64,000 nucleotides of DNA, taken from an uncultured Alphaproteobacteria bacterium. GTDB taxonomy: Bacteria; Pseudomonadota; Alphaproteobacteria; Methylaequorales; Methylaequoraceae. The notes under the pieces are model-generated. The model did no database searches and was not told the origin of the DNA. It saw nothing but the letters and a program-made list of their open reading frames with translations. The position numbers and the translations under genes are program-made. The stretch covers positions 68,477 to 132,476 of the forward strand of contig CACIYM010000001.1 in assembly GCA_902590895.1 (NCBI GenBank). The letters are read 5' to 3'. Shown here one piece after another: positions 1 to 64,000 of this stretch; positions within the stretch are counted from its first letter, which is position 1; the number at the start of each line of letters is the position of its first letter.

Positions 1-1274
1 CAGATGAAAAGATTCAAAAAGGTTCAGATTTAGGAATTCTAGAAGGTATTCCAATTGGTATGAAGGACTTATTTTGTACAGACGGTGTTAAAACTACAGC
101 AGGTTCAAAGATGCTAGAAAATTTTGTTCCATTTTATGAATCAACAGTATCACAAAACCTATGGAAAAATGGAGCAATCATGTTGGGAAAAACAAATATG
201 GATGAGTTTGCGATGGGCTCGGCCAACACCACAAGTTTTTTTGGAAACGTTTTGAATCCAATCCGCTCTGATGATCAAAAAGACCTTGTGCCTGGTGGTT
301 CGTCTGGGGGATCAGCTGCAGCAGTGGCATCCGGACAATGTTTTGCTGCTACTGGTTCAGATACTGGTGGTTCCATAAGACAACCCGCATCATTTTGTGG
401 TTTGGTGGGTTTCAAACCAACTTACGGAAGGTGTTCAAGATTTGGTATGGTTGCATTTGCCTCTTCTCTTGACCAGGCAGGTCCTATCACAAAAACAGTT
501 AGCGATGCAGCATTAATGCTTCAATCTATGTGTAGTTATGATGATAAAGACTCTACAAGTTCAAAAAAATTAATACCAAATTTTAGTGATTATAAAAAAT
601 TTGATCTGAAAGGTAAAAAAATTGGCTTACCCAATGAGTATATTATTGAGGGATTAAATGAAGAAATAAAAAAAAAGTTTGATCAATGTATTAATATTTT
701 TAAAGACTGCGGTGCAGAACTAATTGACATAACCTTGCCCCATACTAATTACGCTCTTCCAACATATTATATCATTGCCCCTGCAGAAGCCTCAGCAAAT
801 TTAGCACGATATGATGGAGTAAGATATGGTCTAAGAGAAAACTCTGAAAATCTTGACGATTTGTATCAAACAACCAGAGCATCAGGTTTCGGTGATGAGG
901 TTAAAAGAAGATTGATTATAGGAACATATGTTTTGTCTGCTGGTTATTATGATGCATATTATTTAAAAGCTTTAAAAGTAAGACAGTTAATTTCAAATGA
1001 TTTTAAAAATGCTTTTGAAAAATGTGATTTAATCCTGACCCCAACAACTCCAAATGTTGCTTTTCCAATTGGAGAAAAGCAAAATGATCCATTAGAAATG
1101 TACCTTAATGATGTACTGACTGTGCCTGCAAGTCTGGCAGGTCTCCCTGCAATATCTGTATCAGCAGGAAATAATAACAACAACCTCCCAATTGGCATGC
1201 AGATTATTGGAAGACCATTTGAAGAGATTTCAGTATTAGCAGCCGGAAGCGCTATAGAATTAAGTAAGGTGTAA
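1..1274 (+). CDS. gatA: Glu-tRNA(Gln)/Asp-tRNA(Asn) amidotransferase subunit A, 5'-truncated by window edge
   Basis: The frame of ORF 60..1274 stays open back to position 3 ([24 protein letters not shown]). It has the amidase signature [12 protein letters not shown] and SIRQPA. gatB follows 2 nt downstream. Confidence 0.9.
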
Positions 1275-1276
1275 AA

Positions 1277-2725
1277 ATGAGTTTCTTTATTGAAGGAGAT
1301 ACTGGGAAATGGGAAGTAGTTTTAGGATTAGAGGTTCATGCCCAGATTAAATCTAACTCAAAACTCTTTTCAACAGCCTCAACAGAATGGGGTGGTGATC
1401 CTAATACTCATGTTGAGTTAGTTGATTGCGGTATGCCAGGAGCATTACCTGTTATAAACGAATTTTGCGTTAATCAAGCAATTCTTACAGGATTGAGTAT
1501 AAATGCTAAAATAAATGAAAAATCAATTTTTGATAGAAAGAATTATTTTTATCCAGATTTACCCCAAGGTTACCAAATTTCACAATTTGAATTTCCAATA
1601 GTCGGTAATGGTTTTTTAATGATCCAAACAAAGGAAGGTGAAAAAAGGATTGGTATAACAAGGTTGCACTTAGAACAAGATGCTGGAAAAAGTATACATG
1701 ATCAAGATATTAAAAATACATTAATTGATTTAAATCGATCTGGATGTGCTTTAATGGAGATTGTCTCGGAACCTGATTTGAGAAGTCCGGAGGAGGCGGC
1801 TTTATATGTTAAAAAATTAAGATCGATTTTGAGATGTATTGGTAGTTGTGATGGAAATATGGAAAAAGGTAATTTAAGAGCTGATGTAAATGTCTCTGTA
1901 AGAAAACCTGATTCTGAAATGGGAACGCGCTGCGAAATAAAAAACGTTAATTCAATAAAATTTATCCAGAAAGCAATAGAATACGAAGCTAGGAGACAGG
2001 TTGAAATAATTGAGAGTGGTAAAAAAATTATTCAAGAAACAAGATTGTTTGATCCTAATAAGGGTGAAACTCGTTCAATGAGAGGTAAGGAAGAATCGCA
2101 TGATTACAGATATTTTCCTGACCCTGATCTACCGCCTCTAATAATTAGTAAAGAAAAAATTGAAGAATTAAAAAGATCACTGCCTGAGTTACCTGATGAA
2201 AAAAAAAGCAGATTTATAAGCGAATATAGTTTAACTGATTATGATGCGGAAGTATTAACAGATGATCAATATGTTTCAGACTTTTTTGAAGAAGTTGTAA
2301 AAAATCGTGATTCAAAACTTGTAGTTAGTTGGATAAGTGTAGAATTATTTTCTTATTTAAAGAAGAATAGCATTGAGTTATCTGAATCGAAAATTACTTC
2401 GAAAAAGATTGCTGGTTTATTAGATTATATAATTTCTGGAAAAATATCTAACAGACAAGCTAAAGAATTATTTGAACCTTATCTAAAGTCTAATTTAGAA
2501 GCCAAAGATTTTATTGAAAAAATGGGTGTAGAGCAAGTTTCTGATGAGGGAGAAGTAGAGGGGTTAATAAATAGAGTTTTACAAGAAAATCCAAAAATGG
2601 TAGAGGATTATAAAAACGGTAAGGATAAGCTCTTTGGATTTTTTGTTGGCCAAGTTATGAAAGAGTCTAAAGGTAAGGCAAATCCTCAGGTCGTAAATAA
2701 AATCTTGAAGGATAAGCTCACATGA
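1277..2725 (+). CDS. gatB: Glu-tRNA(Gln)/Asp-tRNA(Asn) amidotransferase subunit B
   Basis: 482 aa. WEVVLGLEVHAQ and HLEQDAGK motifs typical of GatB. Adjacent to gatA. Confidence 0.9.
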   Translation: MSFFIEGDTGKWEVVLGLEVHAQIKSNSKLFSTASTEWGGDPNTHVELVDCGMPGALPVINEFCVNQAILTGLSINAKINEKSIFDRKNYFYPDLPQGYQISQFEFPIVGNGFLMIQTKEGEKRIGITRLHLEQDAGKSIHDQDIKNTLIDLNRSGCALMEIVSEPDLRSPEEAALYVKKLRSILRCIGSCDGNMEKGNLRADVNVSVRKPDSEMGTRCEIKNVNSIKFIQKAIEYEARRQVEIIESGKKIIQETRLFDPNKGETRSMRGKEESHDYRYFPDPDLPPLIISKEKIEELKRSLPELPDEKKSRFISEYSLTDYDAEVLTDDQYVSDFFEEVVKNRDSKLVVSWISVELFSYLKKNSIELSESKITSKKIAGLLDYIISGKISNRQAKELFEPYLKSNLEAKDFIEKMGVEQVSDEGEVEGLINRVLQENPKMVEDYKNGKDKLFGFFVGQVMKESKGKANPQVVNKILKDKLT

Positions 2726-2733
2726 TTTTCTTA

Positions 2734-2825
2734 GGAGAGGTGGCCGAGTGGCTGAAGGCGACGGTTTGCTAAACCGTTATAGGTGGTAACATCTATCGAG
2801 GGTTCGAATCCCTTCCTCTCCGCCA
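2734..2825 (+). tRNA. tRNA-Ser (anticodon GCU)
   Basis: Hand-folded cloverleaf. Acceptor GGAGAGG/CCTCTCC. Anticodon stem ACGGT/ACCGT with loop TTGCTAA. Long variable arm. T-loop TTCGAAT. Encoded CCA. Confidence 0.9.
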
Positions 2826-2851
2826 TAAATTTGTAGTAGAATTATGGTAGT

Positions 2852-3271
2852 TTATTGCTTTATAAGTATAAAGATTAATTGACTAATATAAAATAAAACT
2901 CCAAAAAGCTGTATTTTAATTGAAACCATGGTTAATTTCATTCCTTTTACCCTTTTTTTTAGATCCTCGTTTATATCAGATATTGCATTTGCGTGAATTG
3001 TCCTGCCAATTGAGAGCAAAATTATTGCTGGAACTGAAAAAAATAGTAGATTATTGAAATAAAGTAGCAAACTTAAAAATAAATTTATGGGAACAGTTTC
3101 ACAAAAATTAGCATGCGCCCTAATTGCTCGTTCAAGTTTAATGTCCTTTGACCCAATTGGCGACTTAGTTAATCTTCTTTGATTAACAACATTTCTAAAA
3201 AGTTTTATATAAAAAAGTGATAAATAAATAACTAAAAAAAAATATACAATCTCAAGATAGGTTTTTAACAT
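2852..3271 (-). CDS. MAPEG-family small membrane protein (glutathione-transferase-like)
   Basis: 139 aa with several hydrophobic helices. ERAIRAHANFCETVP resembles the MAPEG RAHxNxxE motif. Confidence 0.5.
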   Translation of the reverse strand: MLKTYLEIVYFFLVIYLSLFYIKLFRNVVNQRRLTKSPIGSKDIKLERAIRAHANFCETVPINLFLSLLLYFNNLLFFSVPAIILLSIGRTIHANAISDINEDLKKRVKGMKLTMVSIKIQLFGVLFYISQLIFILIKQ

Positions 3272-3329
3272 TGAAAAAAAATAATATTATTTAAATATTA
3301 TAAACTATTATCATTATTTAAATGTTCAT

Positions 3330-4751
3330 ATGAAAAAAAAAATTGCTATACACTGGTTTAGATTTGATTTGAGAGTTTCTGACAACCCTTCACTAAATTA
3401 CCTTTCTAAAAATTACGATAATATAATTGGAATCTATATTTTTGATGATATTAACTCTGATCCAAAACTTGGTTCAGCCAGTAAAGTCTGGCTGCATTCA
3501 TCACTAGATTATTTAAATAAACAATTGGATGGAAATCTTATTCTTTTGAAAGGTGATGCAAAGGGATGTATTGACCAATTGATCGATTCTTTCGACGTTG
3601 AAGAGATCTCATGGAATAGATCTTACGAACCATGGATTGTGAAAAGAGATAAAAGTTTAAAAATGTATTTAAAGAGTAAAGTAAATGTAAACTCATTTAA
3701 TGGTTCTCTTTTGTGGGAACCATGGGAAGTGTTAAAAAACGACGGTACTCCTTATAAAATATTTACTCCATTTTATAAACGTGGATGTCTTTTAGCTAGA
3801 GAACCTCGGGTTCCAAAATCTGAAAAAATTAATTTTTTTAAACATAACTTTTGTTCATTGAAACTCTCTGATCTAAAATTATTAGAAAACAAAAAATGGG
3901 AATCAAAGATTTTAAGTCAATGGGATGTTGGTGAAAACTCATCTCTTGAGATCATGAAGTCATTTTATCTTAACGGCGTCAAAGATTATTCAGATGGTCG
4001 AAATTTTCCCATTAAGAAAAATGTTTCAAGATTATCACCCTATCTTCATTGGGGTCAGATTTCTCCTAATATTCTATGGTATGAACTTAAAAGGTTAAAA
4101 AATTTAAGAGAAAACGATATTGAAGTTTTTAAAAGTGAATTAGGATGGAGAGAATTTGCTTACTATTTAATATATCATTTCCCGCACTTGCAAAAGAAAA
4201 ACTTAAAAAGTAATTTTGATAATTTTCAATGGTTAGATGATCAAGTTAATTTTACGAAGTGGTCTAAAGGTCTTACAGGCATCCCAATAGTAGATGCAGG
4301 TATGAGAGAGTTATGGCAAACAGGATACATGCATAACAGATCCAGAATGATTGTAAGTTCATTTTTGGTCAAAAATTTACTTATTCACTGGAGGAGGGGA
4401 GAGGAATGGTTTTGGGACTGTCTTTTCGATGCAGATGCAGCCAGTAATTCTGCTAGTTGGCAATGGGTAGCAGGGACAGGTACTGATTCAACTCCATATT
4501 TTAGGATTTTTAACCCTGTAACCCAAGGTCAAAAATTCGATCCTAATGGTGATTATGTAAAAAAATATGTTCCTGAATTAAAAAATTTCCCATTAAAATT
4601 TTTATTTTGTCCATGGGAATGTCCAGCAGATATCTTAAAAAATTTAAACTTTGAATTAGGGAAAAATTATCCCTACCCCATAGTAGATTTGAAAGAATCA
4701 AGAAACAGAGCACTTTCAACATATAATTTGTTAAGACAAGAAAGAAATTAA
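3330..4751 (+). CDS. phrB: class I CPD deoxyribodipyrimidine photolyase
   Basis: 473 aa. TGIPIVDAGMRELWQTGYMHNRSRMIVSSFLVKNL and the WQWVAGTG..D..PYFRIFNP FAD-binding motifs. Confidence 0.85.
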   Translation: MKKKIAIHWFRFDLRVSDNPSLNYLSKNYDNIIGIYIFDDINSDPKLGSASKVWLHSSLDYLNKQLDGNLILLKGDAKGCIDQLIDSFDVEEISWNRSYEPWIVKRDKSLKMYLKSKVNVNSFNGSLLWEPWEVLKNDGTPYKIFTPFYKRGCLLAREPRVPKSEKINFFKHNFCSLKLSDLKLLENKKWESKILSQWDVGENSSLEIMKSFYLNGVKDYSDGRNFPIKKNVSRLSPYLHWGQISPNILWYELKRLKNLRENDIEVFKSELGWREFAYYLIYHFPHLQKKNLKSNFDNFQWLDDQVNFTKWSKGLTGIPIVDAGMRELWQTGYMHNRSRMIVSSFLVKNLLIHWRRGEEWFWDCLFDADAASNSASWQWVAGTGTDSTPYFRIFNPVTQGQKFDPNGDYVKKYVPELKNFPLKFLFCPWECPADILKNLNFELGKNYPYPIVDLKESRNRALSTYNLLRQERN

Positions 4752-6244
4752 TGAAAAAAAAAATTTTCGTTATCCTAGGTAATCAGTTGTTTAATCCTTC
4801 TTTTTTTTCACAATTTAAAAAGGATCATACTTTTTTTCTAGCTGAAGATTTTGGTTTATGTACATACGAAAAACATCATAAACAAAAAATATTATTATTT
4901 TTATCTGCAATGAGATCATTTCGAGACGAGTTGCAAGAAAATGGTTTTGAGGTAATTTACAAGACTATTGAAGAAGATGATTTTAAAATTAGTTACACTG
5001 AAAAGTTAAACAAGTTAGCCAATGAATTTAATTTTGATTCTATCTCAATTTATGAAATTGAGGACAAACCTTTTGAAAAAACTTTTTTGTCTAATCTTCC
5101 CAAAAATGTACACCTAAATTATTTACCTTCCCCAATGTTTTTAACATCGAGAACTGAATTTAAAGATTATTTATCTAATACAAAAAAACCATTCATGGCA
5201 AATTTTTACAAATTACAAAGAAAAAAAAATTGTTTTCTTATTGATGATAACAATAACCCAGTAGGCGGTAAATGGAGCTTTGACGAAGAAAACAGAAAAA
5301 AAATACCTAAAGAAATAATTTTCCCAAAAAAATTTGAATTTCAGGAAAGCAAACATACCAAATACCTAAAAAAAATTATTGAAGAACAGTTTAAAGATCA
5401 TGTTGGGTCTACTGAAAATTTTTGGATTTGTACAACAAGAAAAGATGTTTGGAAACAATTTGATTATTTCACAAAGCAAAAAATAAACTTATTTGGTGAT
5501 TATGAAGATGCAGTTGATCAAAGAGATAATTTTCTTTTTCATTCTTCGTTAAGTCCTCTTATTAACATGGGTTTAATTACTCCAGGAGAGATAGTTGAAA
5601 AACTAAAAAAAATTGTGGGAAAAGTCAAAATTAACTCTTTGGAAGGTTATTTTAGACAAATAGTTGGTTGGAGAGAATTTATAAAAGGAGTTTATCAAAG
5701 CTATGATCAAGAATTTGAGAAAAATAATTTCTTTAATCACCAAAGGTTGATGAAAAAAAGTTGGTATGATGGATCTACAGGTGTGGAACCACTGGATTAT
5801 TCAATTAGAAATGCTTCTAACTTTGCATGGACTCATCATATAGAAAGGTTAATGATTCAAGCAAATATTATGAATCTGTGTGAAATAAAACCTTTATATG
5901 TTTATAAATGGTTTATGGAGCACTATATGGATTCTTCTGAGTGGGTGATGTACCCAAACGTTTATGGTATGGGCTTATTTAGTGATGGAGGTATATTTTC
6001 AACTAAACCTTATATATGCGGCTCATCATATTTTAGAAAAATGATGGATTTTAAAAAAGGTGAATGGTGCGATGTTTTAGATGGCCTATACTGGAGATTT
6101 ATTGAAAACAATAGAGATTTTTTTGGCAAAAACCCAAGACTATCAATGATGATTAGAGTATTAGATAAAATGAACCAAGATAGAAAAAAAAAAATAATTA
6201 CTCTTGCTGATAAGTTTATTGAAGAAAACACTTATAAAACATGA
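4751..6244 (+). CDS. photolyase-related protein of the COG3046 / FeS-BCP ((6-4) photolyase-like) family
   Basis: 497 aa. GWREF, HHIERLM and KPY..SSY...M motifs typical of CryB/PhrB-type proteins. TAATG overlap with phrB. Confidence 0.75.
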
Positions 6245-6372
6245 AAAATAAAGAAATAAAGTTTTGTAAAACTTGCAATAGGCCATTTGAATGGCGAAAA
6301 AAATGGGAGAGAAACTGGGAAAACGTTTTATATTGTTCAAAAAAATGCTCTAAGAATCGTCAAGTTTTGTAA
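6241..6372 (+). CDS. DUF2256-like 43-aa zinc-ribbon protein (not in ORF track)
   Basis: [43 protein letters not shown], with CxxC-x19-CxxxC. ATGA overlap with the preceding photolyase-like gene. This family is typically photolyase-linked. Confidence 0.6.
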
Positions 6373-7003
6373 ATCTTAAATAAGGCTTAATTTTTTCAAA
6401 CTCCCCAAAAGTTTCTTTTGCCTCTTCATCAGAAACGGCTGGAACTATAATTACTTTTTCATTTTTTTTCCAATTAGCCGGAGTTGCCACTTTTCGCTTA
6501 CTTGTAAGTTGGACTGAATCTAAAACTCTTATAATTTCCTCAAAGTTTCTTCCGGTTGTCATAGGGTAGGTTAACATCATTCTAATTTTTTTATCTGGGT
6601 CAATTAAAAAGACTGACCTGACAGTTGCATTATTCATTGCCGTTCTAGAACTGTCAGCTTTCTCATCTGCTGGAAGCATATTATATGATTTAGCAATCTT
6701 AAGATCTTCATCTGCAATTAATGGATAATTTACAGAGGTACCTTGTACATCCTCTATATCTTTTTTCCATAAGTTATGATCTTCAACGGAATCAATGCTT
6801 AAGCCAATTAGTTTACAATTTCTTTTTGTAAATTCGTTTTCTATACTGGCCATGTAACCTAATTCTGTGGTGCATACTGGGGTGAAATCTTTAGGATGTG
6901 AAAATAATATTACCCAAGACTCTCCAATCCAATCATGAAAATCTATTTCTCCATGAGTTGTGACAGCCATAAAATTTGGTGCAATTTCATTAATTTTTAA
7001 CAT
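6350..7003 (-). CDS. 1-Cys (Prx6-type) peroxiredoxin
   Basis: 217 aa. The [13 protein letters not shown] active-site motif and length fit the Prx6 subfamily. Confidence 0.85.
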
Positions 7004-7112
7004 TAATTATTTATAACAAAAAAAAACTAAAAAAAGTTAATTATTTTCTTGATATTTAAAAAAAAGAATTTAAAACAAAATCACATTATTAACAATTAAC
7101 AAGGGGGAGTTT

Positions 7113-8294
7113 ATGTTGCCTTCTGTAAACGACATAAATCTCAAAGAGATTAGAGACCCCTTTTTTGTGTACAAACCTAAAAATTTAAAAAAAAGCATTA
7201 AAAGTTTTTTAAGTTACTTTCCAGGTGAAACACTCTATGCCGTTAAAACCAACCCAATTGATTTCGTTTTAAAAAATATTTACGATCATGGAATAAAATC
7301 TTTTGATGTAGCGTCTATTAATGAAGTTAAATTAGTAAGAAACTTATTTAAAAATGCAAATATTTATTTTATGAACCCCGTCAAATCAAGGTATGCCATC
7401 AAAGAAGCTTATTTTAATTATGGTGTAAGACACTTTTCATTAGATACCGATGAAGAATTAGAAAAAATAATTCAATGTACAAACTTTGCTAGTGATTTAA
7501 ATTTACATTTAAGGATTTCTATACCGAATGATTTCGCTGAAATAAATTTATCAAAAAAATTTGGAGTGGATGGACCTGATGCGAAAAAGCTTTTAATAAA
7601 AATGAAAAAGCTTTCAAAAAAAATTGGTGTTTCTTTTCATCCTGGATCTCAATGTATGAACCCTTTTGCCTATAAGTTTGCAATAAGTAAAACTGCTTCT
7701 TTAATAAAAGAATCTTGCGTAAATGTAACTTATTTTAATGTAGGAGGTGGTTTTCCCTCCAAATACCCTGGTATGGAGCCTGAACCACTTAGAAAATATT
7801 TAAAAGTAATAAGCGAAGAATTTTCAAAGTATTTTCATAAAAACTCTGATATTATTTTACTGTCAGAACCTGGAAGAGTGCTAGTCTCTAATTCAATGTC
7901 ATTGGTTGTAAGAATAGACTTAAGAAAAAAAAATTACTTGTATATCAATGATGGAACCTATGGTTACATGCATGATGCTGGAGTAACTGGTTTTACTTAC
8001 CCTGTAAGAAAATTTAGAGAAGAAAAAAAAATTAAACTTGTTCCATTTAGTTTTTATGGTCCAACTTGTGACTCCAAAGATTTTATGAAAGGTCCATTTT
8101 TTCTTCCTGAATCAATTGCAGAGGGCGATTATATAGAGCTAGAACAAATGGGTGCTTACTCCATTACAATGAAAAATAATTTCAATGGTTTTTATTCTGA
8201 ACCAAAAATTTTTATACAGGATTCTTTAAAAAATAAAATTCATTTCCTTGGTTTAAAAAATGGAAATAAGATCACAACTAATTTAGGTTTTTAA
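7113..8294 (+). CDS. PLP-dependent ornithine/arginine/lysine decarboxylase (alanine-racemase fold, group IV)
   Basis: 393 aa. YAVKTNP (PLP lysine), GGGFP and EPGR motifs. SD GGGGGAG lies upstream. Confidence 0.75.
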   Translation: MLPSVNDINLKEIRDPFFVYKPKNLKKSIKSFLSYFPGETLYAVKTNPIDFVLKNIYDHGIKSFDVASINEVKLVRNLFKNANIYFMNPVKSRYAIKEAYFNYGVRHFSLDTDEELEKIIQCTNFASDLNLHLRISIPNDFAEINLSKKFGVDGPDAKKLLIKMKKLSKKIGVSFHPGSQCMNPFAYKFAISKTASLIKESCVNVTYFNVGGGFPSKYPGMEPEPLRKYLKVISEEFSKYFHKNSDIILLSEPGRVLVSNSMSLVVRIDLRKKNYLYINDGTYGYMHDAGVTGFTYPVRKFREEKKIKLVPFSFYGPTCDSKDFMKGPFFLPESIAEGDYIELEQMGAYSITMKNNFNGFYSEPKIFIQDSLKNKIHFLGLKNGNKITTNLGF

Positions 8295-8295
8295 A

Positions 8296-9339
8296 ATGGA
8301 TGATAACGCACAAAAAGATTTAATTTTAAAGAGATCACTTTTGAAAGATGAAGTTAAGCATATTGATATTACTTCTTTTGACTCGAGAGTTATAATCAAT
8401 CAAATGCAATCAATGTCCTTCGTTGCACGAGAGATTGGTAAAGCTGCAGAGATTTTAAATTTGATGGTAAAAGATAATGAATCTGTAAATATATTGGTTA
8501 TCGCTGGTTCAAGTTCAGCTGCGGGGTGTTTAGATGTATATCAAAAAATGGCCGAGTGCAACATTATAGATGCTGTAGTTGCAACGGGTGCATCAATTAT
8601 TGACATGGATTTTTTTGAGGCCTTGGGATTTAAACATTATCAAGGAAGTCAATTCTCAGATGATAATTTATTAAGATCTTTAGATATTGATAGAATATAT
8701 GATACTTTTATTGATGAGGATGAACTTCAAAAATGTGATCATATAATTTATGAGATAGCTAATTCTTTAGAACCTAAGGTTTATAGCTCAATGGAGTTTA
8801 TTAAAGAACTGGGTAGATGGTTGAATAAAAGTAAAGAAAAAAAAAAATCTTTGATTCAAACTTGCTTTCAGAAAAATGTTCCAATATTTTGTCCTGCTTT
8901 TTCTGATTGTTCAGCTGGATTTGGTCTAGTCAAACATCAGAGTGAAAATTTATCCTCTCATATTTCAATTGATTCTGTTAAAGATTTTAGACAATTAACT
9001 GACATAAAAATTAAATCAAAAAATACAGGCTTATTTATGATAGGTGGAGGAGTTCCAAAGAATTTCATACAGGATACAGTTGTTTGCGCAGAAATGATAA
9101 ATAAAAAAGTAAATATGCACAAGTATGCAATTCAAATAACTGTAGCTGATCAACGTGATGGTGCATGTTCTAGTTCAACATTGAAAGAAGCAAGCTCTTG
9201 GGGTAAAGTTGACACACAGTATGAACAAATGGTTTTTTCTGAGGCAACAGTTGCAGTGCCATTAATAATAAGTGATGTTTATCACAGAGGCTTTTGGAAA
9301 AAACGAAAGCAAAAAAATCTTCTAAATATTTTTGAATAA
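8296..9339 (+). CDS. deoxyhypusine synthase-like protein (probable homospermidine synthase)
   Basis: 347 aa. IGGGVPKNF and a C-terminal EASSWGKV containing the catalytic Lys of the DHS family. Confidence 0.75.
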   Translation: MDDNAQKDLILKRSLLKDEVKHIDITSFDSRVIINQMQSMSFVAREIGKAAEILNLMVKDNESVNILVIAGSSSAAGCLDVYQKMAECNIIDAVVATGASIIDMDFFEALGFKHYQGSQFSDDNLLRSLDIDRIYDTFIDEDELQKCDHIIYEIANSLEPKVYSSMEFIKELGRWLNKSKEKKKSLIQTCFQKNVPIFCPAFSDCSAGFGLVKHQSENLSSHISIDSVKDFRQLTDIKIKSKNTGLFMIGGGVPKNFIQDTVVCAEMINKKVNMHKYAIQITVADQRDGACSSSTLKEASSWGKVDTQYEQMVFSEATVAVPLIISDVYHRGFWKKRKQKNLLNIFE

Positions 9340-9344
9340 AAAAA

Positions 9345-10241
9345 ATGAACAATTTTTATTCATCTAAAAGAGGTTTTTTGGGTCTAGAAAAAAATATTTC
9401 ATTTAATAAATCAAAAATAGTCATTGTGCCCTATGGACTTGAAAATACAGTTTCTTATAAGGGCGGAACATGTAAAGGTCCACAGGCAATTTTGAAGGCA
9501 AGTCACGAAGTTGAACTTTTTGATGAAGAACTATGGTCTGATAATTCAGAGAGATTAAGAATTTTAACAATGAAAGAACCAAGAATTCCTAGAAGTTTGA
9601 GTAAAGCATTAAAACAATTATCAACGATTGTTAATTATTTACTTTTTCAAAATAAATTACCTGTTGTTTTCGGTGGAGAACATTCAATTACCCCCGCAAT
9701 ATTAGAAAGTTATAAAAATCAAAAGTTTATTATTATTCATTTTGACGCTCATGCAGATTTGAGGGATGAATATAATGGAGAAAAATTCAGTCATGCCTCA
9801 GCTCTAAGAAGATGCTTAGAAAATGAAAATGTAGAATTAATATCCTTTGGTATAAGAAATATCTCAGAAGAGGAGGTAAAATTTTATGAAAGAAATAAAA
9901 AAAGAGTAGAGATTTTTTTTATGAAAGACAAAGATAATTGGGATTTAGAAAAGGTATTTAGAAAAATAAAAAACAAAAAAATATATATTAGTTTTGATGT
10001 AGACTGTTTTGATGTCTCGATTATGCCAGCAACTGGAACTCCAGAGCCTGGTGGTATGTTATGGGATGATTGTTTAAAAATTCTAAAAGATATTATTTTT
10101 AAATCTAATTTAATAGGGTTGGATATTAATGAGTTATCACCGATTTCTGGGGGTCATGCTTATGATTTTTTAGTTGCTAAACTTGTTTATAAGATCTTAA
10201 ATTATAACTTAATATCCCAAAATAAAGTAAACACCCATTGA
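9345..10241 (+). CDS. speB: agmatinase / ureohydrolase family
   Basis: 298 aa. Mn-ligand motifs GGEHSIT, DAHADL, SFDVDCFD and TGTPEPGG. Confidence 0.8.
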   Translation: MNNFYSSKRGFLGLEKNISFNKSKIVIVPYGLENTVSYKGGTCKGPQAILKASHEVELFDEELWSDNSERLRILTMKEPRIPRSLSKALKQLSTIVNYLLFQNKLPVVFGGEHSITPAILESYKNQKFIIIHFDAHADLRDEYNGEKFSHASALRRCLENENVELISFGIRNISEEEVKFYERNKKRVEIFFMKDKDNWDLEKVFRKIKNKKIYISFDVDCFDVSIMPATGTPEPGGMLWDDCLKILKDIIFKSNLIGLDINELSPISGGHAYDFLVAKLVYKILNYNLISQNKVNTH

Positions 10242-11075
10242 TAAAATAATCACTCCTGAAATTTTTGATTTTGTAATGTCCTCATTAAAAAAGAATCTTC
10301 CAAGAAAAACTGAGCTTATTTGTCCTACTGATCTTTTAATTGATTCCATGATTGGAACATAGTTACTTAAAATCGCGTAAAATTGTAAAACAGTGGCTAA
10401 AGTCCCAATTAAAACTGTAAGAAAAATTAATTTCCAATATCTTTTTATTTTGCTAATTTCTTCATTGCTATTTTTTTTTAAAAGAAAAATTAACAAAATT
10501 ATCATTCCCAGTGATTGAATAAAACCGTGAATATTAATCGAACTATTTGCAAGGCACAATTTATCTAGTACTGGCGTTAAGCTCCAAATAATTGAAACTA
10601 AAATCATCATTCTTGCACTATCATTAGTTGAGATGATTTTAAAACTTTTGAGAATTTCAGTAATAGTCAATTTTTTTGAATATAGTGTTAAAGTCCCAAG
10701 AATTATTGAAAAGATACCTATGTATTGAATATTTGATAACTTTTCATGCAAAAAAAAAAAAGAAAATAATGAGCTAAACATTGGAGATAGAGATAAAAGA
10801 GGAATTGTTAAACTAAGATCCGATTGTTTAATTGCCTTTAAAAAAAGCAATGCAGACAATAAACCGATTAGAATTAATATTAACCCTGGAAAAAGATAAG
10901 GAATTAAATTTATCGAAAAATCACTGTAAAACAGCCAGATAAGAAAAACTACTAATTGTGTTAGAGTGAACATTAAAAGTAAACTCGTTGAAGTAATTTT
11001 TTTTAGGGAGAGCTTTCTTGTTAAGTCAAATGTAGCCCAAAAAAAGGCGGATATAATACAAATTAAAATTGGCAT
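10209..11075 (-). CDS. EamA/DMT-family permease
   Basis: 288 aa with ~10 hydrophobic helices in a two-fold repeat architecture. Its 3' end overlaps the speB 3' end by 33 nt. Confidence 0.6.
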   Translation of the reverse strand: MPILICIISAFFWATFDLTRKLSLKKITSTSLLLMFTLTQLVVFLIWLFYSDFSINLIPYLFPGLILILIGLLSALLFLKAIKQSDLSLTIPLLSLSPMFSSLFSFFFLHEKLSNIQYIGIFSIILGTLTLYSKKLTITEILKSFKIISTNDSARMMILVSIIWSLTPVLDKLCLANSSINIHGFIQSLGMIILLIFLLKKNSNEEISKIKRYWKLIFLTVLIGTLATVLQFYAILSNYVPIMESIKRSVGQISSVFLGRFFFNEDITKSKISGVIILSMGVYFILGY

Positions 11076-11274
11076 TAATTAAAATTATTAAAAAAGAATT
11101 ATTTTACTTATTTAGTTTTATCATTTTCATCAAAGATATCAAAATGAGTAAATATACATAATAAATATGTGCAAAAATTATGTTAATGGTAACTTGAGTG
11201 AAAAAAAAAAATAAAGAACTAATTTAAAAAAATTTTTTTTTGAAAAAGAATTGAAACTTTTGATTTGGAATTGT

Positions 11275-12063
11275 TTACATACCAGGAAGTCTCATTAAAC
11301 TTGTACCTGCGGTATCTAATTCTTCAGTCATTTGGATAAGCTTAACATGCATTTCAAATTTTCTCATTTGATCTATCGTGTTAACCATTTCCTCTATTGC
11401 ATTAACGTTACTTTTTTCAAGAAATCCTGAAATTATTTTACCTTGCTGGTTAGGTTCGATTGGAATATTTTCAGCCTCACCATTTGCGTTAACAACTTCA
11501 GCAAATCTAATATGTCCATCAAGAGATTTTTTGAGAGTGTTGTCGCCGTTTGGAACAAAAGTAGCAATGTTTGCTACATTTACTGGTAAAGCACCTGGCT
11601 CAGCTGCAATTGGTTGAATAAGAATTTCTCCTTGCGAAGATATATTTATTTCTCTAAATGCAGGGATAACAATTGGTTGCATGCCTGCATCTAAAACAAG
11701 GTTTCCAGCACCATCAAGTAATTCTCCATTTTCATTTATATTTAGATCTCCACGTCTAGAAAAAGCTGGTATACCATTTTGTGGTTGAATTACAAAATAT
11801 CCATTACCGTCAATAGCTATATCTGTTGGATTATTTGTGTTTTCCATCGTACCTTGCTCGATACTAAATTTCCCAACCTCTCTACCGGCAACAATTCTAG
11901 GCTCAAGACCTTTATTTCTGTTTAAATATAATGCACTAAAGTCTGTTATAACATCCTGTCTGTAACCTGGAGTAACTAGATTAGATAAATTGTGAGCAGT
12001 AGCCATCTGATTTTCCATCAGGTTTTTCATACTATTTAGGGCTGTTTGTGCCATTCTATCCAT
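11275..12063 (-). CDS. flgF: flagellar basal-body rod protein FlgF
   Basis: 262 aa. MDRMAQTAL..TAHNLSNLVTPGYR at the N-terminus and LEKSNVN..RKFEMHVKLI at the C-terminus parallel E. coli FlgF. It is last in the flgBCDEF order. Confidence 0.8.
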   Translation of the reverse strand: MDRMAQTALNSMKNLMENQMATAHNLSNLVTPGYRQDVITDFSALYLNRNKGLEPRIVAGREVGKFSIEQGTMENTNNPTDIAIDGNGYFVIQPQNGIPAFSRRGDLNINENGELLDGAGNLVLDAGMQPIVIPAFREINISSQGEILIQPIAAEPGALPVNVANIATFVPNGDNTLKKSLDGHIRFAEVVNANGEAENIPIEPNQQGKIISGFLEKSNVNAIEEMVNTIDQMRKFEMHVKLIQMTEELDTAGTSLMRLPGM

Positions 12064-12096
12064 AAATAAAACTCCTTTATATCTTATTTAAAATAA

Positions 12097-15000
12097 TTAC
12101 ATTCTGATATTTACAATAGCCTGCGTTGTAGCAGCAGTTGTTTCAATCGATTTAGCATTAGCTTGGAAGTTTCTTTGAGCTGTAATCAAATTAACCAGCT
12201 CTTCAGTAATGTCCACGTTAGATCTTTCCAAAGAACCTGATAATACGGTTCCAAAGCCTTCAGCACCTGCTTCACCAACTGTCGCTGTTCCAGAAACAGC
12301 TGTTTCAACATAAGTTGCGTTACCAATCTGCTTAAGACCATTTTGGTTATTAAAGTTTGCAAGAACAATTTTTCCAAGAGGATTATTCTGTCCATTCGTG
12401 TAGTTTGCTCTTACTGTGCCAGAGGCATCAACTTCAAGTCCATCCAATCTTCCTGATGTAAAACCATCCTGATTAACAGTCGATACGAAGAACGGTTGTG
12501 CTAACTGAGTGGATTTAGTGAAGTCAATATCTAGATCAATACTAAATCCAGCTTCTTGTTTTTCGTAATGAACACCTTGTTTAGGACTCACGATTGCACC
12601 AGATTTATCAAATGTTAATTCTCCCTCGTCGATATATAATGGGAAATAACCTTCAACAAGGTTTGCAGGAGGAGTGGTAACTTTATTGCCATCTGCATCT
12701 ACAAATAAATTTAAACCTTCTGAATTGGTTGCTTGTTTTAAATTGTAAATCTGTGGTACTGATCCAACACCTAAATCCACGTTATCCAATCCAAATTTTG
12801 ACGCTCCTCTAACTTTAATTGTTGATTCTCTTCCTGTTGTACCATTAATAAAAGTAAAATTGTTGGTTGCAGAATTATACTTGACAGTAATACCACCACC
12901 AACTGTACCGGCAGAATCTTCAATTTGGTTAATACGTTCTTGAAGAGCCTCTGCAAGTGTAGTTCCTACATAAAACCCCTGTGGTATTTCAATAACACCT
13001 GCTACTCCATTAACTGAAACGTTAAATATATTCTCATTTCCTTGATTAGAAAGTCTAAATACTTGTGTCAAATCCTCTGTTGCTGAAGCACCAATTGCTT
13101 GAGCAGGTTGAGCTGCAAGTCCTTTTGCATCTGTTGTAATAGCATTTGTTTTTGTTACACCTATTCCTAACAAGTTATTATCTCCTGAAAAGAAATCAGT
13201 TGAATCTGTAACTGAGCCATTAGTAGTTGAGAGAAGATATCTTCCTACTACTATACTAGAAGCAGTTTGAGCCTCTGTTACACCAATTGCACCATTAGCA
13301 GCAATCGTTTCACCGGTAGTTCCACTACTAAATTCAAAAGCTTTTAATTCACTATTATAACCAACTTTGACTCCAAATCTTTTATCGTTAAGTTGGATCT
13401 CTGCACCATCAGCAACAAAAGTATTTGCTGAAAACTTTTCTCCACCTCTAATTAATGTTTCAGTGGTATCATCAGCAGTCGGAATTCCTAAATTATTTTC
13501 TGAGGTTGCTGTTGATGAACCAAAAATTTTGAAACTATTAAAGTTACTATTTGTACCTGTACCAATGAGGTTCCTGTCCACTTCAAATTGAAGTCTCTGA
13601 TTTAAAACATCATAAGTCACTTCTATTGGTGGATCCTTTTCATCTACCCAATGAGTTGCTGGTTTAGTTTTATCTGTTGATGTACCATCTCCATTTAGAT
13701 ATAAATCTCTTGATGCTGTATTTGTATTTTCACCTAATCCAGTTAATTCATAGGTATCTAATGCTGTACCAGATGCGGTTTCTGTATCAGTGAGAGGGAA
13801 TACTTCAACTAAATCATCAATAATATTTTTTGCCGCTCCAGCTGCTGTAGTTTTTGTAACCATACTTGCATTTGTATAATCATGTTTAGTTGTTGAACCA
13901 ATTTCTCTTATTACAATCTTTGAGCTACTGAAGTTTACAGGCGCTCCTTGATAAACATTTTGCGCACCCTCAAAAAATGCCTCTACGGCAGTTGATTCTT
14001 CAGAATATATATTTGCTGAATCATTTGCATTAGCTACTGACAAGGTAAAGTCTGAATCAGGAAAACTCATTCCTGCAGTACTGGCTTCTATATAGTGATA
14101 TGTGGTACCTCCTGTAGTTTCAGAACCAATTGAAGCAATGGTAAACTCTCTGCCATTAACAAAATCTGAATTAGAATTAAATGTTGTATCAGAGTAAAAT
14201 TTTCCGACGAATCTAACTTTTTCATTTGCAGTAAGTCCAGGGTCACTCGAGCCAAAATAAAATCTCACAGTATTTTCTGATTGATCATAGGATACAGCAG
14301 TTGTACTGGCATTATCTCCCAAGGAATCCACCTCATCGTAAACATGAAGTTCAGGTGTTTTTCCGTAGTATGAATATGTGAGATGTCGGCCAGTAGTAGT
14401 AGGTCCACTGGCTGTAAGGGTAGCTGCGTCAGCTGCTGTTCTGTGGTTAAATGTAAAAGCTTGACTTTGAGTCAGTATAGTTGATATGGCTTTTCCAGAG
14501 GCTCTGTAGAATAAACTATCTCCAACACCTAAAGCAGTTGCACTAGCTACCGCATCATTAGCTGGGTTAACAGCATATTCATTCAGAGCGGCATTCAAAC
14601 GAGCTTGGGTATGCGCTAAAAATTGTTCTCTTGTAAAATCCGGTGATGCACCAGTCAAAACTATTCCCTCTAGATCAGAAACATATGAATCACTTAATAA
14701 ATCTACAGAAACTGGTGTAGTCAAACCTGTGGATGTTCCATCAGCGTTCAATTTCAGTAAATCTATAGTCAAAGTATCGTCTACGTTTTGGACAATTTGA
14801 ATTTTTTTATCATCTCCATATGCAGCATTTACTGCTCTTTGAATTTCAGCAGATAATTGAGTTGCATTATAAGAACCTGGTCTAATATCGATATTTACCG
14901 GTTGGTCACTATTGTCGACATTTATAGTCATGAAATTAGTACCCCAATAAATATTAGAAGATGTATCCCCGCTTTCTCTTGTTGAATTAAATTTCATAGG

Positions 15001-15969
15001 GTCGGTAACAATGGTTACAGTTTTATCACCTTCCTCACCAAAATCGAATGCGCTGGATTCACCTGTTACTTTTGCAGGGGTTGAATCTACAAGTGTCTGT
15101 AAATCGTCTAATTTATAAAGAGCGGAACCTTTTCCCTCCAAGAAGTAGTTATCATCAGGAACCTTTGTTGTTTGTTGACCAAATCTATCAATAAATATTG
15201 GTTGTTGAGTGTCTGTTACAGAACGAACTAGATCTGGATCAATGACTGTGTCATTAATCACTAAACGAGTTTCAAACTTATTTGTCGGATCAGCTGCAGA
15301 TGCTGCTTGAGTTCTAATGAAAAATATTGTTGCAATTGTAGGGTTACCTAAGTCATCAAAGATTGTAATGGATGTTGAGTTATTGTAGGTAGTTGGATCG
15401 TTAGGATCAAAAACATATCCATTTTCAAATTGAGGTTTATCAGTAATAATCTCACTTGTAGCGGAAACGTTTACACCCAACTCAATCGAAGTTGTTGCTT
15501 TTGGAGTTCCTGAAGTAACTGGGAGCTGAAGAGGTACAGCACTAACTAAATCTTTCGCTGTGACTGAACCATCTTCGTTCACTGGGAATGTAAGCAAAAA
15601 CTGACCAGATGAATCTGTAACATATCTATCATTATTCACATTGAATGAACCATTTCTTGTATAAACCGTTTGACCGGATGTAAGTGAAGGTTTTAAGGAG
15701 AAAAAACCTTGACCCGAAATTGCTATGTCTAGAACATTAAGAGAAGATGTAATGTTACCCTGAGTAAACTGCTGTTTTACACTTTTTAAAATTGTACCTG
15801 AACCAATTGATGAGGATGCATTCTGTAATGGTGAAGTTGCAAATATATCACCAAATTCAGCTCTTGATCTTTTAAAACCAGTTGTGTTAACGTTTGCAAT
15901 ATTATTCGACGTAGCGGATATATCCGACTGTGCTCCATTAAGACCTGTTAGTGCTGTGTAAAATGACAT
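12097..15969 (-). CDS. flgE: flagellar hook protein FlgE, giant 1290-aa form
   Basis: N-terminus MSFYTALTGLNGAQSDISATSNNIANVNTTGFKR. C-terminus LERSNVDITEELVNLITAQRNFQANAKSI. It follows flgD. The central ~850 aa are a T/S/N/G/D-rich insert. Confidence 0.85.
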   Translation of the reverse strand: MSFYTALTGLNGAQSDISATSNNIANVNTTGFKRSRAEFGDIFATSPLQNASSSIGSGTILKSVKQQFTQGNITSSLNVLDIAISGQGFFSLKPSLTSGQTVYTRNGSFNVNNDRYVTDSSGQFLLTFPVNEDGSVTAKDLVSAVPLQLPVTSGTPKATTSIELGVNVSATSEIITDKPQFENGYVFDPNDPTTYNNSTSITIFDDLGNPTIATIFFIRTQAASAADPTNKFETRLVINDTVIDPDLVRSVTDTQQPIFIDRFGQQTTKVPDDNYFLEGKGSALYKLDDLQTLVDSTPAKVTGESSAFDFGEEGDKTVTIVTDPMKFNSTRESGDTSSNIYWGTNFMTINVDNSDQPVNIDIRPGSYNATQLSAEIQRAVNAAYGDDKKIQIVQNVDDTLTIDLLKLNADGTSTGLTTPVSVDLLSDSYVSDLEGIVLTGASPDFTREQFLAHTQARLNAALNEYAVNPANDAVASATALGVGDSLFYRASGKAISTILTQSQAFTFNHRTAADAATLTASGPTTTGRHLTYSYYGKTPELHVYDEVDSLGDNASTTAVSYDQSENTVRFYFGSSDPGLTANEKVRFVGKFYSDTTFNSNSDFVNGREFTIASIGSETTGGTTYHYIEASTAGMSFPDSDFTLSVANANDSANIYSEESTAVEAFFEGAQNVYQGAPVNFSSSKIVIREIGSTTKHDYTNASMVTKTTAAGAAKNIIDDLVEVFPLTDTETASGTALDTYELTGLGENTNTASRDLYLNGDGTSTDKTKPATHWVDEKDPPIEVTYDVLNQRLQFEVDRNLIGTGTNSNFNSFKIFGSSTATSENNLGIPTADDTTETLIRGGEKFSANTFVADGAEIQLNDKRFGVKVGYNSELKAFEFSSGTTGETIAANGAIGVTEAQTASSIVVGRYLLSTTNGSVTDSTDFFSGDNNLLGIGVTKTNAITTDAKGLAAQPAQAIGASATEDLTQVFRLSNQGNENIFNVSVNGVAGVIEIPQGFYVGTTLAEALQERINQIEDSAGTVGGGITVKYNSATNNFTFINGTTGRESTIKVRGASKFGLDNVDLGVGSVPQIYNLKQATNSEGLNLFVDADGNKVTTPPANLVEGYFPLYIDEGELTFDKSGAIVSPKQGVHYEKQEAGFSIDLDIDFTKSTQLAQPFFVSTVNQDGFTSGRLDGLEVDASGTVRANYTNGQNNPLGKIVLANFNNQNGLKQIGNATYVETAVSGTATVGEAGAEGFGTVLSGSLERSNVDITEELVNLITAQRNFQANAKSIETTAATTQAIVNIRM

Positions 15970-15991
15970 TTTTCTTCTCCTCTATTTAATG

Positions 15992-16696
15992 TTAATCATT
16001 TGTTTTTAGTTTGATGGCGTCATTGGCTGAAATTTCACCATAATCTTTTGTTTCTAGGATTACATCCTCACTATTTTTAGGTGCTGAGGCTGCAATTACT
16101 TTGTTATAAACGGCTGTACTTATTCCGTCACTGGCTTCGCCGTTTCCAGCATATGCTTGAATAGTTAATCTTGTTTTACTTTTTTTAATTTCATCTGGTA
16201 TATCTATCCAGCTAAAACCAACTAAACCTTTTTCTTGTGATCCAAGAGAAAGTGAATGAACTATTTCACCTGAAGGACTAGTAAATGTTAAACCAACATC
16301 GTTTGAGTAAGATGGCAAATCAACGACTCCATGAATCTCTCCATTATCATCTGGACTTACCACCTGACCTGGAACTAATACCGAGTGTCCTAAGAATTGA
16401 GCTGCAGTAGCCACTCTATTAGGTTCAAGTTTAGATCCTAAATTTGTTAAATTGTTATTAATTTCAGTAATACCCGTTACTGTTGAAAACTGTGCCATTT
16501 GAGCAATAAAATCACCGTTGTCCATTGGAGCAAAGGGATCTTGATTTTGCAATTGTGTTGTCATAAGTTTGAGAAAATCCTCTTGTCCTAAAGAATTTTT
16601 ATTTGCTGGTCTTTTTGCTTCTTCTTGAGTTTTCACTCCAAGCTTATTAAGAATGTTATTTAAAGATTGTTCAGATGATTTTGATATTTCTGTCAT
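15992..16696 (-). CDS. flgD: flagellar hook capping/assembly protein FlgD
   Basis: 234 aa. LGQEDFLKLMTTQLQNQDPFAPMD motif. Synteny supports the call. Confidence 0.85.
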   Translation of the reverse strand: MTEISKSSEQSLNNILNKLGVKTQEEAKRPANKNSLGQEDFLKLMTTQLQNQDPFAPMDNGDFIAQMAQFSTVTGITEINNNLTNLGSKLEPNRVATAAQFLGHSVLVPGQVVSPDDNGEIHGVVDLPSYSNDVGLTFTSPSGEIVHSLSLGSQEKGLVGFSWIDIPDEIKKSKTRLTIQAYAGNGEASDGISTAVYNKVIAASAPKNSEDVILETKDYGEISANDAIKLKTND

Positions 16697-16702
16697 TTTA
16701 TT

Positions 16703-17116
16703 CTACTTTCCTAAATTAGCTGTTTTGAGCATAAGTGCTTTGATTGTTGAAATTACCTCTACATTATTTTGATACTGTCTAGAAGCTTCAAGCATATCTA
16801 CATATTCTTCTTCAATGTTTACTGGAGCTTTATAAATAAACCCATCTTTGTCAGCCATAGGGTGACCGGGTTTGTATTGTTTAATAGGCTCGATATCCAT
16901 CTTCTCAACTGTTACGGCATCAACTGTTGATATCCCTTTTTTTCTAATTAGATCAAAATATTTAGTTTCAAAAACTGGTTTGACTGGTTTATATGCATCT
17001 TGTGGGTTACCAGCAATATTATCGGCATTTGCTAAATTACTGGCAATAGCATTTAATCTTACAAGTTGAGCACCCATGGCTCTTTGCGCGATATGATAAA
17101 TATTTTTAATTTCCAT
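16703..17116 (-). CDS. flgC: flagellar basal-body rod protein FlgC
   Basis: 137 aa. NAIASNLANADN at the N-terminus and VNIEEEYVDMLEASRQYQNN at the C-terminus. Confidence 0.85.
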   Translation of the reverse strand: MEIKNIYHIAQRAMGAQLVRLNAIASNLANADNIAGNPQDAYKPVKPVFETKYFDLIRKKGISTVDAVTVEKMDIEPIKQYKPGHPMADKDGFIYKAPVNIEEEYVDMLEASRQYQNNVEVISTIKALMLKTANLGK

Positions 17117-17505
17117 TATTCACCTCTAATAGCACTCATTAGTCCTGTTAACTTTGAATTTATAAAGTTTAAGGTAGTTTGATATCTAACTGAATTTTCA
17201 GCAAATTCCATTTGCTCAACTGATAATTCCACAGTATTACCATCCATTGAAGGAGTTAAAGGGTCTCTATATTGAACCTTTCCAGGTAAATTTTTTGAAG
17301 CTAACGAAATATGTCCTTTATCGGACGTTTTTAAAGGTCCTACACTCAGTACTCTTGCTAATTCAACTTCAAAGTCTACGTCTCTAGCTTTGTAGTTTGG
17401 TGTTGCAGCATTAGCAATGTTAGAGGCTAGAATTTCATTTCTTTTATTTCTTATGCCTAATGCATTGCTGTATACTTCAAATTGTTGTTTAATACTATCA
17501 GTCAT
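17116..17505 (-). CDS. flgB: flagellar basal-body rod protein FlgB
   Basis: 129 aa. RNEILASNIANAATPNYKARDVDF motif. First gene of the operon. Confidence 0.85.
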   Translation of the reverse strand: MTDSIKQQFEVYSNALGIRNKRNEILASNIANAATPNYKARDVDFEVELARVLSVGPLKTSDKGHISLASKNLPGKVQYRDPLTPSMDGNTVELSVEQMEFAENSVRYQTTLNFINSKLTGLMSAIRGE

Positions 17506-17540
17506 TTTCTATTAAAATTTATTACTTTTGGTTTGGAATT

Positions 17541-17556
17541 TGCAAATTGAATGCCA
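17541..17556 (-). promoter_or_regulatory. sigma-54 (RpoN) -24/-12 promoter for flgBCDEF
   Basis: The minus strand reads TGGCAT-TCAAT-TTGCA, matching the consensus TGGCAC-N5-TTGCW. The predicted TSS is ~25 nt upstream of the flgB ATG. Confidence 0.7.
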
Positions 17557-18534
17557 AAAGAAAGGCAAATGAATATGAATGAAAAAAATAACCTGGAAAA
17601 CGATCTAGATCCTGAGGTAATTAAAGTAAGAGATAAAATAATTACTAAAATCGGTGATAAACCATTAGAGGAAGTTAATTCAATAATTAAAAAATTATTA
17701 AATGAACAGATGGATGAGGTTACTAGAATAGGCGCATTAGCTGCTAGACTCAAAATTATAAGGTCTAAAATTGACCTTTTATATGAAAGAAAAGTAAAAA
17801 TTAATAAAGAACCAGTGCCTAAACCTACTCCGGAGAAAAAAGAGGATATGGTTTCAGTTGAAGAGCAGTGGGTAAGAGTGAAAATGGTTGAAACAGGTGA
17901 TGTTAACGGAAAGCAAATTGATAAAGGAGTTGTATTAGACGTTAAGGAAGATGATGCACAGAAATTAATAGATGCAAAAAAAGCTATACTTGACGTAGAT
18001 AAGCCAAAAAAAGAAGAAAAAAATGAGGTAAAAGCGGAAGAGAAAGATGAATCAAAGACAGAAGAAAAAGTTAAATCAAAAACAGAAGAAACAGAAGAAA
18101 CAGAAGAAACAGTTGAGTCAATAGCAGAAGAAACAGTTGAATCAAAAACAGAAGAAAAACCTGAATCAAAAACAGAAAAAACAGTTGAAACAAAAAATGA
18201 TCAAGAAGTAACAAACGAAAATAAAGCTGTTGAAAAAAAAGAGGATTCAATGGAGGAAAATTCTACAGATGAGAAAAAAGAAGACCAGTTAGGAAAAAAA
18301 GATTTATTAGAACTTCATAAAGAAAAAGAGGATCAAAAAGATTCTGATGAAGTTGACCAAAATAATACTGAGCAAAAATCAGAGTCTACGAGTCAAGCAA
18401 ATACATCAGATCAAAATAGTGAAAAAAGCTCTGAAAAGGATAATGAGTTGATATCAAATGATAAAAAAGAAGACTCTCAAGCTGAAAACAGTGCATCCGA
18501 AAAAGAAGATAAAGATGCTGACGAAAAAAAATAA
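17551..18534 (+). CDS. hypothetical acidic protein with an E/K/T-rich low-complexity C-terminal half
   Basis: 327-aa ORF with no TM segment. It contains ESKTEEK/TEETEETEE repeats. The true start may be M7 or M9, because ATG 17551 lies inside the flgB promoter motif. Confidence 0.5.
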   Translation: MPKERQMNMNEKNNLENDLDPEVIKVRDKIITKIGDKPLEEVNSIIKKLLNEQMDEVTRIGALAARLKIIRSKIDLLYERKVKINKEPVPKPTPEKKEDMVSVEEQWVRVKMVETGDVNGKQIDKGVVLDVKEDDAQKLIDAKKAILDVDKPKKEEKNEVKAEEKDESKTEEKVKSKTEETEETEETVESIAEETVESKTEEKPESKTEKTVETKNDQEVTNENKAVEKKEDSMEENSTDEKKEDQLGKKDLLELHKEKEDQKDSDEVDQNNTEQKSESTSQANTSDQNSEKSSEKDNELISNDKKEDSQAENSASEKEDKDADEKK

Positions 18535-18871
18535 AACATTAATTTTCTTTTTAGTTTGGTTACCATTTTTAATAAGTTGTGAAGACTTATTTACAAGATT
18601 TAAATATGAAACTTATGAATGTGATAAAAATCCCACAAGGTTAAAGAAAATATTTATTAAAAATTATGAGGTGGGTGAAATAGTAGAGGTTGAGTTTGAA
18701 AATGAGGGGTATGAACTAAAAATTACTGAAAATACAGATTTATTAATGAAACTAAAAAGATCTAATCCAGAAATAGAAATAAAAATTGATAAAAAGAGTA
18801 GTTTTATAAATGTAAATTTAAAAAATCACATCTCAAATTTTAAATGCACTAATTATATTTTTAAAATGTAA
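18515..18871 (+). CDS. small lipoprotein, unknown function
   Basis: Internal start giving MLTKKNKTLIFFLVWLPFLISC with lipobox L-I-S-C. The track start at 18458 would add a K-rich extension overlapping the upstream gene. Confidence 0.5.
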   Translation: MLTKKNKTLIFFLVWLPFLISCEDLFTRFKYETYECDKNPTRLKKIFIKNYEVGEIVEVEFENEGYELKITENTDLLMKLKRSNPEIEIKIDKKSSFINVNLKNHISNFKCTNYIFKM

Positions 18872-18876
18872 CGATT

Positions 18877-19299
18877 CTATTTACCGTGAAATTTTATTAT
18901 AGGCTCAATTTCCTCTTTTGACATACCAGTCATTTCAGAAATTTCTTCAATTGTTTTTCCTTCACTAGCCATTTTGATGGCATTAGTAATGTTGGAGTCT
19001 TCCTTAGAAGTATCAGCTAGTCTTGATGTTTCTTGTTCTAATCTCTCTAAAGTATATTTATAGTCTTGTAAAATTTTTTTTTGATCAGAAAATAAAAGTT
19101 CGAAAGATCTGAACTCTTCAATTAAATCTTTTATTGCTCTTTCTAACATTGATATTTTTTTTTCATTAAGTTTATTTTTTTTTAAATCGTAATAAAAAGC
19201 CACAGAAACTGTTATGAAAATAAAAATAAAGAATATTATTACAACTGACGATAAGGTAGAGGAGGGGTCCTTTTTGAACAAATTACCTAAAAAATCCAT
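18877..19299 (-). CDS. DUF2802-like flagellar-locus protein (N-terminal TM, coiled coil, C-terminal HTH-like tail)
   Basis: 140 aa. TM segment VVIIFFIFIFITVSVAFYY. The tail NAIKMASEGKTIEEISEMTGMSKEEIEPIIKFH matches my recollection of the DUF2802 C-terminus found in Pseudomonas/Vibrio flagellar clusters. Confidence 0.45.
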   Translation of the reverse strand: MDFLGNLFKKDPSSTLSSVVIIFFIFIFITVSVAFYYDLKKNKLNEKKISMLERAIKDLIEEFRSFELLFSDQKKILQDYKYTLERLEQETSRLADTSKEDSNITNAIKMASEGKTIEEISEMTGMSKEEIEPIIKFHGK

Positions 19300-19335
19300 A
19301 ACCTATATTATGTTTTTAAATCTAAATCGACAAGG

Positions 19336-19617
19336 TTAATTAATTTTTCTATTTTTTAAAAAATTGTTAAAATCATCTAAAAAGTTTTTTTTGGCGTCTT
19401 GTTTATTATTAAGTTTTTCTAAAAGAACTTTAAGTTTTTTGAGTTTCTCTTCTATCAGATTTTTTTGTGTTTCGGTTTGATTAAATAAGTCAACTTTTAG
19501 TTCTTGGAATGACATCGATATTTCTTTTTCGGTTTCTTGGATTTTTTCCGAGTTTTCGAGATCAGCACTTATTTCAATTAAATTAATTAGGCGATCTAAT
19601 TGATCTTTAACATTCAT
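19336..19617 (-). CDS. small coiled-coil protein in the flgN position (possible FlgN-like chaperone)
   Basis: 93 aa, helical. Positioned directly after flgM as in the enteric flgA-flgM-flgN order. I recognised no sequence motif. Confidence 0.3.
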   Translation of the reverse strand: MNVKDQLDRLINLIEISADLENSEKIQETEKEISMSFQELKVDLFNQTETQKNLIEEKLKKLKVLLEKLNNKQDAKKNFLDDFNNFLKNRKIN

Positions 19618-19625
19618 TTAATGTA

Positions 19626-19940
19626 TTAATCTTTCATTTCCTTGTAAGCATCAAATAATGCATCAGCGATTTTATCTAAGTCAATGGGATAAGATCCATT
19701 AGCTATGGCATTTTTAATTCTTGTGGTTGAAACTTTATCAATCGGAGGTTGCTTTGCCATGTCCTTAATTGTTTCCTTACTTACAAATTGTGATACTTTA
19801 CCGCTATCAACGTCTACTTTTGTTCTAGTAGGATCAACTTTCTGTACTGAAGCTTTGGCATGTTTAGTATCAGTTCTCGTTACATTGTTACTTCCTGAAC
19901 TGCTCAAACTGTTTAACTTACTTTTTAATTGATCTATCAT
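19626..19940 (-). CDS. flgM: anti-sigma-28 factor FlgM
   Basis: 104 aa. The C-terminus IKNAIANGSYPIDLDKIADALF is typical of FlgM. It follows flgA. Confidence 0.75.
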   Translation of the reverse strand: MIDQLKSKLNSLSSSGSNNVTRTDTKHAKASVQKVDPTRTKVDVDSGKVSQFVSKETIKDMAKQPPIDKVSTTRIKNAIANGSYPIDLDKIADALFDAYKEMKD

Positions 19941-19975
19941 AACTATTTATCCTTTATTATATATACGACAACTGT

Positions 19976-20665
19976 TTAATTTTGTTTAGCTTTTAATACA
20001 ACTTTTTTTTGATTTTTTGCAAAACCATATATAACTTTACCACTTTTAATATTTTTTACCTTCAAAACATCCATAAAATCTGCATTTTCTAATGCTATAC
20101 CCTGATCTTTAACCGTTATGCTACCTATTTTGTTTTCTATTATTATAGAGCTATTTTTTTGAATTAGCCAATCTTTTTCAAGATTTGAATGATAAATAGG
20201 TCTGTTGGAGTTAATTGATTTCTTAAGTTTTTTTCCAATAAGATCTGTTTTATTTTTAACCAAATCATTTTTATTATTAACACGCTTTTTAATTACAATG
20301 ACATCGTCTTCATTTATAATTGTTCCACTTTTCATACTATTTTTTAAAGCTAATACATTTACGTTGTTTTTTGTCTTATTATTAGACTCTACATTTTGTT
20401 TGTTTCTGACAATAAAACTCCATTTATCCTCACCAATGCAATTAACTTTGATTAATCTATAGCTACCAGAGATATCAGAAATTAAAAGATCTTTCTCATT
20501 ACAATATGGATATTTAATATTATCTAAAATTTCTATTTGGGTTTTAGCTCCTTTAGTTTTTAACCAGTTCGAAATTCTTTCTTTTAATTCAAAGCCATTT
20601 ATGGTGGATGCGTTTGAATAATTAAAAATAAAACACAAAATAAATGAATAAATAAATTTTCTCAT
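19976..20665 (-). CDS. flgA: flagellar P-ring assembly chaperone FlgA
   Basis: 229 aa with a signal peptide. C-terminal SAF-like segment (GKKLKKSINSNRPIYHSNL...VKNIKSGKVIYG). Confidence 0.7.
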   Translation of the reverse strand: MRKFIYSFILCFIFNYSNASTINGFELKERISNWLKTKGAKTQIEILDNIKYPYCNEKDLLISDISGSYRLIKVNCIGEDKWSFIVRNKQNVESNNKTKNNVNVLALKNSMKSGTIINEDDVIVIKKRVNNKNDLVKNKTDLIGKKLKKSINSNRPIYHSNLEKDWLIQKNSSIIIENKIGSITVKDQGIALENADFMDVLKVKNIKSGKVIYGFAKNQKKVVLKAKQN

Positions 20666-20670
20666 TAAAG

Positions 20671-21102
20671 TTAATTTCCGTAAAAGTAAATGTGATTTTT
20701 TTTATTATCAAAGCTTGTTTTCTTATCAGGCTTATTTTTTACTAAATTCATTATTTGATTAACAGATGGTATAGCAATCCTTTTTCCCGAGAATAAGTAA
20801 TTAGGATTATTTCTTACAAATGCATGTTTATTAATCTCAACAAGAGAAAGTTCCACTATTCTCATGTTTAAACCAGAGTTACCATAATATTTTTTAAGAA
20901 TTACACTCAATGATTCTCCATCTTTAACTAAGTGTGAGGTTGAATAATTTTGATCTTTAATAAATTTATTATTTTTATTAATTTTTGATGAGGCATTGCT
21001 TGACATGTTACCTTTGTATTCAAGTACGACAAAAGGTTCGTTTGATTTTGAAACTGTAAAGTTTAAAAAAAATACAAAAATAATAAAGTAAAATTTTTTC
21101 AT
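20671..21102 (-). CDS. secreted FimV/HubP-type LysM-domain protein
   Basis: 143 aa with a signal peptide. HLVKDGESLSVILKKYY...LVEINKHAFVRNNPNYLFSGKRIAIPS resembles the FimV N-terminal LysM pattern (..NP.AF...N.L..G..L.iP). Confidence 0.5.
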   Translation of the reverse strand: MKKFYFIIFVFFLNFTVSKSNEPFVVLEYKGNMSSNASSKINKNNKFIKDQNYSTSHLVKDGESLSVILKKYYGNSGLNMRIVELSLVEINKHAFVRNNPNYLFSGKRIAIPSVNQIMNLVKNKPDKKTSFDNKKNHIYFYGN

Positions 21103-21110
21103 GGTTTTTC

Positions 21111-22289
21111 CTAATTCATAAATCTAATTAATTTTCCGTTAATATCCTCTTTTTTATTTGCAGGATTTAGAATTTCTAAAACAGAGAAATCTCCACTTGA
21201 ATCTTTAACTGTAACAACGATCCAATCTCTCATTGAATGATTAGGGTTATTGTTAGATGCAAATCCAACCTTTCCTATTTGAACACCTTGATTAATACCA
21301 AGTGGAATTGTTAAAACATCTTTCACAAGTTCAGCTCTTGCCTCAAGTGGGTAACATTTTAATCTATCTTTGACTCTAAATTGCATTTTAGAAATACTAT
21401 TTTGAACGACTTCTTCAATTTTGTCATATGGTATTTTATAAAAGCCATCCACATGTTGATAGCCTGTTTCAATACCCAATAACACCGAAAAATTATAATT
21501 TAGGGTATCTATAATATTAAAATTAGTTCCCTCAAAAAGATTGATTGTTAGTGCAACATCAACTTTATTTAAAAATCTTGTCAACGTTCCTTTGCTGCGT
21601 TTCAGTTCAATTAGAGTGTGCATACCAAATTCACCTGATTTAAGAGAACCTGATTTTCCTTCAACTAACGCCTGATAATCCAAACTTATAGGTAACGCAG
21701 AAAATTTCTTTGGATTAAAATCAAAATTTGTTGAATCCTTTAATGAAATTTGATCAAAACTAGTTAAATTCTCAAATATTTTTTGAGATATTAACAGGGG
21801 TAAACTCTGTAATTGAGCAGGAAGTTTACTTGAAACCACAAAATTTGGTTTAAAATAACTTAAGTTAATATTACTTCTCGCTGAACAGTCTAGTAAACTA
21901 TTTATACTTACTAAAATAGCCTTAATTTTTACAGTGTAGTGAGTTTCGTCTTTGCTTTCCTCTAAAATTACAAAGTCCTTAATTGATGATGATGGTCTAA
22001 TCAATAAATTTTCATTTAATGAAGTATTGGTGTCAACCGTTGAATAGCCGTCTATTTTAGCACCAGCTTGCAGACTAGCCAAATACAAAGCATCGTCTAG
22101 AGCTCTTTTTTTTGCAATCATTTCATTTCCATCAACAATTACAGCTCTTCCTTCTGAAATAATAGCTTTGTGAGAAATTTCTTGAGCAACTAGCAATGTT
22201 GATGCAAAAAGAAAAAATAGCAATGTAGTTACAAAAACTATTAATTCTTTTATTACAGAATCAACTTTATTATAAGTAAACTTTTTCAA
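21111..22289 (-). CDS. flgT: FlgT-like flagellar H-ring/assembly protein
   Basis: 392 aa with an N-terminal signal/anchor. AKKRALDDALYLASLQAGAKIDGYS and the C-terminal beta-rich region resemble Vibrio FlgT. Adjacent to flgP. Confidence 0.55.
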   Translation of the reverse strand: MKKFTYNKVDSVIKELIVFVTTLLFFLFASTLLVAQEISHKAIISEGRAVIVDGNEMIAKKRALDDALYLASLQAGAKIDGYSTVDTNTSLNENLLIRPSSSIKDFVILEESKDETHYTVKIKAILVSINSLLDCSARSNINLSYFKPNFVVSSKLPAQLQSLPLLISQKIFENLTSFDQISLKDSTNFDFNPKKFSALPISLDYQALVEGKSGSLKSGEFGMHTLIELKRSKGTLTRFLNKVDVALTINLFEGTNFNIIDTLNYNFSVLLGIETGYQHVDGFYKIPYDKIEEVVQNSISKMQFRVKDRLKCYPLEARAELVKDVLTIPLGINQGVQIGKVGFASNNNPNHSMRDWIVVTVKDSSGDFSVLEILNPANKKEDINGKLIRFMN

Positions 22290-22320
22290 ACTTATTTCCT
22301 TTATACTTTATTAATAACTC

Positions 22321-22824
22321 TTAAATTGATTGTGCTTGTCTAAATAAATATGCGACCATATCCTGATCGATTTCTAATACTGTTTCATATGTATCAGAGC
22401 CAGTTGGATTAATTCTAACTGTTCGTGCGCCTCTTATTACGCCTGAAACGATGCCTCTGAAAGTATCATTTTGAACCATTAAATCTATAACTGTAGTATT
22501 ACTATCAACCTTTAAACCATGTATTTGCTCTGCTAATTCTCTCATCGCCGACATTCTTGCTGCCCTGATAGCCATTAAACGTCTTTGTTCGATGCTTTGA
22601 CCAGGTTGTGTTGATACAACTGCATAACCTGTTGCTGTTAAGGTTGGAAATGTTATCGATGCACCATCAAGTAATTCTCTAGTTTTATTTAATTGATTTG
22701 TTGGAGCAGAATATTCGTCATCGGTTTGAGCAAAGCTTGTTTGATTTAATCCTAGATTTCCCAACATGCCTGGGGCACAAGACTGTGTTATTAAAATTAA
22801 TATAGCTAAAAAAGTTTTTTTCAT
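22321..22824 (-). CDS. flgP: FlgP / LPP20-family flagellar outer-membrane lipoprotein
   Basis: 167 aa. Lipobox LITQSC. RRLMAIRAARMSAMRELAEQIHGLKVDS...GVIRGAR is the LPP20/FlgP pattern. Confidence 0.65.
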   Translation of the reverse strand: MKKTFLAILILITQSCAPGMLGNLGLNQTSFAQTDDEYSAPTNQLNKTRELLDGASITFPTLTATGYAVVSTQPGQSIEQRRLMAIRAARMSAMRELAEQIHGLKVDSNTTVIDLMVQNDTFRGIVSGVIRGARTVRINPTGSDTYETVLEIDQDMVAYLFRQAQSI

Positions 22825-22870
22825 TTTTTTTTCCTTATGATAGTTATTTAGTTATTCTGGAAAGTCTTTT

Positions 22871-22885
22871 GCATAATTTATGCCA
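22871..22885 (-). promoter_or_regulatory. sigma-54-type promoter for the flgP-flgT-...-flgA operon
   Basis: The minus strand reads TGGCAT-AAATT-ATGC, with correct GG-N10-GC spacing. The predicted TSS is ~35 nt upstream of the flgP ATG, followed by an AAGGA SD. Confidence 0.55.
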
Positions 22886-22921
22886 TTATTTCTTTTTATT
22901 CCGTTTGCAAATCTTTGTCCG

Positions 22922-22937
22922 TGGCATACGCCTTGCA
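22922..22937 (+). promoter_or_regulatory. sigma-54 promoter for flhA-flhF-flhG-fliA
   Basis: The plus strand reads TGGCAT-ACGCC-TTGCA. The predicted TSS is ~76 nt upstream of the flhA ATG. Confidence 0.7.
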
Positions 22938-23023
22938 TCAATTGAGTTATGAAAAAAAATAAAAAAAAACCCTTTATTATTGGGACTTTTTCTTGTCAAT
23001 ATTTTGACCAAAAAGGAAATTAG

Positions 23024-25156
23024 ATGGATCTAGTATTAAAAAGCTTTCAAAAAGAAAATTTTTTTAATTTTTTAAGAACATTTAGCATTCCAATTGGAAT
23101 TATGGTTTTAATCGCGATGATGGTTATTCCATTGAGTCCCACAATGCTGGATATTCTCTTTACTTCAAATCTATTAGTTTCTTTACTTGTTTTAATGGTA
23201 GCATTACAGACCTTCCGACCTCTAGACTTTTCAAGTTTTCCAACTGTTTTGTTATTTGCTACCGTTTTAAGACTCGGACTAAATGTCGCTTCAACCAGAG
23301 TAATTTTAAAAAATGGTCATAATGGTACAGATGCTGCTGGAAGCATTATTGAAGCCTTTGGTGAATTCGTTATGTCGGGGAGTTATGCTGTAGGCCTCTT
23401 TGTTTTTGCAATTTTAGTGATTATTAACCTTATTGTAATCACAAAAGGAGCTGGGAGAGTTTCCGAGGTTGCCGCAAGATTTACTTTGGATGCGATGCCT
23501 GGAAAACAAATGGCAATTGATGCTGACTTGAATGCAGGAGTTTTATCTACTGAGGAGTCAAAACAGAGAAGAAAAGAAATTGCTAAAGAAGGAGAATTTT
23601 ATGGAGCTATGGATGGTGCAGCAAAGTTTGTAAAGGGAGATGCAATAGCCGGAATTTTAATTTTAATTATCAATATCATCGGTGGGTTAATTATTGGTAC
23701 TGTTAATCACGACCTTACCATATCTCAATCTGCTGAAAGTTATATTCTTTTAACAGTTGGTGATGGTTTGGTAGCCCAAATTCCTTCATTACTATTAGCA
23801 ATGGCAACTGCAACGATTGTTACAAGAATTTCTTCAGATGAACATGATCTAGCTGGACAAATTTCAACTCAAATGGGTTTATCGAAGGCTTGGGTACCGG
23901 TTTCTGGTGTATTATTATTATTTGGTCTTGTTCCTGGAATGCCAAATACCTTGTTTTTAGCTGGTGCAGTTATATCAGCTACAATTGCTTGGTACACATC
24001 AAAGAATTCAGAGGCAATTGATAAAGAGACTACAGAAGAAGAAAAAGAAGAAAATCATGGTAAAATTGATATTGAAGAGGTGTCAGATAACTCTTCGGTA
24101 TCTTTAGATCTTGGATATGGACTAATTTCAATGGTTGATTCAAATGAAAAAAAGTCAGCTGGCCCTCTAATTTCAAAGATAACTGGAATAAGAAAACAAG
24201 TATCAAAAGATTTAGGGTTTGTGATTCCAAATGTAAGAGTAAGAGATGATTTATCTTTAGATGCAAATGCTTATCAAATTAAAATTGGGCATACAATTGT
24301 CGCAGAGGATAAAATATATGTTGACAGAAAGCTTGCAATGCCAAGTGACGAAACACAACTTAAAATTCAAGGTATTCAAGTAAAAGATCCTTCTTTTGGT
24401 TTAGATGCTTATTGGATTGAAAAGCATTTGGTTTCAAAAGCTGAGTCACATCATTATATGATTATCGAACCTGAGGCAGTCATTGGGACTCATCTAAATC
24501 AAGTTTTACTCAAATATGCTGGAGATCTTTTAAGTCAAGACGATGTTCAACTCTTGTTGGATAATCTGGCAAAAATCAATCCACAGTTAGTTCAATCAGT
24601 GATACCTAAATTGATTCCTTTGCATCACCTAACAATTATTTTGAGAAATTTATTAGTAGAGAGAGTGCCAATTAATGATTTAAAAAAAATCTTAGAAGCA
24701 TTATCAAATCTTTCCGACAAAAAATTAAGTCCTGACGAACTTTCAGAAGCTGTGAGACCAGCAATCTCGTCGTTATTAATTCAAAAAATTTCAAGTGTAA
24801 AAGAAGCTTTAAACATAGTAACTTTTAATCCTGACTTAGAGCAAATGCTAATTTCAATGTCAAAAAAAAGTACCTCTGAAGGACTTTTAATTGACCCTAA
24901 CCTCGCTAAACAAATGATTAAATCAATACTAGAGATAAACGAAAAGACTTCCTCAGATGGAAATCCAGTAGTAATAGTTACATCACCTATTATTAGGAAA
25001 GACCTTTCAATTTTACTTCGTCAGCACATCGAGGATATCGTAGTTTTAGCTTTCACCGAACTTCCTGAAAGTAAAAGGGTTAAAGTAATTGCTACTGTTG
25101 GCGAAAAAATAATCACTGAAGAAAAGGAGAAAAACAATGAAAACGCAAACGTTTAA
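23024..25156 (+). CDS. flhA: flagellar export apparatus protein FlhA
   Basis: 710 aa. FHIPxR-region equivalents (RVSEVAARFTLDAMPGKQMAIDADL, AMDGAAKFVKGDAIAG) and a cytoplasmic C-terminal domain. Confidence 0.9.
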   Translation: MDLVLKSFQKENFFNFLRTFSIPIGIMVLIAMMVIPLSPTMLDILFTSNLLVSLLVLMVALQTFRPLDFSSFPTVLLFATVLRLGLNVASTRVILKNGHNGTDAAGSIIEAFGEFVMSGSYAVGLFVFAILVIINLIVITKGAGRVSEVAARFTLDAMPGKQMAIDADLNAGVLSTEESKQRRKEIAKEGEFYGAMDGAAKFVKGDAIAGILILIINIIGGLIIGTVNHDLTISQSAESYILLTVGDGLVAQIPSLLLAMATATIVTRISSDEHDLAGQISTQMGLSKAWVPVSGVLLLFGLVPGMPNTLFLAGAVISATIAWYTSKNSEAIDKETTEEEKEENHGKIDIEEVSDNSSVSLDLGYGLISMVDSNEKKSAGPLISKITGIRKQVSKDLGFVIPNVRVRDDLSLDANAYQIKIGHTIVAEDKIYVDRKLAMPSDETQLKIQGIQVKDPSFGLDAYWIEKHLVSKAESHHYMIIEPEAVIGTHLNQVLLKYAGDLLSQDDVQLLLDNLAKINPQLVQSVIPKLIPLHHLTIILRNLLVERVPINDLKKILEALSNLSDKKLSPDELSEAVRPAISSLLIQKISSVKEALNIVTFNPDLEQMLISMSKKSTSEGLLIDPNLAKQMIKSILEINEKTSSDGNPVVIVTSPIIRKDLSILLRQHIEDIVVLAFTELPESKRVKVIATVGEKIITEEKEKNNENANV

Positions 25157-26294
25157 AGCTAAAGATGTTAAGTCTGCTATAAATCTGGTAAACACAGAAT
25201 TTGGAGATAAAGCAATAATTTTATCAACAAAAAAAAATAATGGTTTTGTAGAGGTCGAAGCATCTGATAATGACGATATTATTTTTGATCATAAAAAAAA
25301 AGTTGAAGAAAATAAAAACTTTTCAAACGTTTTTTTGAAAGAATTAAAAACAAAAAATATTAATTCAACACTTAATGATAAAAATAAAGTTTCTTATCTA
25401 AATAAAGAAAATAGTAATATTAAAAAAGATAATATTTCAAAAGATTCAAAAGAAATCTTTGAAAAAATTAGAGACGATATAGCTTCATTAAGAAAAGAAA
25501 TGAATGGGATGATTGTTACAGATCAGTCAGGAATTTCTGATGAACTTTCTCATCAAACACCTATCAAGTTAAGACAAGAAAAATTTTCACCTGAAATAAT
25601 TAACAAACTTAATTACTCATTTATTGGAAAAAGTTTAGAAGATGGTAGAGTTTCATTTTTTAGAGAATTATCAAGAAAACTTGCATCAAATGATTTCTCA
25701 AGGTTATTAAAATCAAAAAATATATTTATATTTGGCAATTCTGGTTCTGGAAAATCCACTTTGGCTGCTAAACTTGCTTCTTTTCTATCAGATGCGAAAC
25801 AAACAAAAAAAATAAATTTTTTTGAGGTCTCTAACTCTAGTACTGGGTTATCTGACGTTCTCAAGTCCTATAGCAGGGTTTTGGGATTTAATTTAAATGA
25901 TTACAATACGTTTGATTTCAAGAATTATAGTGATACCAGCGAATGGATAAATATTTTTGATTTTTCTGGTGAATTGAATTTTAGTATTCAAAAAATAAAA
26001 GAGATCAAAAATTCATTTCCGTCTTTTGATTTTTGTTCTATATTGACAATACAAAGTGGTTCAAATTCAGAAATGATAAATGGGATAACAAAAAAAGTTG
26101 AAGAAATAAGACCAATGGTTGCGATTACAAAGCTTGACGAATGCTGGGTAGGTGCCGAGGAATTTTCTTCACTTGCTATTAATAATGCTAGAATTGGAAT
26201 GGTGACTGGAACAAAGATCATAATTGATTCAATTATTGAAGCAAATGAAAATGCTTTAACAAAATATATGAAAGATAATTTTGAAAATGTCTGA
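25137..26294 (+). CDS. flhF: flagellar SRP-type GTPase FlhF
   Basis: 385 aa. The N-terminus MKTQTFKAKDVKSAINLVNTEFGDKAIILS is FlhF B-domain-like. G1 is GNSGSGKST, G3 is DFSG, G4 is TKLDE. Confidence 0.75.
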   Translation: MKTQTFKAKDVKSAINLVNTEFGDKAIILSTKKNNGFVEVEASDNDDIIFDHKKKVEENKNFSNVFLKELKTKNINSTLNDKNKVSYLNKENSNIKKDNISKDSKEIFEKIRDDIASLRKEMNGMIVTDQSGISDELSHQTPIKLRQEKFSPEIINKLNYSFIGKSLEDGRVSFFRELSRKLASNDFSRLLKSKNIFIFGNSGSGKSTLAAKLASFLSDAKQTKKINFFEVSNSSTGLSDVLKSYSRVLGFNLNDYNTFDFKNYSDTSEWINIFDFSGELNFSIQKIKEIKNSFPSFDFCSILTIQSGSNSEMINGITKKVEEIRPMVAITKLDECWVGAEEFSSLAINNARIGMVTGTKIIIDSIIEANENALTKYMKDNFENV

Positions 26295-27084
26295 TTCAAT
26301 TGCAATAACTAGCGGAAAAGGTGGAGTTGGAAAAACAACAATTGCTGTAAACTTATCAATAGCTTTAAAAAAAATTTCCTCAGAAGTTTATCTTCTAGAT
26401 ACCGATTTAGGAATGGCCAACTCACATGTTTTGTTAGGTGTTAACCCAGCTCATTCAATTTCTGATGTAATAAATAATAAAAAAAAAATTTCTGAAATCA
26501 TCGTTCCAAGTAAAAGCGGGGTACAACTTATATCTGGAGGAACCGCTTCCAATAACTTACTGAATGTTGAGAACAAGAAAAGATACTCCATTTTAAATCA
26601 AATCGATAGCCATTTAAAAGATCAAAACGACGTTAAATTAGTAGTTGATATAGCTGCTGGTGCGGAGGACAATGCATTAGTGTTTGCAATGGCTTGCGAC
26701 AGAGTTGTGATTGTGATTATTGGAGAACCAACAAGTTTCGTTGACTCTTATGCACTTCTAAAGGCAATTTTTTCGAAATCATCATTTAAAAATTATTGTG
26801 TTGTTGTTAATCAGGTTCAAGATGAGGATCAAGGAAAAGATCTTTTTCTGAAATTTCAAAAAATTACTACAAGGTTTTTAGACGTTAATTTGCATTACGT
26901 AGGTTCAATTAAAAATTCTCCCAAAATAAGAAAGTCAATTATTAATAGGATCCCAATAGTTTCAGAGGAACCAAAATCCGATATTTCACAGAGCTTTCTC
27001 AGTGTTGCAAAGAATATTTACAACACTCCAACAAATGAGTGGGGAGGCCTAACATTTTTATCAAAAGTAAAAAAAAGAGCTTAA
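26281..27084 (+). CDS. flhG: MinD/ParA-type ATPase FlhG (FleN)
   Basis: 267 aa. Deviant Walker A SGKGGVGKTT almost at the N-terminus. Positioned between flhF and fliA. Confidence 0.8.
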   Translation: MKMSDSIAITSGKGGVGKTTIAVNLSIALKKISSEVYLLDTDLGMANSHVLLGVNPAHSISDVINNKKKISEIIVPSKSGVQLISGGTASNNLLNVENKKRYSILNQIDSHLKDQNDVKLVVDIAAGAEDNALVFAMACDRVVIVIIGEPTSFVDSYALLKAIFSKSSFKNYCVVVNQVQDEDQGKDLFLKFQKITTRFLDVNLHYVGSIKNSPKIRKSIINRIPIVSEEPKSDISQSFLSVAKNIYNTPTNEWGGLTFLSKVKKRA

Positions 27085-27091
27085 TGTCTAG

Positions 27092-27790
27092 ATGGCAAAT
27101 TATTATACAGACAAATCAAAAATTTCAATAAATCAACTTATTGAAAACAACCTTGAATTAGTTAAAAAAATTGCTTGGCAAATTTTTGGAAGAGTCCAAA
27201 GAGTTGTTGAGGTTGAAGATCTTATTCAACAAGGAATGGAGGGTTTAGTCTCTGCTGCTCAAAAGTATTCTCCGAAAGAGGGTGTAAATTTTCAACAATA
27301 TGCTCAGTTAAGAATTAGGGGCTCAATAATTGATTTTCTCAGAAAAAATTCAAATTTATGTAGGACCACTATTAAAAAAAAACAAGAATTTGAAAAATGT
27401 AAGGTTTCATTACAAAAAGAATTAAGTCGAGAGCCTAGTAAATACGAATTAATTGAAAAATTAGGTATTACTGATGATGAGTATAACTACTGGGAAAAAG
27501 CTTTTGAAGCCAATACTCTTCAAAGTTTAGATCAGGCATATGATGAGTACTCAGTAATATATGCAAGTTCATCAAATGATCCAGAAATATCACTTCAGGA
27601 TAAACAGTTGAAAGACCAAATTAAAAAAGCATTAAGTGTCCTAAACCAAAGAGAGGCAATGGTTGCACAGCTATATTATGTGGAAGAATTAAATATTTAT
27701 GAAATATCAGAAATCTTAGAGATTAGTACTGGAAGAATATCACAAATAAAAAAAGTAATAATTGAAAAATTAAGGCATGAAATTAGTTGA
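27092..27790 (+). CDS. fliA: flagellar sigma factor FliA (sigma-28)
   Basis: 232 aa. Region 2 (DLIQQGMEGLVSAAQKY, YAQLRIRGSIIDFLR) and a region 4 HTH (LNIYEISEILEISTGRISQI). Confidence 0.85.
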   Translation: MANYYTDKSKISINQLIENNLELVKKIAWQIFGRVQRVVEVEDLIQQGMEGLVSAAQKYSPKEGVNFQQYAQLRIRGSIIDFLRKNSNLCRTTIKKKQEFEKCKVSLQKELSREPSKYELIEKLGITDDEYNYWEKAFEANTLQSLDQAYDEYSVIYASSSNDPEISLQDKQLKDQIKKALSVLNQREAMVAQLYYVEELNIYEISEILEISTGRISQIKKVIIEKLRHEIS

Positions 27791-28193
27791 CCCAAAAAAA
27801 GAAAACTGGAAAGAGATAAATAAAATTGTATTAATTGTTAATGCTGTTGACTTTGATTACTCTGAAAAACTTGCTATAAATCTTAACTGTAACTTTGAAA
27901 ATATTTCCAAAGGAAGATGTACAGTGAGAATAAACGAAAAAAAAAATAAGTGTACAAATTCATTATCAGTTCTATCAAATCAAGCACTAATGATGGTTAA
28001 TATTTTTTATGAATATTTAGAGATTGAGAAGTTGGTTAACTTTATAATTTTAAACAAAAATAATAAAAAAAAAATAAAGGGTTTTATAGAAATTTTTGAT
28101 AATCTAATGGTTAACGACTCAGGTTATTTGTATGTAAATAATGAAATGGAAATAAAAATTAAAAAAATTTCTTGGAATATACCTATTATCTAG
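27777..28193 (+). CDS. hypothetical protein coupled to fliA
   Basis: 138-aa ORF overlapping the fliA end by 14 nt. N/K/I-rich, with no motif recognised. Confidence 0.35.
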   Translation: MKLVDPKKENWKEINKIVLIVNAVDFDYSEKLAINLNCNFENISKGRCTVRINEKKNKCTNSLSVLSNQALMMVNIFYEYLEIEKLVNFIILNKNNKKKIKGFIEIFDNLMVNDSGYLYVNNEMEIKIKKISWNIPII

Positions 28194-28980
28194 CTGATAA
28201 CTTCTTAGTAACATCAATATCAGATTGCATCATTTTAGAACATCCATTAAATGCTTGTTGTGTTCTTAACATTAGTATAATTTCATCTGTGATATCTGTG
28301 TTAGATTTTTCTAAAAAACCGGCTTGAAGTTTTCCTAATGTTCCTTCCTTGGGAGCAGCAAATGTTGGAACTCCACTTTCTCCTGTCTCTTGAAATCTAG
28401 CACTACCGATATTTTGCAATCCAAATTCATTTACAAAGTCTGCAAGTGCAATTCTTCCTACAATATTTTTGGTATCTAATCCATATGTTGCTTCTATTGT
28501 ACCATCATTATCAACTTTAATTTCTGTTAGAATTGCTTCTCCATCATCGGTCGCAGATTTGAATGGTATATTAATTAATGCTTGTCCTTCGCCTAATAAA
28601 GGTAAACCATCTGTTGTAACTAGGTTTCCTTGTCTATCAAGTTGAAATGACCCATCTCTTGTGTAAGTTAATGCTTGATTTGCCAATTCTCTTCCGACAG
28701 GAGAACCTAATACAAAAAAACCTTCTCCCATAATTGCTAGGTCAAGACTACCATTTGTCTGTTGAAGGGAGCCTTGAGAGAAGTTTTGTCTTGGTTTAAT
28801 TGCTTTTACACCAATCCCTCTTGCAACTTCTTGAGATCTGTTATGATGGGAATGGTACATATCTTCAAATTGTGCCTCACTTTTTTTAAAACCATTAGTA
28901 CCAGCATTTGCAATGTTGTTAGATATTACTGCCAAATCCTTATTAGCTGCGTCTAAACCTGTTCTTAGTATGCTAAACAT
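28186..28980 (-). CDS. flgG: flagellar distal rod protein FlgG (or FlgG/FlgE-family paralog)
   Basis: 264 aa. NNIANAGTNGFKKSEAQFEDM, YTRDGSFQLDRQGNLVT and LEKSNTDITDEIILMLRTQQAF parallel E. coli FlgG. Confidence 0.65.
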   Translation of the reverse strand: MFSILRTGLDAANKDLAVISNNIANAGTNGFKKSEAQFEDMYHSHHNRSQEVARGIGVKAIKPRQNFSQGSLQQTNGSLDLAIMGEGFFVLGSPVGRELANQALTYTRDGSFQLDRQGNLVTTDGLPLLGEGQALINIPFKSATDDGEAILTEIKVDNDGTIEATYGLDTKNIVGRIALADFVNEFGLQNIGSARFQETGESGVPTFAAPKEGTLGKLQAGFLEKSNTDITDEIILMLRTQQAFNGCSKMMQSDIDVTKKLSAR

Positions 28981-28992
28981 AAATAGTTAAGA

Positions 28993-29007
28993 GCAATTTA
29001 TATGCCA
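28993..29007 (-). promoter_or_regulatory. sigma-54 promoter for flgG
   Basis: The minus strand reads TGGCAT-ATAAA-TTGC. The -12 C is only 12 nt from the ATG, so the predicted TSS lies 1 nt upstream of the start codon. Confidence 0.6.
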
Positions 29008-29051
29008 TTTTAAGTTGTTGATAATTTATTTTAATTGTATATTTAAATTTC

Positions 29052-29127
29052 GGGCGGATAGCTCAGCTGGGAGAGCAATTGCTCGACACGCAATAGGTCG
29101 CAGGTTCGATCCCTGTTCCGCCCACCA
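29052..29127 (+). tRNA. tRNA-Val (anticodon GAC)
   Basis: 76-nt canonical cloverleaf. Acceptor GGGCGGA/TCCGCCC. D arm GCTC-AGCTGGGA-GAGC. Anticodon stem ATTGC/GCAAT with loop TCGACAC. T-loop TTCGATC. Encoded CCA. Confidence 0.85.
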
Positions 29128-29138
29128 TTATTTTAATT

Positions 29139-30224
29139 ATGAAAAGAAGAAAATTTTTAAAAAAAACATTTACATCTGGTCTTGCAGCAGGAATAGCTAG
29201 CTCTGGTTTACTTTTCCCAAACATTGCTTCCTCTAAGAAAAAACACACCTGGGTTGCTGTTTCTGCATTTGACAAGGCTGGAATTTTAGGTAGAGCTTTT
29301 TCAAATATTTGTGATGAGATCACAAGGATTTCCAATGGGGCATTAAATATTCGACTCTTTCACGCTAATGAACTTGTAAGCGCTTTCGAATCTTTTGACG
29401 TTGTGCAAAGTGGAACCTGTCAGATGGGATTTGGTTCGCCTTATTACTGGGCTGGAAAATCTCCCTCAATCTCACTTTTATCTGGAATTCCATTTGGTAT
29501 GAATTATCAAGAAATGAGTTCATGGTTTTACAATGGAGGGGGGATAAAGCTAGCAGATGAGATATATAATCAATTTAATTTAAAATTTTTTCCAGCTGGA
29601 AATACAGGTAATCAAATGGGTGGATGGTTTAATAATAAAATTATCTTACCCTCTGATTTTAAAGGATTGAAGTTTAGAATGCCTGGACTAGGCGGAGAAG
29701 TATTAAAAAGTTTTGGTACAAATGTTGTTCTATTACCTGGTCCTGATGTAGTGCCTGCAATTTCATCAGGTACAATTGATGGCACAGAGTGGATTGGTCC
29801 TGCAGCTGATTTGGGTAAAGGTCTTCATAAAGTTTGTAAATATTATTATTATCCCGGTTGGCATGAACCAGGTACTTGTTTGGAAGCATTCATTAATCTA
29901 AACTCCTGGAACTTATTAGATAACGATTTAAAAAGATTAATAGAGGTTTGTTGTATGAAATCCAACTCTGCAATTGCCTCTGAATTTTTTGCCAGAAATA
30001 GTTTTGCTATTAAAAAGCTCAAAGATGAATATAAAGTAAATTTTGTAAAATATCCTAAAGATCTATTAAAATTATTAAATCAAAGATCTGACGAAGTTGT
30101 TCGGAATTATGCCAACAAAGACAAATTGGGAAAAAAAATACTTGATAGTATAATAACTTACAGAAAACTATTCATTTTTTGGTCTGATTATTCAGAAAAA
30201 AGTTTTCTTGAATCACGAGTTTAA
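29139..30224 (+). CDS. TRAP transporter substrate-binding protein (DctP family) with Tat signal
   Basis: 361 aa. Twin-arginine signal MKRRKFLKK. DctP-like body. Convergent with the dctQM-like genes. Confidence 0.75.
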   Translation: MKRRKFLKKTFTSGLAAGIASSGLLFPNIASSKKKHTWVAVSAFDKAGILGRAFSNICDEITRISNGALNIRLFHANELVSAFESFDVVQSGTCQMGFGSPYYWAGKSPSISLLSGIPFGMNYQEMSSWFYNGGGIKLADEIYNQFNLKFFPAGNTGNQMGGWFNNKIILPSDFKGLKFRMPGLGGEVLKSFGTNVVLLPGPDVVPAISSGTIDGTEWIGPAADLGKGLHKVCKYYYYPGWHEPGTCLEAFINLNSWNLLDNDLKRLIEVCCMKSNSAIASEFFARNSFAIKKLKDEYKVNFVKYPKDLLKLLNQRSDEVVRNYANKDKLGKKILDSIITYRKLFIFWSDYSEKSFLESRV

Positions 30225-31601
30225 TTACAGTTTATTAGGTAGCCAAGTAACTATTTCAGGAAATTTAAAAAGAATAAAAAGTGTAAATATTTGAATGCAA
30301 ATATAGGGAATTACGCCTGAATAAATTTCAGAGGTTTTTATTTCCTTCGGTGCTACTCCTCTTAAGTAAAAGAGAGCAAAACCAAATGGTGGTGTTAAAA
30401 AACTGGTTTGAAGATTTATGGCAAACATAATAGCCAGCCAAACTGGATCGTAACCCATGGAAATTAAAGACGGACCAACAATTGGAACAATCACAAAAAC
30501 AATTTGAAAAAAATCAAGAAAAAACCCAAGAACAAAAATTGTTAGCATAACTATGATTAAAGAATTTATTTTGGCACCAGGAATATCAGTCAAAAAGTTT
30601 TCAACCATCAAATCGCCACCAAAACCCCTAAAAACTAGAGAAAATAAAGAGGCTCCAAATAAAATGAAAAAAACCATCGAATTTATTTTTAGTGTTTCGA
30701 TGCAAACCAATTTAACGGTATCTTTATTAATTCCTCTTTTTACCGCGATAATCAAAGATCCTAATGCACCCAAAGAAGCAGACTCAGTTGGTGTTGCCAC
30801 TCCAAAAAGAATTGAGCCAAGTACTAAAACAATCAAAATAACTGGAGGTAAAATTGTTAAAAACAAGCTTTTTAAATTTACTTTTTCTGTTGAGTCTTTT
30901 TTTATTGGGAAGTTTTCTGGTTTGTAAATTGAGCAAAAAAATATCCAAATAGTGTACATTATTACTAGCAGTATTCCTGGTATAATAGCCCCAGCAAATA
31001 AATCTACACTACTAACAGGTGTTGGAGCTAGATCTCCAGTAATTTGTGATGCTTGCTCGTTTGCTCCTTGAAAAATATCGGCTAGTAATACCAAAACTAT
31101 AGAGGGTGGAATTATTTGCCCTAATGTTCCGCTAGCACAAATAATACCAGCAGAAATTTTTTTGTTGTAACTCCACTTAAGCATCAGAGGCAGACTTAAT
31201 ATTCCCATAGTCACAACAGTTGCGCCAACAATTCCTGTAGATGCAGCCATTAAAACTCCAACAATTAAAATAGAGTAGACTAAGCCACCTCTTATTTCAC
31301 CCCACATTTTACTCATATTCTCTAAAAGAGAAACGGCTATCCCAGATTTTTCCAACATAACACCCATAAAGATAAATAATGGCACAGCAATCAGAGTTTC
31401 ATTAGTAACCAACCCAAAAATTCTATTTGGTAAAACATTTAAAAGCACTATAGGAAACAAATCAACAAGGTAACCAACAAAACCAACAATTATTGCAGTT
31501 CCAGCTAGAGTTAATGAAACTGGATAACCTGCAAGAAGAAAAAATGCAAGAAGTACAAATAAAAGAGTTGCAAAAAACTCGTGACTAAATATATCAATCA
31601 T
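30225..31601 (-). CDS. TRAP transporter large permease (DctM family)
   Basis: 458 aa, polytopic membrane protein. Overlaps the small-permease gene. Confidence 0.8.
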   Translation of the reverse strand: MIDIFSHEFFATLLFVLLAFFLLAGYPVSLTLAGTAIIVGFVGYLVDLFPIVLLNVLPNRIFGLVTNETLIAVPLFIFMGVMLEKSGIAVSLLENMSKMWGEIRGGLVYSILIVGVLMAASTGIVGATVVTMGILSLPLMLKWSYNKKISAGIICASGTLGQIIPPSIVLVLLADIFQGANEQASQITGDLAPTPVSSVDLFAGAIIPGILLVIMYTIWIFFCSIYKPENFPIKKDSTEKVNLKSLFLTILPPVILIVLVLGSILFGVATPTESASLGALGSLIIAVKRGINKDTVKLVCIETLKINSMVFFILFGASLFSLVFRGFGGDLMVENFLTDIPGAKINSLIIVMLTIFVLGFFLDFFQIVFVIVPIVGPSLISMGYDPVWLAIMFAINLQTSFLTPPFGFALFYLRGVAPKEIKTSEIYSGVIPYICIQIFTLFILFKFPEIVTWLPNKL

Positions 31602-32088
31602 TTTTGTTAAAATAACTTAAGATTTGTCTGCAAATTTCAACAAGAAGCAAAATTCCTAGAAAAAAAATGAAAAATTTCAAAATGTATATATTTGGTAAAC
31701 CTCCACTTTCTTTTGAACCCTCATCTACGTTGTATGACCTTGTGAAATAATCCAATCCATTTACCAACAACAAATAAGTTAGAGGAATTCCAAAAATAAT
31801 TAAACCAATTAAGTTAATTAAATTCTTTTTTTTTTTATTAAAATTTCTATACAAAAGATCTATTCTTACATGATTATCCATTTTTAATGTATAGGAAACT
31901 CCTAATAAGATGAAAATTGCATGAATCCAAATGTAGAGGTCTTGAATCCAAATAAATCCAATAGAAAAAACGTATCTTAATACAACTGAAACAGAAACTA
32001 GTAAAATTAAAAAAAGAACAAGAAGTGAACTTATCACACCAATTTTTTCACTGAAAGTGCTAAGAATTTTGATAATAAATCTTGTCAT
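31594..32088 (-). CDS. TRAP transporter small permease (DctQ family)
   Basis: 164 aa with 4 TM helices. Immediately upstream of the DctM-like gene. Confidence 0.7.
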
Positions 32089-32150
32089 TAAATGATATTA
32101 ATATATTTTCTATGATTGACAAATTTTTAGAATTAATTATTTTACAAACC

Positions 32151-32276
32151 ATGAAAGTATTAAGATCTATAAAGTCTGCTAAACAGCGTCACAGAGATTG
32201 CAGGGTTGTAAAGCGTAAAGGAAGACTTTATGTGATTAACAAAACCGACTCTCGTTTTAAGGCTAGACAAGGTTAG
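32151..32276 (+). CDS. rpmJ: 50S ribosomal protein L36 (Cys-poor, zinc-independent type)
   Basis: An internal Met of track ORF 32082..32276 gives [41 protein letters not shown] (41 aa), a typical alphaproteobacterial L36. Confidence 0.85.
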
Positions 32277-33688
32277 TTTATTTTTGCAATTCTTAAATTG
32301 TTTGTCGAACCCGACACTCCAATGGGGGCCCCAGCCGTAACAACAACATAGTCACCTTTTTTAACAATCCCTTCTTTTTTTGCGAGATCGCATGCATTTT
32401 CAATCATCCCCGAAAAACTTTTAGGCTCCAATGCATGAATTGTATGAACACCCCAAATTAAAGCTAGTTGTCTTGCGGTTATTCTATCAGGTGATAAACC
32501 TATGATTGGAACTGTTGGTCTTTCTCTTGCAGCTCTTTTGGCAGTTGCTCCAGACCTTGTGTAGGTAAAAATTGCTTTTGCTAAAACTGTTTTAACAACT
32601 TGTGAAGCGGCAGAGCTTATTGCATCAGAGGTTGTTTCCTCTAGTGTAATTTTTTTACTTTCTAAAATTTGTCTGTAAGAATTATCATTTTCAACTCCTC
32701 GAATAATTCTGTCCATTATTTGAACAGACTGAACTGGAAATTTACCTGATGCAGTTTCAGCTGATAACATCAAAGAATCAGCTGCATCAAAAACAGCAGT
32801 TGCAACGTCTGACGCTTCCGCTCTAGTTGGAGATGGAGAATTAATCATTGAATCGAGCATTTGAGTAGCAACAACAACTGGTTTTCCAAAATCTCTACAT
32901 GATTGGACAATCCTTTTTTGTATTATAGGAACTTCTTCAGGAGGCATTTCAACTCCAAGATCACCCCTAGCTACCATTGCGGCATCACAATGAAATAAAA
33001 TTTCATCCATTCTTTTAATTGCTAATGGTTTTTCAAATTTTGCCATCACACCTGTTTGACTTCCAATATGTTTCTTGAGATCAATTAAATCTTTTGCTTT
33101 TTGAACGAATGATAAAGCAACATAATCAAGACTTAGGTCTAAGCAAAATTCTAAATCTTTAATATCTTTTTTTGTTAGTGATGACATTTTTATAAAAACG
33201 TCTGGGATATTTACACCCTTCATATTTGAAATCTTTCCTCCATTGAGAACTTCGGTTGTTATTTTTTCTGAGTTTACCCCAACTATATTTAGTAAAATTT
33301 TTCCATCATCAATAAGTACTTTTGTATTTTTTTTTACAGATTTGAATATTTCAGGATGTGGGAGAAAAACACGTTTTTCATTTCCAGGCTTCGGATCTAA
33401 ATCAAGATCAAATTTTTGATTATTAACTAAGGTAACTGATTTTTTCTTAAAAGTTCCAATTCTAATTTTTGGACCTTGTAGATCACCAAGAATTGCTATT
33501 GGTCTTCCTAGTCTTTTCTCATATTGTCTTATGTGAAACACTCTTTTTCTGTGGTCGTTATGTGTACCATGGCTAAAATTCAATCTAAAAATATCAGCAC
33601 CTGCCTGAAATAAAGAGTGGATTTTTAAAGGTGAAGATGAACTTGGGCCTAATGTTGCGATAATTTTTGTGTTTCTTTTTCTTAACAT
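32273..33688 (-). CDS. pyk: pyruvate kinase
   Basis: 471 aa. [21 protein letters not shown] and ATQMLDSM motifs. Confidence 0.9.
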
Positions 33689-33735
33689 AAGATAAGTTAA
33701 TAATATTGTAATTTAAGAGAATTGTAATCAAAAAT

Positions 33736-34470
33736 ATGAATGATGTTTATACAATAAAGGAATTTGAAAAAAAAAATAGAAAAAACCACTTAATTTTTAT
33801 TTGTGATCATGCATCAAATTTTATCCCAAAAAAATATAATTCACTGGGATTAAACAAAAAATATATGACATCTCACATAGCATACGATATTGGTGCAAGA
33901 GAATTTTGTATTAAAATAACTAAACTTTTAGAACAAAGTTGTTTTTTAGCAAATTTTTCTAGATTATTAATTGATCCTAACAGAGATGAAAATTCTAATG
34001 AGCTAATTTTGTCATCATCTGCAGGAATTAAAATACCAGGAAATTTAGAAATTAAGTGTGAGGAAAAAAAATTACGTTTAAAGAAATTTCATCAAGAATA
34101 CCATTGCAACTTAGCAAAGTTTGTGAAAAAGAAAAAAAAAAAATACAAAAAAATTTTTCTCATATCAATTCATACCTTTACAAAAAAAATTGGACACGTT
34201 AATAGAGGTATAGAAATTGGTCTTCTTTGGAATAAAAATATGAACTTATTAGTTCCAATTCAAAAAAAATTAATTGATAAAAATATTTTTTATGGAAGAA
34301 ACTTTCCATACTCTGGTTTTCATTTTAATTACACGTTGGATAGACACTCTAAGAATGGATTGATTGATAATATTTGTATAGAATTGAGAAACGATTTGAT
34401 TTGTTCAAAAAAAAGAATTAATAAATATATTGAAATATTTACTGATATATTTTCACTATTATTGAAATGA
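33736..34470 (+). CDS. N-formylglutamate amidohydrolase-family protein
   Basis: 244 aa. FICDHASNFIP resembles the FGase CEHAS..iP N-terminal motif. Followed by DUF1244, a pairing I recall from Alphaproteobacteria. Confidence 0.5.
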   Translation: MNDVYTIKEFEKKNRKNHLIFICDHASNFIPKKYNSLGLNKKYMTSHIAYDIGAREFCIKITKLLEQSCFLANFSRLLIDPNRDENSNELILSSSAGIKIPGNLEIKCEEKKLRLKKFHQEYHCNLAKFVKKKKKKYKKIFLISIHTFTKKIGHVNRGIEIGLLWNKNMNLLVPIQKKLIDKNIFYGRNFPYSGFHFNYTLDRHSKNGLIDNICIELRNDLICSKKRINKYIEIFTDIFSLLLK

Positions 34471-34724
34471 TTGAAGAAGAATTAAAAAAAAAGTTAGAGT
34501 CCGCAACATTTAAGAGGTTAGTCTCTCACTTGCAAAAAAATACAGATTTGCAGAATATTGATTTGATGAATTTGGCTGGTTTTTGCAGAAACTGTTTATC
34601 CAAATGGATGGTTGAGGAAGCTGAAAAAATGAATATTACTCTAGATTATGAAGAAGTGCGCTCGGACATTTATGGAATGCATTATTCAGAATGGAAAAAA
34701 AAATATCAAAAACCAATAAAGTAA
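34467..34724 (+). CDS. DUF1244-family small protein
   Basis: 85 aa with the GFCRNCLSKW motif. Confidence 0.5.
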   Translation: MIEEELKKKLESATFKRLVSHLQKNTDLQNIDLMNLAGFCRNCLSKWMVEEAEKMNITLDYEEVRSDIYGMHYSEWKKKYQKPIK

Positions 34725-35684
34725 ATGAATGTAGTCTTAACTGGTGCAGCAGGTTTTATTGGTTTTCACACTAGTTTAGCATTGCTAAAAAAAAAAATTT
34801 ACGTTTACGGTATTGATGACATTAATCCATATTATGATGTTTCTTTGAAAAGAGATAGGTTATCAATCCTAAGAAAATATAAAAACTTTTACTTCATAAA
34901 AAAAAAAATTGAAGATAAAAAAATCCATTCATTTTTTAATAAAAAGAAAATAGACGTAATCATCAATTTAGCTGCACAGGCAGGGGTAAGGCACTCATTA
35001 AAAAACCCTTATGTCTACATCGAATCTAATGTATTAGGACAAGTAAATATGCTTGAGCTGGCAAGACTATTCAACGTAAAAAAATTTATTTATGCCAGCT
35101 CATCATCTGTTTATGGGGGAAACAAGAATATGCCTTTTTCTGTTAGTCAACGCGTAGATAATCCAATTTCGTTGTATGCAGCCTCTAAAAAATCAACAGA
35201 ACTAGTAGCAGAATGTTATTCTCATTTATTTAATATCAAGTGTACAGGTCTAAGATTTTTTACAGTATATGGTCCGTGGGGAAGGCCCGATATGGCTACA
35301 TTTATTTTTACCAAAAATATTTTAGAGAATAAAACTATAGAAATCTTTAATTATGGAAAAATGGAGAGAGATTTTACGTATATTGACGATATAGTACAGG
35401 GAATTTTAGGAGCTTTAAAAAATAATAATGTTTCTAATCATAAAATCTATAATCTAGGTAATAGTAATCCTGAAGTATTGATGGAATTTGTTGAGCTTAT
35501 TGAAAAAACATTAAAATTAAATGCAAAAAAAAAGTTATTACCTATTCAACCTGGTGATGTTTCTAAAACATATGCTGATATAGAAGAAAGTAAAAAAGAT
35601 CTTAAGTTTTTCCCAAAAGTAAAAATCTCAGAAGGTATCCCAAAATTTATTCATTGGTATAAAAAATACTATAAGTTACCGTAA
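34725..35684 (+). CDS. NAD-dependent nucleotide-sugar epimerase (UDP-glucuronate 4-epimerase-like)
   Basis: 319 aa. TGAAGFIG Rossmann motif and YAASKKSTE (YxxxK). Confidence 0.7.
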   Translation: MNVVLTGAAGFIGFHTSLALLKKKIYVYGIDDINPYYDVSLKRDRLSILRKYKNFYFIKKKIEDKKIHSFFNKKKIDVIINLAAQAGVRHSLKNPYVYIESNVLGQVNMLELARLFNVKKFIYASSSSVYGGNKNMPFSVSQRVDNPISLYAASKKSTELVAECYSHLFNIKCTGLRFFTVYGPWGRPDMATFIFTKNILENKTIEIFNYGKMERDFTYIDDIVQGILGALKNNNVSNHKIYNLGNSNPEVLMEFVELIEKTLKLNAKKKLLPIQPGDVSKTYADIEESKKDLKFFPKVKISEGIPKFIHWYKKYYKLP

Positions 35685-37372
35685 AGTTTTCCAATCTCTT
35701 TTTTATAACGAAGGAAAATTTTTTTTTTTTTTAATTTCATCGTTTGTGTCATTAACCCGTTTTCATAAGTCGGTTCTAAATCCATAACGATAAATTTTCT
35801 TATTTTTTCAATTGAATTCAAATTACAATTTAAACTTTGAATTAACTTTTTTAGATCAGTTTTTTTATATTCGTCATTTAATTTTATTAAGGCAATAAGA
35901 AATGGCTTTCCATCTCCATAAACAATCGCTTGATTAATTTCATCGAAACTTAAAAGCATATTTTCTATTTTTTGAGACGAAATATTTTCTCCACCTGAGG
36001 TTACTATTAATTCTTTTTTTCTACCGGTGATTATAATCCTTCCTTGTTCGTCAATTTTTCCTAAGTCACCTGTGTGAAGCCACCCACTTTTTATTGTTTC
36101 ACTAGTTAATTTTTTGGATTTCCAATACCCTTGCATTAAATTTTCACCAGAAACAAGTATTTCTCCATTATTTGAAATTTTCACTTTAACACCTTTAACT
36201 GGTTGACCAACGGTATAGGGATCATTATTTTTTTTTCTATTACAACTAATTAATGGAGATGCTTCAGTTTGACCATATCCTTGTAACAATGAAATACTTA
36301 ATTTGTTAAAAAAAATACCGACATCTGGGTTTAGTGCTGCTCCACCAGATATTAAAACTTTTATTTTTTTCCCAAAAATCTGTAAAACTTTTTTTTTAAG
36401 AATATATTTCAAAAAAATAGTGACTAAAAATTTTTCAAAAAAGTTTATATTTTCCTTTGGATTGTTTTCTATTAATAGAAACGTTTTCTTTAAAAGATAA
36501 GAAACCAAAAAATTTGTTTTATTAATCTGAAATTTAATTTTTTTAAATATATTTTCATATAGTCTAGGAACCGCTGACAAGATTGTGGGTTTTACTTCTT
36601 TGATTTCTGAAAGTAATTTATCAGTTGTACTACAAAAATAAATTTCTGCACCAATCAAAATTGGAAAATATAAACCAGCCATCCTTTCATAAGAGTGTGA
36701 TAATGGTAAAAAAGAAAAAAATCTCTCATTTTTTAAATTAAAATCGTTTATAAGCTCTATTGCTCCCTGCAAATTGTGCATAATAGATTTGTGCGTAAGT
36801 ATTACACCTTTTGGGTTCCCAGTAGTTCCAGATGTATAAATTATTGACGAAATATCTTCCTTCTTTACTGTGATCTTTTTTATGTGTTTATCTTTATGAG
36901 ATGTTATTTCTTTATAATCTGTAAAATTTTCTGAAGGTTCTATTAAAACAATCTTAGTCTTAAATTTATTTAAGAATCTTTTATTTTTTTTAAAAACTTT
37001 TTCATCTTCAAGAACTATAAATTTGGGTTGGCAATCTTTAATGATAAATTCATTGTCAGTTGTGTTATTAGTAACAAAACTTGGAACTGTAACCCCTCCT
37101 GACATCATTATAGCTAAGTCAAACTCAACCCATTCAATTCTGTTGTTTGATAGTAAGAAAACTCGGTCACCTTTTTTAATTCTATTTTTTATTAAAAAAA
37201 AAGATATTTTTTTTATTCTTTTTGATGTTTCAATAAAATTGCTCGAATCCCAAATTTTCTCTTTCTTAAAAAAGACTTTTTTGTGTGGGGTTTTAGCTAA
37301 ATGATAATTGAATATTTCAAAAAGATTATTACAAGAATTTAAAATACTTGAAATTTCATTTTTTTTGTTCAT
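35669..37372 (-). CDS. long-chain acyl-CoA synthetase (AMP-binding family)
   Basis: 567 aa. YTSGTTGNPKGV and GWLHTGDLG motifs. Confidence 0.8.
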   Translation of the reverse strand: MNKKNEISSILNSCNNLFEIFNYHLAKTPHKKVFFKKEKIWDSSNFIETSKRIKKISFFLIKNRIKKGDRVFLLSNNRIEWVEFDLAIMMSGGVTVPSFVTNNTTDNEFIIKDCQPKFIVLEDEKVFKKNKRFLNKFKTKIVLIEPSENFTDYKEITSHKDKHIKKITVKKEDISSIIYTSGTTGNPKGVILTHKSIMHNLQGAIELINDFNLKNERFFSFLPLSHSYERMAGLYFPILIGAEIYFCSTTDKLLSEIKEVKPTILSAVPRLYENIFKKIKFQINKTNFLVSYLLKKTFLLIENNPKENINFFEKFLVTIFLKYILKKKVLQIFGKKIKVLISGGAALNPDVGIFFNKLSISLLQGYGQTEASPLISCNRKKNNDPYTVGQPVKGVKVKISNNGEILVSGENLMQGYWKSKKLTSETIKSGWLHTGDLGKIDEQGRIIITGRKKELIVTSGGENISSQKIENMLLSFDEINQAIVYGDGKPFLIALIKLNDEYKKTDLKKLIQSLNCNLNSIEKIRKFIVMDLEPTYENGLMTQTMKLKKKKIFLRYKKEIGKLYGNL

Positions 37373-37406
37373 TTTATTTTAATAAAAACTTTTATAATTT
37401 CTTACA

Positions 37407-39152
37407 ATGACATTACCATCTTGGAACCTTAATCAATTTTACGAAAGTATTGAAGATAATCAAATTAATAAAGATTTTAAAAATCTTAATTCCATTTCAA
37501 AAAAATTTCAAAACAAATATAGAGGGAAGTTAGCTTCTTTAAGCTCTGAATCATTATTAAACTCATTAAAAGAGTATGAAAAGGTTGAGGAAGTTATTCA
37601 AAAAATTCAAAGTTTTGCTTACTTAAGTTATTGTACTGATCAACTAGAAAATAAAATTAAAAAATTTTATCAAGAAGTCGAAGAAAAATTATCAAATATT
37701 GAAAAAAATTTAATTTTTTATGGAATTGAACTAAACAACCTGCCTACAAAGAATTTAAAGTGTTTTGATAATACTAAATACGTTAACTGGATCGAAAACC
37801 ACAGAAAGTTTAAGAAATATCAAAAGTCTGAAGATAACGAAAAACTCCTTATGGAGAAATCTATTACGAGCTCCTCTGCATGGGTGAAATTTTTTGACCA
37901 GTCAATGGCGAGACTGAAATTTAAATTTAATGCAAAAAATCTCACCGAAACTGAAATATTAAATTTATTAAGTTCAACTAACGGTAAAGTTAGAAAAAAA
38001 GCAGCGAAAGTATTTGGAGATACATTAAAAGAAAACATTTTTAACTTTTCTTTCATAATGAATACAATTTCAAAAGACCTTGATATAAATAAAAACATAA
38101 GAGGATTTGAATTTTCAGAATCCTCAAGACACCTATCAAATCAGATAGATAAATCAGATGTAGATTGTTTGGTGGAAACAGCTTCTAATAATTATTCAGA
38201 AATTTGTCATAGATATTATAAATACAAGGCAAAATTCTTTGGTGGAAAAAAACTAAATTATTGGGACAGAAATGCCCCATATCCAAAGCAAAAAGAATTA
38301 AAAATAAATTGGAATGAGGCAAAAAGTATTGTGGTAAATGCTTACAGTGAATTTGATGATAGGTTTGGAAAAATCGCAAACCTTTTTTTCGAAAACTCAT
38401 GGATTCATGCTAAAGTAAAAAAAGGAAAGACTTCTGGAGCTTTCTCGCACCCTACAGTACCTAGTTGTCACCCTTGCATATTAATTAACTATCAAGGAAA
38501 AATACGAGATGTCATGACCCTGGCTCATGAGCTTGGACATGGGATTCATCAGTACCTTGCAAATAAAAATGGTGTTCTACTTGCTGACACACCTTTAACT
38601 TTGGCAGAGACAGCTAGTGTATTTGGAGAAATGTTAACATTTAAGTCTCTGCTAAAAAAATCAGAAAATAAAAACCAAAAAATTTCCCTACTTAGGTCAA
38701 AAATCGAAGATATGTTAAACACTGTTTTTAGACAAGTTGCTTTTTTTAAATTTGAAAGAGAAGTTCATTTGAAGAGATCCTCTGGAGAATTGACTGAAGA
38801 AGAAATTGGAAAAATTTGGATGGATACCCAAAAAGAGTCGTTAGGTCCATCAATAAAATTTAACGATAATTATAAATATTTTTGGGCTTACATACCTCAT
38901 TTTATCCATTCTCCTTTTTATGTATATGCCTACGCGTTTGGAGATTGTCTTGTGAATTCTTTATATAAAAAATATGAAGATGGTGACGACGATTTTATAG
39001 AAAAATATTACGCACTTCTTGAGGCAGGCGGGTCAGTTCATTATCAAAATCATCTAAGTAAATTTAAGCTAAATCCTAAAAGGGGAGATTTTTGGCAACT
39101 TGGAATGAATTTAATTAAAAATTTGATGGATGATTTAGAAAAATTAAGTTAG
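37407..39152 (+). CDS. pepF: oligoendopeptidase F (M3B family)
   Basis: 581 aa with the HELGHGIH zinc motif. Confidence 0.8.
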   Translation: MTLPSWNLNQFYESIEDNQINKDFKNLNSISKKFQNKYRGKLASLSSESLLNSLKEYEKVEEVIQKIQSFAYLSYCTDQLENKIKKFYQEVEEKLSNIEKNLIFYGIELNNLPTKNLKCFDNTKYVNWIENHRKFKKYQKSEDNEKLLMEKSITSSSAWVKFFDQSMARLKFKFNAKNLTETEILNLLSSTNGKVRKKAAKVFGDTLKENIFNFSFIMNTISKDLDINKNIRGFEFSESSRHLSNQIDKSDVDCLVETASNNYSEICHRYYKYKAKFFGGKKLNYWDRNAPYPKQKELKINWNEAKSIVVNAYSEFDDRFGKIANLFFENSWIHAKVKKGKTSGAFSHPTVPSCHPCILINYQGKIRDVMTLAHELGHGIHQYLANKNGVLLADTPLTLAETASVFGEMLTFKSLLKKSENKNQKISLLRSKIEDMLNTVFRQVAFFKFEREVHLKRSSGELTEEEIGKIWMDTQKESLGPSIKFNDNYKYFWAYIPHFIHSPFYVYAYAFGDCLVNSLYKKYEDGDDDFIEKYYALLEAGGSVHYQNHLSKFKLNPKRGDFWQLGMNLIKNLMDDLEKLS

Positions 39153-39153
39153 A

Positions 39154-40281
39154 TTGGCTGCTATGAAATTAGTTGTACCTTCTGAAATATTAGAAAACGA
39201 ACACAGGGTTGGAGTTACGCCAGATTGTGTCTCAGCTTTAGCTAAAATGGGGTTCAAAGTTTTTGTTCAATCTAACGCAGGAATTAATTCATCATATTCG
39301 GATGACGATTACAAAAAAGCGGGGGCAAAAATCTCAAGTAAATTAAATGAACTTTATTCTAAAGCCGATGTTGTTGTAAAGATTCAAAGACCCTCAAAAA
39401 ATAAGAAAGTTAATGAATTTAAATACTTAAAAAATGTGAGTGTTTTAACTTTATTGTATGAACAGAAATTCAAAACAGAATTTAGCAGTTTAAAAAAACT
39501 TAATATTAATGTTTTTGCATTAGAGAGAATGCCAAGAATTTCTCGAGCACAAAGTATGGACGTTTTGTCATCTCAGAGCAATTTATCAGGATATAAAGCC
39601 GTTATTGATGCAGCTTCAATTTTTAATAAAGCATTTCCACTAATGATGACCTCAGCAGGAACGGTAGCTCCAGCTAAAGTATTGGTTGTAGGTGCCGGTG
39701 TTGCAGGGCTTCAAGCGATAGCTACGGCAAAAAGACTAGGCGCAGTGGTTTCCTCATTTGATGTAAGATCTTCAACGAAAGAGCAGGTTGAGAGCTTAGG
39801 GGCTAAGTTTATTGAAGTCAAAGGTGAAGACTCTGGAGAAACAGCAGGCGGGTATGCTAAAGAAATGTCAAAAACTTATAAAAAAAAACAAGCAGTGTTG
39901 CTAGCAGAAAGCTTGAAAAAAACAGATATAGTTATAACGACTGCTTTAATTCCAGGAAAACCGTCACCAAAAATAATCACTAAGAAAATGGTTGATGGAA
40001 TGAAGATTGGGAGTGTTATAATGGATTTAGCTTCAGAATTCGGGGGTAACTGTGAGCTAACAAAGCACGGGGAAACTGTTGACTATAAATCAAAAAAGAT
40101 AGTTGGTCCCTTAAACCTTCCGGCGTCTGTAGCGCAAGACTCATCAAGACTTTTCTCAAAAAATGTTCTAAATTTTTTAATGAATTCATGTAATGATGGA
40201 AAGTTTGAAAATTTTAATTGGGAAGATGAAGTTGTAAAAGAAACATGCATAATAGATAATTTGAAAAAGAAGGAGAAATAA
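39154..40281 (+). CDS. pntAA: NAD(P) transhydrogenase subunit alpha part 1
   Basis: 375 aa. Alanine-dehydrogenase-like, with VVGAGVAGLQAIATAKRLGA. The track start is TTG 39154; ATG at 39163 is an alternative. Confidence 0.85.
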   Translation: MAAMKLVVPSEILENEHRVGVTPDCVSALAKMGFKVFVQSNAGINSSYSDDDYKKAGAKISSKLNELYSKADVVVKIQRPSKNKKVNEFKYLKNVSVLTLLYEQKFKTEFSSLKKLNINVFALERMPRISRAQSMDVLSSQSNLSGYKAVIDAASIFNKAFPLMMTSAGTVAPAKVLVVGAGVAGLQAIATAKRLGAVVSSFDVRSSTKEQVESLGAKFIEVKGEDSGETAGGYAKEMSKTYKKKQAVLLAESLKKTDIVITTALIPGKPSPKIITKKMVDGMKIGSVIMDLASEFGGNCELTKHGETVDYKSKKIVGPLNLPASVAQDSSRLFSKNVLNFLMNSCNDGKFENFNWEDEVVKETCIIDNLKKKEK

Positions 40282-40286
40282 CAATT

Positions 40287-40592
40287 ATGGAAAATATTGA
40301 TCCAATTATAAACCTAATAATGATATTTGTTTTAGCATGTATTATTGGTTATTACGTAATCTGGGGAGTAACCTCTGCCTTGCACTCTCCATTGATGGCT
40401 GTTACTAACGCAATATCAAGCGTAATAATTGTAGGTGCTTTGATAGCAGCAGGTCCTGAAGACTTAAATTTCTCATCCATAATGGGTTTCTTTGCTATTA
40501 TTTTGGCCTCCGTAAATATTTTCGGCGGTTTTGTAGTTTCTCATCGAATGCTTTCAATGTTTAAAAAGAAAGAAAAAAAGGATAACAAATAA
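40287..40592 (+). CDS. pntAB: NAD(P) transhydrogenase subunit alpha part 2 (membrane)
   Basis: 101 aa with 3 TM helices. Lies between pntAA and pntB, as in the Rhodospirillum-type three-gene arrangement. Confidence 0.85.
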   Translation: MENIDPIINLIMIFVLACIIGYYVIWGVTSALHSPLMAVTNAISSVIIVGALIAAGPEDLNFSSIMGFFAIILASVNIFGGFVVSHRMLSMFKKKEKKDNK

Positions 40593-41983
40593 TGAGTGAA
40601 AATATAACAGCTATAAGTTACCTCGTTTCCGCTATATTTTTTATTTTGGCTTTAAAAGGTCTGTCCCATCCTGAATCAGCAAGAAATGGTAATATCATGG
40701 GTATTGTAGGGATGATCATCGCTGTAATAACAACTTTGTTTAATCCGAATGTACTATCTTACGAAATGATTATTCTAGGTATTTTAATAGGAGGTGGAGT
40801 TGGAACATATATCGCTTTAAAAATAGAAATGACAGCTTTACCTCAGCTTGTTGCTGCATTTCACTCGTTGGTTGGCTTAGCTGCAGTGTTCGTAGCAACC
40901 AGTGCTTTTTATGCTCCAGAAAGTTACGGCATTGTTGGTGACAACGGAAAAATATTTGCTTCAAGTCTTGTTGAAATGTCTATAGGTGTAGCCATAGGAG
41001 CAATTACATTTACTGGGTCGATTATAGCATTTTTAAAACTACAAGGTCTGGTAAGCGGAGCACCCACTACTTTTTTCGGTCAGCACTTCCTAAATCTTTT
41101 GATTTTTGTATCTTTGGTAGTTTTGACTGTAATTTTTACCATTGACACTTCCACAAATACATTTTGGCTAATAGTAGGGTTGTCGTTGTTATTGGGAATT
41201 TTGTTAATAATTCCAATAGGTGGTGCAGATATGCCTGTTGTAGTTTCGATGTTAAACTCATATTCAGGATGGGCAGCTGCAGGAATCGGATTTACACTTT
41301 CTAATCATTTATTGATAATCGTGGGCTCCTTGGTTGGTGCCTCAGGCGCAATACTTAGTTATATAATGTGCAAAGGAATGAATAGATCATTTATCAGTGT
41401 TATTCTCGGTGGTTTTGGAGTAGAAGAAGGTACCACTGTTGATAAGAATCAAGGAAAAACAGTTAAAACAGGAAGCCCTGAGGATGCAGCATTCATAATG
41501 TCAAATGCGAGTAATGTAATTATTGTTCCAGGTTATGGCATGGCTGTTGCTCAAGCTCAACACGCACTAAGAGAAATGTGTGATATATTAAAGAAAAACG
41601 GTGTTACAATAAAATACGCTATTCATCCAGTAGCTGGAAGAATGCCGGGTCATATGAATGTTTTACTTGCCGAGGCTAACGTACCATATGATGAAGTTTT
41701 CGAGTTAGAAGAAATTAATAGTGAGTTTTCTAATACTGACGCTGCTTTCGTTATTGGGGCAAATGATATCACCAACCCTGCTGCTAAGACTGATAAAAGT
41801 AGTCCAATATATGGTATGCCAATACTTGATGTCGAAAATTCTGGTACCGTTTTGTTTATAAAGAGATCGATGGCGTCAGGCTACGCAGGCGTCGATAATG
41901 AACTTTTTTTTAGAGACAACACTATGATGTTATTTTCAGATGCAAAAAAAATGGTCGAAGATATTGTTAAAAGCTTAGACTAA
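40592..41983 (+). CDS. pntB: NAD(P) transhydrogenase subunit beta
   Basis: 463 aa. Membrane domain plus the dIII domain (PGYGMAVAQAQ, HPVAGRMPGHMNVLLAEA). Confidence 0.9.
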   Translation: MSENITAISYLVSAIFFILALKGLSHPESARNGNIMGIVGMIIAVITTLFNPNVLSYEMIILGILIGGGVGTYIALKIEMTALPQLVAAFHSLVGLAAVFVATSAFYAPESYGIVGDNGKIFASSLVEMSIGVAIGAITFTGSIIAFLKLQGLVSGAPTTFFGQHFLNLLIFVSLVVLTVIFTIDTSTNTFWLIVGLSLLLGILLIIPIGGADMPVVVSMLNSYSGWAAAGIGFTLSNHLLIIVGSLVGASGAILSYIMCKGMNRSFISVILGGFGVEEGTTVDKNQGKTVKTGSPEDAAFIMSNASNVIIVPGYGMAVAQAQHALREMCDILKKNGVTIKYAIHPVAGRMPGHMNVLLAEANVPYDEVFELEEINSEFSNTDAAFVIGANDITNPAAKTDKSSPIYGMPILDVENSGTVLFIKRSMASGYAGVDNELFFRDNTMMLFSDAKKMVEDIVKSLD

Positions 41984-42030
41984 GAAAAATATAATCTATT
42001 AAGGGTGATGTTTAAAAAAACAACTTTAAG

Positions 42031-42237
42031 CTAGTAACCTTGTATCTCCAGTTTCTTTCTGAGCATCTTTTTACACCTTCGTGTTGATTCGTTTAATAAC
42101 CTAGCTTTCTTTTCAGAGGGTTTTTCGTAGGCTCTTCTTTGTTTCATTTCTTTGAACACGCCTTCTCTTTGAAGCTTCTTCTTCATAGCCCTCATAGCTT
42201 TTTCAAGATTATTATCTCTTACTTGAACTCTAATAAT
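42031..42237 (-). CDS. rpsU: 30S ribosomal protein S21, apparent non-canonical ATT start (not in ORF track)
   Basis: The minus strand translates to (I)IRVQVRDNNLEKAMRAMKKKLQREGVFKEMKQRRAYEKPSEKKARLLNESTRRCKKMLRKKLEIQGY. AAGGAG lies at 42250..42245, 7 nt upstream of the ATT. There is no in-frame ATG/GTG/TTG before residue 15. An in-frame stop lies at 42255..42253. Confidence 0.8.
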   Translation of the reverse strand: MIRVQVRDNNLEKAMRAMKKKLQREGVFKEMKQRRAYEKPSEKKARLLNESTRRCKKMLRKKLEIQGY

Positions 42238-42316
42238 TTTAATACTCCTTAATTATGAAGTTTATTTATATAAAAATTTATAATAATGTAAACTTTTTTA
42301 TTTAATAATTTAAATT

Positions 42317-42913
42317 ATGAAAATTGATAGAAATAAAATTCTTTTACGCCTTCTCAAAAATATTACTGAGTATAAAGATTTAGATGATGCTTTACTAAGC
42401 ACTCTCTCACAATTAAAGATTAATCAAGATAAATTTTACGATATTAAGCAAGATTTACTTCCCAAAGGACTTTCATCGTTAATGAACGAGCTAAATTTAC
42501 TTATCAACCAAATAATAGATAAAGAACAAAAACCAAGTAAATTTAAAAACTACAAGATAAATGAAAAAATAAAATATTTTGTCATTAGAAGGTTGATGGT
42601 TTTTCAAGATTTAGTAAATAAAAAAAAATTTTTTAAGAAAATTTTAAAACCGAACTTGATTGTTAGTTCTAACAAAACTTTGTTCAAGATAGCAGATGAA
42701 ATTTGGTTTTTGGCTGGGGATAAATCAACAGATTATAATTACTATACAAAAAGAATTATATTGATGAATGTATACGCTATTACATTTTCCTTTTTTGTTT
42801 TTGATAATTCAAAAGATTTAGAAAGAACTAAAAAATTTTTAGATAAAGAAATAAGTACAGTTTTAAAGTTTGGTAATTTAAAAAATAAATTAAAAAAAAG
42901 AATTAAATTTTAA
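42317..42913 (+). CDS. COQ9-like 'rpsU-divergently transcribed' family protein
   Basis: 198 aa. The call is mainly from conserved divergent synteny with rpsU, known for this alphaproteobacterial family. Confidence 0.45.
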   Translation: MKIDRNKILLRLLKNITEYKDLDDALLSTLSQLKINQDKFYDIKQDLLPKGLSSLMNELNLLINQIIDKEQKPSKFKNYKINEKIKYFVIRRLMVFQDLVNKKKFFKKILKPNLIVSSNKTLFKIADEIWFLAGDKSTDYNYYTKRIILMNVYAITFSFFVFDNSKDLERTKKFLDKEISTVLKFGNLKNKLKKRIKF

Positions 42914-43937
42914 AAGTGTAGTGTCCCATTTTTCTTGAATCCTTGATTTCTTTCTTAAAATAGTCATAAAATTTAAATTTTTTTTTGAGTTTTTCTTTAT
43001 TTAAAAATTCATCACCTATTACATTTATCATTTTACACGAGACATGTGGACTTGGGCATTTTGGTGAATTAAAAAAAATAGTATTTATTAAATTCTGAAA
43101 TTGACTAACATCACAATAATCCAGAGTCCAATGACCAGAGTTGTGCGGTCTAGGTGCTAATTCATTAACTATAATTGATTGATCTTTCATAAGAAACATT
43201 TCAACAGCTAGTATTCCATTTAGTTCAAGTTGGTTTGCAATCTGAATAGCCATTTTTAATGCTTTATTGGATACTCCTTTACTTAAATTAGCGGGGTAGA
43301 TCGTCTCTCTTAAGATAGAGTTTTTATGAATATTTTCTACGACTGGATAGGCTTCCACTTTTTTATTTTTTCTACATACAATAACGGATATTTCTTTTTC
43401 AAAATCTAATATCTTTTCTAGAATAAAATTTTTTAAATTTAAATTTTTAAGCTCATCGATTTTTCCATCAATAATTTTGTATTGCCCCTTACCATCATAA
43501 CCTAATTCTGATGTTTTTAAAATTCCATTACTACCTATGAGAGTAATTTTTTCTTCTAAATCTTTAAAGCTGTTAATTTCAAAATAAACTGCTGTTTTTA
43601 TATTTTTTAATGAATTTAAAAATCTTTTTTCTTTTAACCTATTTTGACAAATCTTTACAATATTTGGATGAGGAAATATTTGTTTTACTGATGCAATTTT
43701 GTCTAATACTTCAAAAGGTATATTTTCAGTTTCAATTGTAAAATAATCTGCTGAGTTTATGAAATTTTCTAAAACTTCATGATTATTGAATTTTCCAATA
43801 AAACATTGATCACAAAATTTTTTTGCACTAAAATCTGAGTTTTCTGAAAAGATTGAGGTTTTAATTCCAAAAGTTTTTGCAGCTTGGCAAATAAACATTC
43901 CTAACTGTCCTCCCCCAATAATACCTAAACTACGCAT
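42903..43937 (-). CDS. purK: N5-carboxyaminoimidazole ribonucleotide synthase
   Basis: 344 aa. ATP-grasp fold with N-terminus GIIGGGQLG. Overlaps purE. Confidence 0.85.
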
Positions 43938-44421
43938 CTTTCGGAGTTTTTTTTATAGATTTTGTGATTTTTGATCTATAGAGTTTTAATTTCTTCAATA
44001 TTCGTGGATATTTATTTCCTAATATAGAGATAGCTGCGAGTGAAGCATTTATTGCTCCTGCTTTACCTATTGCAAGGGTAGGTAAAGGAACTCCAGCTGG
44101 CATTTGAACAATTGAAAGTAGACTATCAATTCCCTTTAACACTTTTGACTCTACAGGAACACCAAGCACTGTGGTAGTAGTAAGTGATGCTATCATTCCC
44201 GGCAAATGAGCTGCTCCACCAGCACCTGCAATTACAACTTCAATTCCTCTATATTCAATGTTTTTTGCATACTCATAGAGCCTTTCTGGAGTTCTATGCG
44301 CTGAGATTATTTTTTTTTCGTAACTTATGTCAAAGTTTTTTAAGATCTCCTCACAATTTTTTAAAGTTTCCCAGTCAGATTGGCTACCCATTACTATTGA
44401 AATTAAAATTTTTTTTTTCAT
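43930..44421 (-). CDS. purE: N5-carboxyaminoimidazole ribonucleotide mutase
   Basis: 163 aa. MGSQSDW, SAHRTP and [10 protein letters not shown] motifs. Confidence 0.9.
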
Positions 44422-44469
44422 TTTAAATTAATTGTAGATAAAAATAAAAAAACATATTAACATTAAATA

Positions 44470-44646
44470 ATGGATAGACTTGCATTAAAAGAAAAAAAAA
44501 TTAAGTCTCTTGTCTCAAAACATCAAAAATTTGAAAATCAACTAAAAAAAGCTTTTAGAAGTATAAGCACTGATGATTTAACAATAACAAGTTTGAAGAA
44601 AAAGAAACTTAAAATTAGAGATGAAATATTAAGACTTACTGCTTAA
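44470..44646 (+). CDS. DUF465 (YdcH-like) small protein (not in ORF track)
   Basis: 58 aa: MDRLALKEKKIKSLVSKHQKFENQLKKAFRSISTDDLTITSLKKKKLKIRDEILRLTA. The LKKKKLKIRDEI ending is typical of DUF465. Confidence 0.5.
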   Translation: MDRLALKEKKIKSLVSKHQKFENQLKKAFRSISTDDLTITSLKKKKLKIRDEILRLTA

Positions 44647-45172
44647 TAGTTTCGTCTTTATTAAATTTTTCAATTATTTTTTGAAGTTCTTCTCTTGAAC
44701 ACAAACCAAGTTCTTGGGGGTTCTGCGCTCTTATATTTTGAATATTCCAATAAGTTCTATCTCTTATAGATTGGACTGTTTTCTTTGTAGTCCCAATTAT
44801 TTTACATATTTTGGAATCAGGTAAGTTAGGGTAGTGTTTTATTAACCAGTAAATTCCATTAGGTTTGTCAGCTCTTTTAGATAAGGGAGTATATTTTGCA
44901 CCTTTTGTTTTTGTTTGAGGCATGGGAATTTCAGAGTGTTTAATTTGTAGATCACGTTTTTCATCTTTTTCGCATTTTTGAATTTCCTCATTTGTAAGTT
45001 CACCGTTTTCAAGAGGGTTTCTCGAAAGTATTCCACTAGAAACCTCTCCATCAGCTATAGCTTGAATTTCAAGAATGTGTAAACCAACGAAGTTTGAAAT
45101 TTGCTTAAATGAAAGCGAAGTATTTTCAATTAACCAACTAGCAGTGGCTTTGGGCATTAGGGGTTTTCTCAT
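44636..45172 (-). CDS. DUF1013-family protein (alphaproteobacterial)
   Basis: 178 aa. PLMPKATASWLIENTSLSFKQISNFVGLHILEIQAIADGEV matches the conserved DUF1013 N-terminus. Confidence 0.6.
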   Translation of the reverse strand: MRKPLMPKATASWLIENTSLSFKQISNFVGLHILEIQAIADGEVSSGILSRNPLENGELTNEEIQKCEKDEKRDLQIKHSEIPMPQTKTKGAKYTPLSKRADKPNGIYWLIKHYPNLPDSKICKIIGTTKKTVQSIRDRTYWNIQNIRAQNPQELGLCSREELQKIIEKFNKDETIKQ

Positions 45173-45181
45173 AATAAATTC

Positions 45182-46156
45182 CTATGGGTTGAGTATAATT
45201 TTTCCAATGTGTTTGCCTTCGTCTATTCTTTCGTGGGCTTTTATTACATCATCAAACTTAAAAACAGAATCTACAAAACACATGATCTTTCTTTCAACTA
45301 ATAGAGGAAAAACAAATTTTTTAAGCTCTGATAAAACCTGACCTTTAAATTTATTGCTCCTAATTCTAAGTGTTGAACCAGTTATCTGCAACCTTTTTAA
45401 CATTATCTTCATCAAATTTATTTGGGCTGTTGAACCTTCTAAAAATCCAATATTAACCAAGGTACCTTCAGTATCAAGTAAATTTATATTTTTTAAAATA
45501 TATTCTCCACCGACATAATCTAAGATTAAATTGACATTTTTAACATCTGATTTTTTAATTATTTCAAAGAAATCTTGTTTTTTATAATTAATAACTTCAT
45601 TAACTCCTAGGTTCTTACAAAATTTAGCTTTTTCTTCATTCCCAACAGTTGTAATTATGTAAGAGTTAAATATTTTTGCAATTTGTATAGCAGCTATCCC
45701 AATACCGCTTGTTCCACCATGAATCAAAACCTTTTGGTTCTTGGTTAGTCTACCTCTTTGGACTAAATTAGACCATGCAGTAAAATAACATTCTGGAATA
45801 CATGCTGCTTCGTTAAATGACAAATCTCCTGGAATTTTAAATGTTGATTCTTGCTCAGCTAAACAAAACTCTGCATATCCACCTCCATTTACTAAAGCAG
45901 CCACTTTGTTATTTAAAGAAAAATTTTTAACATTTTTCCCAATCTTTTCAATATAACCAGAAACCTCTAAGCCTAAAATTGGGGAGTGATTCTCTGGTGG
46001 AGGGTAGTTTCCTTGTCTTTGTATAACATCTGGTCTATTAACTCCGGCAGCCATAACTTTTATAAGTATTTGGTTATCATTAGGTACTGGAATCTCTGAA
46101 TTTACAACCTGTAATACGTCAGGTGAACCTGGTTGATCATAATAGATCGCTTTCAT
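45182..46156 (-). CDS. qor: NADPH:quinone oxidoreductase (MDR/zeta-crystallin family)
   Basis: 324 aa with the IHGGTSGIGIAAIQIAK nucleotide-binding motif. Confidence 0.75.
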   Translation of the reverse strand: MKAIYYDQPGSPDVLQVVNSEIPVPNDNQILIKVMAAGVNRPDVIQRQGNYPPPENHSPILGLEVSGYIEKIGKNVKNFSLNNKVAALVNGGGYAEFCLAEQESTFKIPGDLSFNEAACIPECYFTAWSNLVQRGRLTKNQKVLIHGGTSGIGIAAIQIAKIFNSYIITTVGNEEKAKFCKNLGVNEVINYKKQDFFEIIKKSDVKNVNLILDYVGGEYILKNINLLDTEGTLVNIGFLEGSTAQINLMKIMLKRLQITGSTLRIRSNKFKGQVLSELKKFVFPLLVERKIMCFVDSVFKFDDVIKAHERIDEGKHIGKIILNP

Positions 46157-46167
46157 TTGTAGTATAT

Positions 46168-46395
46168 TTACTTTTTAAAATTTAAGTTTTGGAATCTTTT
46201 GTTGAATTTAGCGACTTGACCGTCAGAGTCCATTAATTTCGAGGCTTCACCCGTCCATGCTGGGTGTGATATAGGATCGATATCTAACTTTAAAGTATCA
46301 CCTTCTTTACCATAGGTAGATTTAGTTTCAAAGCTGCTTCCGTCTGTCAGTTGAACTTTGATTGTGTGATAATCCGGATGTATTTCTTTTTTCAT
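46168..46395 (-). CDS. rpmE: 50S ribosomal protein L31 (Cys-free type)
   Basis: 75 aa: [14 protein letters not shown]...HPAWTG...KFNKRF. Confidence 0.9.
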
Positions 46396-46460
46396 AATTC
46401 TTGACTGAATTTATATAACTATTACATTTAGATTGCAAGCAATTTACTTTCAGTTTTAAC

Positions 46461-46757
46461 ATGAGCAATTTCAAAGAAGCAGCTAACAAAACACTTAACT
46501 TAATTTTTGATATGGTAGAAAAAAATTATGACTTCCTCGACGTTGATTATGAGGACGAAAATCTCAAAATTGAAAAAGAGGAAAAAGTATTTATTGTAAG
46601 TATTCACAACCCTACATCGCAAATTTGGCTGTCTTCTCCAATAAGTGGTGCGCATCATTTTGAGCTCATGCATAACACAAACAACTGGATTGGAACAAGA
46701 GATAAAAATTTAGATTTAATTAAAGTTCTCGAGAAGGAATTGGGTTCATTACGGTGA
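46461..46757 (+). CDS. cyaY: frataxin-like iron donor CyaY
   Basis: 98 aa. Acidic N-terminal helix and the QIWLSSPISGAHHF motif. Confidence 0.7.
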   Translation: MSNFKEAANKTLNLIFDMVEKNYDFLDVDYEDENLKIEKEEKVFIVSIHNPTSQIWLSSPISGAHHFELMHNTNNWIGTRDKNLDLIKVLEKELGSLR

Positions 46758-47059
46758 GTCAAAAACTGCTAAAGTTATTTAAAGTTGATAACTATTTTAG
46801 ATTATTAATTATTTTCACAGTTTTTGGTATCACTGGCTCGCTTTCAGTAGTTTTAGGAAAATATGTACTGATCAGTATTTTTTCTTCAAATATTCTAAAT
46901 AATGAGTTTTATTGGTTAATCAGAATATTATTAATTTTTCCCCTATATCAAATTTTATTAATTATTATAGGAACTTTATTCGGAGAGTTTAAATATTTTT
47001 GGGCTATTGAGAAAAAGATACTTGTAAGATTAAAAATTTTGAAATCACCTCCTAGTTAA
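46754..47059 (+). CDS. small integral membrane protein, unknown function
   Basis: 101 aa. GTG start in a GTGA overlap with the cyaY stop. 2-3 TM helices. Confidence 0.45.
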   Translation: MSQKLLKLFKVDNYFRLLIIFTVFGITGSLSVVLGKYVLISIFSSNILNNEFYWLIRILLIFPLYQILLIIIGTLFGEFKYFWAIEKKILVRLKILKSPPS

Positions 47060-48109
47060 CTTTATCTCTATTCTTCTATTTTTTTTGTATGCTTCTTCGT
47101 TTTCCTCACTTATTAATGGAGAGTGTTCCCCAAAGCCTGCAGCAACTAATCTGTTTGGTGAAATCCCATTTTCAATTAATAATTTTACAATATTTATTGC
47201 TCTTGAACTAGACAGATGCCAGTTAGAATTAAACTTTTCATTATATATAGGGATTTTATCAGTATGGCCGTCAATTCTAAGTACCCAATCAATTTTACTA
47301 GGAATTTTTTCAGATATTTCATTTAAACTTTTTGCTATATCAGATAGCTTCTTTATTCCTTGAGCTTGGATAACATCAGATCCAGATTCAAAAAAAATTT
47401 CAGATGGAAAAATAAACCTATCTCCTTCCACTTTTATATCTTTTCTATCACCCAGAGCTTCTTTGATTTTTTTAAAAAAGATTGACTGATATTCACTTAG
47501 TTCTTGTAACTTTCCTGCTAAAGCTTGATTTAATTTTTTTCCTAAATTTTCAATTTTTATCTTTTTCTCTCTATCCTCCTCTTCTGCAGATATCAACAAT
47601 TTTGATAATTCTTCTAACCTATTGTTTAGTTTTTCGACATTTCTATTAAGTTCAAAAATTTCTAGACTATTTTTTTCTTTTATTTCACTGAGATCTTTCA
47701 AATCTTCATTTTGTTTTTGAATTTTACCGAGTAAATTACTTCTTTCACTAATAACTTGATCTAATTCTTTTTCTTTGATCTTTATATTATATTGACTTTT
47801 AGACAGTTCCTCATCTAATTTATTTTTTTGTTTATTAAGATCTTTGTACTCGATTGTTAGTGTTGCGAAACTTTTATCAATTTTTTTTTTCTCAGTGTTT
47901 AAAAGGCTTAGTTGATTTGCGAGATTTGTGATTTGATTATCCAAACTAGAGATTTCACCACGTTTTATCTCTAATTGATCATTAAAATATATTTGGGTAA
48001 CGGTTGATATCAAAACTGTGAAGATTGTTACGATTAGTAAAGTTCCTAATACATCAACAAATCCTGGCCAAATGTTTACTTCATATAAATTTTTCCGAGA
48101 TGCTCTCAC
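47045..48109 (-). CDS. MotB/OmpA-like peptidoglycan-anchored protein with a long coiled-coil linker
   Basis: 354 aa. TM segment NIWPGFVDVLGTLLIVTIF with a conserved Asp. ~190 aa of heptad-like coil. C-terminal OmpA-like domain (RIDGHTD, SSSRAINIV, NRRIEIKL). Confidence 0.75.
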   Translation of the reverse strand: MRASRKNLYEVNIWPGFVDVLGTLLIVTIFTVLISTVTQIYFNDQLEIKRGEISSLDNQITNLANQLSLLNTEKKKIDKSFATLTIEYKDLNKQKNKLDEELSKSQYNIKIKEKELDQVISERSNLLGKIQKQNEDLKDLSEIKEKNSLEIFELNRNVEKLNNRLEELSKLLISAEEEDREKKIKIENLGKKLNQALAGKLQELSEYQSIFFKKIKEALGDRKDIKVEGDRFIFPSEIFFESGSDVIQAQGIKKLSDIAKSLNEISEKIPSKIDWVLRIDGHTDKIPIYNEKFNSNWHLSSSRAINIVKLLIENGISPNRLVAAGFGEHSPLISEENEEAYKKNRRIEIKLTRR

Positions 48110-49050
48110 TATTTTTTACTTATATTTGCAATTGTTTTAGATAACACTTTTATTTCGTCCTTGATTTCTTTATTGAGTGCAATGTTTTCAGATAAAAAAC
48201 TATTCACTTCATAAAGTGATTTCGAAATTGATTCTTGGTAATCATTTTGTTTATCAATGACTGATGTTGATTTCTTTAAATTTTCTGTTGTGACCTCAAT
48301 CAGAGATTCAATGTAAGCCGGCCCAAGGTTTTTTTTATCATTTTCATCCATATTCATAAGTGTAAACTTAGTATGTTGTGATAATTTTTCTTCAACCTCG
48401 TTGTAAAAGCGATTTTGTGCTTGACTAGATTGAAGATCCAAAAACCCAAGAATAAGTGATCCACCTAAACCGAATAAAGATGAACTGAATGCGGTACCCA
48501 TCCCACTTAAAGGTTCCTCAAGTCCTTGTTTGAGAACTTTGAATAACCTTTGGGTATCTTCAGAGAAGTTCAAACTACTTACAGTTATTCCAACAGAGTT
48601 TATTGTTTCAAGAAGTCCCCAAAATGTACCAAGTAGTCCTAAAAAAATCGTTAAGCCTATTAGATATCTCGAAATTTCTCTTGATTCGGTCAACCTTCCA
48701 TCTAAGCTTTCCATAATTGATTTCATAGCTGATTGTGAAAAGATAAACTTTCCTGAATGTTCCTTTAAAAATGTATCTAGATATTTTAGAAGGTTTGGTG
48801 ACTTTACACTTAGCTTCGAGGGCTGTTTGGAGCTAGTTGATTTTATAAGCCAATTATATTCATTTTTTAATAATAATATTTGTCTTAAAATATAAATAAT
48901 ACCAACGGTTATAATGAATATTATTATTGAATTAAGGGTTTGGTTTGTTAAGTAAAAATCTTTAAGCTTTTCTGCATACAAATATAACAATGAAGATATT
49001 AAAACTAAAAATAAAAGAATTCTTAGTATATATTTCCCAACAATTTTCAT
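48109..49050 (-). CDS. MotA/TolQ/ExbB-family ion-channel protein
   Basis: 313 aa. LGLLGTFWGLLETI and GMGTAFSSSLFGLGGSLILGFL TM motifs. ~100-aa helical tail. TAATG coupling on both sides. Confidence 0.75.
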   Translation of the reverse strand: MKIVGKYILRILLFLVLISSLLYLYAEKLKDFYLTNQTLNSIIIFIITVGIIYILRQILLLKNEYNWLIKSTSSKQPSKLSVKSPNLLKYLDTFLKEHSGKFIFSQSAMKSIMESLDGRLTESREISRYLIGLTIFLGLLGTFWGLLETINSVGITVSSLNFSEDTQRLFKVLKQGLEEPLSGMGTAFSSSLFGLGGSLILGFLDLQSSQAQNRFYNEVEEKLSQHTKFTLMNMDENDKKNLGPAYIESLIEVTTENLKKSTSVIDKQNDYQESISKSLYEVNSFLSENIALNKEIKDEIKVLSKTIANISKK

Positions 49051-51713
49051 TACAGCCCTATGAAATTTAACACTATCTCATTTTCCCACTTTTTAGAATC
49101 TTTTACTTTATTAAATTTAATTCCAATTCTGTTGTGAGAGATCCCTTGATTAATTAGAAAAGTTCTAATATACAATAACCTAGATTTTTGTTTTTTTTTA
49201 AAATCAGAATCTTTTAGATTATTTTTTGGGATTGAAGCAACAATCTCTATTCTTATTTGTTTGTCTATAATAGCTTTTACATATTCTTTAACATTTTTTT
49301 TATGTTTAAAACCTAGCTCAACTTCATTCTCATTAAATATAATTACTTCACTTGTTTTATTAACTTGTTTTTCTTTAATTTCAACAATTGAGGTAGGTGC
49401 ATTCAAAGCAGATAATAAATTAACATTTTTTGAATTTTGATCTCCATTGGTCTCATCGGAAGACGACTTTTTTTGTAACTTTTTTTTAAAATCTTCAGAT
49501 TTTTCAGATTCTGTTATTTGTTTCTTTTTCTGAAAAGATTGTTTAATCATATTTTCATCAAAAAACAGTTTAGTTTTATCTTCCTCTACTAAATTTTTTT
49601 TTTGATTTTCTTTGAAATAAGAGTATTTTCTTTTTTTAATCTCCTCTTCTCTTTGTCTCGCCAACTCATTTCGTATTAGTTTATCTTCAATATTTTGTTT
49701 AACCTTATTTACATCTTTTTTAATCTCAAGGATTTCGTTGGAATTAACTTTTTTTTCTTCAACATTAGACTTCAAGTTTGACTTATTAATAACTGTAACC
49801 TGAGTTAGTTTATTAATATTTTCACCAGATTGTTTCACTTTATCCTTTAGATCCTGTATGCTCGCTTTTATTTCATCTATTTGTTCTTTATTCTTGATTT
49901 GTTTTTGTAAAATAACTTCTTTTTTTTCCAAAATTTTTTGTTTTTCCTCAATTTCTTCAAGCAACTTAATTTTTTCTCTTTCTTTTTTTAAATTTTCTTC
50001 CTTTTGAGCAATTCTCATTAATTGCTTTTGTTTTTCAATTTCTTTTTGCTTCTTTTTTATTTCTTCTCGAAATCTTTTCTCATCAGCGATTCTTTGTTTT
50101 TCTTTGATTCTTCTTTCTTGTTCTTGTTTTTTTTCAAGAGCTTTTCTTTCTCTTCTTTCTCTTTTCATTCTTTCTTGATCAGCGATTTTTTGTAATTTAA
50201 TTTTTTTTTCAAGTTCTTTTTGTTTTCTTTTAAGCTCTTCTCTAATTTTTTTTTCTTCAGCTAACTTAAGTTTTTCATTTAACTTTTTCTGTTCTTGAGC
50301 TTTTTTTTCCAATAATTTTCTATCAGCTCTTTCTTTTTTAAGTTTTTCCTGCTCTGCTATTTTTTGTTTTCTTATTTCAATTTTCTTTTTTTCTTGCTCC
50401 TGCTTTCTTTTTATTTCATCAGCAAGTTTTTTCTTTTCCTCAAGTTTCTTTTTTTCTTCTTCTGTAAACTTTTTTATAGATTCCAATCTTTTTTCTTCCT
50501 CGAGAAGTTTTCTGGCTTGCTTTATCTCATTTCTCTGTCTTTCTTTTTCGGCTTTTCTCAGCTCTTTTAATTTCTTTTCTTCTTTTTGCTTAGCTAACTG
50601 TTTCTCTTTAAGTTTTTTTTGTTCTTCTTTTTTGGCTTTTTCAATTTCCTTTTTTAAACGTTTTTCTTCCTTTAGACGAGCAGCCTCTTGTTGCTTTAAT
50701 TTCTTTTCTTCATCCTTTTTGGCCTTTTCAAGCTCCTTTTTTAAACGTTTTTCTTCCTTTATACGAGCAGCCTCTTGTTGCTTTAATTTCTTTTCTTCAT
50801 CCTTTTTGGCCCTTTCAAGCTCCTTTTTTAAACGTTTTTCTTCCTTTAAACGAGCAGCCTCTTGTTGCTTTAATTTCTTTTCTTCATCCTTTTTGGCCTT
50901 TTCAAGTTCCTTTTTTAAACGTTTTTCTTCCTTTAAACGAGCAGCCTCTTTTTGTCTTTTTAATTCTTCAGCTTTTTTAATTGCTTCGAGTTCTTTTTGT
51001 TTTTTTAATTCCTCTGCCTTTTTAGCAGCTTCCAGTTCTTTTTGTTTTTTTAACTCCTCTGCCTTTTTAGCAGCTTCGAGTTCTTTTTGTTTTTTTAACT
51101 CCTCTGCTTTTTTAGCAGCTTCGAGGTCTTTTTGTTTTTTTAACTCCTCTGCCTTTTTTGCAGCTTCTAGCTCTTTTTGTTTTTTTAACTCCTCTGCCTT
51201 TTTTGCAGCTTCTAGCTCTTTTTGTTTTTTTAACTCCTCTGCCTTTTTTGCAGCTTCGAGTTCTTTTTGTTTTTTTAACTTCTCTGCCTTTTTTGCAGCT
51301 TCTAGCTCTTTTTGTTTTTTTAACTCCTCTGCTTTTCTAGCGGCTTCTAGCTCTTTTTCTCTTTTATCCTTAAGAGCTCTTCTCTTTTCTTCTTGGGCTT
51401 TTCTCGCAGCCTCTATCTCTTTATTTCTTTGTTTTTCTAAAGTTTTTCTCTTTTTTTCTTGGGCATCCCTAATGGCTTTTATCTCCTTGTCAAGATCCTC
51501 TTTTTCAGATTCTGATTTTATAACTGACTTGGGAGGTATAAGTTTAATTTTTTCATCTTTATTTTCAATTGATGGAATTAATAATCTTTTATTAGAATTT
51601 GGATCTATTATTATTTTCTTTATAACGTCTTTTTCTTGAGAAAATGATGTTTTTACCGAAAGTAAAAACAAAATTGGAATAATTAACAACGATGTTTTAA
51701 CAAAATAATTCAT
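49050..51713 (-). CDS. 887-aa secreted/anchored K/E-rich repeat protein with a possible degenerate OmpA-like C-terminal domain
   Basis: N-terminal hydrophobic signal (SLLIIPILFLLSVKTSFSQE). ~600 aa of charged helical repeats. The C-terminal ~110 aa carry a beta-alpha-beta pattern. Confidence 0.7.
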   Translation of the reverse strand: MNYFVKTSLLIIPILFLLSVKTSFSQEKDVIKKIIIDPNSNKRLLIPSIENKDEKIKLIPPKSVIKSESEKEDLDKEIKAIRDAQEKKRKTLEKQRNKEIEAARKAQEEKRRALKDKREKELEAARKAEELKKQKELEAAKKAEKLKKQKELEAAKKAEELKKQKELEAAKKAEELKKQKELEAAKKAEELKKQKDLEAAKKAEELKKQKELEAAKKAEELKKQKELEAAKKAEELKKQKELEAIKKAEELKRQKEAARLKEEKRLKKELEKAKKDEEKKLKQQEAARLKEEKRLKKELERAKKDEEKKLKQQEAARIKEEKRLKKELEKAKKDEEKKLKQQEAARLKEEKRLKKEIEKAKKEEQKKLKEKQLAKQKEEKKLKELRKAEKERQRNEIKQARKLLEEEKRLESIKKFTEEEKKKLEEKKKLADEIKRKQEQEKKKIEIRKQKIAEQEKLKKERADRKLLEKKAQEQKKLNEKLKLAEEKKIREELKRKQKELEKKIKLQKIADQERMKRERRERKALEKKQEQERRIKEKQRIADEKRFREEIKKKQKEIEKQKQLMRIAQKEENLKKEREKIKLLEEIEEKQKILEKKEVILQKQIKNKEQIDEIKASIQDLKDKVKQSGENINKLTQVTVINKSNLKSNVEEKKVNSNEILEIKKDVNKVKQNIEDKLIRNELARQREEEIKKRKYSYFKENQKKNLVEEDKTKLFFDENMIKQSFQKKKQITESEKSEDFKKKLQKKSSSDETNGDQNSKNVNLLSALNAPTSIVEIKEKQVNKTSEVIIFNENEVELGFKHKKNVKEYVKAIIDKQIRIEIVASIPKNNLKDSDFKKKQKSRLLYIRTFLINQGISHNRIGIKFNKVKDSKKWENEIVLNFIGL
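50642..50965 (-). repeat. in-frame 87-bp tandem repeat, ~3.7 units (29-aa unit KKELEKAKKDEEKKLKQQEAARLKEEKRL)
   Basis: Unit anchors at 50642, 50729, 50816 and 50903 (period exactly 87). Only a few substitutions between units. Confidence 0.9.
50948..51360 (-). repeat. in-frame 45-bp tandem repeat, ~9 units (15-aa unit KKQKELEAAKKAEEL)
   Basis: The anchor CTTTTTGT recurs at 50948, 50993, 51038, 51083, 51128, 51173, 51218, 51263, 51308 and (degenerate) 51353, with a period of exactly 45. Confidence 0.9.
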
Positions 51714-52478
51714 TTAATTTAAGCTTTTTTCTACCATTTCAGTTACTATCTTATCAACAAATTTGTTACCAGCTATAAATATTTTTGTATCTTTTAGCTC
51801 AATAGCTTTAAAATCACCACCAGTTGAGTTTATGATTAACCCAGCTTCAATAATAAGTTTTTTTGGTGGATTTATGATGACGCAACAATCAACTTTTCCA
51901 CATGAAAGATTACTTAGGTCAGAATAACATGAACCAGATTCAATTAATGAAAAATTATTTTCAGAAAATTTCTTTTTTATTATACCTTCATAAATCAGAC
52001 TTGAATCATCCTTATAATTAAAAATACTTATCAATGATTCTTCTTTTTTTTTCTTATTAGAGACTCTTATTCTTGTCTCATTTTTGAATGCACCAGTTAC
52101 TTTTTCATAATAAAAAACTTCGTCTTTTAATGGATTATAAAACAAATTAGTTATGATTAAATTTTTTTCAAACAGTGATATATTAATCCCAAAATTTTCG
52201 TTAGCTCTGGCAAAGTTAAGATTTGAGTCAATAATATTAATTAACCAAAAGTCTTGAATATCAATTTCTAAATCCTTGATTATTTTAAAATTTGGCTTAA
52301 TTTTTGTTAAAAAACTAATTACCTCTGCTTCAATTTTATTTTGAGACTTTTGTATAAAAATCTTTGAATCTTTCACTGAACTTTGAAGCTCTTCAATTTC
52401 ATTATAATCTCTTATAATATATTTTCTTAAATCTCTTAAATTTCTTTTTAGAACATTAGCCAATGGCGTGTAACTCAT
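51714..52478 (-). CDS. inositol-monophosphatase (SuhB)-fold protein with degenerate catalytic motifs
   Basis: 254 aa. Collinear with SuhB, but WVIDPLDGTTNF is replaced by WLINIIDSNLNF, ITEESG by IIKDLE, and WDFAAG by KKLIIEAG. Confidence 0.6.
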   Translation of the reverse strand: MSYTPLANVLKRNLRDLRKYIIRDYNEIEELQSSVKDSKIFIQKSQNKIEAEVISFLTKIKPNFKIIKDLEIDIQDFWLINIIDSNLNFARANENFGINISLFEKNLIITNLFYNPLKDEVFYYEKVTGAFKNETRIRVSNKKKKEESLISIFNYKDDSSLIYEGIIKKKFSENNFSLIESGSCYSDLSNLSCGKVDCCVIINPPKKLIIEAGLIINSTGGDFKAIELKDTKIFIAGNKFVDKIVTEMVEKSLN

Positions 52479-52479
52479 T

Positions 52480-53046
52480 TTAATCTCTCGATTTTTCTAA
52501 ATACTCTAGACTTTCAGTATTAATGATTATCTTATCACCTTCTTTGATATGTGCTGGGACTAAAATTTTGATATCTCTTGTAGTGGTTGCGTTTTTAAAG
52601 GATGAAGATGCTGTTTGTCCTTTTACAACCGCGTCAGCTTCTCGAACCTCTACTTTAATGATTTTGGGGAGTCTAATTCCAACAATCTCTTCAGCAATTA
52701 TGTCAAGAAAAAGCTGGACACCATCCTCTAAAAAACTTTTATTTCCATTTAGAAGTTCTTCGTTCAACGTAATTTGCTCATAATTTTCATTATTCATGAC
52801 TGTTATCATATTATTCTCCGAAAATAAAAAGGTGACACTCACTTCGTTAACATTAAGTTTTTCAACATTTTCAGATGTTCTTAATCTTTCATTTACCTTA
52901 GCCCCACTTTTTAGATCTCTCATCTCAAGTTGTATAAATGCTCCACCTTTACCAGGTTTGATTGTGTTTGTATTCATTACTTGTAACGTTTTATCTTTGT
53001 ATTTAATTACATTTCCAACTTTTATAAGATTAGCTATCATTTTCAT
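52480..53046 (-). CDS. efp: translation elongation factor P
   Basis: 188 aa with the KPGKGGAFIQLEMRDL loop motif. Confidence 0.9.
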   Translation of the reverse strand: MKMIANLIKVGNVIKYKDKTLQVMNTNTIKPGKGGAFIQLEMRDLKSGAKVNERLRTSENVEKLNVNEVSVTFLFSENNMITVMNNENYEQITLNEELLNGNKSFLEDGVQLFLDIIAEEIVGIRLPKIIKVEVREADAVVKGQTASSSFKNATTTRDIKILVPAHIKEGDKIIINTESLEYLEKSRD

Positions 53047-53674
53047 AATTTTTATCCCTTAAAATTTTTTTAAATTGATATGCTGAATTCTGAGTTCCGT
53101 CTTTAAAATTCCATAAACTGTCAATAATTGCAATGTAATTCGGTTCTAAATGAAATAAGTTTTTTATATTTTTGTGGTTAACACCACCTATTAAAACAAA
53201 TGGTAATTCTATTCTTTTTATAATTTTTTTTAAATTACCTAAATTAATTGATAACCCTTTTTTGGTTTTTGAATCAAATGCTGGACCAAATGCAACATAA
53301 TCAGCACCATCACTTTTGGCTTTTTTATACAAATTTTCAGAATTTGAGCAACTTACACCAACTATAAATTCTTTTCCAAATTTTTCCTTAGCATCTTTAC
53401 AACTTTTATCATTTTGACCTAAATGAATCCCATTAAAAGAAAACTCTTCAGCGATTTCAAAGTCATCATTAATGATTAACTTTATTTTTTTCTTTTTACA
53501 AATTCTTGAGAATGATTCGTAATGCTTCTCAACAAAACTTAATCTATCTTTAAGTAATTTAAATTTCGGCCTGAATTGAAAATACTCTACAGGTATTACA
53601 TCGGTAATTGTATCAAAAACTTTTGAGTTAAAAGACTTTATTAATTTTGGAGGAGAAATGAGATAAATTTTCAT
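53030..53674 (-). CDS. thiE: thiamine-phosphate synthase
   Basis: 214 aa. GIHLGQND, GADYVAFGPAFDSKTK and LIGGV motifs. Confidence 0.7.
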   Translation of the reverse strand: MKIYLISPPKLIKSFNSKVFDTITDVIPVEYFQFRPKFKLLKDRLSFVEKHYESFSRICKKKKIKLIINDDFEIAEEFSFNGIHLGQNDKSCKDAKEKFGKEFIVGVSCSNSENLYKKAKSDGADYVAFGPAFDSKTKKGLSINLGNLKKIIKRIELPFVLIGGVNHKNIKNLFHLEPNYIAIIDSLWNFKDGTQNSAYQFKKILRDKNYENDS

Positions 53675-53676
53675 TG

Positions 53677-54057
53677 TTAAAAGTCTTGCATTAACTCACT
53701 AATAGTTTGAATTTTTTTAAATTTCTGTGTGGTAAGAATCTCTATCCCTTGCTTTCTAGCCAGTGATTCGATTTTTTCTCTCAAACTTTTATTTAAATTA
53801 GAACTTACCGATATTTTTTTGATTTCAAGCTCAATAAGTGTTAGCGCTAAACCAATATCCTCTCCAACCTCCGCAATAAAGTTTACTCTTTTATAATTTA
53901 GTAATAGATTGAACTGTTTCATCATGTGGGGGCCTTGCCACGATAAAGATTCAAAGGGCCAAATGATATTGACCTGTGAGTTATTAAATTTTTTTAAAAC
54001 TGTTTTGACTTCGTCTAAGTTAGAGAATTTGATTGTCAAATATTCATAAATCTTCAT
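53677..54057 (-). CDS. hypothetical protein
   Basis: 126-aa ORF tightly packed between gap and thiE (4-nt overlap, 2-nt gap). No motif recognised. Confidence 0.4.
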   Translation of the reverse strand: MKIYEYLTIKFSNLDEVKTVLKKFNNSQVNIIWPFESLSWQGPHMMKQFNLLLNYKRVNFIAEVGEDIGLALTLIELEIKKISVSSNLNKSLREKIESLARKQGIEILTTQKFKKIQTISELMQDF

Positions 54058-55055
54058 CTAGATAAAGTCGAAATAACATCTACTAACCTATTTGAAAACC
54101 CCCATTCATTATCATACCATGCAAGAATCCTACAAAATTTTTTATTTAAAACTTTTGTTTCATTTAAGTCAACTATTGCACTGTTCGGATTATGGTTGAA
54201 ATCATTTGAGACAAGTGGATCGGAAGTTGTTTGAATAATATTTTGAAAACTATCTTTTTCTGCTTTTAAAAAAAGGTTATTTAGACCGTCCTCAGAAGTT
54301 TCTTTTTTTGAAAAAAATTTAAAATCTACTAGTGATACATTTACAGTTGGCACTCGTATTGCGCTTCCGTCTATTTTTCCTTTGAGATTTGGTAAAACCT
54401 CTGAGACTGCCCTGGCAGCACCTGTGGACGTAGGTATTATAGAAATCAAAGAATTTCTTGCCCTCCTTAGATCTTTATGAACTGTATCAATTGTGTTTTG
54501 GTCACCCGTAACTGCATGAACTGTAGTCATATAACCAGAATCAATACCAAGGTTTTTTTCTATTAAAAAAGCAAGTGGAGCTAAGCAATTTGTTGTACAA
54601 GAGCCGTTTGAAATAATCTTGTGATCTTCTTTTATTGAATTGTGATTGATACCGTAAACCACTGTGATATCAGGATCTGTAGCTGGGGCAGAAATTAGGA
54701 CTTTTTTTGATCCTGAACTAAGATGCTTTTGTGCATCATCTCTTTTGGTAAAAAAACCAGTACACTCTACTACTAAGTCAATATTTAATACACTCCAATT
54801 AATATTAATCGGATCGGGTTCACTGAGGAATTGAATGTCATTATTCCCAATCTTTACGGTTTGGGAGGATTTGTTAATATTTTGGGTAAAGGTTCCGTGA
54901 ACAGAGTCATATTTGAATAAGTGTAGGTTACTCTCAAGCTTACCCAAATCGTTAATTGCAACAACTTCTATATCATTCGGGTTTTTCTCAAGCAAAGCTC
55001 TAAGCGTAAGTCTTCCGATTCGTCCAAAACCATTAATTGCAACTCTATATGCCAT
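54054..55055 (-). CDS. gap: glyceraldehyde-3-phosphate dehydrogenase
   Basis: 333 aa. INGFGRIGR and SCTTNCLAP motifs. Confidence 0.92.
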   Translation of the reverse strand: MAYRVAINGFGRIGRLTLRALLEKNPNDIEVVAINDLGKLESNLHLFKYDSVHGTFTQNINKSSQTVKIGNNDIQFLSEPDPININWSVLNIDLVVECTGFFTKRDDAQKHLSSGSKKVLISAPATDPDITVVYGINHNSIKEDHKIISNGSCTTNCLAPLAFLIEKNLGIDSGYMTTVHAVTGDQNTIDTVHKDLRRARNSLISIIPTSTGAARAVSEVLPNLKGKIDGSAIRVPTVNVSLVDFKFFSKKETSEDGLNNLFLKAEKDSFQNIIQTTSDPLVSNDFNHNPNSAIVDLNETKVLNKKFCRILAWYDNEWGFSNRLVDVISTLSR

Positions 55056-55298
55056 ATCAATTATTTTATAGTTATTGATTAATGAATAATTATAATAATG
55101 TAAAGAAGATAATAAATTGTATCTATGAGCAAAGAAAAGATTAAAATAGTTTTTAAAAAAATAAGTACACTTAAGAAAAAAGTTAATAAAATCTCACATA
55201 ATAAAGAAAATGAATTGCTAAAAAAAAAATTATTAAAAGTTTCCACATACATGAATAGAGTTATAAAATTTTTAGAAAAAATAAAATAAAGAGAATTT

Positions 55299-55589
55299 AT
55301 GCCAATATTAAGATTAGACATTGATGACATCAAATATGAAGTTGAATGCAAGGAGGGTGAGGAAAAATTATTAAGAGAATCTGAGCAACTTTTAAACAAT
55401 AAATTTGAGCAAAATAAACAAATTAAAAATTTACCTCAATCAAAGAAATATTTAATGATTTCATTAATACTTGCTGGGGAAATTAATCTTTTAAAAAAAC
55501 AAAATGAAAGAGAAGTTTGTGATTTTGACAAAATCATTAGTGAATTAGAAGAATTAGAAAATTTAGTAGAAAAAAAAATAAATGGATAA
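55299..55589 (+). CDS. zapA: cell-division protein ZapA-like
   Basis: 96 aa. N-terminal beta segment LDIDDIKYEVECKEGEEKLLRESEQLLNNKF followed by a coiled coil. Located upstream of the 5-FTHF cyclo-ligase gene, as in E. coli zapA-ssrS-ygfA. Confidence 0.5.
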   Translation: MPILRLDIDDIKYEVECKEGEEKLLRESEQLLNNKFEQNKQIKNLPQSKKYLMISLILAGEINLLKKQNEREVCDFDKIISELEELENLVEKKING

Positions 55590-56127
55590 AGCAATATTAC
55601 GATCAAAATACCTGGATTTAAGAGAAAATGTCAACAACAGAATAGAAAAGGAAAAAAAAATTAATAATTTGTTAATGTCTCTTAATATTTCTTCAAAAAA
55701 GATAGTGTCTGGTTATTTTCCGGTAAGAGGGGAGGTAAATATACTTCCTTTTATTGATTTTATAACTGATAATAAAAACATAGTTTGTATGCCTTTTATA
55801 AAAAAAAACAATTATCATTTACTATTTAAAAGTTGGAAAAAAGGTCAAAAAGTTTTCAAGGGTAAATTTAATATTCCCACACCACTTAACGGAAGGTTTT
55901 TAACCCCGAACGTTATGTTGGTTCCCCTTTTAGCATTTGATAAATACAAAAATCGACTAGGTTATGGTGGGGGTTTTTACGACAGAACAATATCAAATTT
56001 AGAAAACAAAAAATCTTTAGAGACAATAGGAATTGCCTTTAATGAACAAGAAATAGAATCTCTACCTTCAATGAATTTTGACAAAACTTTAAACAAAATT
56101 ATTACTCCTAAGGGAATAATTCAATGA
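55582..56127 (+). CDS. 5-formyltetrahydrofolate cyclo-ligase
   Basis: 181 aa. VPLLAFDKYKNRLGYGGGFYDR motif. Confidence 0.75.
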   Translation: MDKAILRSKYLDLRENVNNRIEKEKKINNLLMSLNISSKKIVSGYFPVRGEVNILPFIDFITDNKNIVCMPFIKKNNYHLLFKSWKKGQKVFKGKFNIPTPLNGRFLTPNVMLVPLLAFDKYKNRLGYGGGFYDRTISNLENKKSLETIGIAFNEQEIESLPSMNFDKTLNKIITPKGIIQ

Positions 56128-56921
56128 GAGTTCTAATATGCGGTGATATAGTCGGAAAATCTGGAAGAAATGCAATAAGAAGAGAATTACCAAATCTAAA
56201 ACAGTTAAAACAAATAGATTTTGTCTTGGCGAATGGAGAAAATGCTGCAAATGGCTTTGGTATTACAAAAAAAATTTGTGAGGAATTTTACTCTTTGGGT
56301 GTTGATGTTATTACTTCTGGTAATCATATCTGGGATCAAAAAGAAATTGTAGAATATATAAAGCTTGATAAAAGATTAGTTAGGCCCTGTAATTTTTCCG
56401 AGGGCACACCGGGTAACGGGTATGCAATTTTTGAAATGAAAAATGGGGAAAATATTGTAGTGATAAATGTAATGTGCAGACTTTTTATGGAGTCTGTAGA
56501 CGACCCGTTCAAATCTATTGCTAATTTATTGGAACTAATAAATTCTAAAATAGATAGCGCAATAATTTTGGTTGATGTTCACGGCGAATCAACTTCAGAG
56601 AAGATGGCTATTGCGCACTTTCTTGATGGTAAAGTTACTGGTGTTTTTGGTACACACACCCATATTCCAACATCAGACCTCCATTTTCTTGAAAAAGGGA
56701 CTTTTTATCAAACAGACTTAGGAATGTGTGGTGACTACAATTCAGTTATTGGTATGAAAAAAGAACTTTCAATAAAAAGATTTACCCAAAAGCACTTAAA
56801 AACTAGACTCGAACCAGCTGATGGTGAAGGAACATTATGTGGTACAATTCTAGACATTGAGAGTAAAAGTGTTAAAGCATTTGAACAAATAATTTTAGGA
56901 GGTAAACTCCAAAAAGATTAA
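56124..56921 (+). CDS. YmdB-like metallophosphoesterase (TIGR00282 family)
   Basis: 265 aa. MRVLICGDIVGKSGR, ANGENAANGFG and VDVHGE motifs. Confidence 0.75.
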   Translation: MRVLICGDIVGKSGRNAIRRELPNLKQLKQIDFVLANGENAANGFGITKKICEEFYSLGVDVITSGNHIWDQKEIVEYIKLDKRLVRPCNFSEGTPGNGYAIFEMKNGENIVVINVMCRLFMESVDDPFKSIANLLELINSKIDSAIILVDVHGESTSEKMAIAHFLDGKVTGVFGTHTHIPTSDLHFLEKGTFYQTDLGMCGDYNSVIGMKKELSIKRFTQKHLKTRLEPADGEGTLCGTILDIESKSVKAFEQIILGGKLQKD

Positions 56922-56922
56922 A

Positions 56923-57672
56923 ATGGCAGGTCATTCAAAATTTAAAAATATTATGCATCGTAAAGGTGCTCAAGATAAAAAGCGAGCAAAACTTTTCTCA
57001 AGATTGATTAGAGAAATCTCTGTATCTGCCAAGTTAGGTTCACCTGATCCAACCTCTAACCCAAGACTGAGGGCAGCAATTAACAATGCTTTATCTTCTA
57101 ATATGACCAAAGATACTATAGATAAAGCTATAAAAAAAAATTCAGCTCAAGATGATAAAAATTCAATTGAGGAGATAACTTATGAGGGTTTTGGTCCCTC
57201 AGGTATTGCAATAATTGTTGAATCTATGACTGATAACAAAAATAGAAGCGCATCTGAAATTAGATCAACATTTTCAAAATATAACGGTAATTTGGGAATA
57301 AGTGGTTCTGTTAAGCATAATTTTAAAAAAGTTGGTATTATTACTTATGCAAAGGAAGTTACAACATTTGAAAACTTTTTTGAATTTTGTGTTAGTCTAA
57401 ATATTAATGACGTAATAGAAAATGATAATTCTTTTGATGTTGAAACTGATTTAGAGGTTTTTAGTCAAACACTTGAGGCTTTGGAAAATAAGTATTCAGT
57501 TCCACAGTTCTCATCCTTAGAGTGGAAACCTCTAAACACTATCGAAATATCAAATCAAGATGACGCCAAAAGTCTTCTGGTTTTGTTGGAAAAGTTAGAG
57601 GAATTGGATGATGTACAAAATGTATTTGCTAATTTTAATATCAATGAAACACTAATGGAAAAGTTAATTTGA
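56923..57672 (+). CDS. yebC: YebC/PmpR-family transcriptional regulator
   Basis: 249 aa with N-terminus MAGHSKFKNIMHRKGAQDKKRAKLF. Confidence 0.9.
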   Translation: MAGHSKFKNIMHRKGAQDKKRAKLFSRLIREISVSAKLGSPDPTSNPRLRAAINNALSSNMTKDTIDKAIKKNSAQDDKNSIEEITYEGFGPSGIAIIVESMTDNKNRSASEIRSTFSKYNGNLGISGSVKHNFKKVGIITYAKEVTTFENFFEFCVSLNINDVIENDNSFDVETDLEVFSQTLEALENKYSVPQFSSLEWKPLNTIEISNQDDAKSLLVLLEKLEELDDVQNVFANFNINETLMEKLI

Positions 57673-58172
57673 TTCGTAGTAAAAACTTAATTATGGGTTT
57701 TGATCCTGGCTTAATAAATACTGGTTGGGGTGTTTTGCAAAAAAATGATAAATTAGAAACCTGTATTGATTATGGTTGTATATCTACGTCAAAGAACGAC
57801 CATTTAGGTGTGAGACTAAAAAAGATTTATGAAGAAAGTTTGTTTTTATTGAGAAAATATACTCCAAATTGTATTGCTGTTGAAAAAATTTTTGCTAATA
57901 AAAACCCAGAATCTACAATGAAATTAGGTAAAGCAAGGGCGATGATATTTCTTGTTGCTGCTAAAGAGAATGTTGATATCTTTGAATATTCACCAAATAC
58001 GGTGAAGAAAAATTTAGTTGGTTATGGACATGCAACAAAGCTACAAATACTAAAAATGCTTGAAAGAATTTTTCCAAATCTAAAAATTGATGATGAAAAC
58101 GCCGCAGATGCATTGGCTGTGGCAATGTGTCATTCGATGCAAAAAGGGTCTAAAATTTTTTTAAGAGAATAG
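57669..58172 (+). CDS. ruvC: Holliday junction resolvase RuvC
   Basis: 167 aa. MGFDPGLINTGWGV motif. The track start is TTG 57669; ATG 57693 is an alternative. Confidence 0.85.
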   Translation: MIRSKNLIMGFDPGLINTGWGVLQKNDKLETCIDYGCISTSKNDHLGVRLKKIYEESLFLLRKYTPNCIAVEKIFANKNPESTMKLGKARAMIFLVAAKENVDIFEYSPNTVKKNLVGYGHATKLQILKMLERIFPNLKIDDENAADALAVAMCHSMQKGSKIFLRE

Positions 58173-58173
58173 A

Positions 58174-58779
58174 ATGATAGTAAAGTTAAAAGGGTTTATT
58201 GAGTTTTGCAGTGAAGAATACATCGATTTAGATGTAAATGGTATTGTTTTCAGAGTTTTTATATCAAATAAAAGTATTGATAAAATATATCCTTCTAAGT
58301 CTTTGGTAAGTATTTTTGTTTATGAAATAATTAAAGAAAATGAAAGATTATTTTTTGGTTTTTTGGAGTATCAAGAAAGGGAGATATTTTCTGATTTACT
58401 GAGTGTTCAGGGAGTCGGGGGTAAAATGGCTTTAAATATAATGTCTAAGCTTGAAATAAATGAGATAATAGGATCTATAAATAATCAAAATTCAAAAATT
58501 TTTTTAAGCGTTACTGGCGTAGGAAATAAACTGGCAAACAGAATAATTATTGAGTTGAAAGAAAAAATTAAGAAAAAATCTCTAGGTATTTCTTCAAGCA
58601 TTACAACGGTTAACAAAGACAATTTTAATGATTTAGTTTCATGTCTTTTTAATTTAGGGTACCCAAGAAAAATTTGTGAATTGACGGCAGACAAAGTTAT
58701 AAATGATAATAATCAGATGAATTTAGAAGAATTAATACCAATAGCGTTAAAATATCTATCAAAACCGAAAGTAAATTAA
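58174..58779 (+). CDS. ruvA: Holliday junction DNA helicase RuvA
   Basis: 201 aa. LLSVQGVGGKMALNIMS and VTGVGNKLANRII HhH motifs. Confidence 0.85.
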   Translation: MIVKLKGFIEFCSEEYIDLDVNGIVFRVFISNKSIDKIYPSKSLVSIFVYEIIKENERLFFGFLEYQEREIFSDLLSVQGVGGKMALNIMSKLEINEIIGSINNQNSKIFLSVTGVGNKLANRIIIELKEKIKKKSLGISSSITTVNKDNFNDLVSCLFNLGYPRKICELTADKVINDNNQMNLEELIPIALKYLSKPKVN

Positions 58780-58781
58780 TT

Positions 58782-59777
58782 ATGTCTGATGAAGAAAAAA
58801 TTAATTTAGAATCAAAAGAAACTTTGGAAGATAAAAAATTGAATTTAAGACCAAGAAATCTTGATAAATTTGTTGGTCAAGATAACTTAAAATCAAATTT
58901 GAAGACGTATATAGAGTCATCTAAAAAAAGAAAAAATAATTTAGATCACATTATTTTGTATGGTCCGCCTGGTTTAGGAAAAACTACATTATCACACATA
59001 ATATCATATGAAAAAAATGTCAATATTCACTCCACATCAGGACCAGCCTTTACGAAAAAAGGTGACTTAGTAACACTTTTGACAAATCTAGCTGAGGACG
59101 ATATTTTGTTTATTGATGAAATCCATAGGCTTTCTCCTATTGTTGAAGAAACCCTTTATCCTGCAATGGAAGATTATAAATGTGACTATATTATTGGATC
59201 AGGGCCATCTGCAAGAGTTATGCAAATTTCAATCGAGAGGTTTACCCTAATTGGAGCTACTACTCGATTAGGCTTGCTATCAAGACCCTTGAGAGACAGG
59301 TTTGGAATTCAATTACAACTCGATTTTTATAACCCGGCAGATTTAAAAAATATAATTTTATTAAGTTCTAAGAAATTTAATACAAAAATTGATGAAAGCG
59401 CAGCTTTTGAGATTGCAAAAAGGTCGAGAGGGACTCCTAGGATTGCTATTAGACTTTTGAAAAGAATTATCGATTTTTCTGTCGTACAAAATTTGCCTAC
59501 AATAACTAACATGGTTGTTGAAGATTCTCTAAAAAAAATGAGAATTGATTCAGAGGGCTTAGATGATATGGATAGGAAATATTTAAAATGCATTGCTATT
59601 GATTATAATGGTGGTCCAGTTGGAATAGAAACTCTAAGTGCTTCACTACTAGAGCAGAAAGACATAATTGAAGATGTTATTGAACCTTATTTAATGCAAC
59701 AGGGTTTAGTGCAAAGAACTTCAAGAGGGAGAATTTTATCAGAAAAGGGGCACAATCATATTCAAATAACTTTATAA
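58782..59777 (+). CDS. ruvB: Holliday junction DNA helicase RuvB
   Basis: 331 aa. LRPRNLDKFVGQ, GPPGLGKTT, IDEIHRL and RGTPRIA motifs. Confidence 0.92.
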   Translation: MSDEEKINLESKETLEDKKLNLRPRNLDKFVGQDNLKSNLKTYIESSKKRKNNLDHIILYGPPGLGKTTLSHIISYEKNVNIHSTSGPAFTKKGDLVTLLTNLAEDDILFIDEIHRLSPIVEETLYPAMEDYKCDYIIGSGPSARVMQISIERFTLIGATTRLGLLSRPLRDRFGIQLQLDFYNPADLKNIILLSSKKFNTKIDESAAFEIAKRSRGTPRIAIRLLKRIIDFSVVQNLPTITNMVVEDSLKKMRIDSEGLDDMDRKYLKCIAIDYNGGPVGIETLSASLLEQKDIIEDVIEPYLMQQGLVQRTSRGRILSEKGHNHIQITL

Positions 59778-59782
59778 AGAAT

Positions 59783-60196
59783 ATGAAAAAAATTCATTCA
59801 TCTTTAGTTTCTGTTTATTATGAAGATACTGATTTGACTGGATTTGTTTATCATACCAACTATCTGAAATATGCTGAGCGAGCGAGAAGTAATTTACTTA
59901 GAGAACATTTTCCTGAACTGCAGCAAATACTAAATTCCAACAAATTTTTTTTTGTAGTGAACCAATTAAATGTAAACTTTATAAAACCAGCATCTTTAAG
60001 TGATAATTTGACTGTTGAGACTTTTTTTTTGGAAAATTCTTTTTGTTCATTAAGTTTAAAACAAAAAATTTTTAAAAATAAAATATTACTTACTGAAATT
60101 AGTTTAAAACTTGTGTGGATAAATGGGTTGAACTCTAAACCTTCAAAAATTCCAGAAAATATAATTGCTAGATTTAATGCACTCGAAGTAGTATAA
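59783..60196 (+). CDS. ybgC: Tol-Pal-associated acyl-CoA thioesterase YbgC
   Basis: 137 aa. YYEDTDLTGFVYHTNYLKY (4HBT fold). Located upstream of tolQ. Confidence 0.8.
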   Translation: MKKIHSSLVSVYYEDTDLTGFVYHTNYLKYAERARSNLLREHFPELQQILNSNKFFFVVNQLNVNFIKPASLSDNLTVETFFLENSFCSLSLKQKIFKNKILLTEISLKLVWINGLNSKPSKIPENIIARFNALEVV

Positions 60197-60202
60197 AAAA
60201 TT

Positions 60203-60916
60203 ATGGATGAAACTATTGAAAAAAAAGTGATAGAGGAGGGAGCAGATTTTTCCATATTTTCGATGTTTCTTCAGGCCGATATTGTTGTAAAAATTGTTAT
60301 TATAATTCTAATTTTTTCTTCCGTATGGTCATGGGCAATAATATTCTCGAAGTATACCTCACTCAAAAATATCCTCATAGATTCAGAAGATTTTGAAGAA
60401 AATTTTTATTCTAGTGAAACCTTAAGTAAGTTATCAAAAAGACTTGGCTCTCAACCAACACATCCCATGGAATCAGTTTTTTTTTCAGCCATGGTTTATT
60501 TTGAAAAAGTAAAAACTGGTTTTTCAAATAAAAATAGCGAATTTAAACAGAAGTTTTGCGATAATGTAAAAAAAGAAATGGAAATTGTAATAAATAAGGA
60601 ACTTTCAACTTTGGAAAAGGGCCTAAATTTTCTTGCCTCTGTTGGTTCTACGGCCCCATTTATCGGACTTTTTGGAACGGTATGGGGAATTATGAATAGT
60701 TTTACGGCAATAGGTATATCTCAAAATACCAGTTTAGCTGTAGTTGCACCTGGAATAGCAGAAGCACTTTTTGCAACTGCTTTGGGTTTAGTTGCTGCAA
60801 TACCTTCGGTTTTATTTTTTAATAAATTTAACACTATGCTTGATGATATCTCGAATAAGTTAGATGTCTTTTCAGAAGAAATCATACTTATAATTTCAAA
60901 GGAAATATTTAGGTAA
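60203..60916 (+). CDS. tolQ: Tol-Pal system protein TolQ
   Basis: 237 aa. APFIGLFGTVWGIMNSF and APGIAEALFATALGLVAAIP motifs. Confidence 0.9.
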   Translation: MDETIEKKVIEEGADFSIFSMFLQADIVVKIVIIILIFSSVWSWAIIFSKYTSLKNILIDSEDFEENFYSSETLSKLSKRLGSQPTHPMESVFFSAMVYFEKVKTGFSNKNSEFKQKFCDNVKKEMEIVINKELSTLEKGLNFLASVGSTAPFIGLFGTVWGIMNSFTAIGISQNTSLAVVAPGIAEALFATALGLVAAIPSVLFFNKFNTMLDDISNKLDVFSEEIILIISKEIFR

Positions 60917-60921
60917 CAAAC

Positions 60922-61323
60922 TTGAAAAAAAATTACAAAAAAAGAAAATCAATTTCCGAAATAAACGTTACACCTTTTGTTGATGTAATGCTAGTTCTAT
61001 TAATAATCTTTATGGTTACAGCACCATTATTGACTGCCGGAATAAAAGTTAACCTTCCAGAAAGCACTTCTATCCTTAAAAATGAAAAAAATGATCCTGT
61101 AACCGTAACAATAAATTCAAAAGGTGAAATTTTTCTCCAAAAAAAAAAATTTTCAGCTAATGGTTTAATTAAAAAATTAAGGGCACTCAAATCACAAAAT
61201 AAAGATTTAAAGATATATATAAAAGGAGATAAAAAACTTAACTATGGTAAGGTTATGGATTTAATGAGTTTTATTAATAAATCTGGATTTAAAAAAGTTG
61301 CACTAGTTACTAAATTAAAATAA
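60922..61323 (+). CDS. tolR: Tol-Pal system protein TolR
   Basis: 133 aa. ISEINVTPFVDVMLVLLIIFMV with the conserved Asp. TTG start. Confidence 0.85.
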   Translation: MKKNYKKRKSISEINVTPFVDVMLVLLIIFMVTAPLLTAGIKVNLPESTSILKNEKNDPVTVTINSKGEIFLQKKKFSANGLIKKLRALKSQNKDLKIYIKGDKKLNYGKVMDLMSFINKSGFKKVALVTKLK

Positions 61324-61328
61324 TCAAA

Positions 61329-62105
61329 ATGACCAAAGGTCTTCTAAAATCAATGTTTCTTCATACAGGAATTTTAATGATGTTCATGTATGGTGCAGAA
61401 ATTTTTAAAAAAAATAAAAGATTTGAGATTTATGAAATACCACTTGATATCGTTGACATTTCAGAAAAAACTGTAAATAAAATTGAAAACAAAAAAAAAG
61501 CTTTTGAAAAAAAAAGCAAAAAGCAAAACGAGACTTATTCTCCTCCTTTACCAAAATCTAAACCAAAACCTCCAGAATTTGCTTTAAAAGACGAGAAAAA
61601 AAAGTCATCTGCTAAAAAAACAAAAAAAAAAGAAGAAACAAAAAAAAAGGAAGAAAAAAGATTAGATAGTATTTTAAAATCAATTGAAAAAATAAAATCA
61701 CAAAGAAAAGTAGAGATAGAAACAGAGGAGAAAGATGATGAGAAATTAGTTGATAAAAAAGAAGAAGATTTAAAAGAATTAAGTTTAGGAGATAAACTCT
61801 CTATATCTGAGAAAGATGCAATTCGAAGACAGTTTTATAGATGCTGGATTGTTCCGGCCGGAGCTAAAAATCTAAAAGATTTGTTCGTATCAATTAAAAT
61901 TAAGTTAGATAAAGAGGGAAACGTAATTTACTCAAAACTGATAAATGATAATAAATTAAACGAAAGTTTTTTTAGAGCAGCGGCTGAAAGTGCTCTAAGA
62001 GCGGTAAATCACCCAGAATGCAAAAAACTTAAAGTTCCTGAAAAAAAATACGCAACCTGGAAAGAAATAATTTTAGATTTTGATCCTTCACAAAGTATTA
62101 ATTAA
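61329..62105 (+). CDS. tolA: Tol-Pal system protein TolA
   Basis: 258 aa. N-terminal TM, K/E-rich helical domain and a TonB/TolA-like C-terminal domain. Synteny supports the call. Confidence 0.75.
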   Translation: MTKGLLKSMFLHTGILMMFMYGAEIFKKNKRFEIYEIPLDIVDISEKTVNKIENKKKAFEKKSKKQNETYSPPLPKSKPKPPEFALKDEKKKSSAKKTKKKEETKKKEEKRLDSILKSIEKIKSQRKVEIETEEKDDEKLVDKKEEDLKELSLGDKLSISEKDAIRRQFYRCWIVPAGAKNLKDLFVSIKIKLDKEGNVIYSKLINDNKLNESFFRAAAESALRAVNHPECKKLKVPEKKYATWKEIILDFDPSQSIN

Positions 62106-62156
62106 AAAAAGTAAATTTTGATTTTTTAATTCATAACTTTATAATGTTAAAATTAA

Positions 62157-63467
62157 ATGTTAAGACGCCTAGCCATATACTTTTTTTTCATATTATGTCC
62201 AGCGACAAGTTTTTCAGAACTTCGGATAGACATAACACGTGGTAATACAGAACCAATTCCAGTTGCGTTAGTACAATTAGAGACAAAAAATGATACTGAG
62301 GAAAAAATTTCATCTGATATTAGTAAAGTAATTACAAATAATCTTCAGAGATCTGGACTTTTTAAAATGCTACCGAGGAGAGTTTTTTTAACTGAAAAAT
62401 TAAACTTCGATTCAAAGCCTTCTTTCTCAGACTGGAAAATTACATCTGCGCAAGGTTTAATTCATGGAAATTTATCTGTTTCAGGTAAGAAATTAAATTT
62501 AAAATTTAGGCTCTGGGATGTTTTTTCAGAAAAACAAATGGTTGCACAACAACTAACAACTGAGACAAACAACTGGAGGAGAATTGCTCATGTAATCTCA
62601 GATATCATTTATAAAAGAATTACAGGTGAGTCAGGGTATTTTGACAGTCGTATAGTGTATATATCTGAGTCTGGACCTAAAAATAACAGAAAAAAAAGAT
62701 TAGCTATTGTTGATCAGGATGGAGAAAATCACAAATTTCTTACAGATGGTTCGTACCTTGCTTTAACACCAAGATTTTCCCCAGCTGCTCAAGAAGTTGC
62801 TTACTTGTCTTACAATAACACAATACCGAGAATTTTTTTACTTGATTTAAATACTGGTTTACAAAAAATACTCGGTGACTTTCCAGGCATGACTTTTAGC
62901 CCAAGGTATTCACCTGATGGAAAAAAATTAGTAATGAGCCTCGCAAGAAATGGTAACACAGACATTTATGAAATGAATCTTAAAACACAAAAGCTTGAAA
63001 GGCTAACGAAGTATCCAGGAATTGATACTGCTCCATCATATTCTCCAGACGGTGATTTTATAACTTTTGAGTCTGATAGAAGTGGAAGTCAGAAAATTTA
63101 CGTTATGAATTTGAAAACTAAAAAAATTAAGAGAATTAGTTTTGGAAAAGGAAAATACGCAACTCCCGTTTGGTCACCAAGAGGAGATCTTATTGCTTTT
63201 ACAAAGCTGTTGGGCGGTGAGTTTTACATTGGTGTTATGTACACTGATGGAAAGGGAGAGAGAGTAGTTTATAAATCTTATTTGGTTGAGGGTCCAACTT
63301 GGTCGCCTAACGGAAGAGTATTATCATTTTATAGTCAAACCAAGTTTTCTAAAGGGAAAATATCGTCTCCCAAAATAAAACTTGTTGATTTAACAGGAGT
63401 AAATCTTAGAGAACTAATTACCCCATCTGATGCATCTGATCCGTCTTGGTCTGGATTATTACCTTAA
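62157..63467 (+). CDS. tolB: Tol-Pal system beta-propeller protein TolB
   Basis: 436 aa with a signal peptide. Repeated P.(W/Y)SPDG propeller motifs. Confidence 0.9.
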   Translation: MLRRLAIYFFFILCPATSFSELRIDITRGNTEPIPVALVQLETKNDTEEKISSDISKVITNNLQRSGLFKMLPRRVFLTEKLNFDSKPSFSDWKITSAQGLIHGNLSVSGKKLNLKFRLWDVFSEKQMVAQQLTTETNNWRRIAHVISDIIYKRITGESGYFDSRIVYISESGPKNNRKKRLAIVDQDGENHKFLTDGSYLALTPRFSPAAQEVAYLSYNNTIPRIFLLDLNTGLQKILGDFPGMTFSPRYSPDGKKLVMSLARNGNTDIYEMNLKTQKLERLTKYPGIDTAPSYSPDGDFITFESDRSGSQKIYVMNLKTKKIKRISFGKGKYATPVWSPRGDLIAFTKLLGGEFYIGVMYTDGKGERVVYKSYLVEGPTWSPNGRVLSFYSQTKFSKGKISSPKIKLVDLTGVNLRELITPSDASDPSWSGLLP

Positions 63468-63516
63468 AGTTTCTTTGTGTGTCAAAATTAAATATCATCA
63501 AAAAAAAGCTTTATGA

Positions 63517-63546
63517 TTGACTTATGATGATACAGAATGTAAAAAT
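63517..63546 (+). promoter_or_regulatory. sigma-70-like promoter (TTGACT-17-TAAAAA with upstream TG) for the 59-aa lipoprotein gene
   Basis: TTGACTTA-N11-AATGTAAAAATGT. The same composite motif recurs upstream of pal. Confidence 0.5.
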
Positions 63547-63579
63547 GTTAAATATTAAACTTCCAAGGGTGAGTTATTT

Positions 63580-63759
63580 ATGAAATTAAAACTTTTAGCT
63601 TTATTATTTGCTGCGTTCATTGTTTCCGGATGTGGATTAACCGACAAAGTAGGTGGGGCCGACACTTTGTTAGTTGATGACTCTTTTAAAGAGATTCCAA
63701 CTCATGATAGCGTTGACTGTCGAGGTTCTTGTACTGTAAAGATTTACAACAGAAATTAA
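63580..63759 (+). CDS. 59-aa lipoprotein inserted between tolB and pal (not in ORF track)
   Basis: MKLKLLALLFAAFIVSGC lipobox, with SD AAGGGTGAG upstream. The mature 42 aa has two further Cys. Confidence 0.55.
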   Translation: MKLKLLALLFAAFIVSGCGLTDKVGGADTLLVDDSFKEIPTHDSVDCRGSCTVKIYNRN

Positions 63760-63817
63760 TAAAACGCCATTTAGGTTATTGCTAATTACTGATCTTTCAC
63801 AAAAATCAATGTTATCG

Positions 63818-63847
63818 TTGACTTACACACCCTCAAAATGTAAAAAT
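63818..63847 (+). promoter_or_regulatory. sigma-70-like promoter for pal (duplicate of the 63517 element)
   Basis: TTGACTTA-N11-AATGTAAAAATGT with spacing identical to 63517..63549. Confidence 0.5.
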
Positions 63848-63879
63848 GTATTAAAAAACTATTAATTAAGGATATTGTC

Positions 63880-64000
63880 ATGAAAAATAAATATTTATCA
63901 CTATTATTTGCATCTTTTTTAGTTATTTCTGGTTGCGAAACAATAGGCGGCTCATCATCATCAGATTCTCCATCATATGAGTACGGGGACTCAAGACAAG
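63880..64000 (+). CDS. pal: peptidoglycan-associated lipoprotein Pal, 3'-truncated by window edge
   Basis: MKNKYLSLLFASFLVISGC lipobox followed by an S-rich linker. It sits after tolB. The OmpA domain lies beyond the window. Confidence 0.6.
   Translation, partial: MKNKYLSLLFASFLVISGCETIGGSSSSDSPSYEYGDSRQ

Follow-up and report, generated by a model that had tools for sequence, protein, structure and literature searches.

The flagellar gene block at positions 11275–28980 of the window (the whole 64,000-nucleotide stretch of contig CACIYM010000001.1 that was analysed) is genuine, as demonstrated by a profile search of the window ORFs, and its host is an oceanic, methanol-eating alphaproteobacterium of TMED127 with a tiny genome. 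The block is of a gamma/Fla1-like type inherited throughout the order, and a full, embellished flagellum is kept there despite the complete lack of chemotaxis genes. In the reading that we consider probable, the TMED127/Methylaequorales genus MED-G10 has a complete flagellar regulon, of which the block forms the native “class III” half, and this regulon represents a gamma/beta-related lineage which was vertically inherited within the order. New here are the sizes of FlgE (1290 aa) and FlgK (1792 aa), and the absence of CheW and MCPs alongside a conserved CheY-docking motif of FliM.

The block comprises flgFEDCB, a DUF2802-flgN?-flgM-flgA-LysM-flgT-flgP operon, and flhA-flhF-flhG-fliA with the conserved u138 (Table 1). 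Pfam bore out the enteric flgBCDEF order of the original prediction, and the order flhA-flhF-flhG-fliA was recovered too, with flhF matched weakly, below the cut-off; its sequence carries the P-loop GNSGSGKST and a TKLD motif, and its position is conserved. From the expected series “flgA-flgM-flgN-like-DUF2802”, the profiles supported flgA, flgM and DUF2802 (a protein with a transmembrane segment, a coiled coil and, by alignment, an HTH-like C-terminus), while the flgN-like ORF matched nothing in Pfam or NCBIfam and is named a putative flgN from its position and coiled-coil character. The 167-aa and 392-aa proteins, read earlier as FlgP and FlgT-like, both show the respective profile and PDB similarity (FlgP against FlgP of 8z5n, E 3.8e-16; FlgT profile against FlgT of 8z5n/3w1e/9yec, E 2e-7, residues 37–343), and the AF2 model of FlgT (pLDDT 75) has 8z5n and 3w1e as its top Foldseek matches (E about 1e-18). 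MotY_N was found in 0/42 family genomes, with the Vibrio positive control detected, and no FlgO was detected.

Table 1. Features of the flagellar block (window positions).
Feature	Position	Strand	Evidence
flgF, proximal rod	11275..12063	-	Last gene of flgBCDEF operon; Pfam Flg_bbr_C and LlgE_F_G_D1; clusters with FlgF in tree
flgE, giant hook protein, 1290 aa	12097..15969	-	Pfam Flg_bb_rod, D1, FlgE_D2, Flg_bbr_C
flgD, hook cap/scaffold	15992..16696	-	Pfam FlgD, E 9.5e-24
flgC, rod protein	16703..17116	-	Pfam; E. coli FlgC phmmer E 8e-25
flgB, rod protein, first gene of operon	17116..17505	-	Pfam; E. coli FlgB phmmer E 2e-25
Predicted sigma-54-type promoter of flgBCDEF, TGGCATTCAATTTGC	17542..17556	-	Upstream of flgB in 6/6 relatives and outgroups examined
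u327, conserved cytoplasmic protein, divergent from flgB	17551..18534	+	Orthologs in same position in TMED127, L011, G139, G153
u137, small conserved lipoprotein	18515..18871	+	Lipobox ...LISC and two more conserved Cys; kept in TMED127, L011, G153
DUF2802 membrane protein	18877..19299	-	Pfam DUF2802 34 bits, narrowly above 33.5-bit cut-off
93-aa coiled-coil ORF in flgN position	19336..19617	-	Detected within genus only
flgM, anti-sigma-28 factor	19626..19940	-	Pfam FlgM, E 1.7e-8
flgA, P-ring assembly chaperone	19976..20665	-	Pfam ChapFlgA, E 3.4e-20
u143, secreted LysM/FimV-core-like, peptidoglycan-binding-type, in flgP operon	20671..21102	-	NCBIfam FimV_core E 2.4e-7, LysM E 8.8e-6, both below family cut-offs
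flgT, H-ring protein	21111..22289	-	Pfam FlgT_N 38.6 bits (cut-off 28.8)
flgP, outer-membrane lipoprotein, basal disk/H-ring	22321..22824	-	Pfam LPP20 34.1 bits (cut-off 25.9)
Sigma-54-like site upstream of flgP, TGGCATAAATTATGC	22871..22885	-	Weaker -12 element; equivalents in L120, L121, L123, L124
Predicted sigma-54-type promoter of flhA-flhF-flhG-fliA, TGGCATACGCCTTGC	22922..22936	+	Kept in 6/6 relatives and outgroups examined
flhA, export gate	23024..25156	+	Pfam FHIPEP, E 1.6e-229; tree
flhF, divergent SRP-type GTPase, flagellar placement	25137..26294	+	NCBIfam TIGR03499 77 bits, E 2.4e-21, below cut-off
flhG, MinD/ParA-type ATPase, flagellar number	26281..27084	+	Pfam ParA/CbiA/AAA_31; gamma FlhG matches E 1e-41 to 5e-51
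fliA, sigma-28	27092..27790	+	Pfam Sigma70_r2 and r4; E. coli FliA phmmer E 1.9e-29
u138, conserved, 138 aa	27777..28193	+	Orthologs in same slot in TMED127, L011, G153, G139, G056, G181
mini-flgE, D2-less FlgE paralog, 264 aa	28186..28980	-	NCBIfam FlgE models match both ends
Sigma-54-type site upstream of mini-flgE, TGGCATATAAATTGC	28993..29007	-	12 nt from ATG

Several conserved genes accompany the structural ones. u327 has a conserved N-terminal part of ~150 aa and a hyper-acidic, variable tail, and matched no Pfam or NCBIfam family; u137 probably starts at the internal Met at 18515; u143 possesses a signal peptide and is strongly conserved in TMED127, L011, G153 and G139. u138 occupies the slot held by cheY in gamma clusters, has no Pfam or PDB match and is rare, with 208 representatives in a set of 1.84 billion proteins.

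The hook protein FlgE, of record size, has ordinary D0/D1/D2 ends and a conserved insert of ~850 aa, in which internal repeats were searched for and none found. Its best PDB matches, at both ends, are Vibrio FlgE (9yee, 8z5u); the full-length identity is 79–82% across the TMED127 genera and 58–64% to outgroups, and the relatives' proteins span 1282–1539 aa. The gene at 28186–28980, previously taken for a flgG detached from flgF, is the wrong gene: it does not reach the equivalog cut-offs of FlgG and FlgF, while FlgE models match its ends. In the tree this mini-flgE forms its own clade (support 97), sister to FlgE (96) and apart from FlgG and FlgF; it lacks the D2 domain and the extra Dc-segment residues of E. 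coli FlgG, and is kept in nine genomes from six families. The gene that comes after flgF encodes an EamA transporter.

The genes for the rest of the flagellum lie outside the block. Upstream on the same contig are fliE-flhB and motAB (C1:122-20499). Contig C22 carries the true flgG and, after it, flgHIJK and the beginning of flgL, whose frame is truncated and chimeric at the contig end; the flagellin gene is on contig C8. The reported lack of flgHIJKL, fliE-R, flhB, motAB and fliC is therefore true for the window but not for the genome, and the term “rearranged” fits only the splitting-off of flgGHIJKL, the remaining layout being ancestral for the clade.

Sigma-54-type sites (TGGCAT-N5-TTGC) occur directly upstream of flgB, flgP, flhA and mini-flgE. 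Their prediction was upheld by enrichment throughout the genome (15 sites versus about 2.4 expected) and by conservation at the starts of orthologous operons; the mini-flgE site is conserved within TMED127 (L120, L121, L122) and was not found in the outgroups examined. RpoN is present in 32/42 family genomes, the same genus included. The host assembly itself contains no rpoN, fliD or intact flgL, which is attributed to its 71% completeness and the chimeric contig end. The region upstream of the flagellin gene showed no clear sigma-28 consensus.

By analogy with Fla1 (PMC7277832), with the Pseudomonas/Vibrio cascades and with what is known of FlhF/FlhG and FliA/FlgM, we suggest a regulatory order, ring roles, polar placement and swimming behaviour for this system. 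RpoN with FleQ/FleT-type activators would fire the sigma-54 promoters of flgBCDEF, the flgP-to-DUF2802 operon, flhA-flhF-flhG-fliA-u138 and mini-flgE. FlhA would gate export, and FlhF with FlhG would determine where flagella form and how many there are. FlgB, FlgC and FlgF may form the rod, while FlgA, FlgT and FlgP, probably with the LysM protein and the small lipoprotein, would provide the P-ring-associated outer rings (H-ring, disk) without a MotY-type T-ring. FlgD and the 1290-aa FlgE would build an unusually thick hook, until completion of which FlgM may hold FliA; FliA would then switch on flagellin.

The absence of che genes noted for the window extends to the whole genome and family: in Pfam searches with working controls, CheW and MCPsignal were each found in 0/42 family genomes, and CheW is also absent from five outgroup genomes with the same block. 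The frames with receiver-domain matches are all 222 aa or longer, except one of 163 aa in G326. Since the searches used the two Pfam domains and E. coli CheY, they would overlook a sensory pathway that is new or has diverged strongly. The N-terminal CheY-docking motif of FliM is conserved. The motor presumably works without a CheA/CheW/MCP/CheY pathway; accordingly, swimming is probably undirected (run or run-stop), or another input steers it through the docking peptide.

The same absence may suggest a relic or a repurposed, non-swimming structure, e.g., a secretion device or an adhesion organelle, as has been suggested for what is left of the flagellum in certain endosymbionts. The hook protein and FlgK far exceed the normal size, the TMED127 paper reports no motility, and oligotrophs are generally described as non-motile (bioRxiv 10.1101/2022.07.21.501054). 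However, flagellin, FliD (29/42 family genomes, the same genus included), MotA, MotB (with plug and OmpA domains), FliG, FliM and FliN are present and intact, the stator genes are needed for rotation only, and conservation is strong, with FlgE sequences of different genera about 80% identical. Moreover, ~40 or more flagellar genes are kept in TMED127 genomes of 1.1–1.6 Mb, which argues for a costly, selected function. We therefore regard a non-swimming structure as unlikely. What makes this lineage notable is the combination of a full, embellished flagellum and a record-size hook protein with the lack of chemotaxis genes.

The FlhA phylogeny shows that the system represents a gamma/beta-related flagellar lineage and not the ordinary alphaproteobacterial type. 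In this tree (“quick” search, midpoint-rooted, no outgroup from another phylum, the AT-rich TMED127 rows flagged for unusual composition), 20 typical alpha FlhAs stand apart, across a very long branch (support 100), from the gamma and beta ones together with an alpha-only subclade (support 100) of TMED127, four other families and Sphingomonadales; the host protein thus does not branch with the vertically inherited alphaproteobacterial flagella. It is 41% identical to E. coli FlhA and 37–38% to same-class FlhAs, the typical alpha proteins across the class giving 35–41% and the class-wide identities being bimodal. Together with FlhF/FlhG, FliA/FlgM, the sigma-54 promoters, FlgT and FlgP, the tree supports the gamma type originally proposed.

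The similarity of flhA-flhF-flhG-fliA, flgT/flgP and sigma-54 control to Vibrio and Pseudomonas, the FlhA closer to gamma/beta than to typical alpha proteins and the tRNA-Val gene adjoining the right end might suggest a recently imported gammaproteobacterial island. Such an origin is largely refuted and appears very improbable. FHIPEP occurs in 24/25 sampled family genomes across 14 genera. The complete block is found with colinear genes in G003, G012 and G007, as well as in L011, G153 and G139; three genera of TMED127 share its order with no fewer than three further lineages of Alphaproteobacteria. The block has the native base composition (GC 27–37%, genome 29.5%), and its flanks hold alphaproteobacterial housekeeping genes, including the predicted three-part pnt, with no integrase or mobile-element genes. 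The nearest FlhA relatives outside the family (55–59% identity) are all Alphaproteobacteria. Since the host FlhA belongs to an alpha-only subclade, sister to gamma/beta and nested in no sampled gamma order, the suggested lateral derivation stands at most as an ancient transfer from a gamma/beta-like donor. The small, AT-rich genome of alphaproteobacterial type had been foreseen correctly.

A gammaproteobacterial contig misplaced in an alphaproteobacterial bin, which the 43-contig, 71%-complete assembly and the chimeric ORF at the C22 end could suggest, is already refuted and has practically no likelihood: the block lies mid-way in a 244-kb contig between alphaproteobacterial housekeeping genes, the independent single-cell genome AG-901-J22 (locus L010; o__TMED127, g__MED-G10 in the PMC12542740 supplement) has the same arrangement and a 98% identical FlhA, and 40 other family genomes agree with this.

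One of the closest known systems is Fla1 of Cereibacter (Rhodobacter) sphaeroides (PMC7277832); “Fla1-like” refers to shared features, not to the FlhA tree. Both are gamma-related flagellar sets in Alphaproteobacteria, with an flgBCDEF operon, sigma-54-dependent class III genes including fliA and flgM, an FlgT H-ring and FlgP without MotY, an oversized FlgK (1363 aa in Fla1) and a short, rod-binding-only FlgJ (102 aa here). In contrast, Fla1 has an FlgE of 423 aa, and several CheY, CheA and CheW proteins from genes within and near its locus steer it; the review does not mention FlhF, and mini-flgE, u138, u327, the LysM protein and the lipoprotein are undescribed for Fla1.

With the Vibrio/Pseudomonas polar flagellum the block shares the flhA-flhF-flhG-fliA order, the flgT, flgP and flgA-flgM-flgN neighbourhood, DUF2802 and a sigma-54 plus sigma-28 cascade, and Vibrio LPHT-ring and hook structures are the best PDB matches of FlgE, FlgP and FlgT. 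Nevertheless, it lacks cheY-cheZ-cheA after fliA, MotY and a detectable FlgO, its FlhA is outside the gamma clade, and its hook protein is three times larger. Sphingomonadales, the nearest named FlhA relatives outside TMED127-like lineages (47–49% identity, same alpha-only subclade), differ in having a normal FlgE (about 430 aa), flgG directly after flgF, no flhF-flhG between flhA and fliA, CheA and CheW, and no flgT, flgP or mini-flgE within 10 kb.

Campylobacter and Helicobacter (PMC5069557, PMC5097172) belong to another phylum and are chemotactic; the TMED127 insert is more than twice as long as theirs and, outside the shared core, has no similarity to D3/D4 that sequence comparison could detect, and the Campylobacter paralog is of 58 kDa, whereas the TMED127 one is a D2-less protein of 264 aa. 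The C. jejuni hook consists of the large FlgE only. Nonetheless, these bacteria also have a FlgP disk, a second, smaller FlgE-like gene beside the large one, and a hook enlarged by domains inserted into D2 (FlgE of 718–865 aa with extra D3/D4 domains).

ORF listing and Pfam/NCBIfam scans resolve four transcription units between window positions 11275 and 28980, and the flagellar gene block is as originally predicted except for the gene that had been called flgG. The order flhA-flhF-flhG-fliA, as in Vibrio and Pseudomonas, is found in the window and in relatives. The assembly, from the genus MED-G10 of TMED127/Methylaequorales, comprises 1.07 Mb in 43 contigs (GC about 30%, completeness 71%); the window spans positions 68477-132476 of its contig C1, and the block is embedded in housekeeping genes: a deoxyhypusine-synthase-like gene, an arginase-family gene and an EamA transporter on the left, and tRNA-Val, a TRAP transporter, pyruvate kinase and a three-part Pnt on the right.

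Genes of the flagellar block and of the remaining flagellar loci; C1, C8 and C22 are contigs of the same assembly, and positions without a contig label refer to the window
Feature	Position	Strand	Remarks
flgB-flgC-flgD-flgE-flgF	17505 down to 11275	minus	Pfam/NCBIfam
u327, conserved accessory ORF	17551-18534	plus	divergent from flgB; cytoplasmic, conserved N-terminal part of ~150 aa and hyper-acidic tail
u137, conserved accessory ORF	start probably at internal Met, 18515	plus	small lipoprotein, lipobox LISC
flgP, flgT, u143, flgA, flgM, 93-aa coiled-coil ORF, DUF2802 membrane protein	22824 down to 18877	minus	coiled-coil ORF in flgN position
u143, conserved accessory ORF	in the flgP unit, between flgT and flgA	minus	secreted, LysM/FimV-core-like
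flhA, flhF, flhG, fliA, u138	23024-28193	plus	u138 of 138 aa
mini-flgE	28186-28980	minus	FlgE/F/G family, 264 aa; convergent on the flhA-u138 unit
motA, motB	C1:122-2074		MotB with plug and OmpA domains
fliE through flhB	C1:5469-18093		colinear
fliM	C1:9323-10303		
two activator-like genes	C1:18112-20499		
flagellin gene	C8:4448-5260		270 aa, without outer domains; sole flagellin found
flgK	C22:1855-7233		1792 aa

The original prediction also listed fliE-R, flhB, motAB, fliC and flgHIJK as absent, which holds for the window only; elsewhere in the genome these genes lie on C1, C8 and C22. The flagellin gene stands alone between queuosine-biosynthesis genes, and its short, thin-filament product is quite unlike the giant proteins of the hook and junction. 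On C22, flgG is followed by flgH, flgI, flgJ, flgK and the beginning of flgL; FlgJ, with 102 aa, has no more than its rod-binding part. The minus-strand ORF at C22:1-883 opens with about 100 aa of a typical FlgL N-terminus, after which it encodes an ABC-transporter ATPase with Walker A; the two parts were probably joined by mis-assembly at the end of the contig, and flgL is therefore incomplete in this assembly. Between flgK and flgL there is a 307-aa ORF without Pfam match (C22:922-1845), and between motAB and the genes downstream of flhB there is a 202-aa ribosome-recycling-factor-like ORF (C1:2939-3547; Pfam RRF, E 2.4e-10). In the window, outside the block, 47045-48109 encodes a second OmpA-type protein with a weak match to E. 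coli MotB (phmmer E 2e-4).

Searches of this assembly with E. coli seeds (phmmer) missed FlgA, FlgM, FlgN, FlgL, FliD, FliS, FliH, FliJ, FliO and MotA. Pfam later found several of these proteins, so a missing phmmer match was given no weight; the che genes are the exception, their absence being counted after a re-test with Pfam models. FliD is not in this assembly, yet it occurs in 29 of the 42 TMED127 genomes surveyed for domains (hereafter the family), among them the three further members of the genus. MotY (MotY_N) was found in 0 of the 42, while the positive control succeeded in 3 of 3 (Vibrio, Photobacterium and Idiomarina); a 241-aa MotF candidate ORF has no Pfam match.

The FlhA domain FHIPEP is present in 24 of 25 family genomes sampled, and the nearest public record (98% FlhA identity) is SAG AG-901-J22, listed as GTDB o__TMED127; f__TMED127; g__MED-G10 (PMC12542740 supplement). 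FlhA identity to the window protein, compared over 300 alphaproteobacterial genomes, has a bimodal distribution: 85-100% in the family and 42-66% in about seven genomes of five other families, set against 35-41% in about 190 others; the E. coli protein is 41% identical. A tree of 70 FlhA sequences (IQ-TREE PMSF, "quick" search) was midpoint-rooted without an outgroup from another phylum, with compositional bias flagged for AT-rich rows; it left out Caulobacter, C. sphaeroides and the second flagellar set of the latter, Fla2, which is described as vertically inherited (PMC7277832). On one side of its longest internal branch (support 100) are 20 typical alpha FlhAs; on the other are the sequences of Gammaproteobacteria and Betaproteobacteria together with a single alpha-only subclade. 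This subclade (support 100) unites Sphingomonadales with a clade of TMED127 and sister families, and lies outside the main gamma+beta clade (support 96). As predicted, the window FlhA is thus not among the typical alpha FlhAs and falls on the gamma/beta side of the tree.

Gene order is the same over the complete block (u327, u137, u143, the DUF2802 gene, u138, mini-flgE and the giant flgE included) in three TMED127 genera (G003, G012 and G007). Three alphaproteobacteria outside the family share it as well (L011, a "Rhodobiaceae" MAG, and the outgroups G153 and G139), and two others (G056 and G181) share part of it. The base composition of the block is native; GC rises over flgE (12001-16000) to 36-37% against about 29% in the genome because the hook insert is rich in Gly, Ala and Thr, and it gives no sign of foreign origin. 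Of the predicted gamma- or Fla1-like, embellished and possibly laterally derived motor, the first part stands, given the FlhA tree, FlgT and FlgP and the sigma-54 sites; the native composition and the colinearity across families led us to reject a recent horizontal transfer. Mis-binning of the block was rejected as well. We conclude that the block is of a gamma/beta-related type long inherited vertically, and any transfer, if there was one, would predate the divergence of several alphaproteobacterial orders.

The gene at 28186-28980, previously taken for a detached flgG, was misidentified. It scores 179.8 bits against a FlgG equivalog cut-off of 252.75 bits and is also below the FlgF equivalog cut-off, and FlgE models match both its ends (NCBIfam). 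Its orthologs, taken from nine genomes, group as a separate clade (support 97) when proteins of the FlgE/F/G family are placed in a tree; the sister group is the FlgE clade (support 96), and true FlgG and FlgF branch elsewhere. The protein has no counterpart of the rod-specific stretch of E. coli FlgG, the extra residues of the Dc segment; the sub-cut-off score, this missing insertion and the separate clade reject FlgG. Since it lacks the FlgE D2 domain as well and branches by FlgE, mini-FlgE is a hook-type D0-Dc-D1 protein. A search for homologous proteins returned only close TMED127-like relatives, which are inconsistently named. The true flgG, on C22, is the best match of E. coli FlgG (E 3e-84). 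In the outgroups G153 and G139 the true flgG comes straight after flgF, where TMED127 has the EamA transporter; the split of flgGHIJKL is therefore a TMED127 trait, and the mini-flgE that stands behind fliA belongs to the older, conserved set.

FlgE itself is of unusual size, with 1290 aa in this genome and 1282-1539 aa in relatives and outgroups. Its ends match Vibrio and Salmonella FlgE (PDB), and the insert of about 850 aa is non-repetitive and rich in Thr, Ala, Gly, Ser and Asn. Full-length identity is 79-82% among TMED127 genera and 58-64% to G139 and G153, a conservation equal to or above that of FlhA. An AlphaFold2 model of the outer region (residues 140-1165, six-sequence alignment) was unusable (mean pLDDT 40, pTM 0.30). 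Together with the size of FlgK in this genome, the length of FlgE suggests that the hook and junction region may be very thick.

The two proteins predicted to be components of the H-ring and basal disk were both recognised as such. The 167-aa protein is FlgP, scoring above the LPP20 gathering threshold and matching the solved FlgP chain 8z5n (E 3.8e-16). The 392-aa protein is FlgT: it scores above the FlgT_N threshold, and a profile of eight orthologs matches Vibrio FlgT (8z5n, 3w1e and 9yec) over residues 37-343 (E 2e-7); a single-sequence PDB search gave no match. The two best Foldseek matches of its AlphaFold model (pLDDT 75) are the LPHT-ring FlgT and the FlgT crystal structure, both with E about 1e-18 and some 11 orders of magnitude ahead of the next. 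The global TM-score of the model is low (0.36-0.41), which is consistent with a differing domain orientation.

The sigma-54 promoters that had been proposed are borne out as candidate sites. Sites of the form TGGCAT-N5-TTGC lie 37, 47, 88 and 12 nt upstream of flgB, flgP, flhA and mini-flgE, with 15 observed genome-wide against about 2.4 expected from base composition, and others precede fliK and flgG. The consensus at the flgB, flgP and flhA(-fliA) operon sites, TGGCA[CT]-N5-TTGC, is conserved: all six of the relatives and outgroups that were examined have the flgB and flhA sites at the orthologous positions, and four of them have the flgP site, while the mini-flgE site recurs within TMED127 and was not found in the outgroups examined. 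The latter site (28993-29007) ends only 12 nt from the ATG, so the mini-flgE mRNA would be nearly leaderless. RpoN was detected in 32 of the 42 family genomes, including a genome of the same genus (G003) on its block-bearing contig; rpoN is missing from the present, incomplete assembly. We infer the activity of these putative promoters from such sequence data. Upstream of the flagellin gene no convincing sigma-28 promoter (TAAA-N15-GCCGATAA) was seen.

The absence of che genes after fliA was confirmed and extends across the family. Neither CheW domains, a part of CheA as well as of CheW, nor MCP signalling domains (MCPsignal) were found in any of the 42 genomes, which cover 14 genera and include nine of high quality; controls gave matches in 8 of 14 reference genomes. 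Six genomes searched for receiver domains (five of them at least 93% complete) have exactly five matches each, all in frames of at least 222 aa apart from one of 163 aa in G326, and no stand-alone CheY was identified among the six. CheW is also missing from all five block-sharing outgroup genomes (G153, G139, G056, G181 and G287; five families, completeness 89-100%), while both genomes that group with Sphingomonadales in the FlhA tree have CheA and CheW. Across these alphaproteobacterial genomes, having this flagellar variant coincides with lacking chemotaxis.

In four TMED127 genera as well as in G139 and G153 (loci L128-L133), the FliM N-terminus nevertheless carries the motif RKLS[ST]xEVxAL[MI][DE]GL, which corresponds to LSQAEIDALL, the peptide at which CheY-P docks in E. 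coli. The slot where gamma clusters carry cheY is occupied by u138, whose family (130-145 aa) counts 208 representatives among 1.84 billion proteins. A docking peptide kept without chemotaxis would imply either that undirected swimming pays off for these abundant ocean methylotrophs or that a regulator other than CheY acts on the switch. In our view undirected run or run-stop swimming is the likeliest behaviour, and a switch input other than known chemotaxis is possible. The suggestion that u138 is a degenerate CheY or PilZ was dropped, as neither Pfam nor PDB gave sequence support.

We tentatively propose, as a reading that may well need revision, a distinct flagellar architecture common to TMED127 and at least five other alphaproteobacterial families with small genomes, in which the chemotaxis pathway is lacking and selection maintains the CheY-docking peptide of FliM. 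Its parts would be a FlgE of 1.3-1.5 kaa, a FlgK of 1.8 kaa (in this genome), a D2-less FlgE paralog and an H-ring with disk. Also part of it would be the new accessory proteins u143 (secreted, with LysM), u137 (a small lipoprotein), u327 (cytoplasmic and acidic) and the u138 family.

TMED127/Methylaequorales, streamlined obligate methylotrophs, account for up to several percent of surface-ocean metagenomic reads, and flagella and motility go unmentioned in their description (PMC12542740). That a whole order retains some 40 or more flagellar genes in genomes of 1.1-1.6 Mb, without a chemotaxis system, alters the view of how such oligotrophs encounter their substrate; the order also provides a natural example in which flagellar motility would be independent of chemotaxis. 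Flagellum biology gains a conserved mini-FlgE and several unnamed conserved accessory genes. Moreover, the gamma-related flagellar type in Alphaproteobacteria emerges as an old lineage of several orders, neither a Rhodobacter curiosity nor a recent import.

Among known systems, Campylobacter also has a large hook protein: C. jejuni FlgE, with 865 aa, is one of the longest hook proteins (PMC5069557), and FlgE of the TMED127-type clade is 1.5-1.8 times as long, larger than any other hook protein in the papers that we consulted. The typical alphaproteobacterial flagellum differs in its FlhA, since the window protein branches outside that clade at the low identity common to most alphas. Fla1, the gamma-related set of the alphaproteobacterium C. 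sphaeroides, resembles the present system in having the H-ring protein FlgT and the lipoprotein FlgP, a single-domain FlgJ, no MotY, and an oversized FlgK (1363 aa, with a bulky HAP region; PMC7277832). In the Fla1 cascade, FleQ acts with sigma-54 in the first tier, FleQ/FleT with sigma-54 activate class III genes including fliA, flgM, hook genes and motAB in the second, and FliA activates fliC in the last (PMC7277832); sigma-54-type sites before operons with fliA and flgM fit this scheme. However, Fla1 has a FlgE of normal size (423 aa), and its motor is run by dedicated CheY, CheA and CheW, of which none was found here. In Vibrio and Pseudomonas, che genes follow fliA, where TMED127 has u138 and the convergent mini-flgE, and the window FlhA is not nested within Gammaproteobacteria. 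Set apart from Fla1 and Vibrio by the giant FlgE, mini-FlgE, the unnamed accessory genes and the lack of chemotaxis genes, the system comes nearest to Fla1 by its features and to Vibrio by its structural matches.

What the first reader, a model, noticed from the sequence alone, without database searches (positions are those of the whole stretch)
12097..15969. 1290-aa hook protein: FlgE termini flanking an ~850-aa insert
The N-terminal ~220 aa and C-terminal ~200 aa are standard FlgE D0/D1/D2 sequence. Everything between them is a Cys-free T/S/N/G/D/A-rich region. By comparison, Salmonella/E. coli FlgE is about 400 aa. The enlarged hooks of Helicobacter and Campylobacter are about 720 and 850-865 aa, where extra D3/D4 domains stiffen the hook of high-torque motors. 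This gene would encode one of the largest hook subunits I am aware of. At 3.9 kb it is a large investment for a streamlined genome. It co-occurs with FlgT and FlgP, which are markers of embellished motors.
Basis: partly seen in the sequence, partly recalled or inferred. Interest (0 to 1): 0.6.

Follow-up and report, generated by a model that had tools for sequence, protein, structure and literature searches.

The report
Giant flagellar hook protein FlgE
This small-genome marine alphaproteobacterium builds its flagellar hook from a protein three times the usual size, because about 900 residues of extra folded domains sit inside the outermost standard domain; the same giant hook gene is common in abundant ocean bacteria, and I found no paper on it.

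Summary
Window 12097-15969 (-) is one intact 1290-aa ORF in the flgB-C-D-E-F position. Its ends are Vibrio-type FlgE D0/D1/D2: residues 1-221 and 1145-1290 align with the 434/437-aa FlgE of PDB 9yee and 8z5u. About 900 Cys-free residues lie between them, inside D2.

It is not an artefact. All 21 related genomes of the same family in which the gene is intact carry a 1262-1551-aa FlgE. Seventy-one further species-level genomes do too (1227-1547 aa), labelled SAR116, PS1, Planktomarina, Amylibacter and Rhodospirillaceae. The insert is under strong purifying selection (dN/dS 0.02-0.09).

It is folded. AlphaFold2 gives pLDDT mostly 75-95 across the insert. The hypervariable middle part (469-780) folds alone with pLDDT 89.9 and pTM 0.88.

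The insert has no detectable sequence or fold relative among solved structures, including Campylobacter FlgE D3/D4.

My best reading is that this is the only hook subunit and carries a multi-domain outer arm. Conserved inner modules surround a fast-evolving tip, and the arm would thicken the hook to roughly 35-40 nm. A mechanical role is inferred, not shown.

The genome also encodes a 1792-aa FlgK, a flagellin of only about 287 aa, and a conserved D2-less FlgE/G paralog.

Verdict: a new variant of a known kind. Interest is moderate to high.

The parts
12097..15969 (-). flgE, 1290-aa giant hook protein (stop codon included)
15307..15969 (-). Residues 1-221: standard FlgE N-terminal D0, Dc, D1 and first strands of D2
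   Evidence: Aligns with Vibrio-type FlgE chain 3-212 and with canonical FlgE 73-203. Identity to relatives is about 0.8.
14566..15279 (-). Insert part I1, residues 231-468: conserved inner modules, including a strand-strand-helix-strand-strand module at about 344-410
   Evidence: Identity to 48 relatives is about 0.64-0.72. dN/dS is 0.02. AF2 pLDDT is mostly 75-90. Repeat 359-384 ~ 992-1017 has hhalign prob 87 %.
13630..14565 (-). Insert part I2, residues 469-780: hypervariable, self-contained folded tip module, with an indel hot spot at about residues 700-780
   Evidence: Identity is 0.18-0.54. dN/dS is 0.09. AF2 on this part alone gives pLDDT 89.9 and pTM 0.88. Foldseek finds no PDB match; the best has E 0.078.
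12610..13629 (-). Insert part I3, residues 781-1120: conserved inner modules. Residues about 926-1120 are the part most widely shared with distant giant FlgE proteins.
   Evidence: Identity is about 0.52-0.73. dN/dS is 0.03. Repeats are 865-894 ~ 1025-1056 (95 %) and 781-818 ~ 1026-1056 (28 %).
12100..12609 (-). Residues 1121-1290: last D2 strands, D1 and the C-terminal D0 helix
   Evidence: Aligns with Vibrio-type FlgE chain 290-434. Flg_bbr_C lies at 1244-1287.
15992..16696 (-). flgD (hook cap/assembly protein)
16703..17505 (-). flgC and flgB (proximal rod)
11275..12063 (-). flgF (rod), directly downstream of flgE
21111..22824 (-). flgT (21111-22289) and flgP/LPP20 (22321-22824), H-ring and basal-disk markers
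28186..28980 (-). 264-aa FlgE/FlgG-family paralog without D2, conserved in the whole family. It may belong to the same rod-hook assembly.

Best explanation
The gene encodes the cell's only flagellar hook subunit. The conserved ends (residues 1-221 and about 1145-1290) form the usual D0/D1/D2 tube of a Vibrio / Rhodobacter-sphaeroides-Fla1-type polar flagellum. A folded, mostly beta, multi-domain arm of about 900 residues grows out of the distal side of D2. The arm has two conserved inner parts (231-468 and 781-1120) and a compact hypervariable tip (469-780) lying between them in the sequence. The inner parts contain recurrences of a roughly 80-residue strand-strand-helix-strand-strand unit. 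This is what nested domain insertion would produce: the chain runs outward, forms the tip, and returns. About 120-130 subunits polymerise (inferred from a normal-sized 425-aa FliK frame). The arms would then add further concentric layers and raise the hook diameter from about 18 nm to roughly 35-40 nm (inferred by scaling from the 28-nm Campylobacter hook). The conserved inner layers most likely make extra subunit-subunit contacts that set hook stiffness and curvature. The exposed tip is free to vary. Shown here: identity as FlgE, the site of the insert, its folded state, conservation and purifying selection, and wide distribution. Inferred: nested topology, hook thickness and the mechanical role.
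For: Identity and context: four FlgE Pfam domains and the FlgEFG subfamily model score over their cut-offs. The gene lies in flgBCD-E-F order. It is the only FlgE_D2-bearing frame in near-complete relatives (G003 98 %, G009 99 %). Not an artefact: frames of 1262-1551 aa occur in the 21 same-family genomes where the gene is intact. There are 899 homologues of the insert on independent contigs. ORFs of 1227-1547 aa occur in 71 species-level SAGs, MAGs and isolates. Function retained: dN/dS against the closest relative is 0.00 for the N-terminal and C-terminal core, 0.02 for I1, 0.09 for I2 and 0.03 for I3. Folded: AF2 pLDDT is mostly 75-95 over the insert with pTM 0.65, and the tip alone gives pLDDT 89.9 and pTM 0.88. 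Layered conservation is shown. Internal repeats and a split module flanking the tip are shown. Precedent: Campylobacter D3/D4 are inserted in D2, widen the hook to 280 A, add contacts and have variable exposed surfaces (PMC5097172; PMC5069557). Companion enlargement: FlgK is 1792 aa in the same genome, like the 1363-aa FlgK and bulky HAP region of R. sphaeroides Fla1 (PMC7277832).
Against: No coordinates of the models were available, so contacts between sequence-distant halves (the nested topology) and the closeness of the tip's two ends were not verified. No oligomer was modelled, so inter-subunit contacts of the arm are conjecture. A very bulky outer layer could hinder the bending a universal joint needs. 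The arms may therefore be loosely packed and serve another purpose. The open ocean is not a viscous habitat like that of Campylobacter, so the high-load rationale does not transfer directly. The NCBIfam FlgE equivalog cut-offs are narrowly missed (382.7 against 400 bits), as expected for a split match.
Confidence: 0.6

Rival explanations
1. The arm is a surface-display platform rather than a mechanical element. The hypervariable tip would act in adhesion, binding of particles or polymers, an enzymatic activity, or as a variable target or decoy for flagellotropic phages and grazers. The conserved inner modules would only hold the tip out.
For: The tip evolves 3-5 times faster in protein sequence than the rest. 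It has an indel hot spot where other lineages carry extra, unrelated modules. It is a confident compact fold without a known relative. Weak fold hits of the whole model point to phage sheath-type outer domains.
Against: dN/dS of the tip is still only 0.09, so there is no region-wide positive selection. No Pfam or PDB match suggests a lectin or an enzyme. A hook offers only about 120 copies near the cell pole, which makes it a poor display site compared with the filament, and the flagellin here is minimal (about 287 aa).
Confidence: 0.25
2. The real hook tube is made by another protein, the 264-aa D2-less FlgE/G paralog at 28186-28980. The giant FlgE would be a minor or accessory component, comparable to Campylobacter, which has two hook genes of which only one builds the hook.
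For: A conserved extra FlgE/FlgG-family gene exists in all 15 other family genomes searched. It scores better against FlgE models than against FlgG models. Campylobacter has two hook genes (PMC5069557).
Against: The paralog lacks D2, which PMC5069557 lists with D0 and D1 as part of the basic functional hook. It has rod-protein length and is 35 % identical to true FlgG. The giant gene sits in the canonical flgD-flgE-flgF slot. Its core is 94-100 % conserved within the family, with core dN/dS about 0.
Confidence: 0.05
3. The long ORF is an assembly or gene-fusion artefact, or the middle is a disordered, low-complexity spacer.
For: The genome is a 43-contig, 71 % complete assembly. Another contig end does look chimeric. 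Read coverage could not be examined.
Against: The same architecture and length occur in hundreds of independent contigs, single-cell genomes and isolates. The frame is uninterrupted with strong purifying selection throughout. AF2 confidence is high and the model has regular secondary structure. BLAST self-comparison finds no tandem low-complexity repeats.
Confidence: 0.02

Closest known systems
Campylobacter jejuni FlgE (865 aa; PDB 5jxl, 5az4) and Helicobacter pylori FlgE (PDB 5npy) with extra domains D3 and D4
   Same: Both are hook subunits in which extra folded domains are inserted in the middle of D2. These domains form additional concentric layers (a 280 A hook against 180 A). Their exposed surfaces are variable and they add inter-subunit contacts (PMC5097172, PMC5069557).
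   Different: The insert here is more than twice as long (about 890 aa against about 386 aa). It is not detectably related in sequence or fold. It occurs in a gamma-type (FlgT/FlgP/FlhF/FlhG) system of free-living oligotrophic marine alphaproteobacteria, not in an epsilonproteobacterial motor of a viscous habitat.
Vibrio polar-flagellum FlgE (434/437 aa; PDB 9yee, 8z5u/8z5y)
   Same: This is the closest solved relative of the conserved core (E 3.5e-69). Both belong to the same type of flagellar system with an H-ring protein FlgT and with FlgP.
   Different: The Vibrio protein has a plain D2 with about 80 residues where this protein has about 925.
Rhodobacter (Cereibacter) sphaeroides Fla1 flagellum: FlgE1 of 423 aa, FlgK1 of 1363 aa with an 860-residue central region and a bulky HAP region (PMC7277832)
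   Same: It is a gamma-derived flagellar system in an alphaproteobacterium, with FlgT, FlgP, a FlgJ lacking the muramidase part and a giant FlgK. Deletions in the FlgK central region impair swimming under load, which shows that such inserts can be mechanically relevant.
   Different: In R. sphaeroides only FlgK is enlarged and the hook protein is of normal size. Here both FlgE (1290 aa) and FlgK (1792 aa) are enlarged, and their inserts share no significant similarity.
Giant flagellins and flagellin outer domains (D2/D3 and beyond) of marine gammaproteobacteria (from my own knowledge, not checked here)
   Same: Both follow the same building principle: conserved helical ends that polymerise, and a hypervariable, nested, surface-exposed middle.
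   Different: A different protein and position in the flagellum are involved. In this genome the flagellin is minimal (about 287-aa frame), while the hook and junction are enlarged.

Membership tests
FlgE (flagellar hook protein) | N-terminal rod/hook motif (PF00460) and C-terminal FlgEFG domain (PF06429) | tested here: met
   PF00460 at 3-33 scores 35.5 bits against a cut-off of 20.7. PF06429 at 1244-1287 scores 54.7 bits against a cut-off of 23.
FlgE (flagellar hook protein) | D1 domain and FlgE-specific D2 domain (PF22692, PF07559) | tested here: met
   PF22692 scores 42 bits (cut-off 27). PF07559 scores 61.8 bits (cut-off 22.7) in two stretches split by the insert. Foldseek of the model hits FlgE D1/D2 structures 8z5y_D, 3a69 and 9wx3.
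FlgE (flagellar hook protein) | Score above NCBIfam FlgE equivalog cut-off | tested here: inconclusive
   NF004238 scores 382.7 bits against a cut-off of 400 and NF004240 scores 373 against 472, both as split matches. The subfamily model TIGR03506 scores 279 bits against 70.25. The shortfall is what a 900-aa interruption would cause.
FlgE (flagellar hook protein) | Gene position between flgD and flgF/flgG, and the only D2-bearing hook gene in the genome | tested here: met
   The gene order is flgB-flgC-flgD-flgE-flgF. In near-complete relatives both PF07559 matches fall in the single giant frame.
FlgE (flagellar hook protein) | Polymerises into the hook between rod and FlgK | not testable with these tools
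   This needs hook purification with mass spectrometry, or cryo-ET.
Epsilonproteobacterial enlarged FlgE (D3/D4 type) | Extra domains inserted within D2 | tested here: met
   The borders of the conserved core are at 220/221 and 1145/1146 relative to Vibrio and canonical FlgE.
Epsilonproteobacterial enlarged FlgE (D3/D4 type) | Insert homologous to Campylobacter/Helicobacter D3 and D4 | tested here: not met
   A profile of 49 inserts against all PDB sequences gives no hit at E<=10. Foldseek gives 5az4_A prob 0.04 and 5npy prob 0.15. TIGR02489 flgE_epsilon scores 140 bits against a cut-off of 412.85, on the termini only.
Flagellin/hook 'IN' motif modules (PF07196) | Significant match to PF07196 in the insert | tested here: not met
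   No PF07196 hit was found in this FlgE at E<=1, nor in any of 49 inserts at E<=0.01. The strand-strand-helix-strand-strand units only resemble it by eye. FlgK of the same genome has a weak hit (E 0.0094, below the cut-off).
Vibrio / R. sphaeroides Fla1-type (gamma-type) polar flagellar system | FlgT, FlgP, FlhF, FlhG, FliA and FlgM encoded with the flagellar genes | tested here: met
   FlgT_N, LPP20, FHIPEP, FlhF-like GTPase, ParA/MinD-type FlhG and FliA are found. FlgM and FlgA are found.

The most novel reading that the evidence does not exclude
Abundant marine alphaproteobacteria (this family, SAR116, PS1, Planktomarina and others) may swim with a structurally undescribed armoured proximal flagellum. 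The hook would be about twice the usual width, built from four or more concentric layers. A matching giant FlgK junction would cap it and a thin minimal filament would follow. The hook would sit on an extended rod made with a lineage-specific D2-less FlgE/G paralog that lifts the bulky arms clear of the outer membrane and basal disk. The tip module would be a fold class not yet represented among solved structures.
Probability: 0.25. Interest if true: 0.8.

Novelty: new variant of a known kind. Interest (0 to 1): 0.6.

Why it matters
The hook is the universal joint of the flagellum, and its mechanics set how polar flagellates turn, for example by hook buckling in flick turns. Hook proteins larger than the roughly 865-aa Campylobacter one are not discussed in the literature I could search. 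[quoted passage not shown] In this genome flgE (3.9 kb) and flgK (5.4 kb) together take about 0.6 % of the coding capacity. That so much is retained under strong purifying selection argues for a real function. It offers structural biologists a new, naturally occurring extreme for testing how outer domains tune hook stiffness, curvature and assembly. It also raises the question of how a 137-kDa substrate is exported through the type III channel. Cultured carriers exist, so the question can be tested directly.

Tried and rejected
1. A BLASTP self-comparison for internal repeats found nothing. Windowed profile-profile comparison found only short recurrences of about 30 residues, so this is not a tandem-repeat array.

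2. Homology of the insert to known families gave nothing credible. Pfam on the protein and on 49 inserts gave only a sub-threshold RM6_Med14 match. A PDB sequence profile search gave nothing.

3. Fold searches also gave no convincing match for the insert. The whole model against PDB hit only FlgE D1/D2. The tip model against PDB hit nothing. The whole model against BFVD gave one phage 'sheath tube' hit (E 4e-5, TM 0.16), too weak to build on.

4. Shared modules between the FlgE and FlgK inserts were not found. BLASTP showed only motif-level similarity (E 0.015).

5. The extra segments of the 1330-1547-aa variants are not duplications of the protein's own parts.

7. Literature searches for a described giant FlgE found none, and a SAR116 ecophysiology paper does not mention flagella.

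8. The nested topology could not be verified from coordinates, because the tools do not expose model coordinates.
Full report
**Observation**

Window 12097-15969 (minus strand) is one uninterrupted ORF of 1290 aa with an ATG start.
- It contains no cysteine.
- The middle part is rich in T/A/G/S/D/N. It also carries about 28 % V/L/I/F/Y and has nearly the same composition as the conserved ends, so it is not a low-complexity spacer.
- Pfam finds the four FlgE signatures: Flg_bb_rod at 3-33, the D1 domain at 83-127, a split FlgE_D2, and Flg_bbr_C at 1244-1287.
- NCBIfam puts FlgE equivalogs first. Their scores fall just under the cut-offs (382.7 against 400 bits), as expected for a match split by 900 residues. 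The FlgEFG subfamily model is far above its cut-off.
- The closest solved proteins are the 434/437-aa FlgE of polar Vibrio-type flagella (PDB 9yee, 8z5u). Residues 4-221 align with chain 3-212, and residues 1145-1289 align with chain 290-434.
- A profile-profile comparison with normal-sized alphaproteobacterial FlgE gives the same borders, 71-220 and 1146-1254.

About 925 residues therefore stand where an ordinary D2 has 60-80. The insert lies in the middle of D2, the topological region where Campylobacter FlgE carries D3/D4 (PMC5069557).

**Context**

The gene sits in the order flgB-flgC-flgD-flgE-flgF. Further along the window lie flgM, flgA, flgT, flgP (LPP20), flhA, flhF, flhG and fliA. 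This is a gamma-type polar flagellar system like Vibrio or the Fla1 system of Rhodobacter sphaeroides (PMC7277832).

The assembly holds 1.07 Mb in 43 contigs and is about 71 % complete.
- On another contig lie flgG-flgH-flgI, a short flgJ (102 aa) and a 1792-aa FlgK.
- The flagellin frames are only about 287-297 aa.
- The FliK frame is 425 aa. FliK acts as the hook-length ruler, so this suggests a hook of ordinary length. That is an inference.

**Not an artefact**
- In 24 further genomes of the same family, every FlgE frame that is intact is 1262-1551 aa. Other families of the class have 412-886 aa.
- In the near-complete relatives both FlgE_D2 matches fall within that single frame, so there is no second hook gene.
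- The insert alone finds 899 homologues on independent contigs from several data sources.
- A scan of one genome per species returned 80 loci. Seventy-one of them hold ORFs of 1227-1547 aa. Their labels include SAR116/Puniceispirillum, PS1 (isolate IMCC14465), Parvibaculales, Planktomarina, Amylibacter, Rhodobacteraceae isolate IMCC1909 and Rhodospirillaceae. That scan used the motifs MSFYTALT and ATSNNIAN, so it samples only this FlgE lineage.
- An exhaustive search with the insert found 420 cluster representatives. Those I checked are FlgE of up to 1650 aa.
- On a tree of the conserved core, the giant proteins form one group. The window's family is a well-supported clade within it.

**Constraint**

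Against 48 relatives the insert falls into three parts.

| Part | Residues | Identity to relatives | dN/dS vs closest relative |
|---|---|---|---|
| Core | 1-230 and 1121-1290 | about 0.8 | 0.00 |
| I1 | 231-468 | about 0.64-0.72 | 0.02 |
| I2 | 469-780 | 0.18-0.54 | 0.09 |
| I3 | 781-1120 | about 0.52-0.73 | 0.03 |

- I1 and I3 are nearly as conserved as the core. I2 is hypervariable.
- I2 has an indel hot spot at about residues 700-780. There the 1330-1547-aa variants carry extra modules that are not duplications of existing parts.
- The dN/dS values come from the closest relative, where synonymous sites are not saturated.
- The whole insert is under purifying selection. The tip evolves several times faster, but there is no region-wide sign of positive selection.

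**Fold**

AlphaFold2 on residues 71-1255 with a 49-sequence alignment gave mean pLDDT 75 and pTM 0.65.
- The low-confidence regions are the D1 segments, which lack their polymer context.
- The insert scores mostly 75-95 and is largely beta with a few helices.
- The hypervariable part alone (469-780) gave pLDDT 89.9 and pTM 0.88. It is therefore a self-contained compact unit.

Searches for relatives of the insert found none that are convincing.
- Foldseek of the large model against PDB returned only FlgE D1/D2 structures. Campylobacter 5az4 had prob 0.04 and Helicobacter 5npy had prob 0.15.
- The tip model had no match better than E 0.078.
- A sequence profile of 49 inserts found nothing in PDB at E<=10.
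- Pfam found nothing credible in any of the 49 inserts.
- Against viral models, one phage sheath-type protein matched weakly.

**Architecture**

Windowed profile comparisons found short recurrences.

| Segment pair | hhalign probability |
|---|---|
| 865-894 ~ 1025-1056 | 95 % |
| 359-384 ~ 992-1017 | 87 % |
| 246-272 ~ 1076-1102 | 84 % |
| 781-818 ~ 1026-1056 | 28 % |

- Read against the predicted secondary structure, these define a strand-strand-helix-strand-strand unit of about 80 residues.
- The unit is complete at about 344-410 and at about 978-1056.
- A third copy appears to be split. Its strand-plus-helix half lies at 415-468 and its two-strand half at 781-820, exactly flanking the hypervariable tip.

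Nested insertion would give this pattern, and it is how flagellin and Campylobacter FlgE outer domains are built. Earlier notes of this scan on relatives reached the same 'Russian-doll' reading.

**Mechanism proposed**

The conserved ends build the standard 11-protofilament tube. The arm projects from D2 and adds further layers.
- In Campylobacter a 386-aa insert widens the hook from 180 to 280 A, adds contacts between protofilaments and is thought to stiffen the hook. Its exposed parts are variable (PMC5097172).
- Scaling the added cross-section by residue number gives roughly 37 nm for this protein. This is an inference that assumes equal packing.
- The strong conservation of I1 and I3 fits surfaces that contact neighbouring subunits.
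- The variability of I2 fits a solvent-exposed tip.
- In R. sphaeroides, deletions in the large central region of FlgK abolish swimming although the flagella look normal (PMC7277832). Such inserts can therefore bear load.

Whether the arm stiffens, straightens or otherwise tunes the joint is untested. It may instead mainly present the tip for some surface function.

**Comparison and novelty**

It works like the enlarged epsilonproteobacterial hooks, but it is not a member of that group, because the insert is unrelated.
- It is more than twice as large.
- It occurs in a different flagellar type and habitat.
- It comes with a giant FlgK and a minimal flagellin.

The literature I could search calls the 865-aa Campylobacter protein one of the longest. 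I found no paper on FlgE above 1200 aa. I rate it a new variant of a known kind, widespread in abundant marine bacteria and directly testable in existing isolates.

**Side observation**

A 264-aa FlgE/FlgG-family protein without D2 lies at 28186-28980.
- It scores better against FlgE models than against FlgG models.
- It is 34-37 % identical to the giant FlgE core and 35 % identical to the true FlgG.
- It is conserved at 65-98 % identity in all 15 other family genomes searched.

It is most likely an extra rod-type component. It may be relevant to how a very bulky hook is mounted.

Noticed in passing
window 28186-28980 (-): A 264-aa FlgE/FlgG-family paralog lacks D2. Its best NCBIfam hits are FlgE models (211 bits), and FlgG scores 180 bits, below the cut-off. 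It is 34-37 % identical to the giant FlgE core and 35 % identical to the true FlgG. It is conserved at 65-98 % in all 15 other family genomes searched, and it is absent at E<=1e-30 from 9 of 10 genomes of other families searched.
   Followed up: partly
G000 contig C22 = L021:1855-7233 (-): The hook-filament junction protein FlgK is giant, at 1792 aa against about 550-650 usually and 1363 in R. sphaeroides Fla1. It has FlgK_D1, a weak Flagellin_IN hit and normal termini. Its insert shows no significant similarity to the FlgE insert. It is preceded by a 102-aa FlgJ (rod-binding part only) and followed by a 307-aa ORF without any family hit, possibly a divergent FlgL.
   Followed up: partly
L021:2-883 (-), end of contig C22: One open frame joins a Flagellin_N region (residues 13-100) to an ABC-transporter ATPase domain (residues 99-243). 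This looks like a chimeric contig end rather than a real gene.
   Followed up: no
G000:C8:4451-4711 and G000:C22:584-847: The flagellin-type frames are only about 287-297 aa, so they have essentially no outer domains. This contrasts with the giant hook and junction proteins.
   Followed up: no
P0137 (from; not in the window): A 2492-aa protein combines 28 ALTTAQ repeats, a FlgE_D2 domain, a relative of the I3 part of the insert and a FlgD Ig-like domain. It is either an odd fusion or a gene-calling artefact.
   Followed up: no
L068-L071, L085-L089, L094-L098, L075, L082-L084: Longer FlgE variants (1330-1547 aa) carry additional modules exactly at the indel hot spot of the tip (window residues about 700-780). 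Some of these modules are shared between lineages (L068 and L089 are 43 % identical). None is a duplicate of the rest of the protein.
   Followed up: partly
window 12460-12753 and 14974-15423: The two Pfam FlgE_D2 matches overlap in profile coordinates. Residues 183-332 match profile positions 10-127, and residues 1073-1170 match positions 39-142. Residues 246-272 also resemble 1076-1102. Part of D2 may therefore be duplicated within the arm.
   Followed up: no

Follow-up and report, generated by a model that had tools for sequence, protein, structure and literature searches.

Which sigma factor transcribes a flagellar gene cluster of the gammaproteobacterial polar type (FlhF/FlhG, the FlgP/FlgT H-ring, FliA/FlgM) in an uncultured, AT-rich (30% GC) marine alphaproteobacterium, and do its operons belong to a single regulatory tier? 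We analyzed a stretch of 64,000 nucleotides (the window) in which the initial annotation had reported four near-identical sigma-54 motifs. The flagellar gene identities hold [flgB, C, D, E and F; flhA, flhF, flhG and fliA; flgP (LPP20); flgT (FlgT_N); flgA; flgM], and the motifs were found with exactly the sequences and coordinates that had been quoted. TGGCAT-TCAAT-TTGCA (TGGCATTCAATTTGCA; 17541-17556, minus strand) is located 35 nt before the flgB ATG, TGGCAT-ACGCC-TTGCA (TGGCATACGCCTTGCA; 22922-22937, plus strand) 86 nt before the flhA ATG, TGGCAT-AAATT-ATGCA (TGGCATAAATTATGCA; 22870-22885, minus strand) 45 nt before the flgP ATG, and TGGCAT-ATAAA-TTGCT (TGGCATATAAATTGCT; 28992-29007, minus strand) 11 nt before the ATG of a 264-aa FlgE/F/G-family gene, referred to below as flgG-like.

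The exact pattern TGGCAT-N5-TTGC occurs four times in the window against 0.10 expected, and 0/100 shuffles contained four or more matches; the earlier estimate of well under one occurrence by chance was therefore right. Three of the exact matches are the flgB, flhA and flgG-like sites, while the flgP site has ATGC at -15 to -12 and is not among them. The fourth, not listed before, is a perfect match at 41536-41551 (plus strand) within the coding sequence of pntB, where it reads G-M-A-V-A. It is without a plausible target and is most likely a chance match. Intergenic DNA makes up only 4.5% of the window and has 23% GC. Four of the six sites with at most one mismatch and six of the 20 with at most two were intergenic (binomial p ~ 6e-5 for the enrichment), and all of these intergenic sites were found in the flagellar cluster, aimed at a start codon 11-150 nt away.

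The motifs were compared between 82 related loci from marine contigs, giving 13-71 orthologous loci per promoter. The best sigma-54-like motif was found upstream of the ortholog in 18/18 loci for flgB, 71/71 for flgP, 66/66 for flhA and 13/13 for the flgG-like gene, i.e., at the orthologous position in 168/168 gene-locus pairs, although counts such as 66/66 are non-independent events because the loci are phylogenetically related. Independent support lies in the spacer variation and in the retention in GC-rich clades. Among 64 distinct 16-mers, T1, C4, A5 and T13 were invariant and position 6 was C or T only. TGGCA and TGC were unchanged throughout, whereas the 5-nt spacer varied (5-27 distinct spacers per promoter) and identity in the flanks fell to <60%. 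The motif was kept in relatives of 54-59% GC, including the GC-rich loci L002 and L153, and across a clade in which FlgP, FlhA and FlgB diverge down to 55-60% identity. G/C-rich cores that stay unchanged in 23% GC DNA while spacers and flanks drift indicate that purifying selection is still acting.

Based on this analysis it is very likely that the four motifs are functional -24/-12 sigma-54 (RpoN) promoters driving four flagellar units. The proposal that they drive the adjacent operons is strongly supported by their conservation with variable spacers, and the same four operon starts carry RpoN promoters verified by ChIP-seq and RNA-seq in Vibrio cholerae (PMC3439928). The units would be flgBCDEF, flgP-flgT-lysM-flgA, flhA-flhF-flhG-fliA and the monocistronic flgG-like rod gene. 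From established knowledge of sigma-54, the holoenzyme would bind as a closed complex and would depend on an AAA+ enhancer-binding protein, the gene for which would lie outside the window. Neither rpoN nor a gene for a GAFTGA/Walker-A activator turned up in the window, the 10 kb past its right end or the 82 related loci; both are assumed to be present in the genome.

It is unlikely that the motifs instead are operators of an ordinary dimeric transcription factor, with the operons read from nearby AT-rich sigma-70 promoters. Operators would fit the partly palindromic GCA-N7-TGC, the near-symmetric 28-mer quasi-palindrome at flgB, the perfect palindrome GCATAA-A-TTATGC within the flgP site and the sigma-70-like hexamers that overlap the flgG-like site, but three of the four sites lack symmetry, carrying TGG on just one side, always the one that faces away from the gene, and the letters that are conserved coincide exactly with the sigma-54 consensus. 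Sigma-70-like matches in the region were not in excess (48 compared to 58.9 in shuffles), and RpoN occupies the orthologous promoters of V. cholerae in vivo (PMC3439928). We find it highly improbable that the motifs are unused vestiges of a horizontally acquired gammaproteobacterial flagellar cluster in a host lacking rpoN or activators. The closest FlhA relatives outside the clade are indeed gammaproteobacterial (44-49% identity), and an rpoN or activator gene was seen in none of the sequences examined; however, the cores have not changed at a single position in intergenic DNA where spacers and flanks drifted, over the whole divergence of the clade. Chance matches in an AT-rich genome, of which the perfect match in pntB would be an example, are already refuted by the excess over expectation and shuffles, the intergenic enrichment and the conservation at orthologous positions.

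With the motifs taken as sigma-54 promoters, that of flgB has C(-12) at 17542, a predicted transcription start site (TSS) at ~17530 and a 25-nt leader, and would drive flgB-flgC-flgD-flgE (1290 aa)-flgF (11275..17505, minus strand; NCBIfam assignments, gene gaps of 0-33 nt). The motif has zero mismatches in 18/18 orthologous loci and reads TGGCAC-CGTTA-TTGCA in L002 (59% GC). A gene divergent from flgB had been overlooked in the initial annotation. This lineage-specific gene, orfX (321 aa; 17569..18534, plus strand), has an N-terminal part of 140 aa that is conserved and a tail rich in acidic residues and lysine, and its start is likely the ATG at 17569 and not that at 17551. No family was assigned, none of its 130 homologues is functionally named and they are essentially without Pfam domains; the AF2 model has a pLDDT of 68 and found no fold match in the PDB.

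A second sigma-54-like motif in the 63-bp flgB intergenic region, TGGTTT-GGAAT-TTGCA (17529..17544, plus strand), is aimed at orfX, with a predicted TSS at ~17555 followed by a Shine-Dalgarno sequence, GAAAGG, at 17560-17565. It has the palindromic TTGCAA and the -12 G:C pair at 17542-17543 in common with the flgB promoter, and the two make up a 28-bp quasi-palindrome, GG-N10-GC-N10-CC (17529-17556). TGG and TTGCA of this mirror motif were kept in 18/18 loci from three diverged groups (TGGTTT, TGGTGT and TGGCCC), and three further loci also carry it (21/21 in total). From this conservation we infer that the flgB promoter would be one half of a mirror element, the other half being a promoter that would fire toward orfX; the two orientations would exclude each other because the -12 GC is common to both. 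Warman and coworkers reportedly described in 2021, for sigma-70, bidirectional bacterial promoters that result from sequence symmetry of the -10 element. As in the sigma-70 case, one symmetric core (here the self-complementary GC in TTGCAA) would serve both strands, and divergent transcripts with 5' ends overlapping by ~26 nt are predicted. The element would differ in being a sigma-54 version, with conservation suggesting the function of the second orientation, and no description of such a sigma-54 version was found in a literature search.

The flhA and flgP promoters are located back-to-back with their -24 elements 36 bp apart. The flhA promoter [C(-12) at 22936, predicted TSS at ~22948, 27 distinct spacers in 66/66 loci] would drive flhA-flhF-flhG-fliA-orf138 (23024..28193, plus strand), and no separate sigma-54 motif was found before fliA (0/21 loci). 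The flgP promoter [C(-12) at 22871, predicted TSS at ~22859] ends in ATGCA or GTGCA in all 71/71 loci, the A (or G) at -15 being a conserved peculiarity. It would drive flgP-flgT-lysM-flgA and perhaps flgM and beyond, in a gene series consisting of flgP (LPP20), flgT, a LysM protein gene, flgA, flgM, a 93-aa ORF in the flgN position and a DUF2802 protein gene (18877..22824, minus strand). Neither flgT (0/63) nor flgA (0/21) has a sigma-54 motif of its own; they are simply downstream in the flgP operon. The claim that every flagellar operon start carries a sigma-54 motif fails at flgM, which instead has a sigma-28 (FliA)-type promoter, TAAA-N15-GTCGTATA (19962..19988, minus strand), 21 nt before its ATG. 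This is the sole match of its type in the window, and upstream of flgM-flgN-DUF2802 it is conserved as TAAA-N15-GTCGTWWA in 30/32 loci, including the GC-rich L002. The classical hierarchies of Vibrio, Pseudomonas and Salmonella also place flgM among the late-class (sigma-28) genes.

The flhA leader holds a small upstream ORF (MKKNKKKPFIIGTFSCQYFDQKGN; 22949..23023, plus strand), whose ATG begins 11 nt past the -12 element and whose stop abuts the flhA ATG. An ATG 9-13 nt past the motif was found in 49/52 unique leaders and a leader-spanning small ORF in 44/52, compared to 3/104 for other frames and 10.6% for shuffled leaders; neither the peptide nor its frame is conserved. Such an ATG opening a leader-spanning ORF suggests a leaderless transcript, and for the small ORF we predict a leaderless start and translational coupling to flhA. 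The flgG-like promoter has C(-12) at 28993 and a predicted TSS at 28981, so that a single nt precedes the ATG at 28980 (gene at 28186..28980, minus strand); this ATG has no Shine-Dalgarno sequence and an in-frame TAA 9 nt upstream. In 13/13 loci the ATG is 10-12 nt past the -12 element. With an AUG at or one nt after the predicted transcript start, both the flgG-like mRNA and the flhA small ORF would be leaderless. In GC-rich L002 the motif at this gene is only a degenerate one (TGGTAT-N5-TTGAA), and the leader is normal, with a Shine-Dalgarno sequence. FlgG was the best full-length model for the protein at 179.8 bits, under the cutoff of 252.75. A tRNA-Val gene (29052..29127, plus strand) is located 45 nt upstream of the -24 element, a synteny kept in 12/13 loci; the 71 bp of intergenic DNA that remain are too short to hold a conventional upstream enhancer.

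Within the small ORF, and ~135 bp upstream of the flgP TSS, is the palindrome GTCAATATTTTGAC (GTCA-N6-TGAC; 22995..23008, unstranded), a candidate FleQ/FlrA-type activator site that occurs once in the window. All AT-clade loci listed carry it with at most one mismatch to GTCAA-N4-TTGAC; the strict palindrome was absent from 42 gammaproteobacterial flhA upstream regions and from the alpha clade of 57-69% identity. It matches 12/14 of the P. aeruginosa FleQ box GTCaNTAAAtTGAC proposed by Baraquet and Harwood (2016), as quoted in PMC6120874, and has its half-sites and spacing, a consensus rated unreliable genome-wide in the same source. Among the four promoter regions only that between flhA and flgP has the conserved palindrome. 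A FleQ/FlrA-type activator bound there would serve flhA and probably also flgP. For flgB and the flgG-like gene, whose intergenic regions of 63 and 71 bp are too short for an upstream site, a second or an enhancer-independent activator would be used. FliA from the flhA operon would then read the flgM promoter, and the hierarchy would comprise three or more tiers, as it does in Vibrio and Pseudomonas. The placement of the flhA operon, the rod/hook genes and the H-ring genes in one RpoN tier is not borne out by the distribution of the palindrome, nor by Vibrio, Pseudomonas and Cereibacter sphaeroides, where flhA and flgB belong to separate sigma-54 classes with different activators (PMC3439928; PMC11999139).

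The system is of a known kind, controlled by the same logic as in Vibrio and Pseudomonas; its unusual details would be the mirror-image double promoter and the start codons right at the predicted transcript start. V. cholerae has a four-tier hierarchy of RpoN/FlrA, then FlrBC, then FliA (Dong and Mekalanos, 2012; PMC3439928), with RpoN sites identified by ChIP-seq and RNA-seq at flhA, flgBCDE, flgOP, flgT and flgFGH, several of them TGGCAT (PMC3439928). The window promoters are direct counterparts of the ChIP-verified sites at flhA, flgBCDE, flgOP and flgFGH. In both, RpoN promoters precede the flhA, flgBCDE, flgOP/flgT (H-ring) and flgFGH units, flhF, flhG and fliA follow flhA, and the TGGCAT variant is common (TGGCATACAAATTGC at V. 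cholerae fliE, TGGCATATAAATTGC at the flgG-like gene). Unlike in V. cholerae, the DNA is alphaproteobacterial, with 30% GC and 4.5% intergenic sequence, flgP heads an operon with flgT and flgA, flgG is apart from flgF and has a separate promoter beside a tRNA gene, and an internal flhF promoter was not seen in the window. Neither the leaderless starts predicted here nor the mirrored flgB promoter has a described counterpart in Vibrio.

The P. putida flhA promoter depends on sigma-54 and FleQ (PMC6424431), and at flhA, fliE and fliL FleQ binding is promoter-proximal and involves no looping (PMC6120874). Pseudomonas flhA leaders contain an analogous GTCAAAAGTTTGA/C box, and as in the window a GTCA...TGA-type box is located in the transcribed leader between promoter and flhA. 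The window box differs in being a strict GTCA-N6-TGAC palindrome located 14-17 nt, or in a subset 26 nt, ahead of the ATG, in lying within a small predicted ORF, and in also resembling a classical upstream enhancer, at about -135, for the divergent flgP promoter. The Fla1 system of Cereibacter (Rhodobacter) sphaeroides is regarded as having come from a gammaproteobacterium. In this alphaproteobacterium, Fla1 is controlled by a four-tier sigma-54 hierarchy that relies on a dedicated RpoN2 together with FleQ and FleT as activators, the latter having no DNA-binding domain, and the -11 position of the promoter matters for the choice of RpoN (PMC11999139). The window likewise has alphaproteobacterial flagellar genes with sigma-54 promoters, and at the position that affects RpoN choice in C. 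sphaeroides it has A in the flgB, flgP and flhA promoters and T in that of the flgG-like gene (T in 9/9 distinct sites).

The genes flgF, flgE, flgD, flgC and flgB lie on the minus strand (11275-17505) and are followed on the plus strand by orfX, which encodes an acidic protein of 321 aa and is divergent from flgB, and by a gene for a small putative lipoprotein. The next stretch of the minus strand (18877-22824) carries the genes for a DUF2802 protein and a 93-aa ORF, flgM, flgA, a LysM protein gene, flgT (FlgT_N) and flgP (LPP20), and the plus strand (23024-28193) carries flhA, flhF, flhG, fliA and a 138-aa ORF. These are followed by a minus strand gene for a 264-aa FlgE/F/G-family protein, here termed flgG-like, and by a tRNA-Val. 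The 264-aa protein could be fitted to FlgG over its full length, with a score below the curated cutoff. The hook protein FlgE (12097-15969, minus strand) has 1290 aa, approximately three times the usual length, with about 900 aa inserted between the normal N- and C-terminal FlgE domains. The ORF located 3' of orfX (18458-18871, plus strand) resembles a small lipoprotein, with the lipobox-like ...LVWLPFLISC. As annotated, its first 77 nt overlap orfX, and the true start is therefore probably an internal Met near 18515.

Outside the flagellar cluster the window contains housekeeping genes of alphaproteobacterial appearance (a split pntA, a COQ9-family protein, CyaY and the tol-pal genes). At 47045-51713 (minus strand) three proteins are encoded in succession, an 887-aa protein without family match, one with weak similarity to MotA/ExbB and an OmpA/MotB-like peptidoglycan-binding protein of the PRK09039 family; the module may be stator-like or Tol-like and unrelated to the flagellar cluster. 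The nearest FlhA was found in a single-cell assembly of an uncultured alphaproteobacterium (98% identity) and the next in a "Rhodobiaceae" MAG (59%). All matches beyond these were from gamma- and betaproteobacteria, at 39-49% identity, which marks the flagellar genes as a set of gammaproteobacterial polar type in an alphaproteobacterium. The Fla1 set of C. sphaeroides is a known case of a gammaproteobacterial-type flagellar set in an alphaproteobacterium.

The initial annotation had listed four sigma-54 promoter motifs, and each of these sequences was found exactly where it had been placed, upstream of flgB (17541-17556, minus strand), flgP (22870-22885, minus strand), flhA (22922-22937, plus strand) and flgG-like (28992-29007, minus strand). 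A start codon is located 11-86 nt from each of the four sites, all of which point toward the gene. As criterion for a sigma-54 site we used GG and GC exactly 10 nt apart within TGGCAY-N5-TTGCW. The flgB, flhA and flgG-like sites have no mismatch to this consensus, while the flgP site, TGGCATAAATTATGCA, has one, a dA for dT at -15, and consequently matches TGGCAT-N5-TTGC only with one mismatch allowed. The latter pattern occurs four times without mismatch in the 64-kb window, compared to 0.10 matches predicted by 100 dinucleotide-preserving shuffles, none of which reached four. Three of the matches are the flgB, flhA and flgG-like sites; the fourth, absent from the initial list, is a perfect consensus match, TGGCATGGCTGTTGCT, inside the pntB coding sequence (41536-41551, plus strand; codons G-M-A-V-A), 765 nt upstream of the next gene on the same strand, and is probably due to chance or to coding constraint; none of the related loci extends to pntB. 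The GC content is 30.4% for the window and 23% for its intergenic DNA, which makes up only 4.5% of the sequence. Nevertheless, the intergenic DNA holds four of the six sites that have no more than one mismatch, and six of the 20 that have no more than two (binomial p ~6e-5). All intergenic near-matches with up to two mismatches were found within the flagellar cluster and aimed at a start codon.

We scanned metagenomes with a FlgP alignment as query and obtained 80 marine loci with a FlgP identity of 59-98%. For each locus the best GG-N10-GC site within 320 nt upstream of the orthologous start codon was recorded. A site was found in every locus, i.e., in 18/18 for flgB, 71/71 for flgP, 66/66 for flhA and 13/13 for flgG-like (168 gene-locus pairs). 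The invariance of GG and GC is by construction, because the scan required both. Among the 64 distinct 16-mers, however, T1, C4, A5 and T13 were invariant as well and position 6 was only dC or dT, while the 5-nt spacer took 5-27 distinct forms per promoter and identity dropped on both flanks of the motif. Individual promoters carried signatures of their own: flgP always had dA or dG at -15, and flgG-like always had dT at -11 where the others had dA. Relatives with a GC content of 54-59% kept the sites at syntenic positions; the locus L002 (59% GC) has TGGCACCGTTATTGCA before flgB and TGGCACGGAACTTGCC before flhA.

P-values in this analysis take related loci as independent and give an upper limit for significance; more telling is that cores and distances have remained unchanged while spacers and flanks have drifted apart. 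Such a pattern is the mark of purifying selection on the sigma-54 contacts. That the motifs are vestigial is very unlikely, as their cores are conserved in intergenic DNA of only 23% GC. Chance matches are ruled out by the conservation of the cores next to freely varying spacers across the loci. The observation of the four motifs is confirmed, and their interpretation as sigma-54 promoters is very probably right.

Two broader claims, that such a motif precedes every flagellar operon start in the window and that all of these operons belong to one RpoN-dependent tier, found no support. The first fails at flgM, where a conserved promoter predicted to be of the sigma-28 type is found instead. It reads TAAA-N15-GTCGTWWA and is located 19-33 nt before the flgM ATG in 30 of 32 loci, including the GC-rich L002. 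In the window it is TAAA-N15-GTCGTATA (19962-19988, minus strand), overlaps the 3' end of flgA in part and is the only match to the pattern. The promoter was revealed only by stacking orthologous upstream regions; a search with the strict E. coli/Vibrio sigma-28 consensus gave nothing but noise. An own sigma-54 motif was found upstream of none of the orthologous flgT (0/63), flgA (0/21) and fliA (0/21) genes, which apparently lie within the flgP and flhA operons.

The single tier is unsupported because the flhA leader contains a FleQ-box-like palindrome with no equivalent near flgB or flgG-like, where the intergenic regions measure just 63 and 71 bp. The palindrome, GTCAATATTTTGAC (22995-23008), is the sole GTCA-N6-TGAC in the window, and this pattern is present in every AT-clade locus listed (AT-rich related marine loci). 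It matches the consensus proposed for P. aeruginosa FleQ, GTCaNTAAAtTGAC, at 12 of 14 positions (PMC6120874), a consensus that the same study warns is unreliable genome-wide. The strict GTCA-N6-TGAC was found in none of 42 gammaproteobacterial flhA upstream regions; a relaxed search gave a related GTCAAAAGTTTGA/C box in the fetched Pseudomonas loci, likewise between PflhA and flhA. Relative to the divergent flgP the palindrome lies ~135 bp upstream of the predicted transcription start, which is the classical position of an enhancer. We consider it a candidate FleQ-box-like activator site. Since such a box is present at flhA/flgP and none is near flgB and flgG-like, two kinds of activation are suggested, possibly resembling the class II/class III split of model organisms, and there is probably more than one sigma-54 class. 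Neither rpoN nor an activator gene was identified by NCBIfam and Pfam scans of most window ORFs of at least 70 aa (~70 proteins). A six-frame search for GAFTGA, the activator Walker A and the RpoN box in 161 sequences matched only four gamma/beta loci, and the 10 kb past the right end of the window contain housekeeping genes only, with no rpoN or activator gene. The extension to the left, cut short by the end of its contig, likewise added only housekeeping genes. The window and the related loci fetched revealed no rpoN, no activator, no FlrA/FleQ master activator and no FlrBC/FleSR pair.

The flgB site is directly followed by a conserved block, AAATTCCAAACCA, which on the opposite strand reads TGGTTT-GGAAT-TTGCA (17529-17544). 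This mirror motif and the flgB promoter have a palindromic TTGCAA in common, with the -12 G:C pair at 17542-17543, so that two opposed sigma-54-like motifs form a 28-bp quasi-palindrome GG-N10-GC-N10-CC (17529-17556) between flgB and the divergent orfX. The TGG and TTGCA of the mirror motif are conserved throughout the 18 flgB loci, whose three diverged groups have the forms TGGTTT, TGGTGT and, in L002, TGGCCC, and also in three additional loci (21/21 in total). A Shine-Dalgarno sequence and the orfX start follow 24-35 nt 3' of the motif. The predicted starts (~17530 and ~17555) are at each other's -24 elements, and holoenzyme would therefore be accommodated in one orientation at a time. A similar mirror motif, TGGAAAGTCTTTTGCA, overlaps the flgP promoter (22858-22873, plus strand); it is not conserved in close relatives and is therefore likely accidental. 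For orfX no family, PDB sequence match or function was found. Its homologues are lineage-restricted, with no detectable relatives or fold matches outside (AF2 model pLDDT 68; best Foldseek E-value 0.05). A literature search gave nothing directly relevant on bidirectional sigma-54 promoters.

At two of the promoters a start codon lies at the predicted transcription start. For flgG-like, with the dC at -12, transcription is predicted to begin at 28981, one nt ahead of the ATG (28980); the ATG follows the -12 element by 10-12 nt in 13/13 loci, no Shine-Dalgarno sequence is present and an in-frame stop is located just upstream. At the flhA promoter 49 of 52 distinct leaders have an ATG that follows the -12 element at a distance of 9-13 nt (mode 11). 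In the window this ATG, 11 nt past the -12 element, opens a small ORF (22949-23023, plus strand) whose stop directly adjoins the flhA ATG. In 44 of the 52 the ATG opens an ORF of 20-37 codons that spans the leader and terminates at the flhA ATG or shortly beyond it, compared to 3/104 for the other frames and 10.6% for shuffled leaders. The peptide, and its frame relative to the palindrome, differ between close relatives; any selection would act on translation itself. The geometry at both genes suggests leaderless sigma-54 transcripts, hints indirectly at transcription starts ~12 nt downstream of the GC, and is absent in GC-rich relatives. Leaderless alphaproteobacterial mRNAs all start with AUG according to S. 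meliloti data (PMC3616915), and our literature search found no report tying leaderless mRNAs to sigma-54. The flhA leader was also considered as an RNA element, which found no support (no Rfam match, a fold z-score of -0.95, and a fifth stem position that changes without compensation).

Only 71 bp (28981-29051) separate the flgG-like ATG from the tRNA-Val on the opposite strand. A sigma-70-like TTTATA-17-GATAAT (28997-29025, plus strand) could serve the tRNA; it overlaps the flgG-like sigma-54 motif, and the two promoters may therefore compete. A scan for sigma-70 and terminator consensus sequences gave 48 matches where 58.9 were expected and, in DNA so rich in AT, carried no information.

Considered jointly, these features may reflect a compaction of sigma-54 promoters in a streamlined lineage into two arrangements not described elsewhere, the mirrored promoter and starts at AUG, a reading that we put forward tentatively. 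The 28-bp element would then drive both flgB and orfX as a two-way sigma-54 promoter, used in one holoenzyme orientation at a time. The flgG-like transcript would begin directly at its AUG. At flhA a leaderless upstream ORF of 20-37 codons would be read across the whole leader, through the FleQ-like site, and by ending at the flhA start codon would couple flhA translation to its own. The mirrored promoter and the leaderless geometry, both predicted from conservation, might be the only parts to surprise a specialist. If true, a symmetric two-way promoter and sigma-54-driven leaderless translation would extend the known functions of sigma-54 promoters and exemplify the packing of regulatory DNA in the 60-70 bp intergenic gaps of streamlined genomes, which bears on the need of activators for enhancers there.

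The conserved sites yield precise, testable predictions of transcription starts, at ~17530, 22859 and 28980/28981 on the minus strand and ~17555 and 22948/22949 on the plus strand, with a sigma-28 start at ~19955 (minus strand). The polar flagellum of these abundant, AT-rich, uncultured marine alphaproteobacteria is of the gammaproteobacterial type with familiar wiring, sigma-54 and then sigma-28, a result that reassures more than it surprises. It allows motility and its control to be inferred for such organisms from their sequences only. A literature search gave nothing directly relevant on motility in this lineage. In V. cholerae, ChIP-seq and RNA-seq placed RpoN promoters at flhA, flhFG-fliA, flgBCDE, flgFGH, flgOP and flgT, and several promoters use TGGCAT; that of fliE has TGGCATACAAATTGC (PMC3439928). 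The flhA-flhF-fleN-fliA operon of P. putida is transcribed from the sigma-54 and FleQ-dependent PflhA (PMC6424431), and the four-tier hierarchy of C. sphaeroides relies on RpoN2, first with FleQ and later with FleQ/FleT (PMC11999139). As in Vibrio and Pseudomonas, the flhA-flhF-flhG-fliA and flgB rod/hook units of the window each stand behind a sigma-54 promoter (PMC3439928; PMC6424431), and the sigma-28 promoter at flgM likewise resembles their polar hierarchy of sigma-54 classes II and III and sigma-28 class IV. Since the same design is present in V. cholerae, P. putida and C. sphaeroides, the motifs first noted in the initial annotation represent a further instance of a well-known regulatory design.
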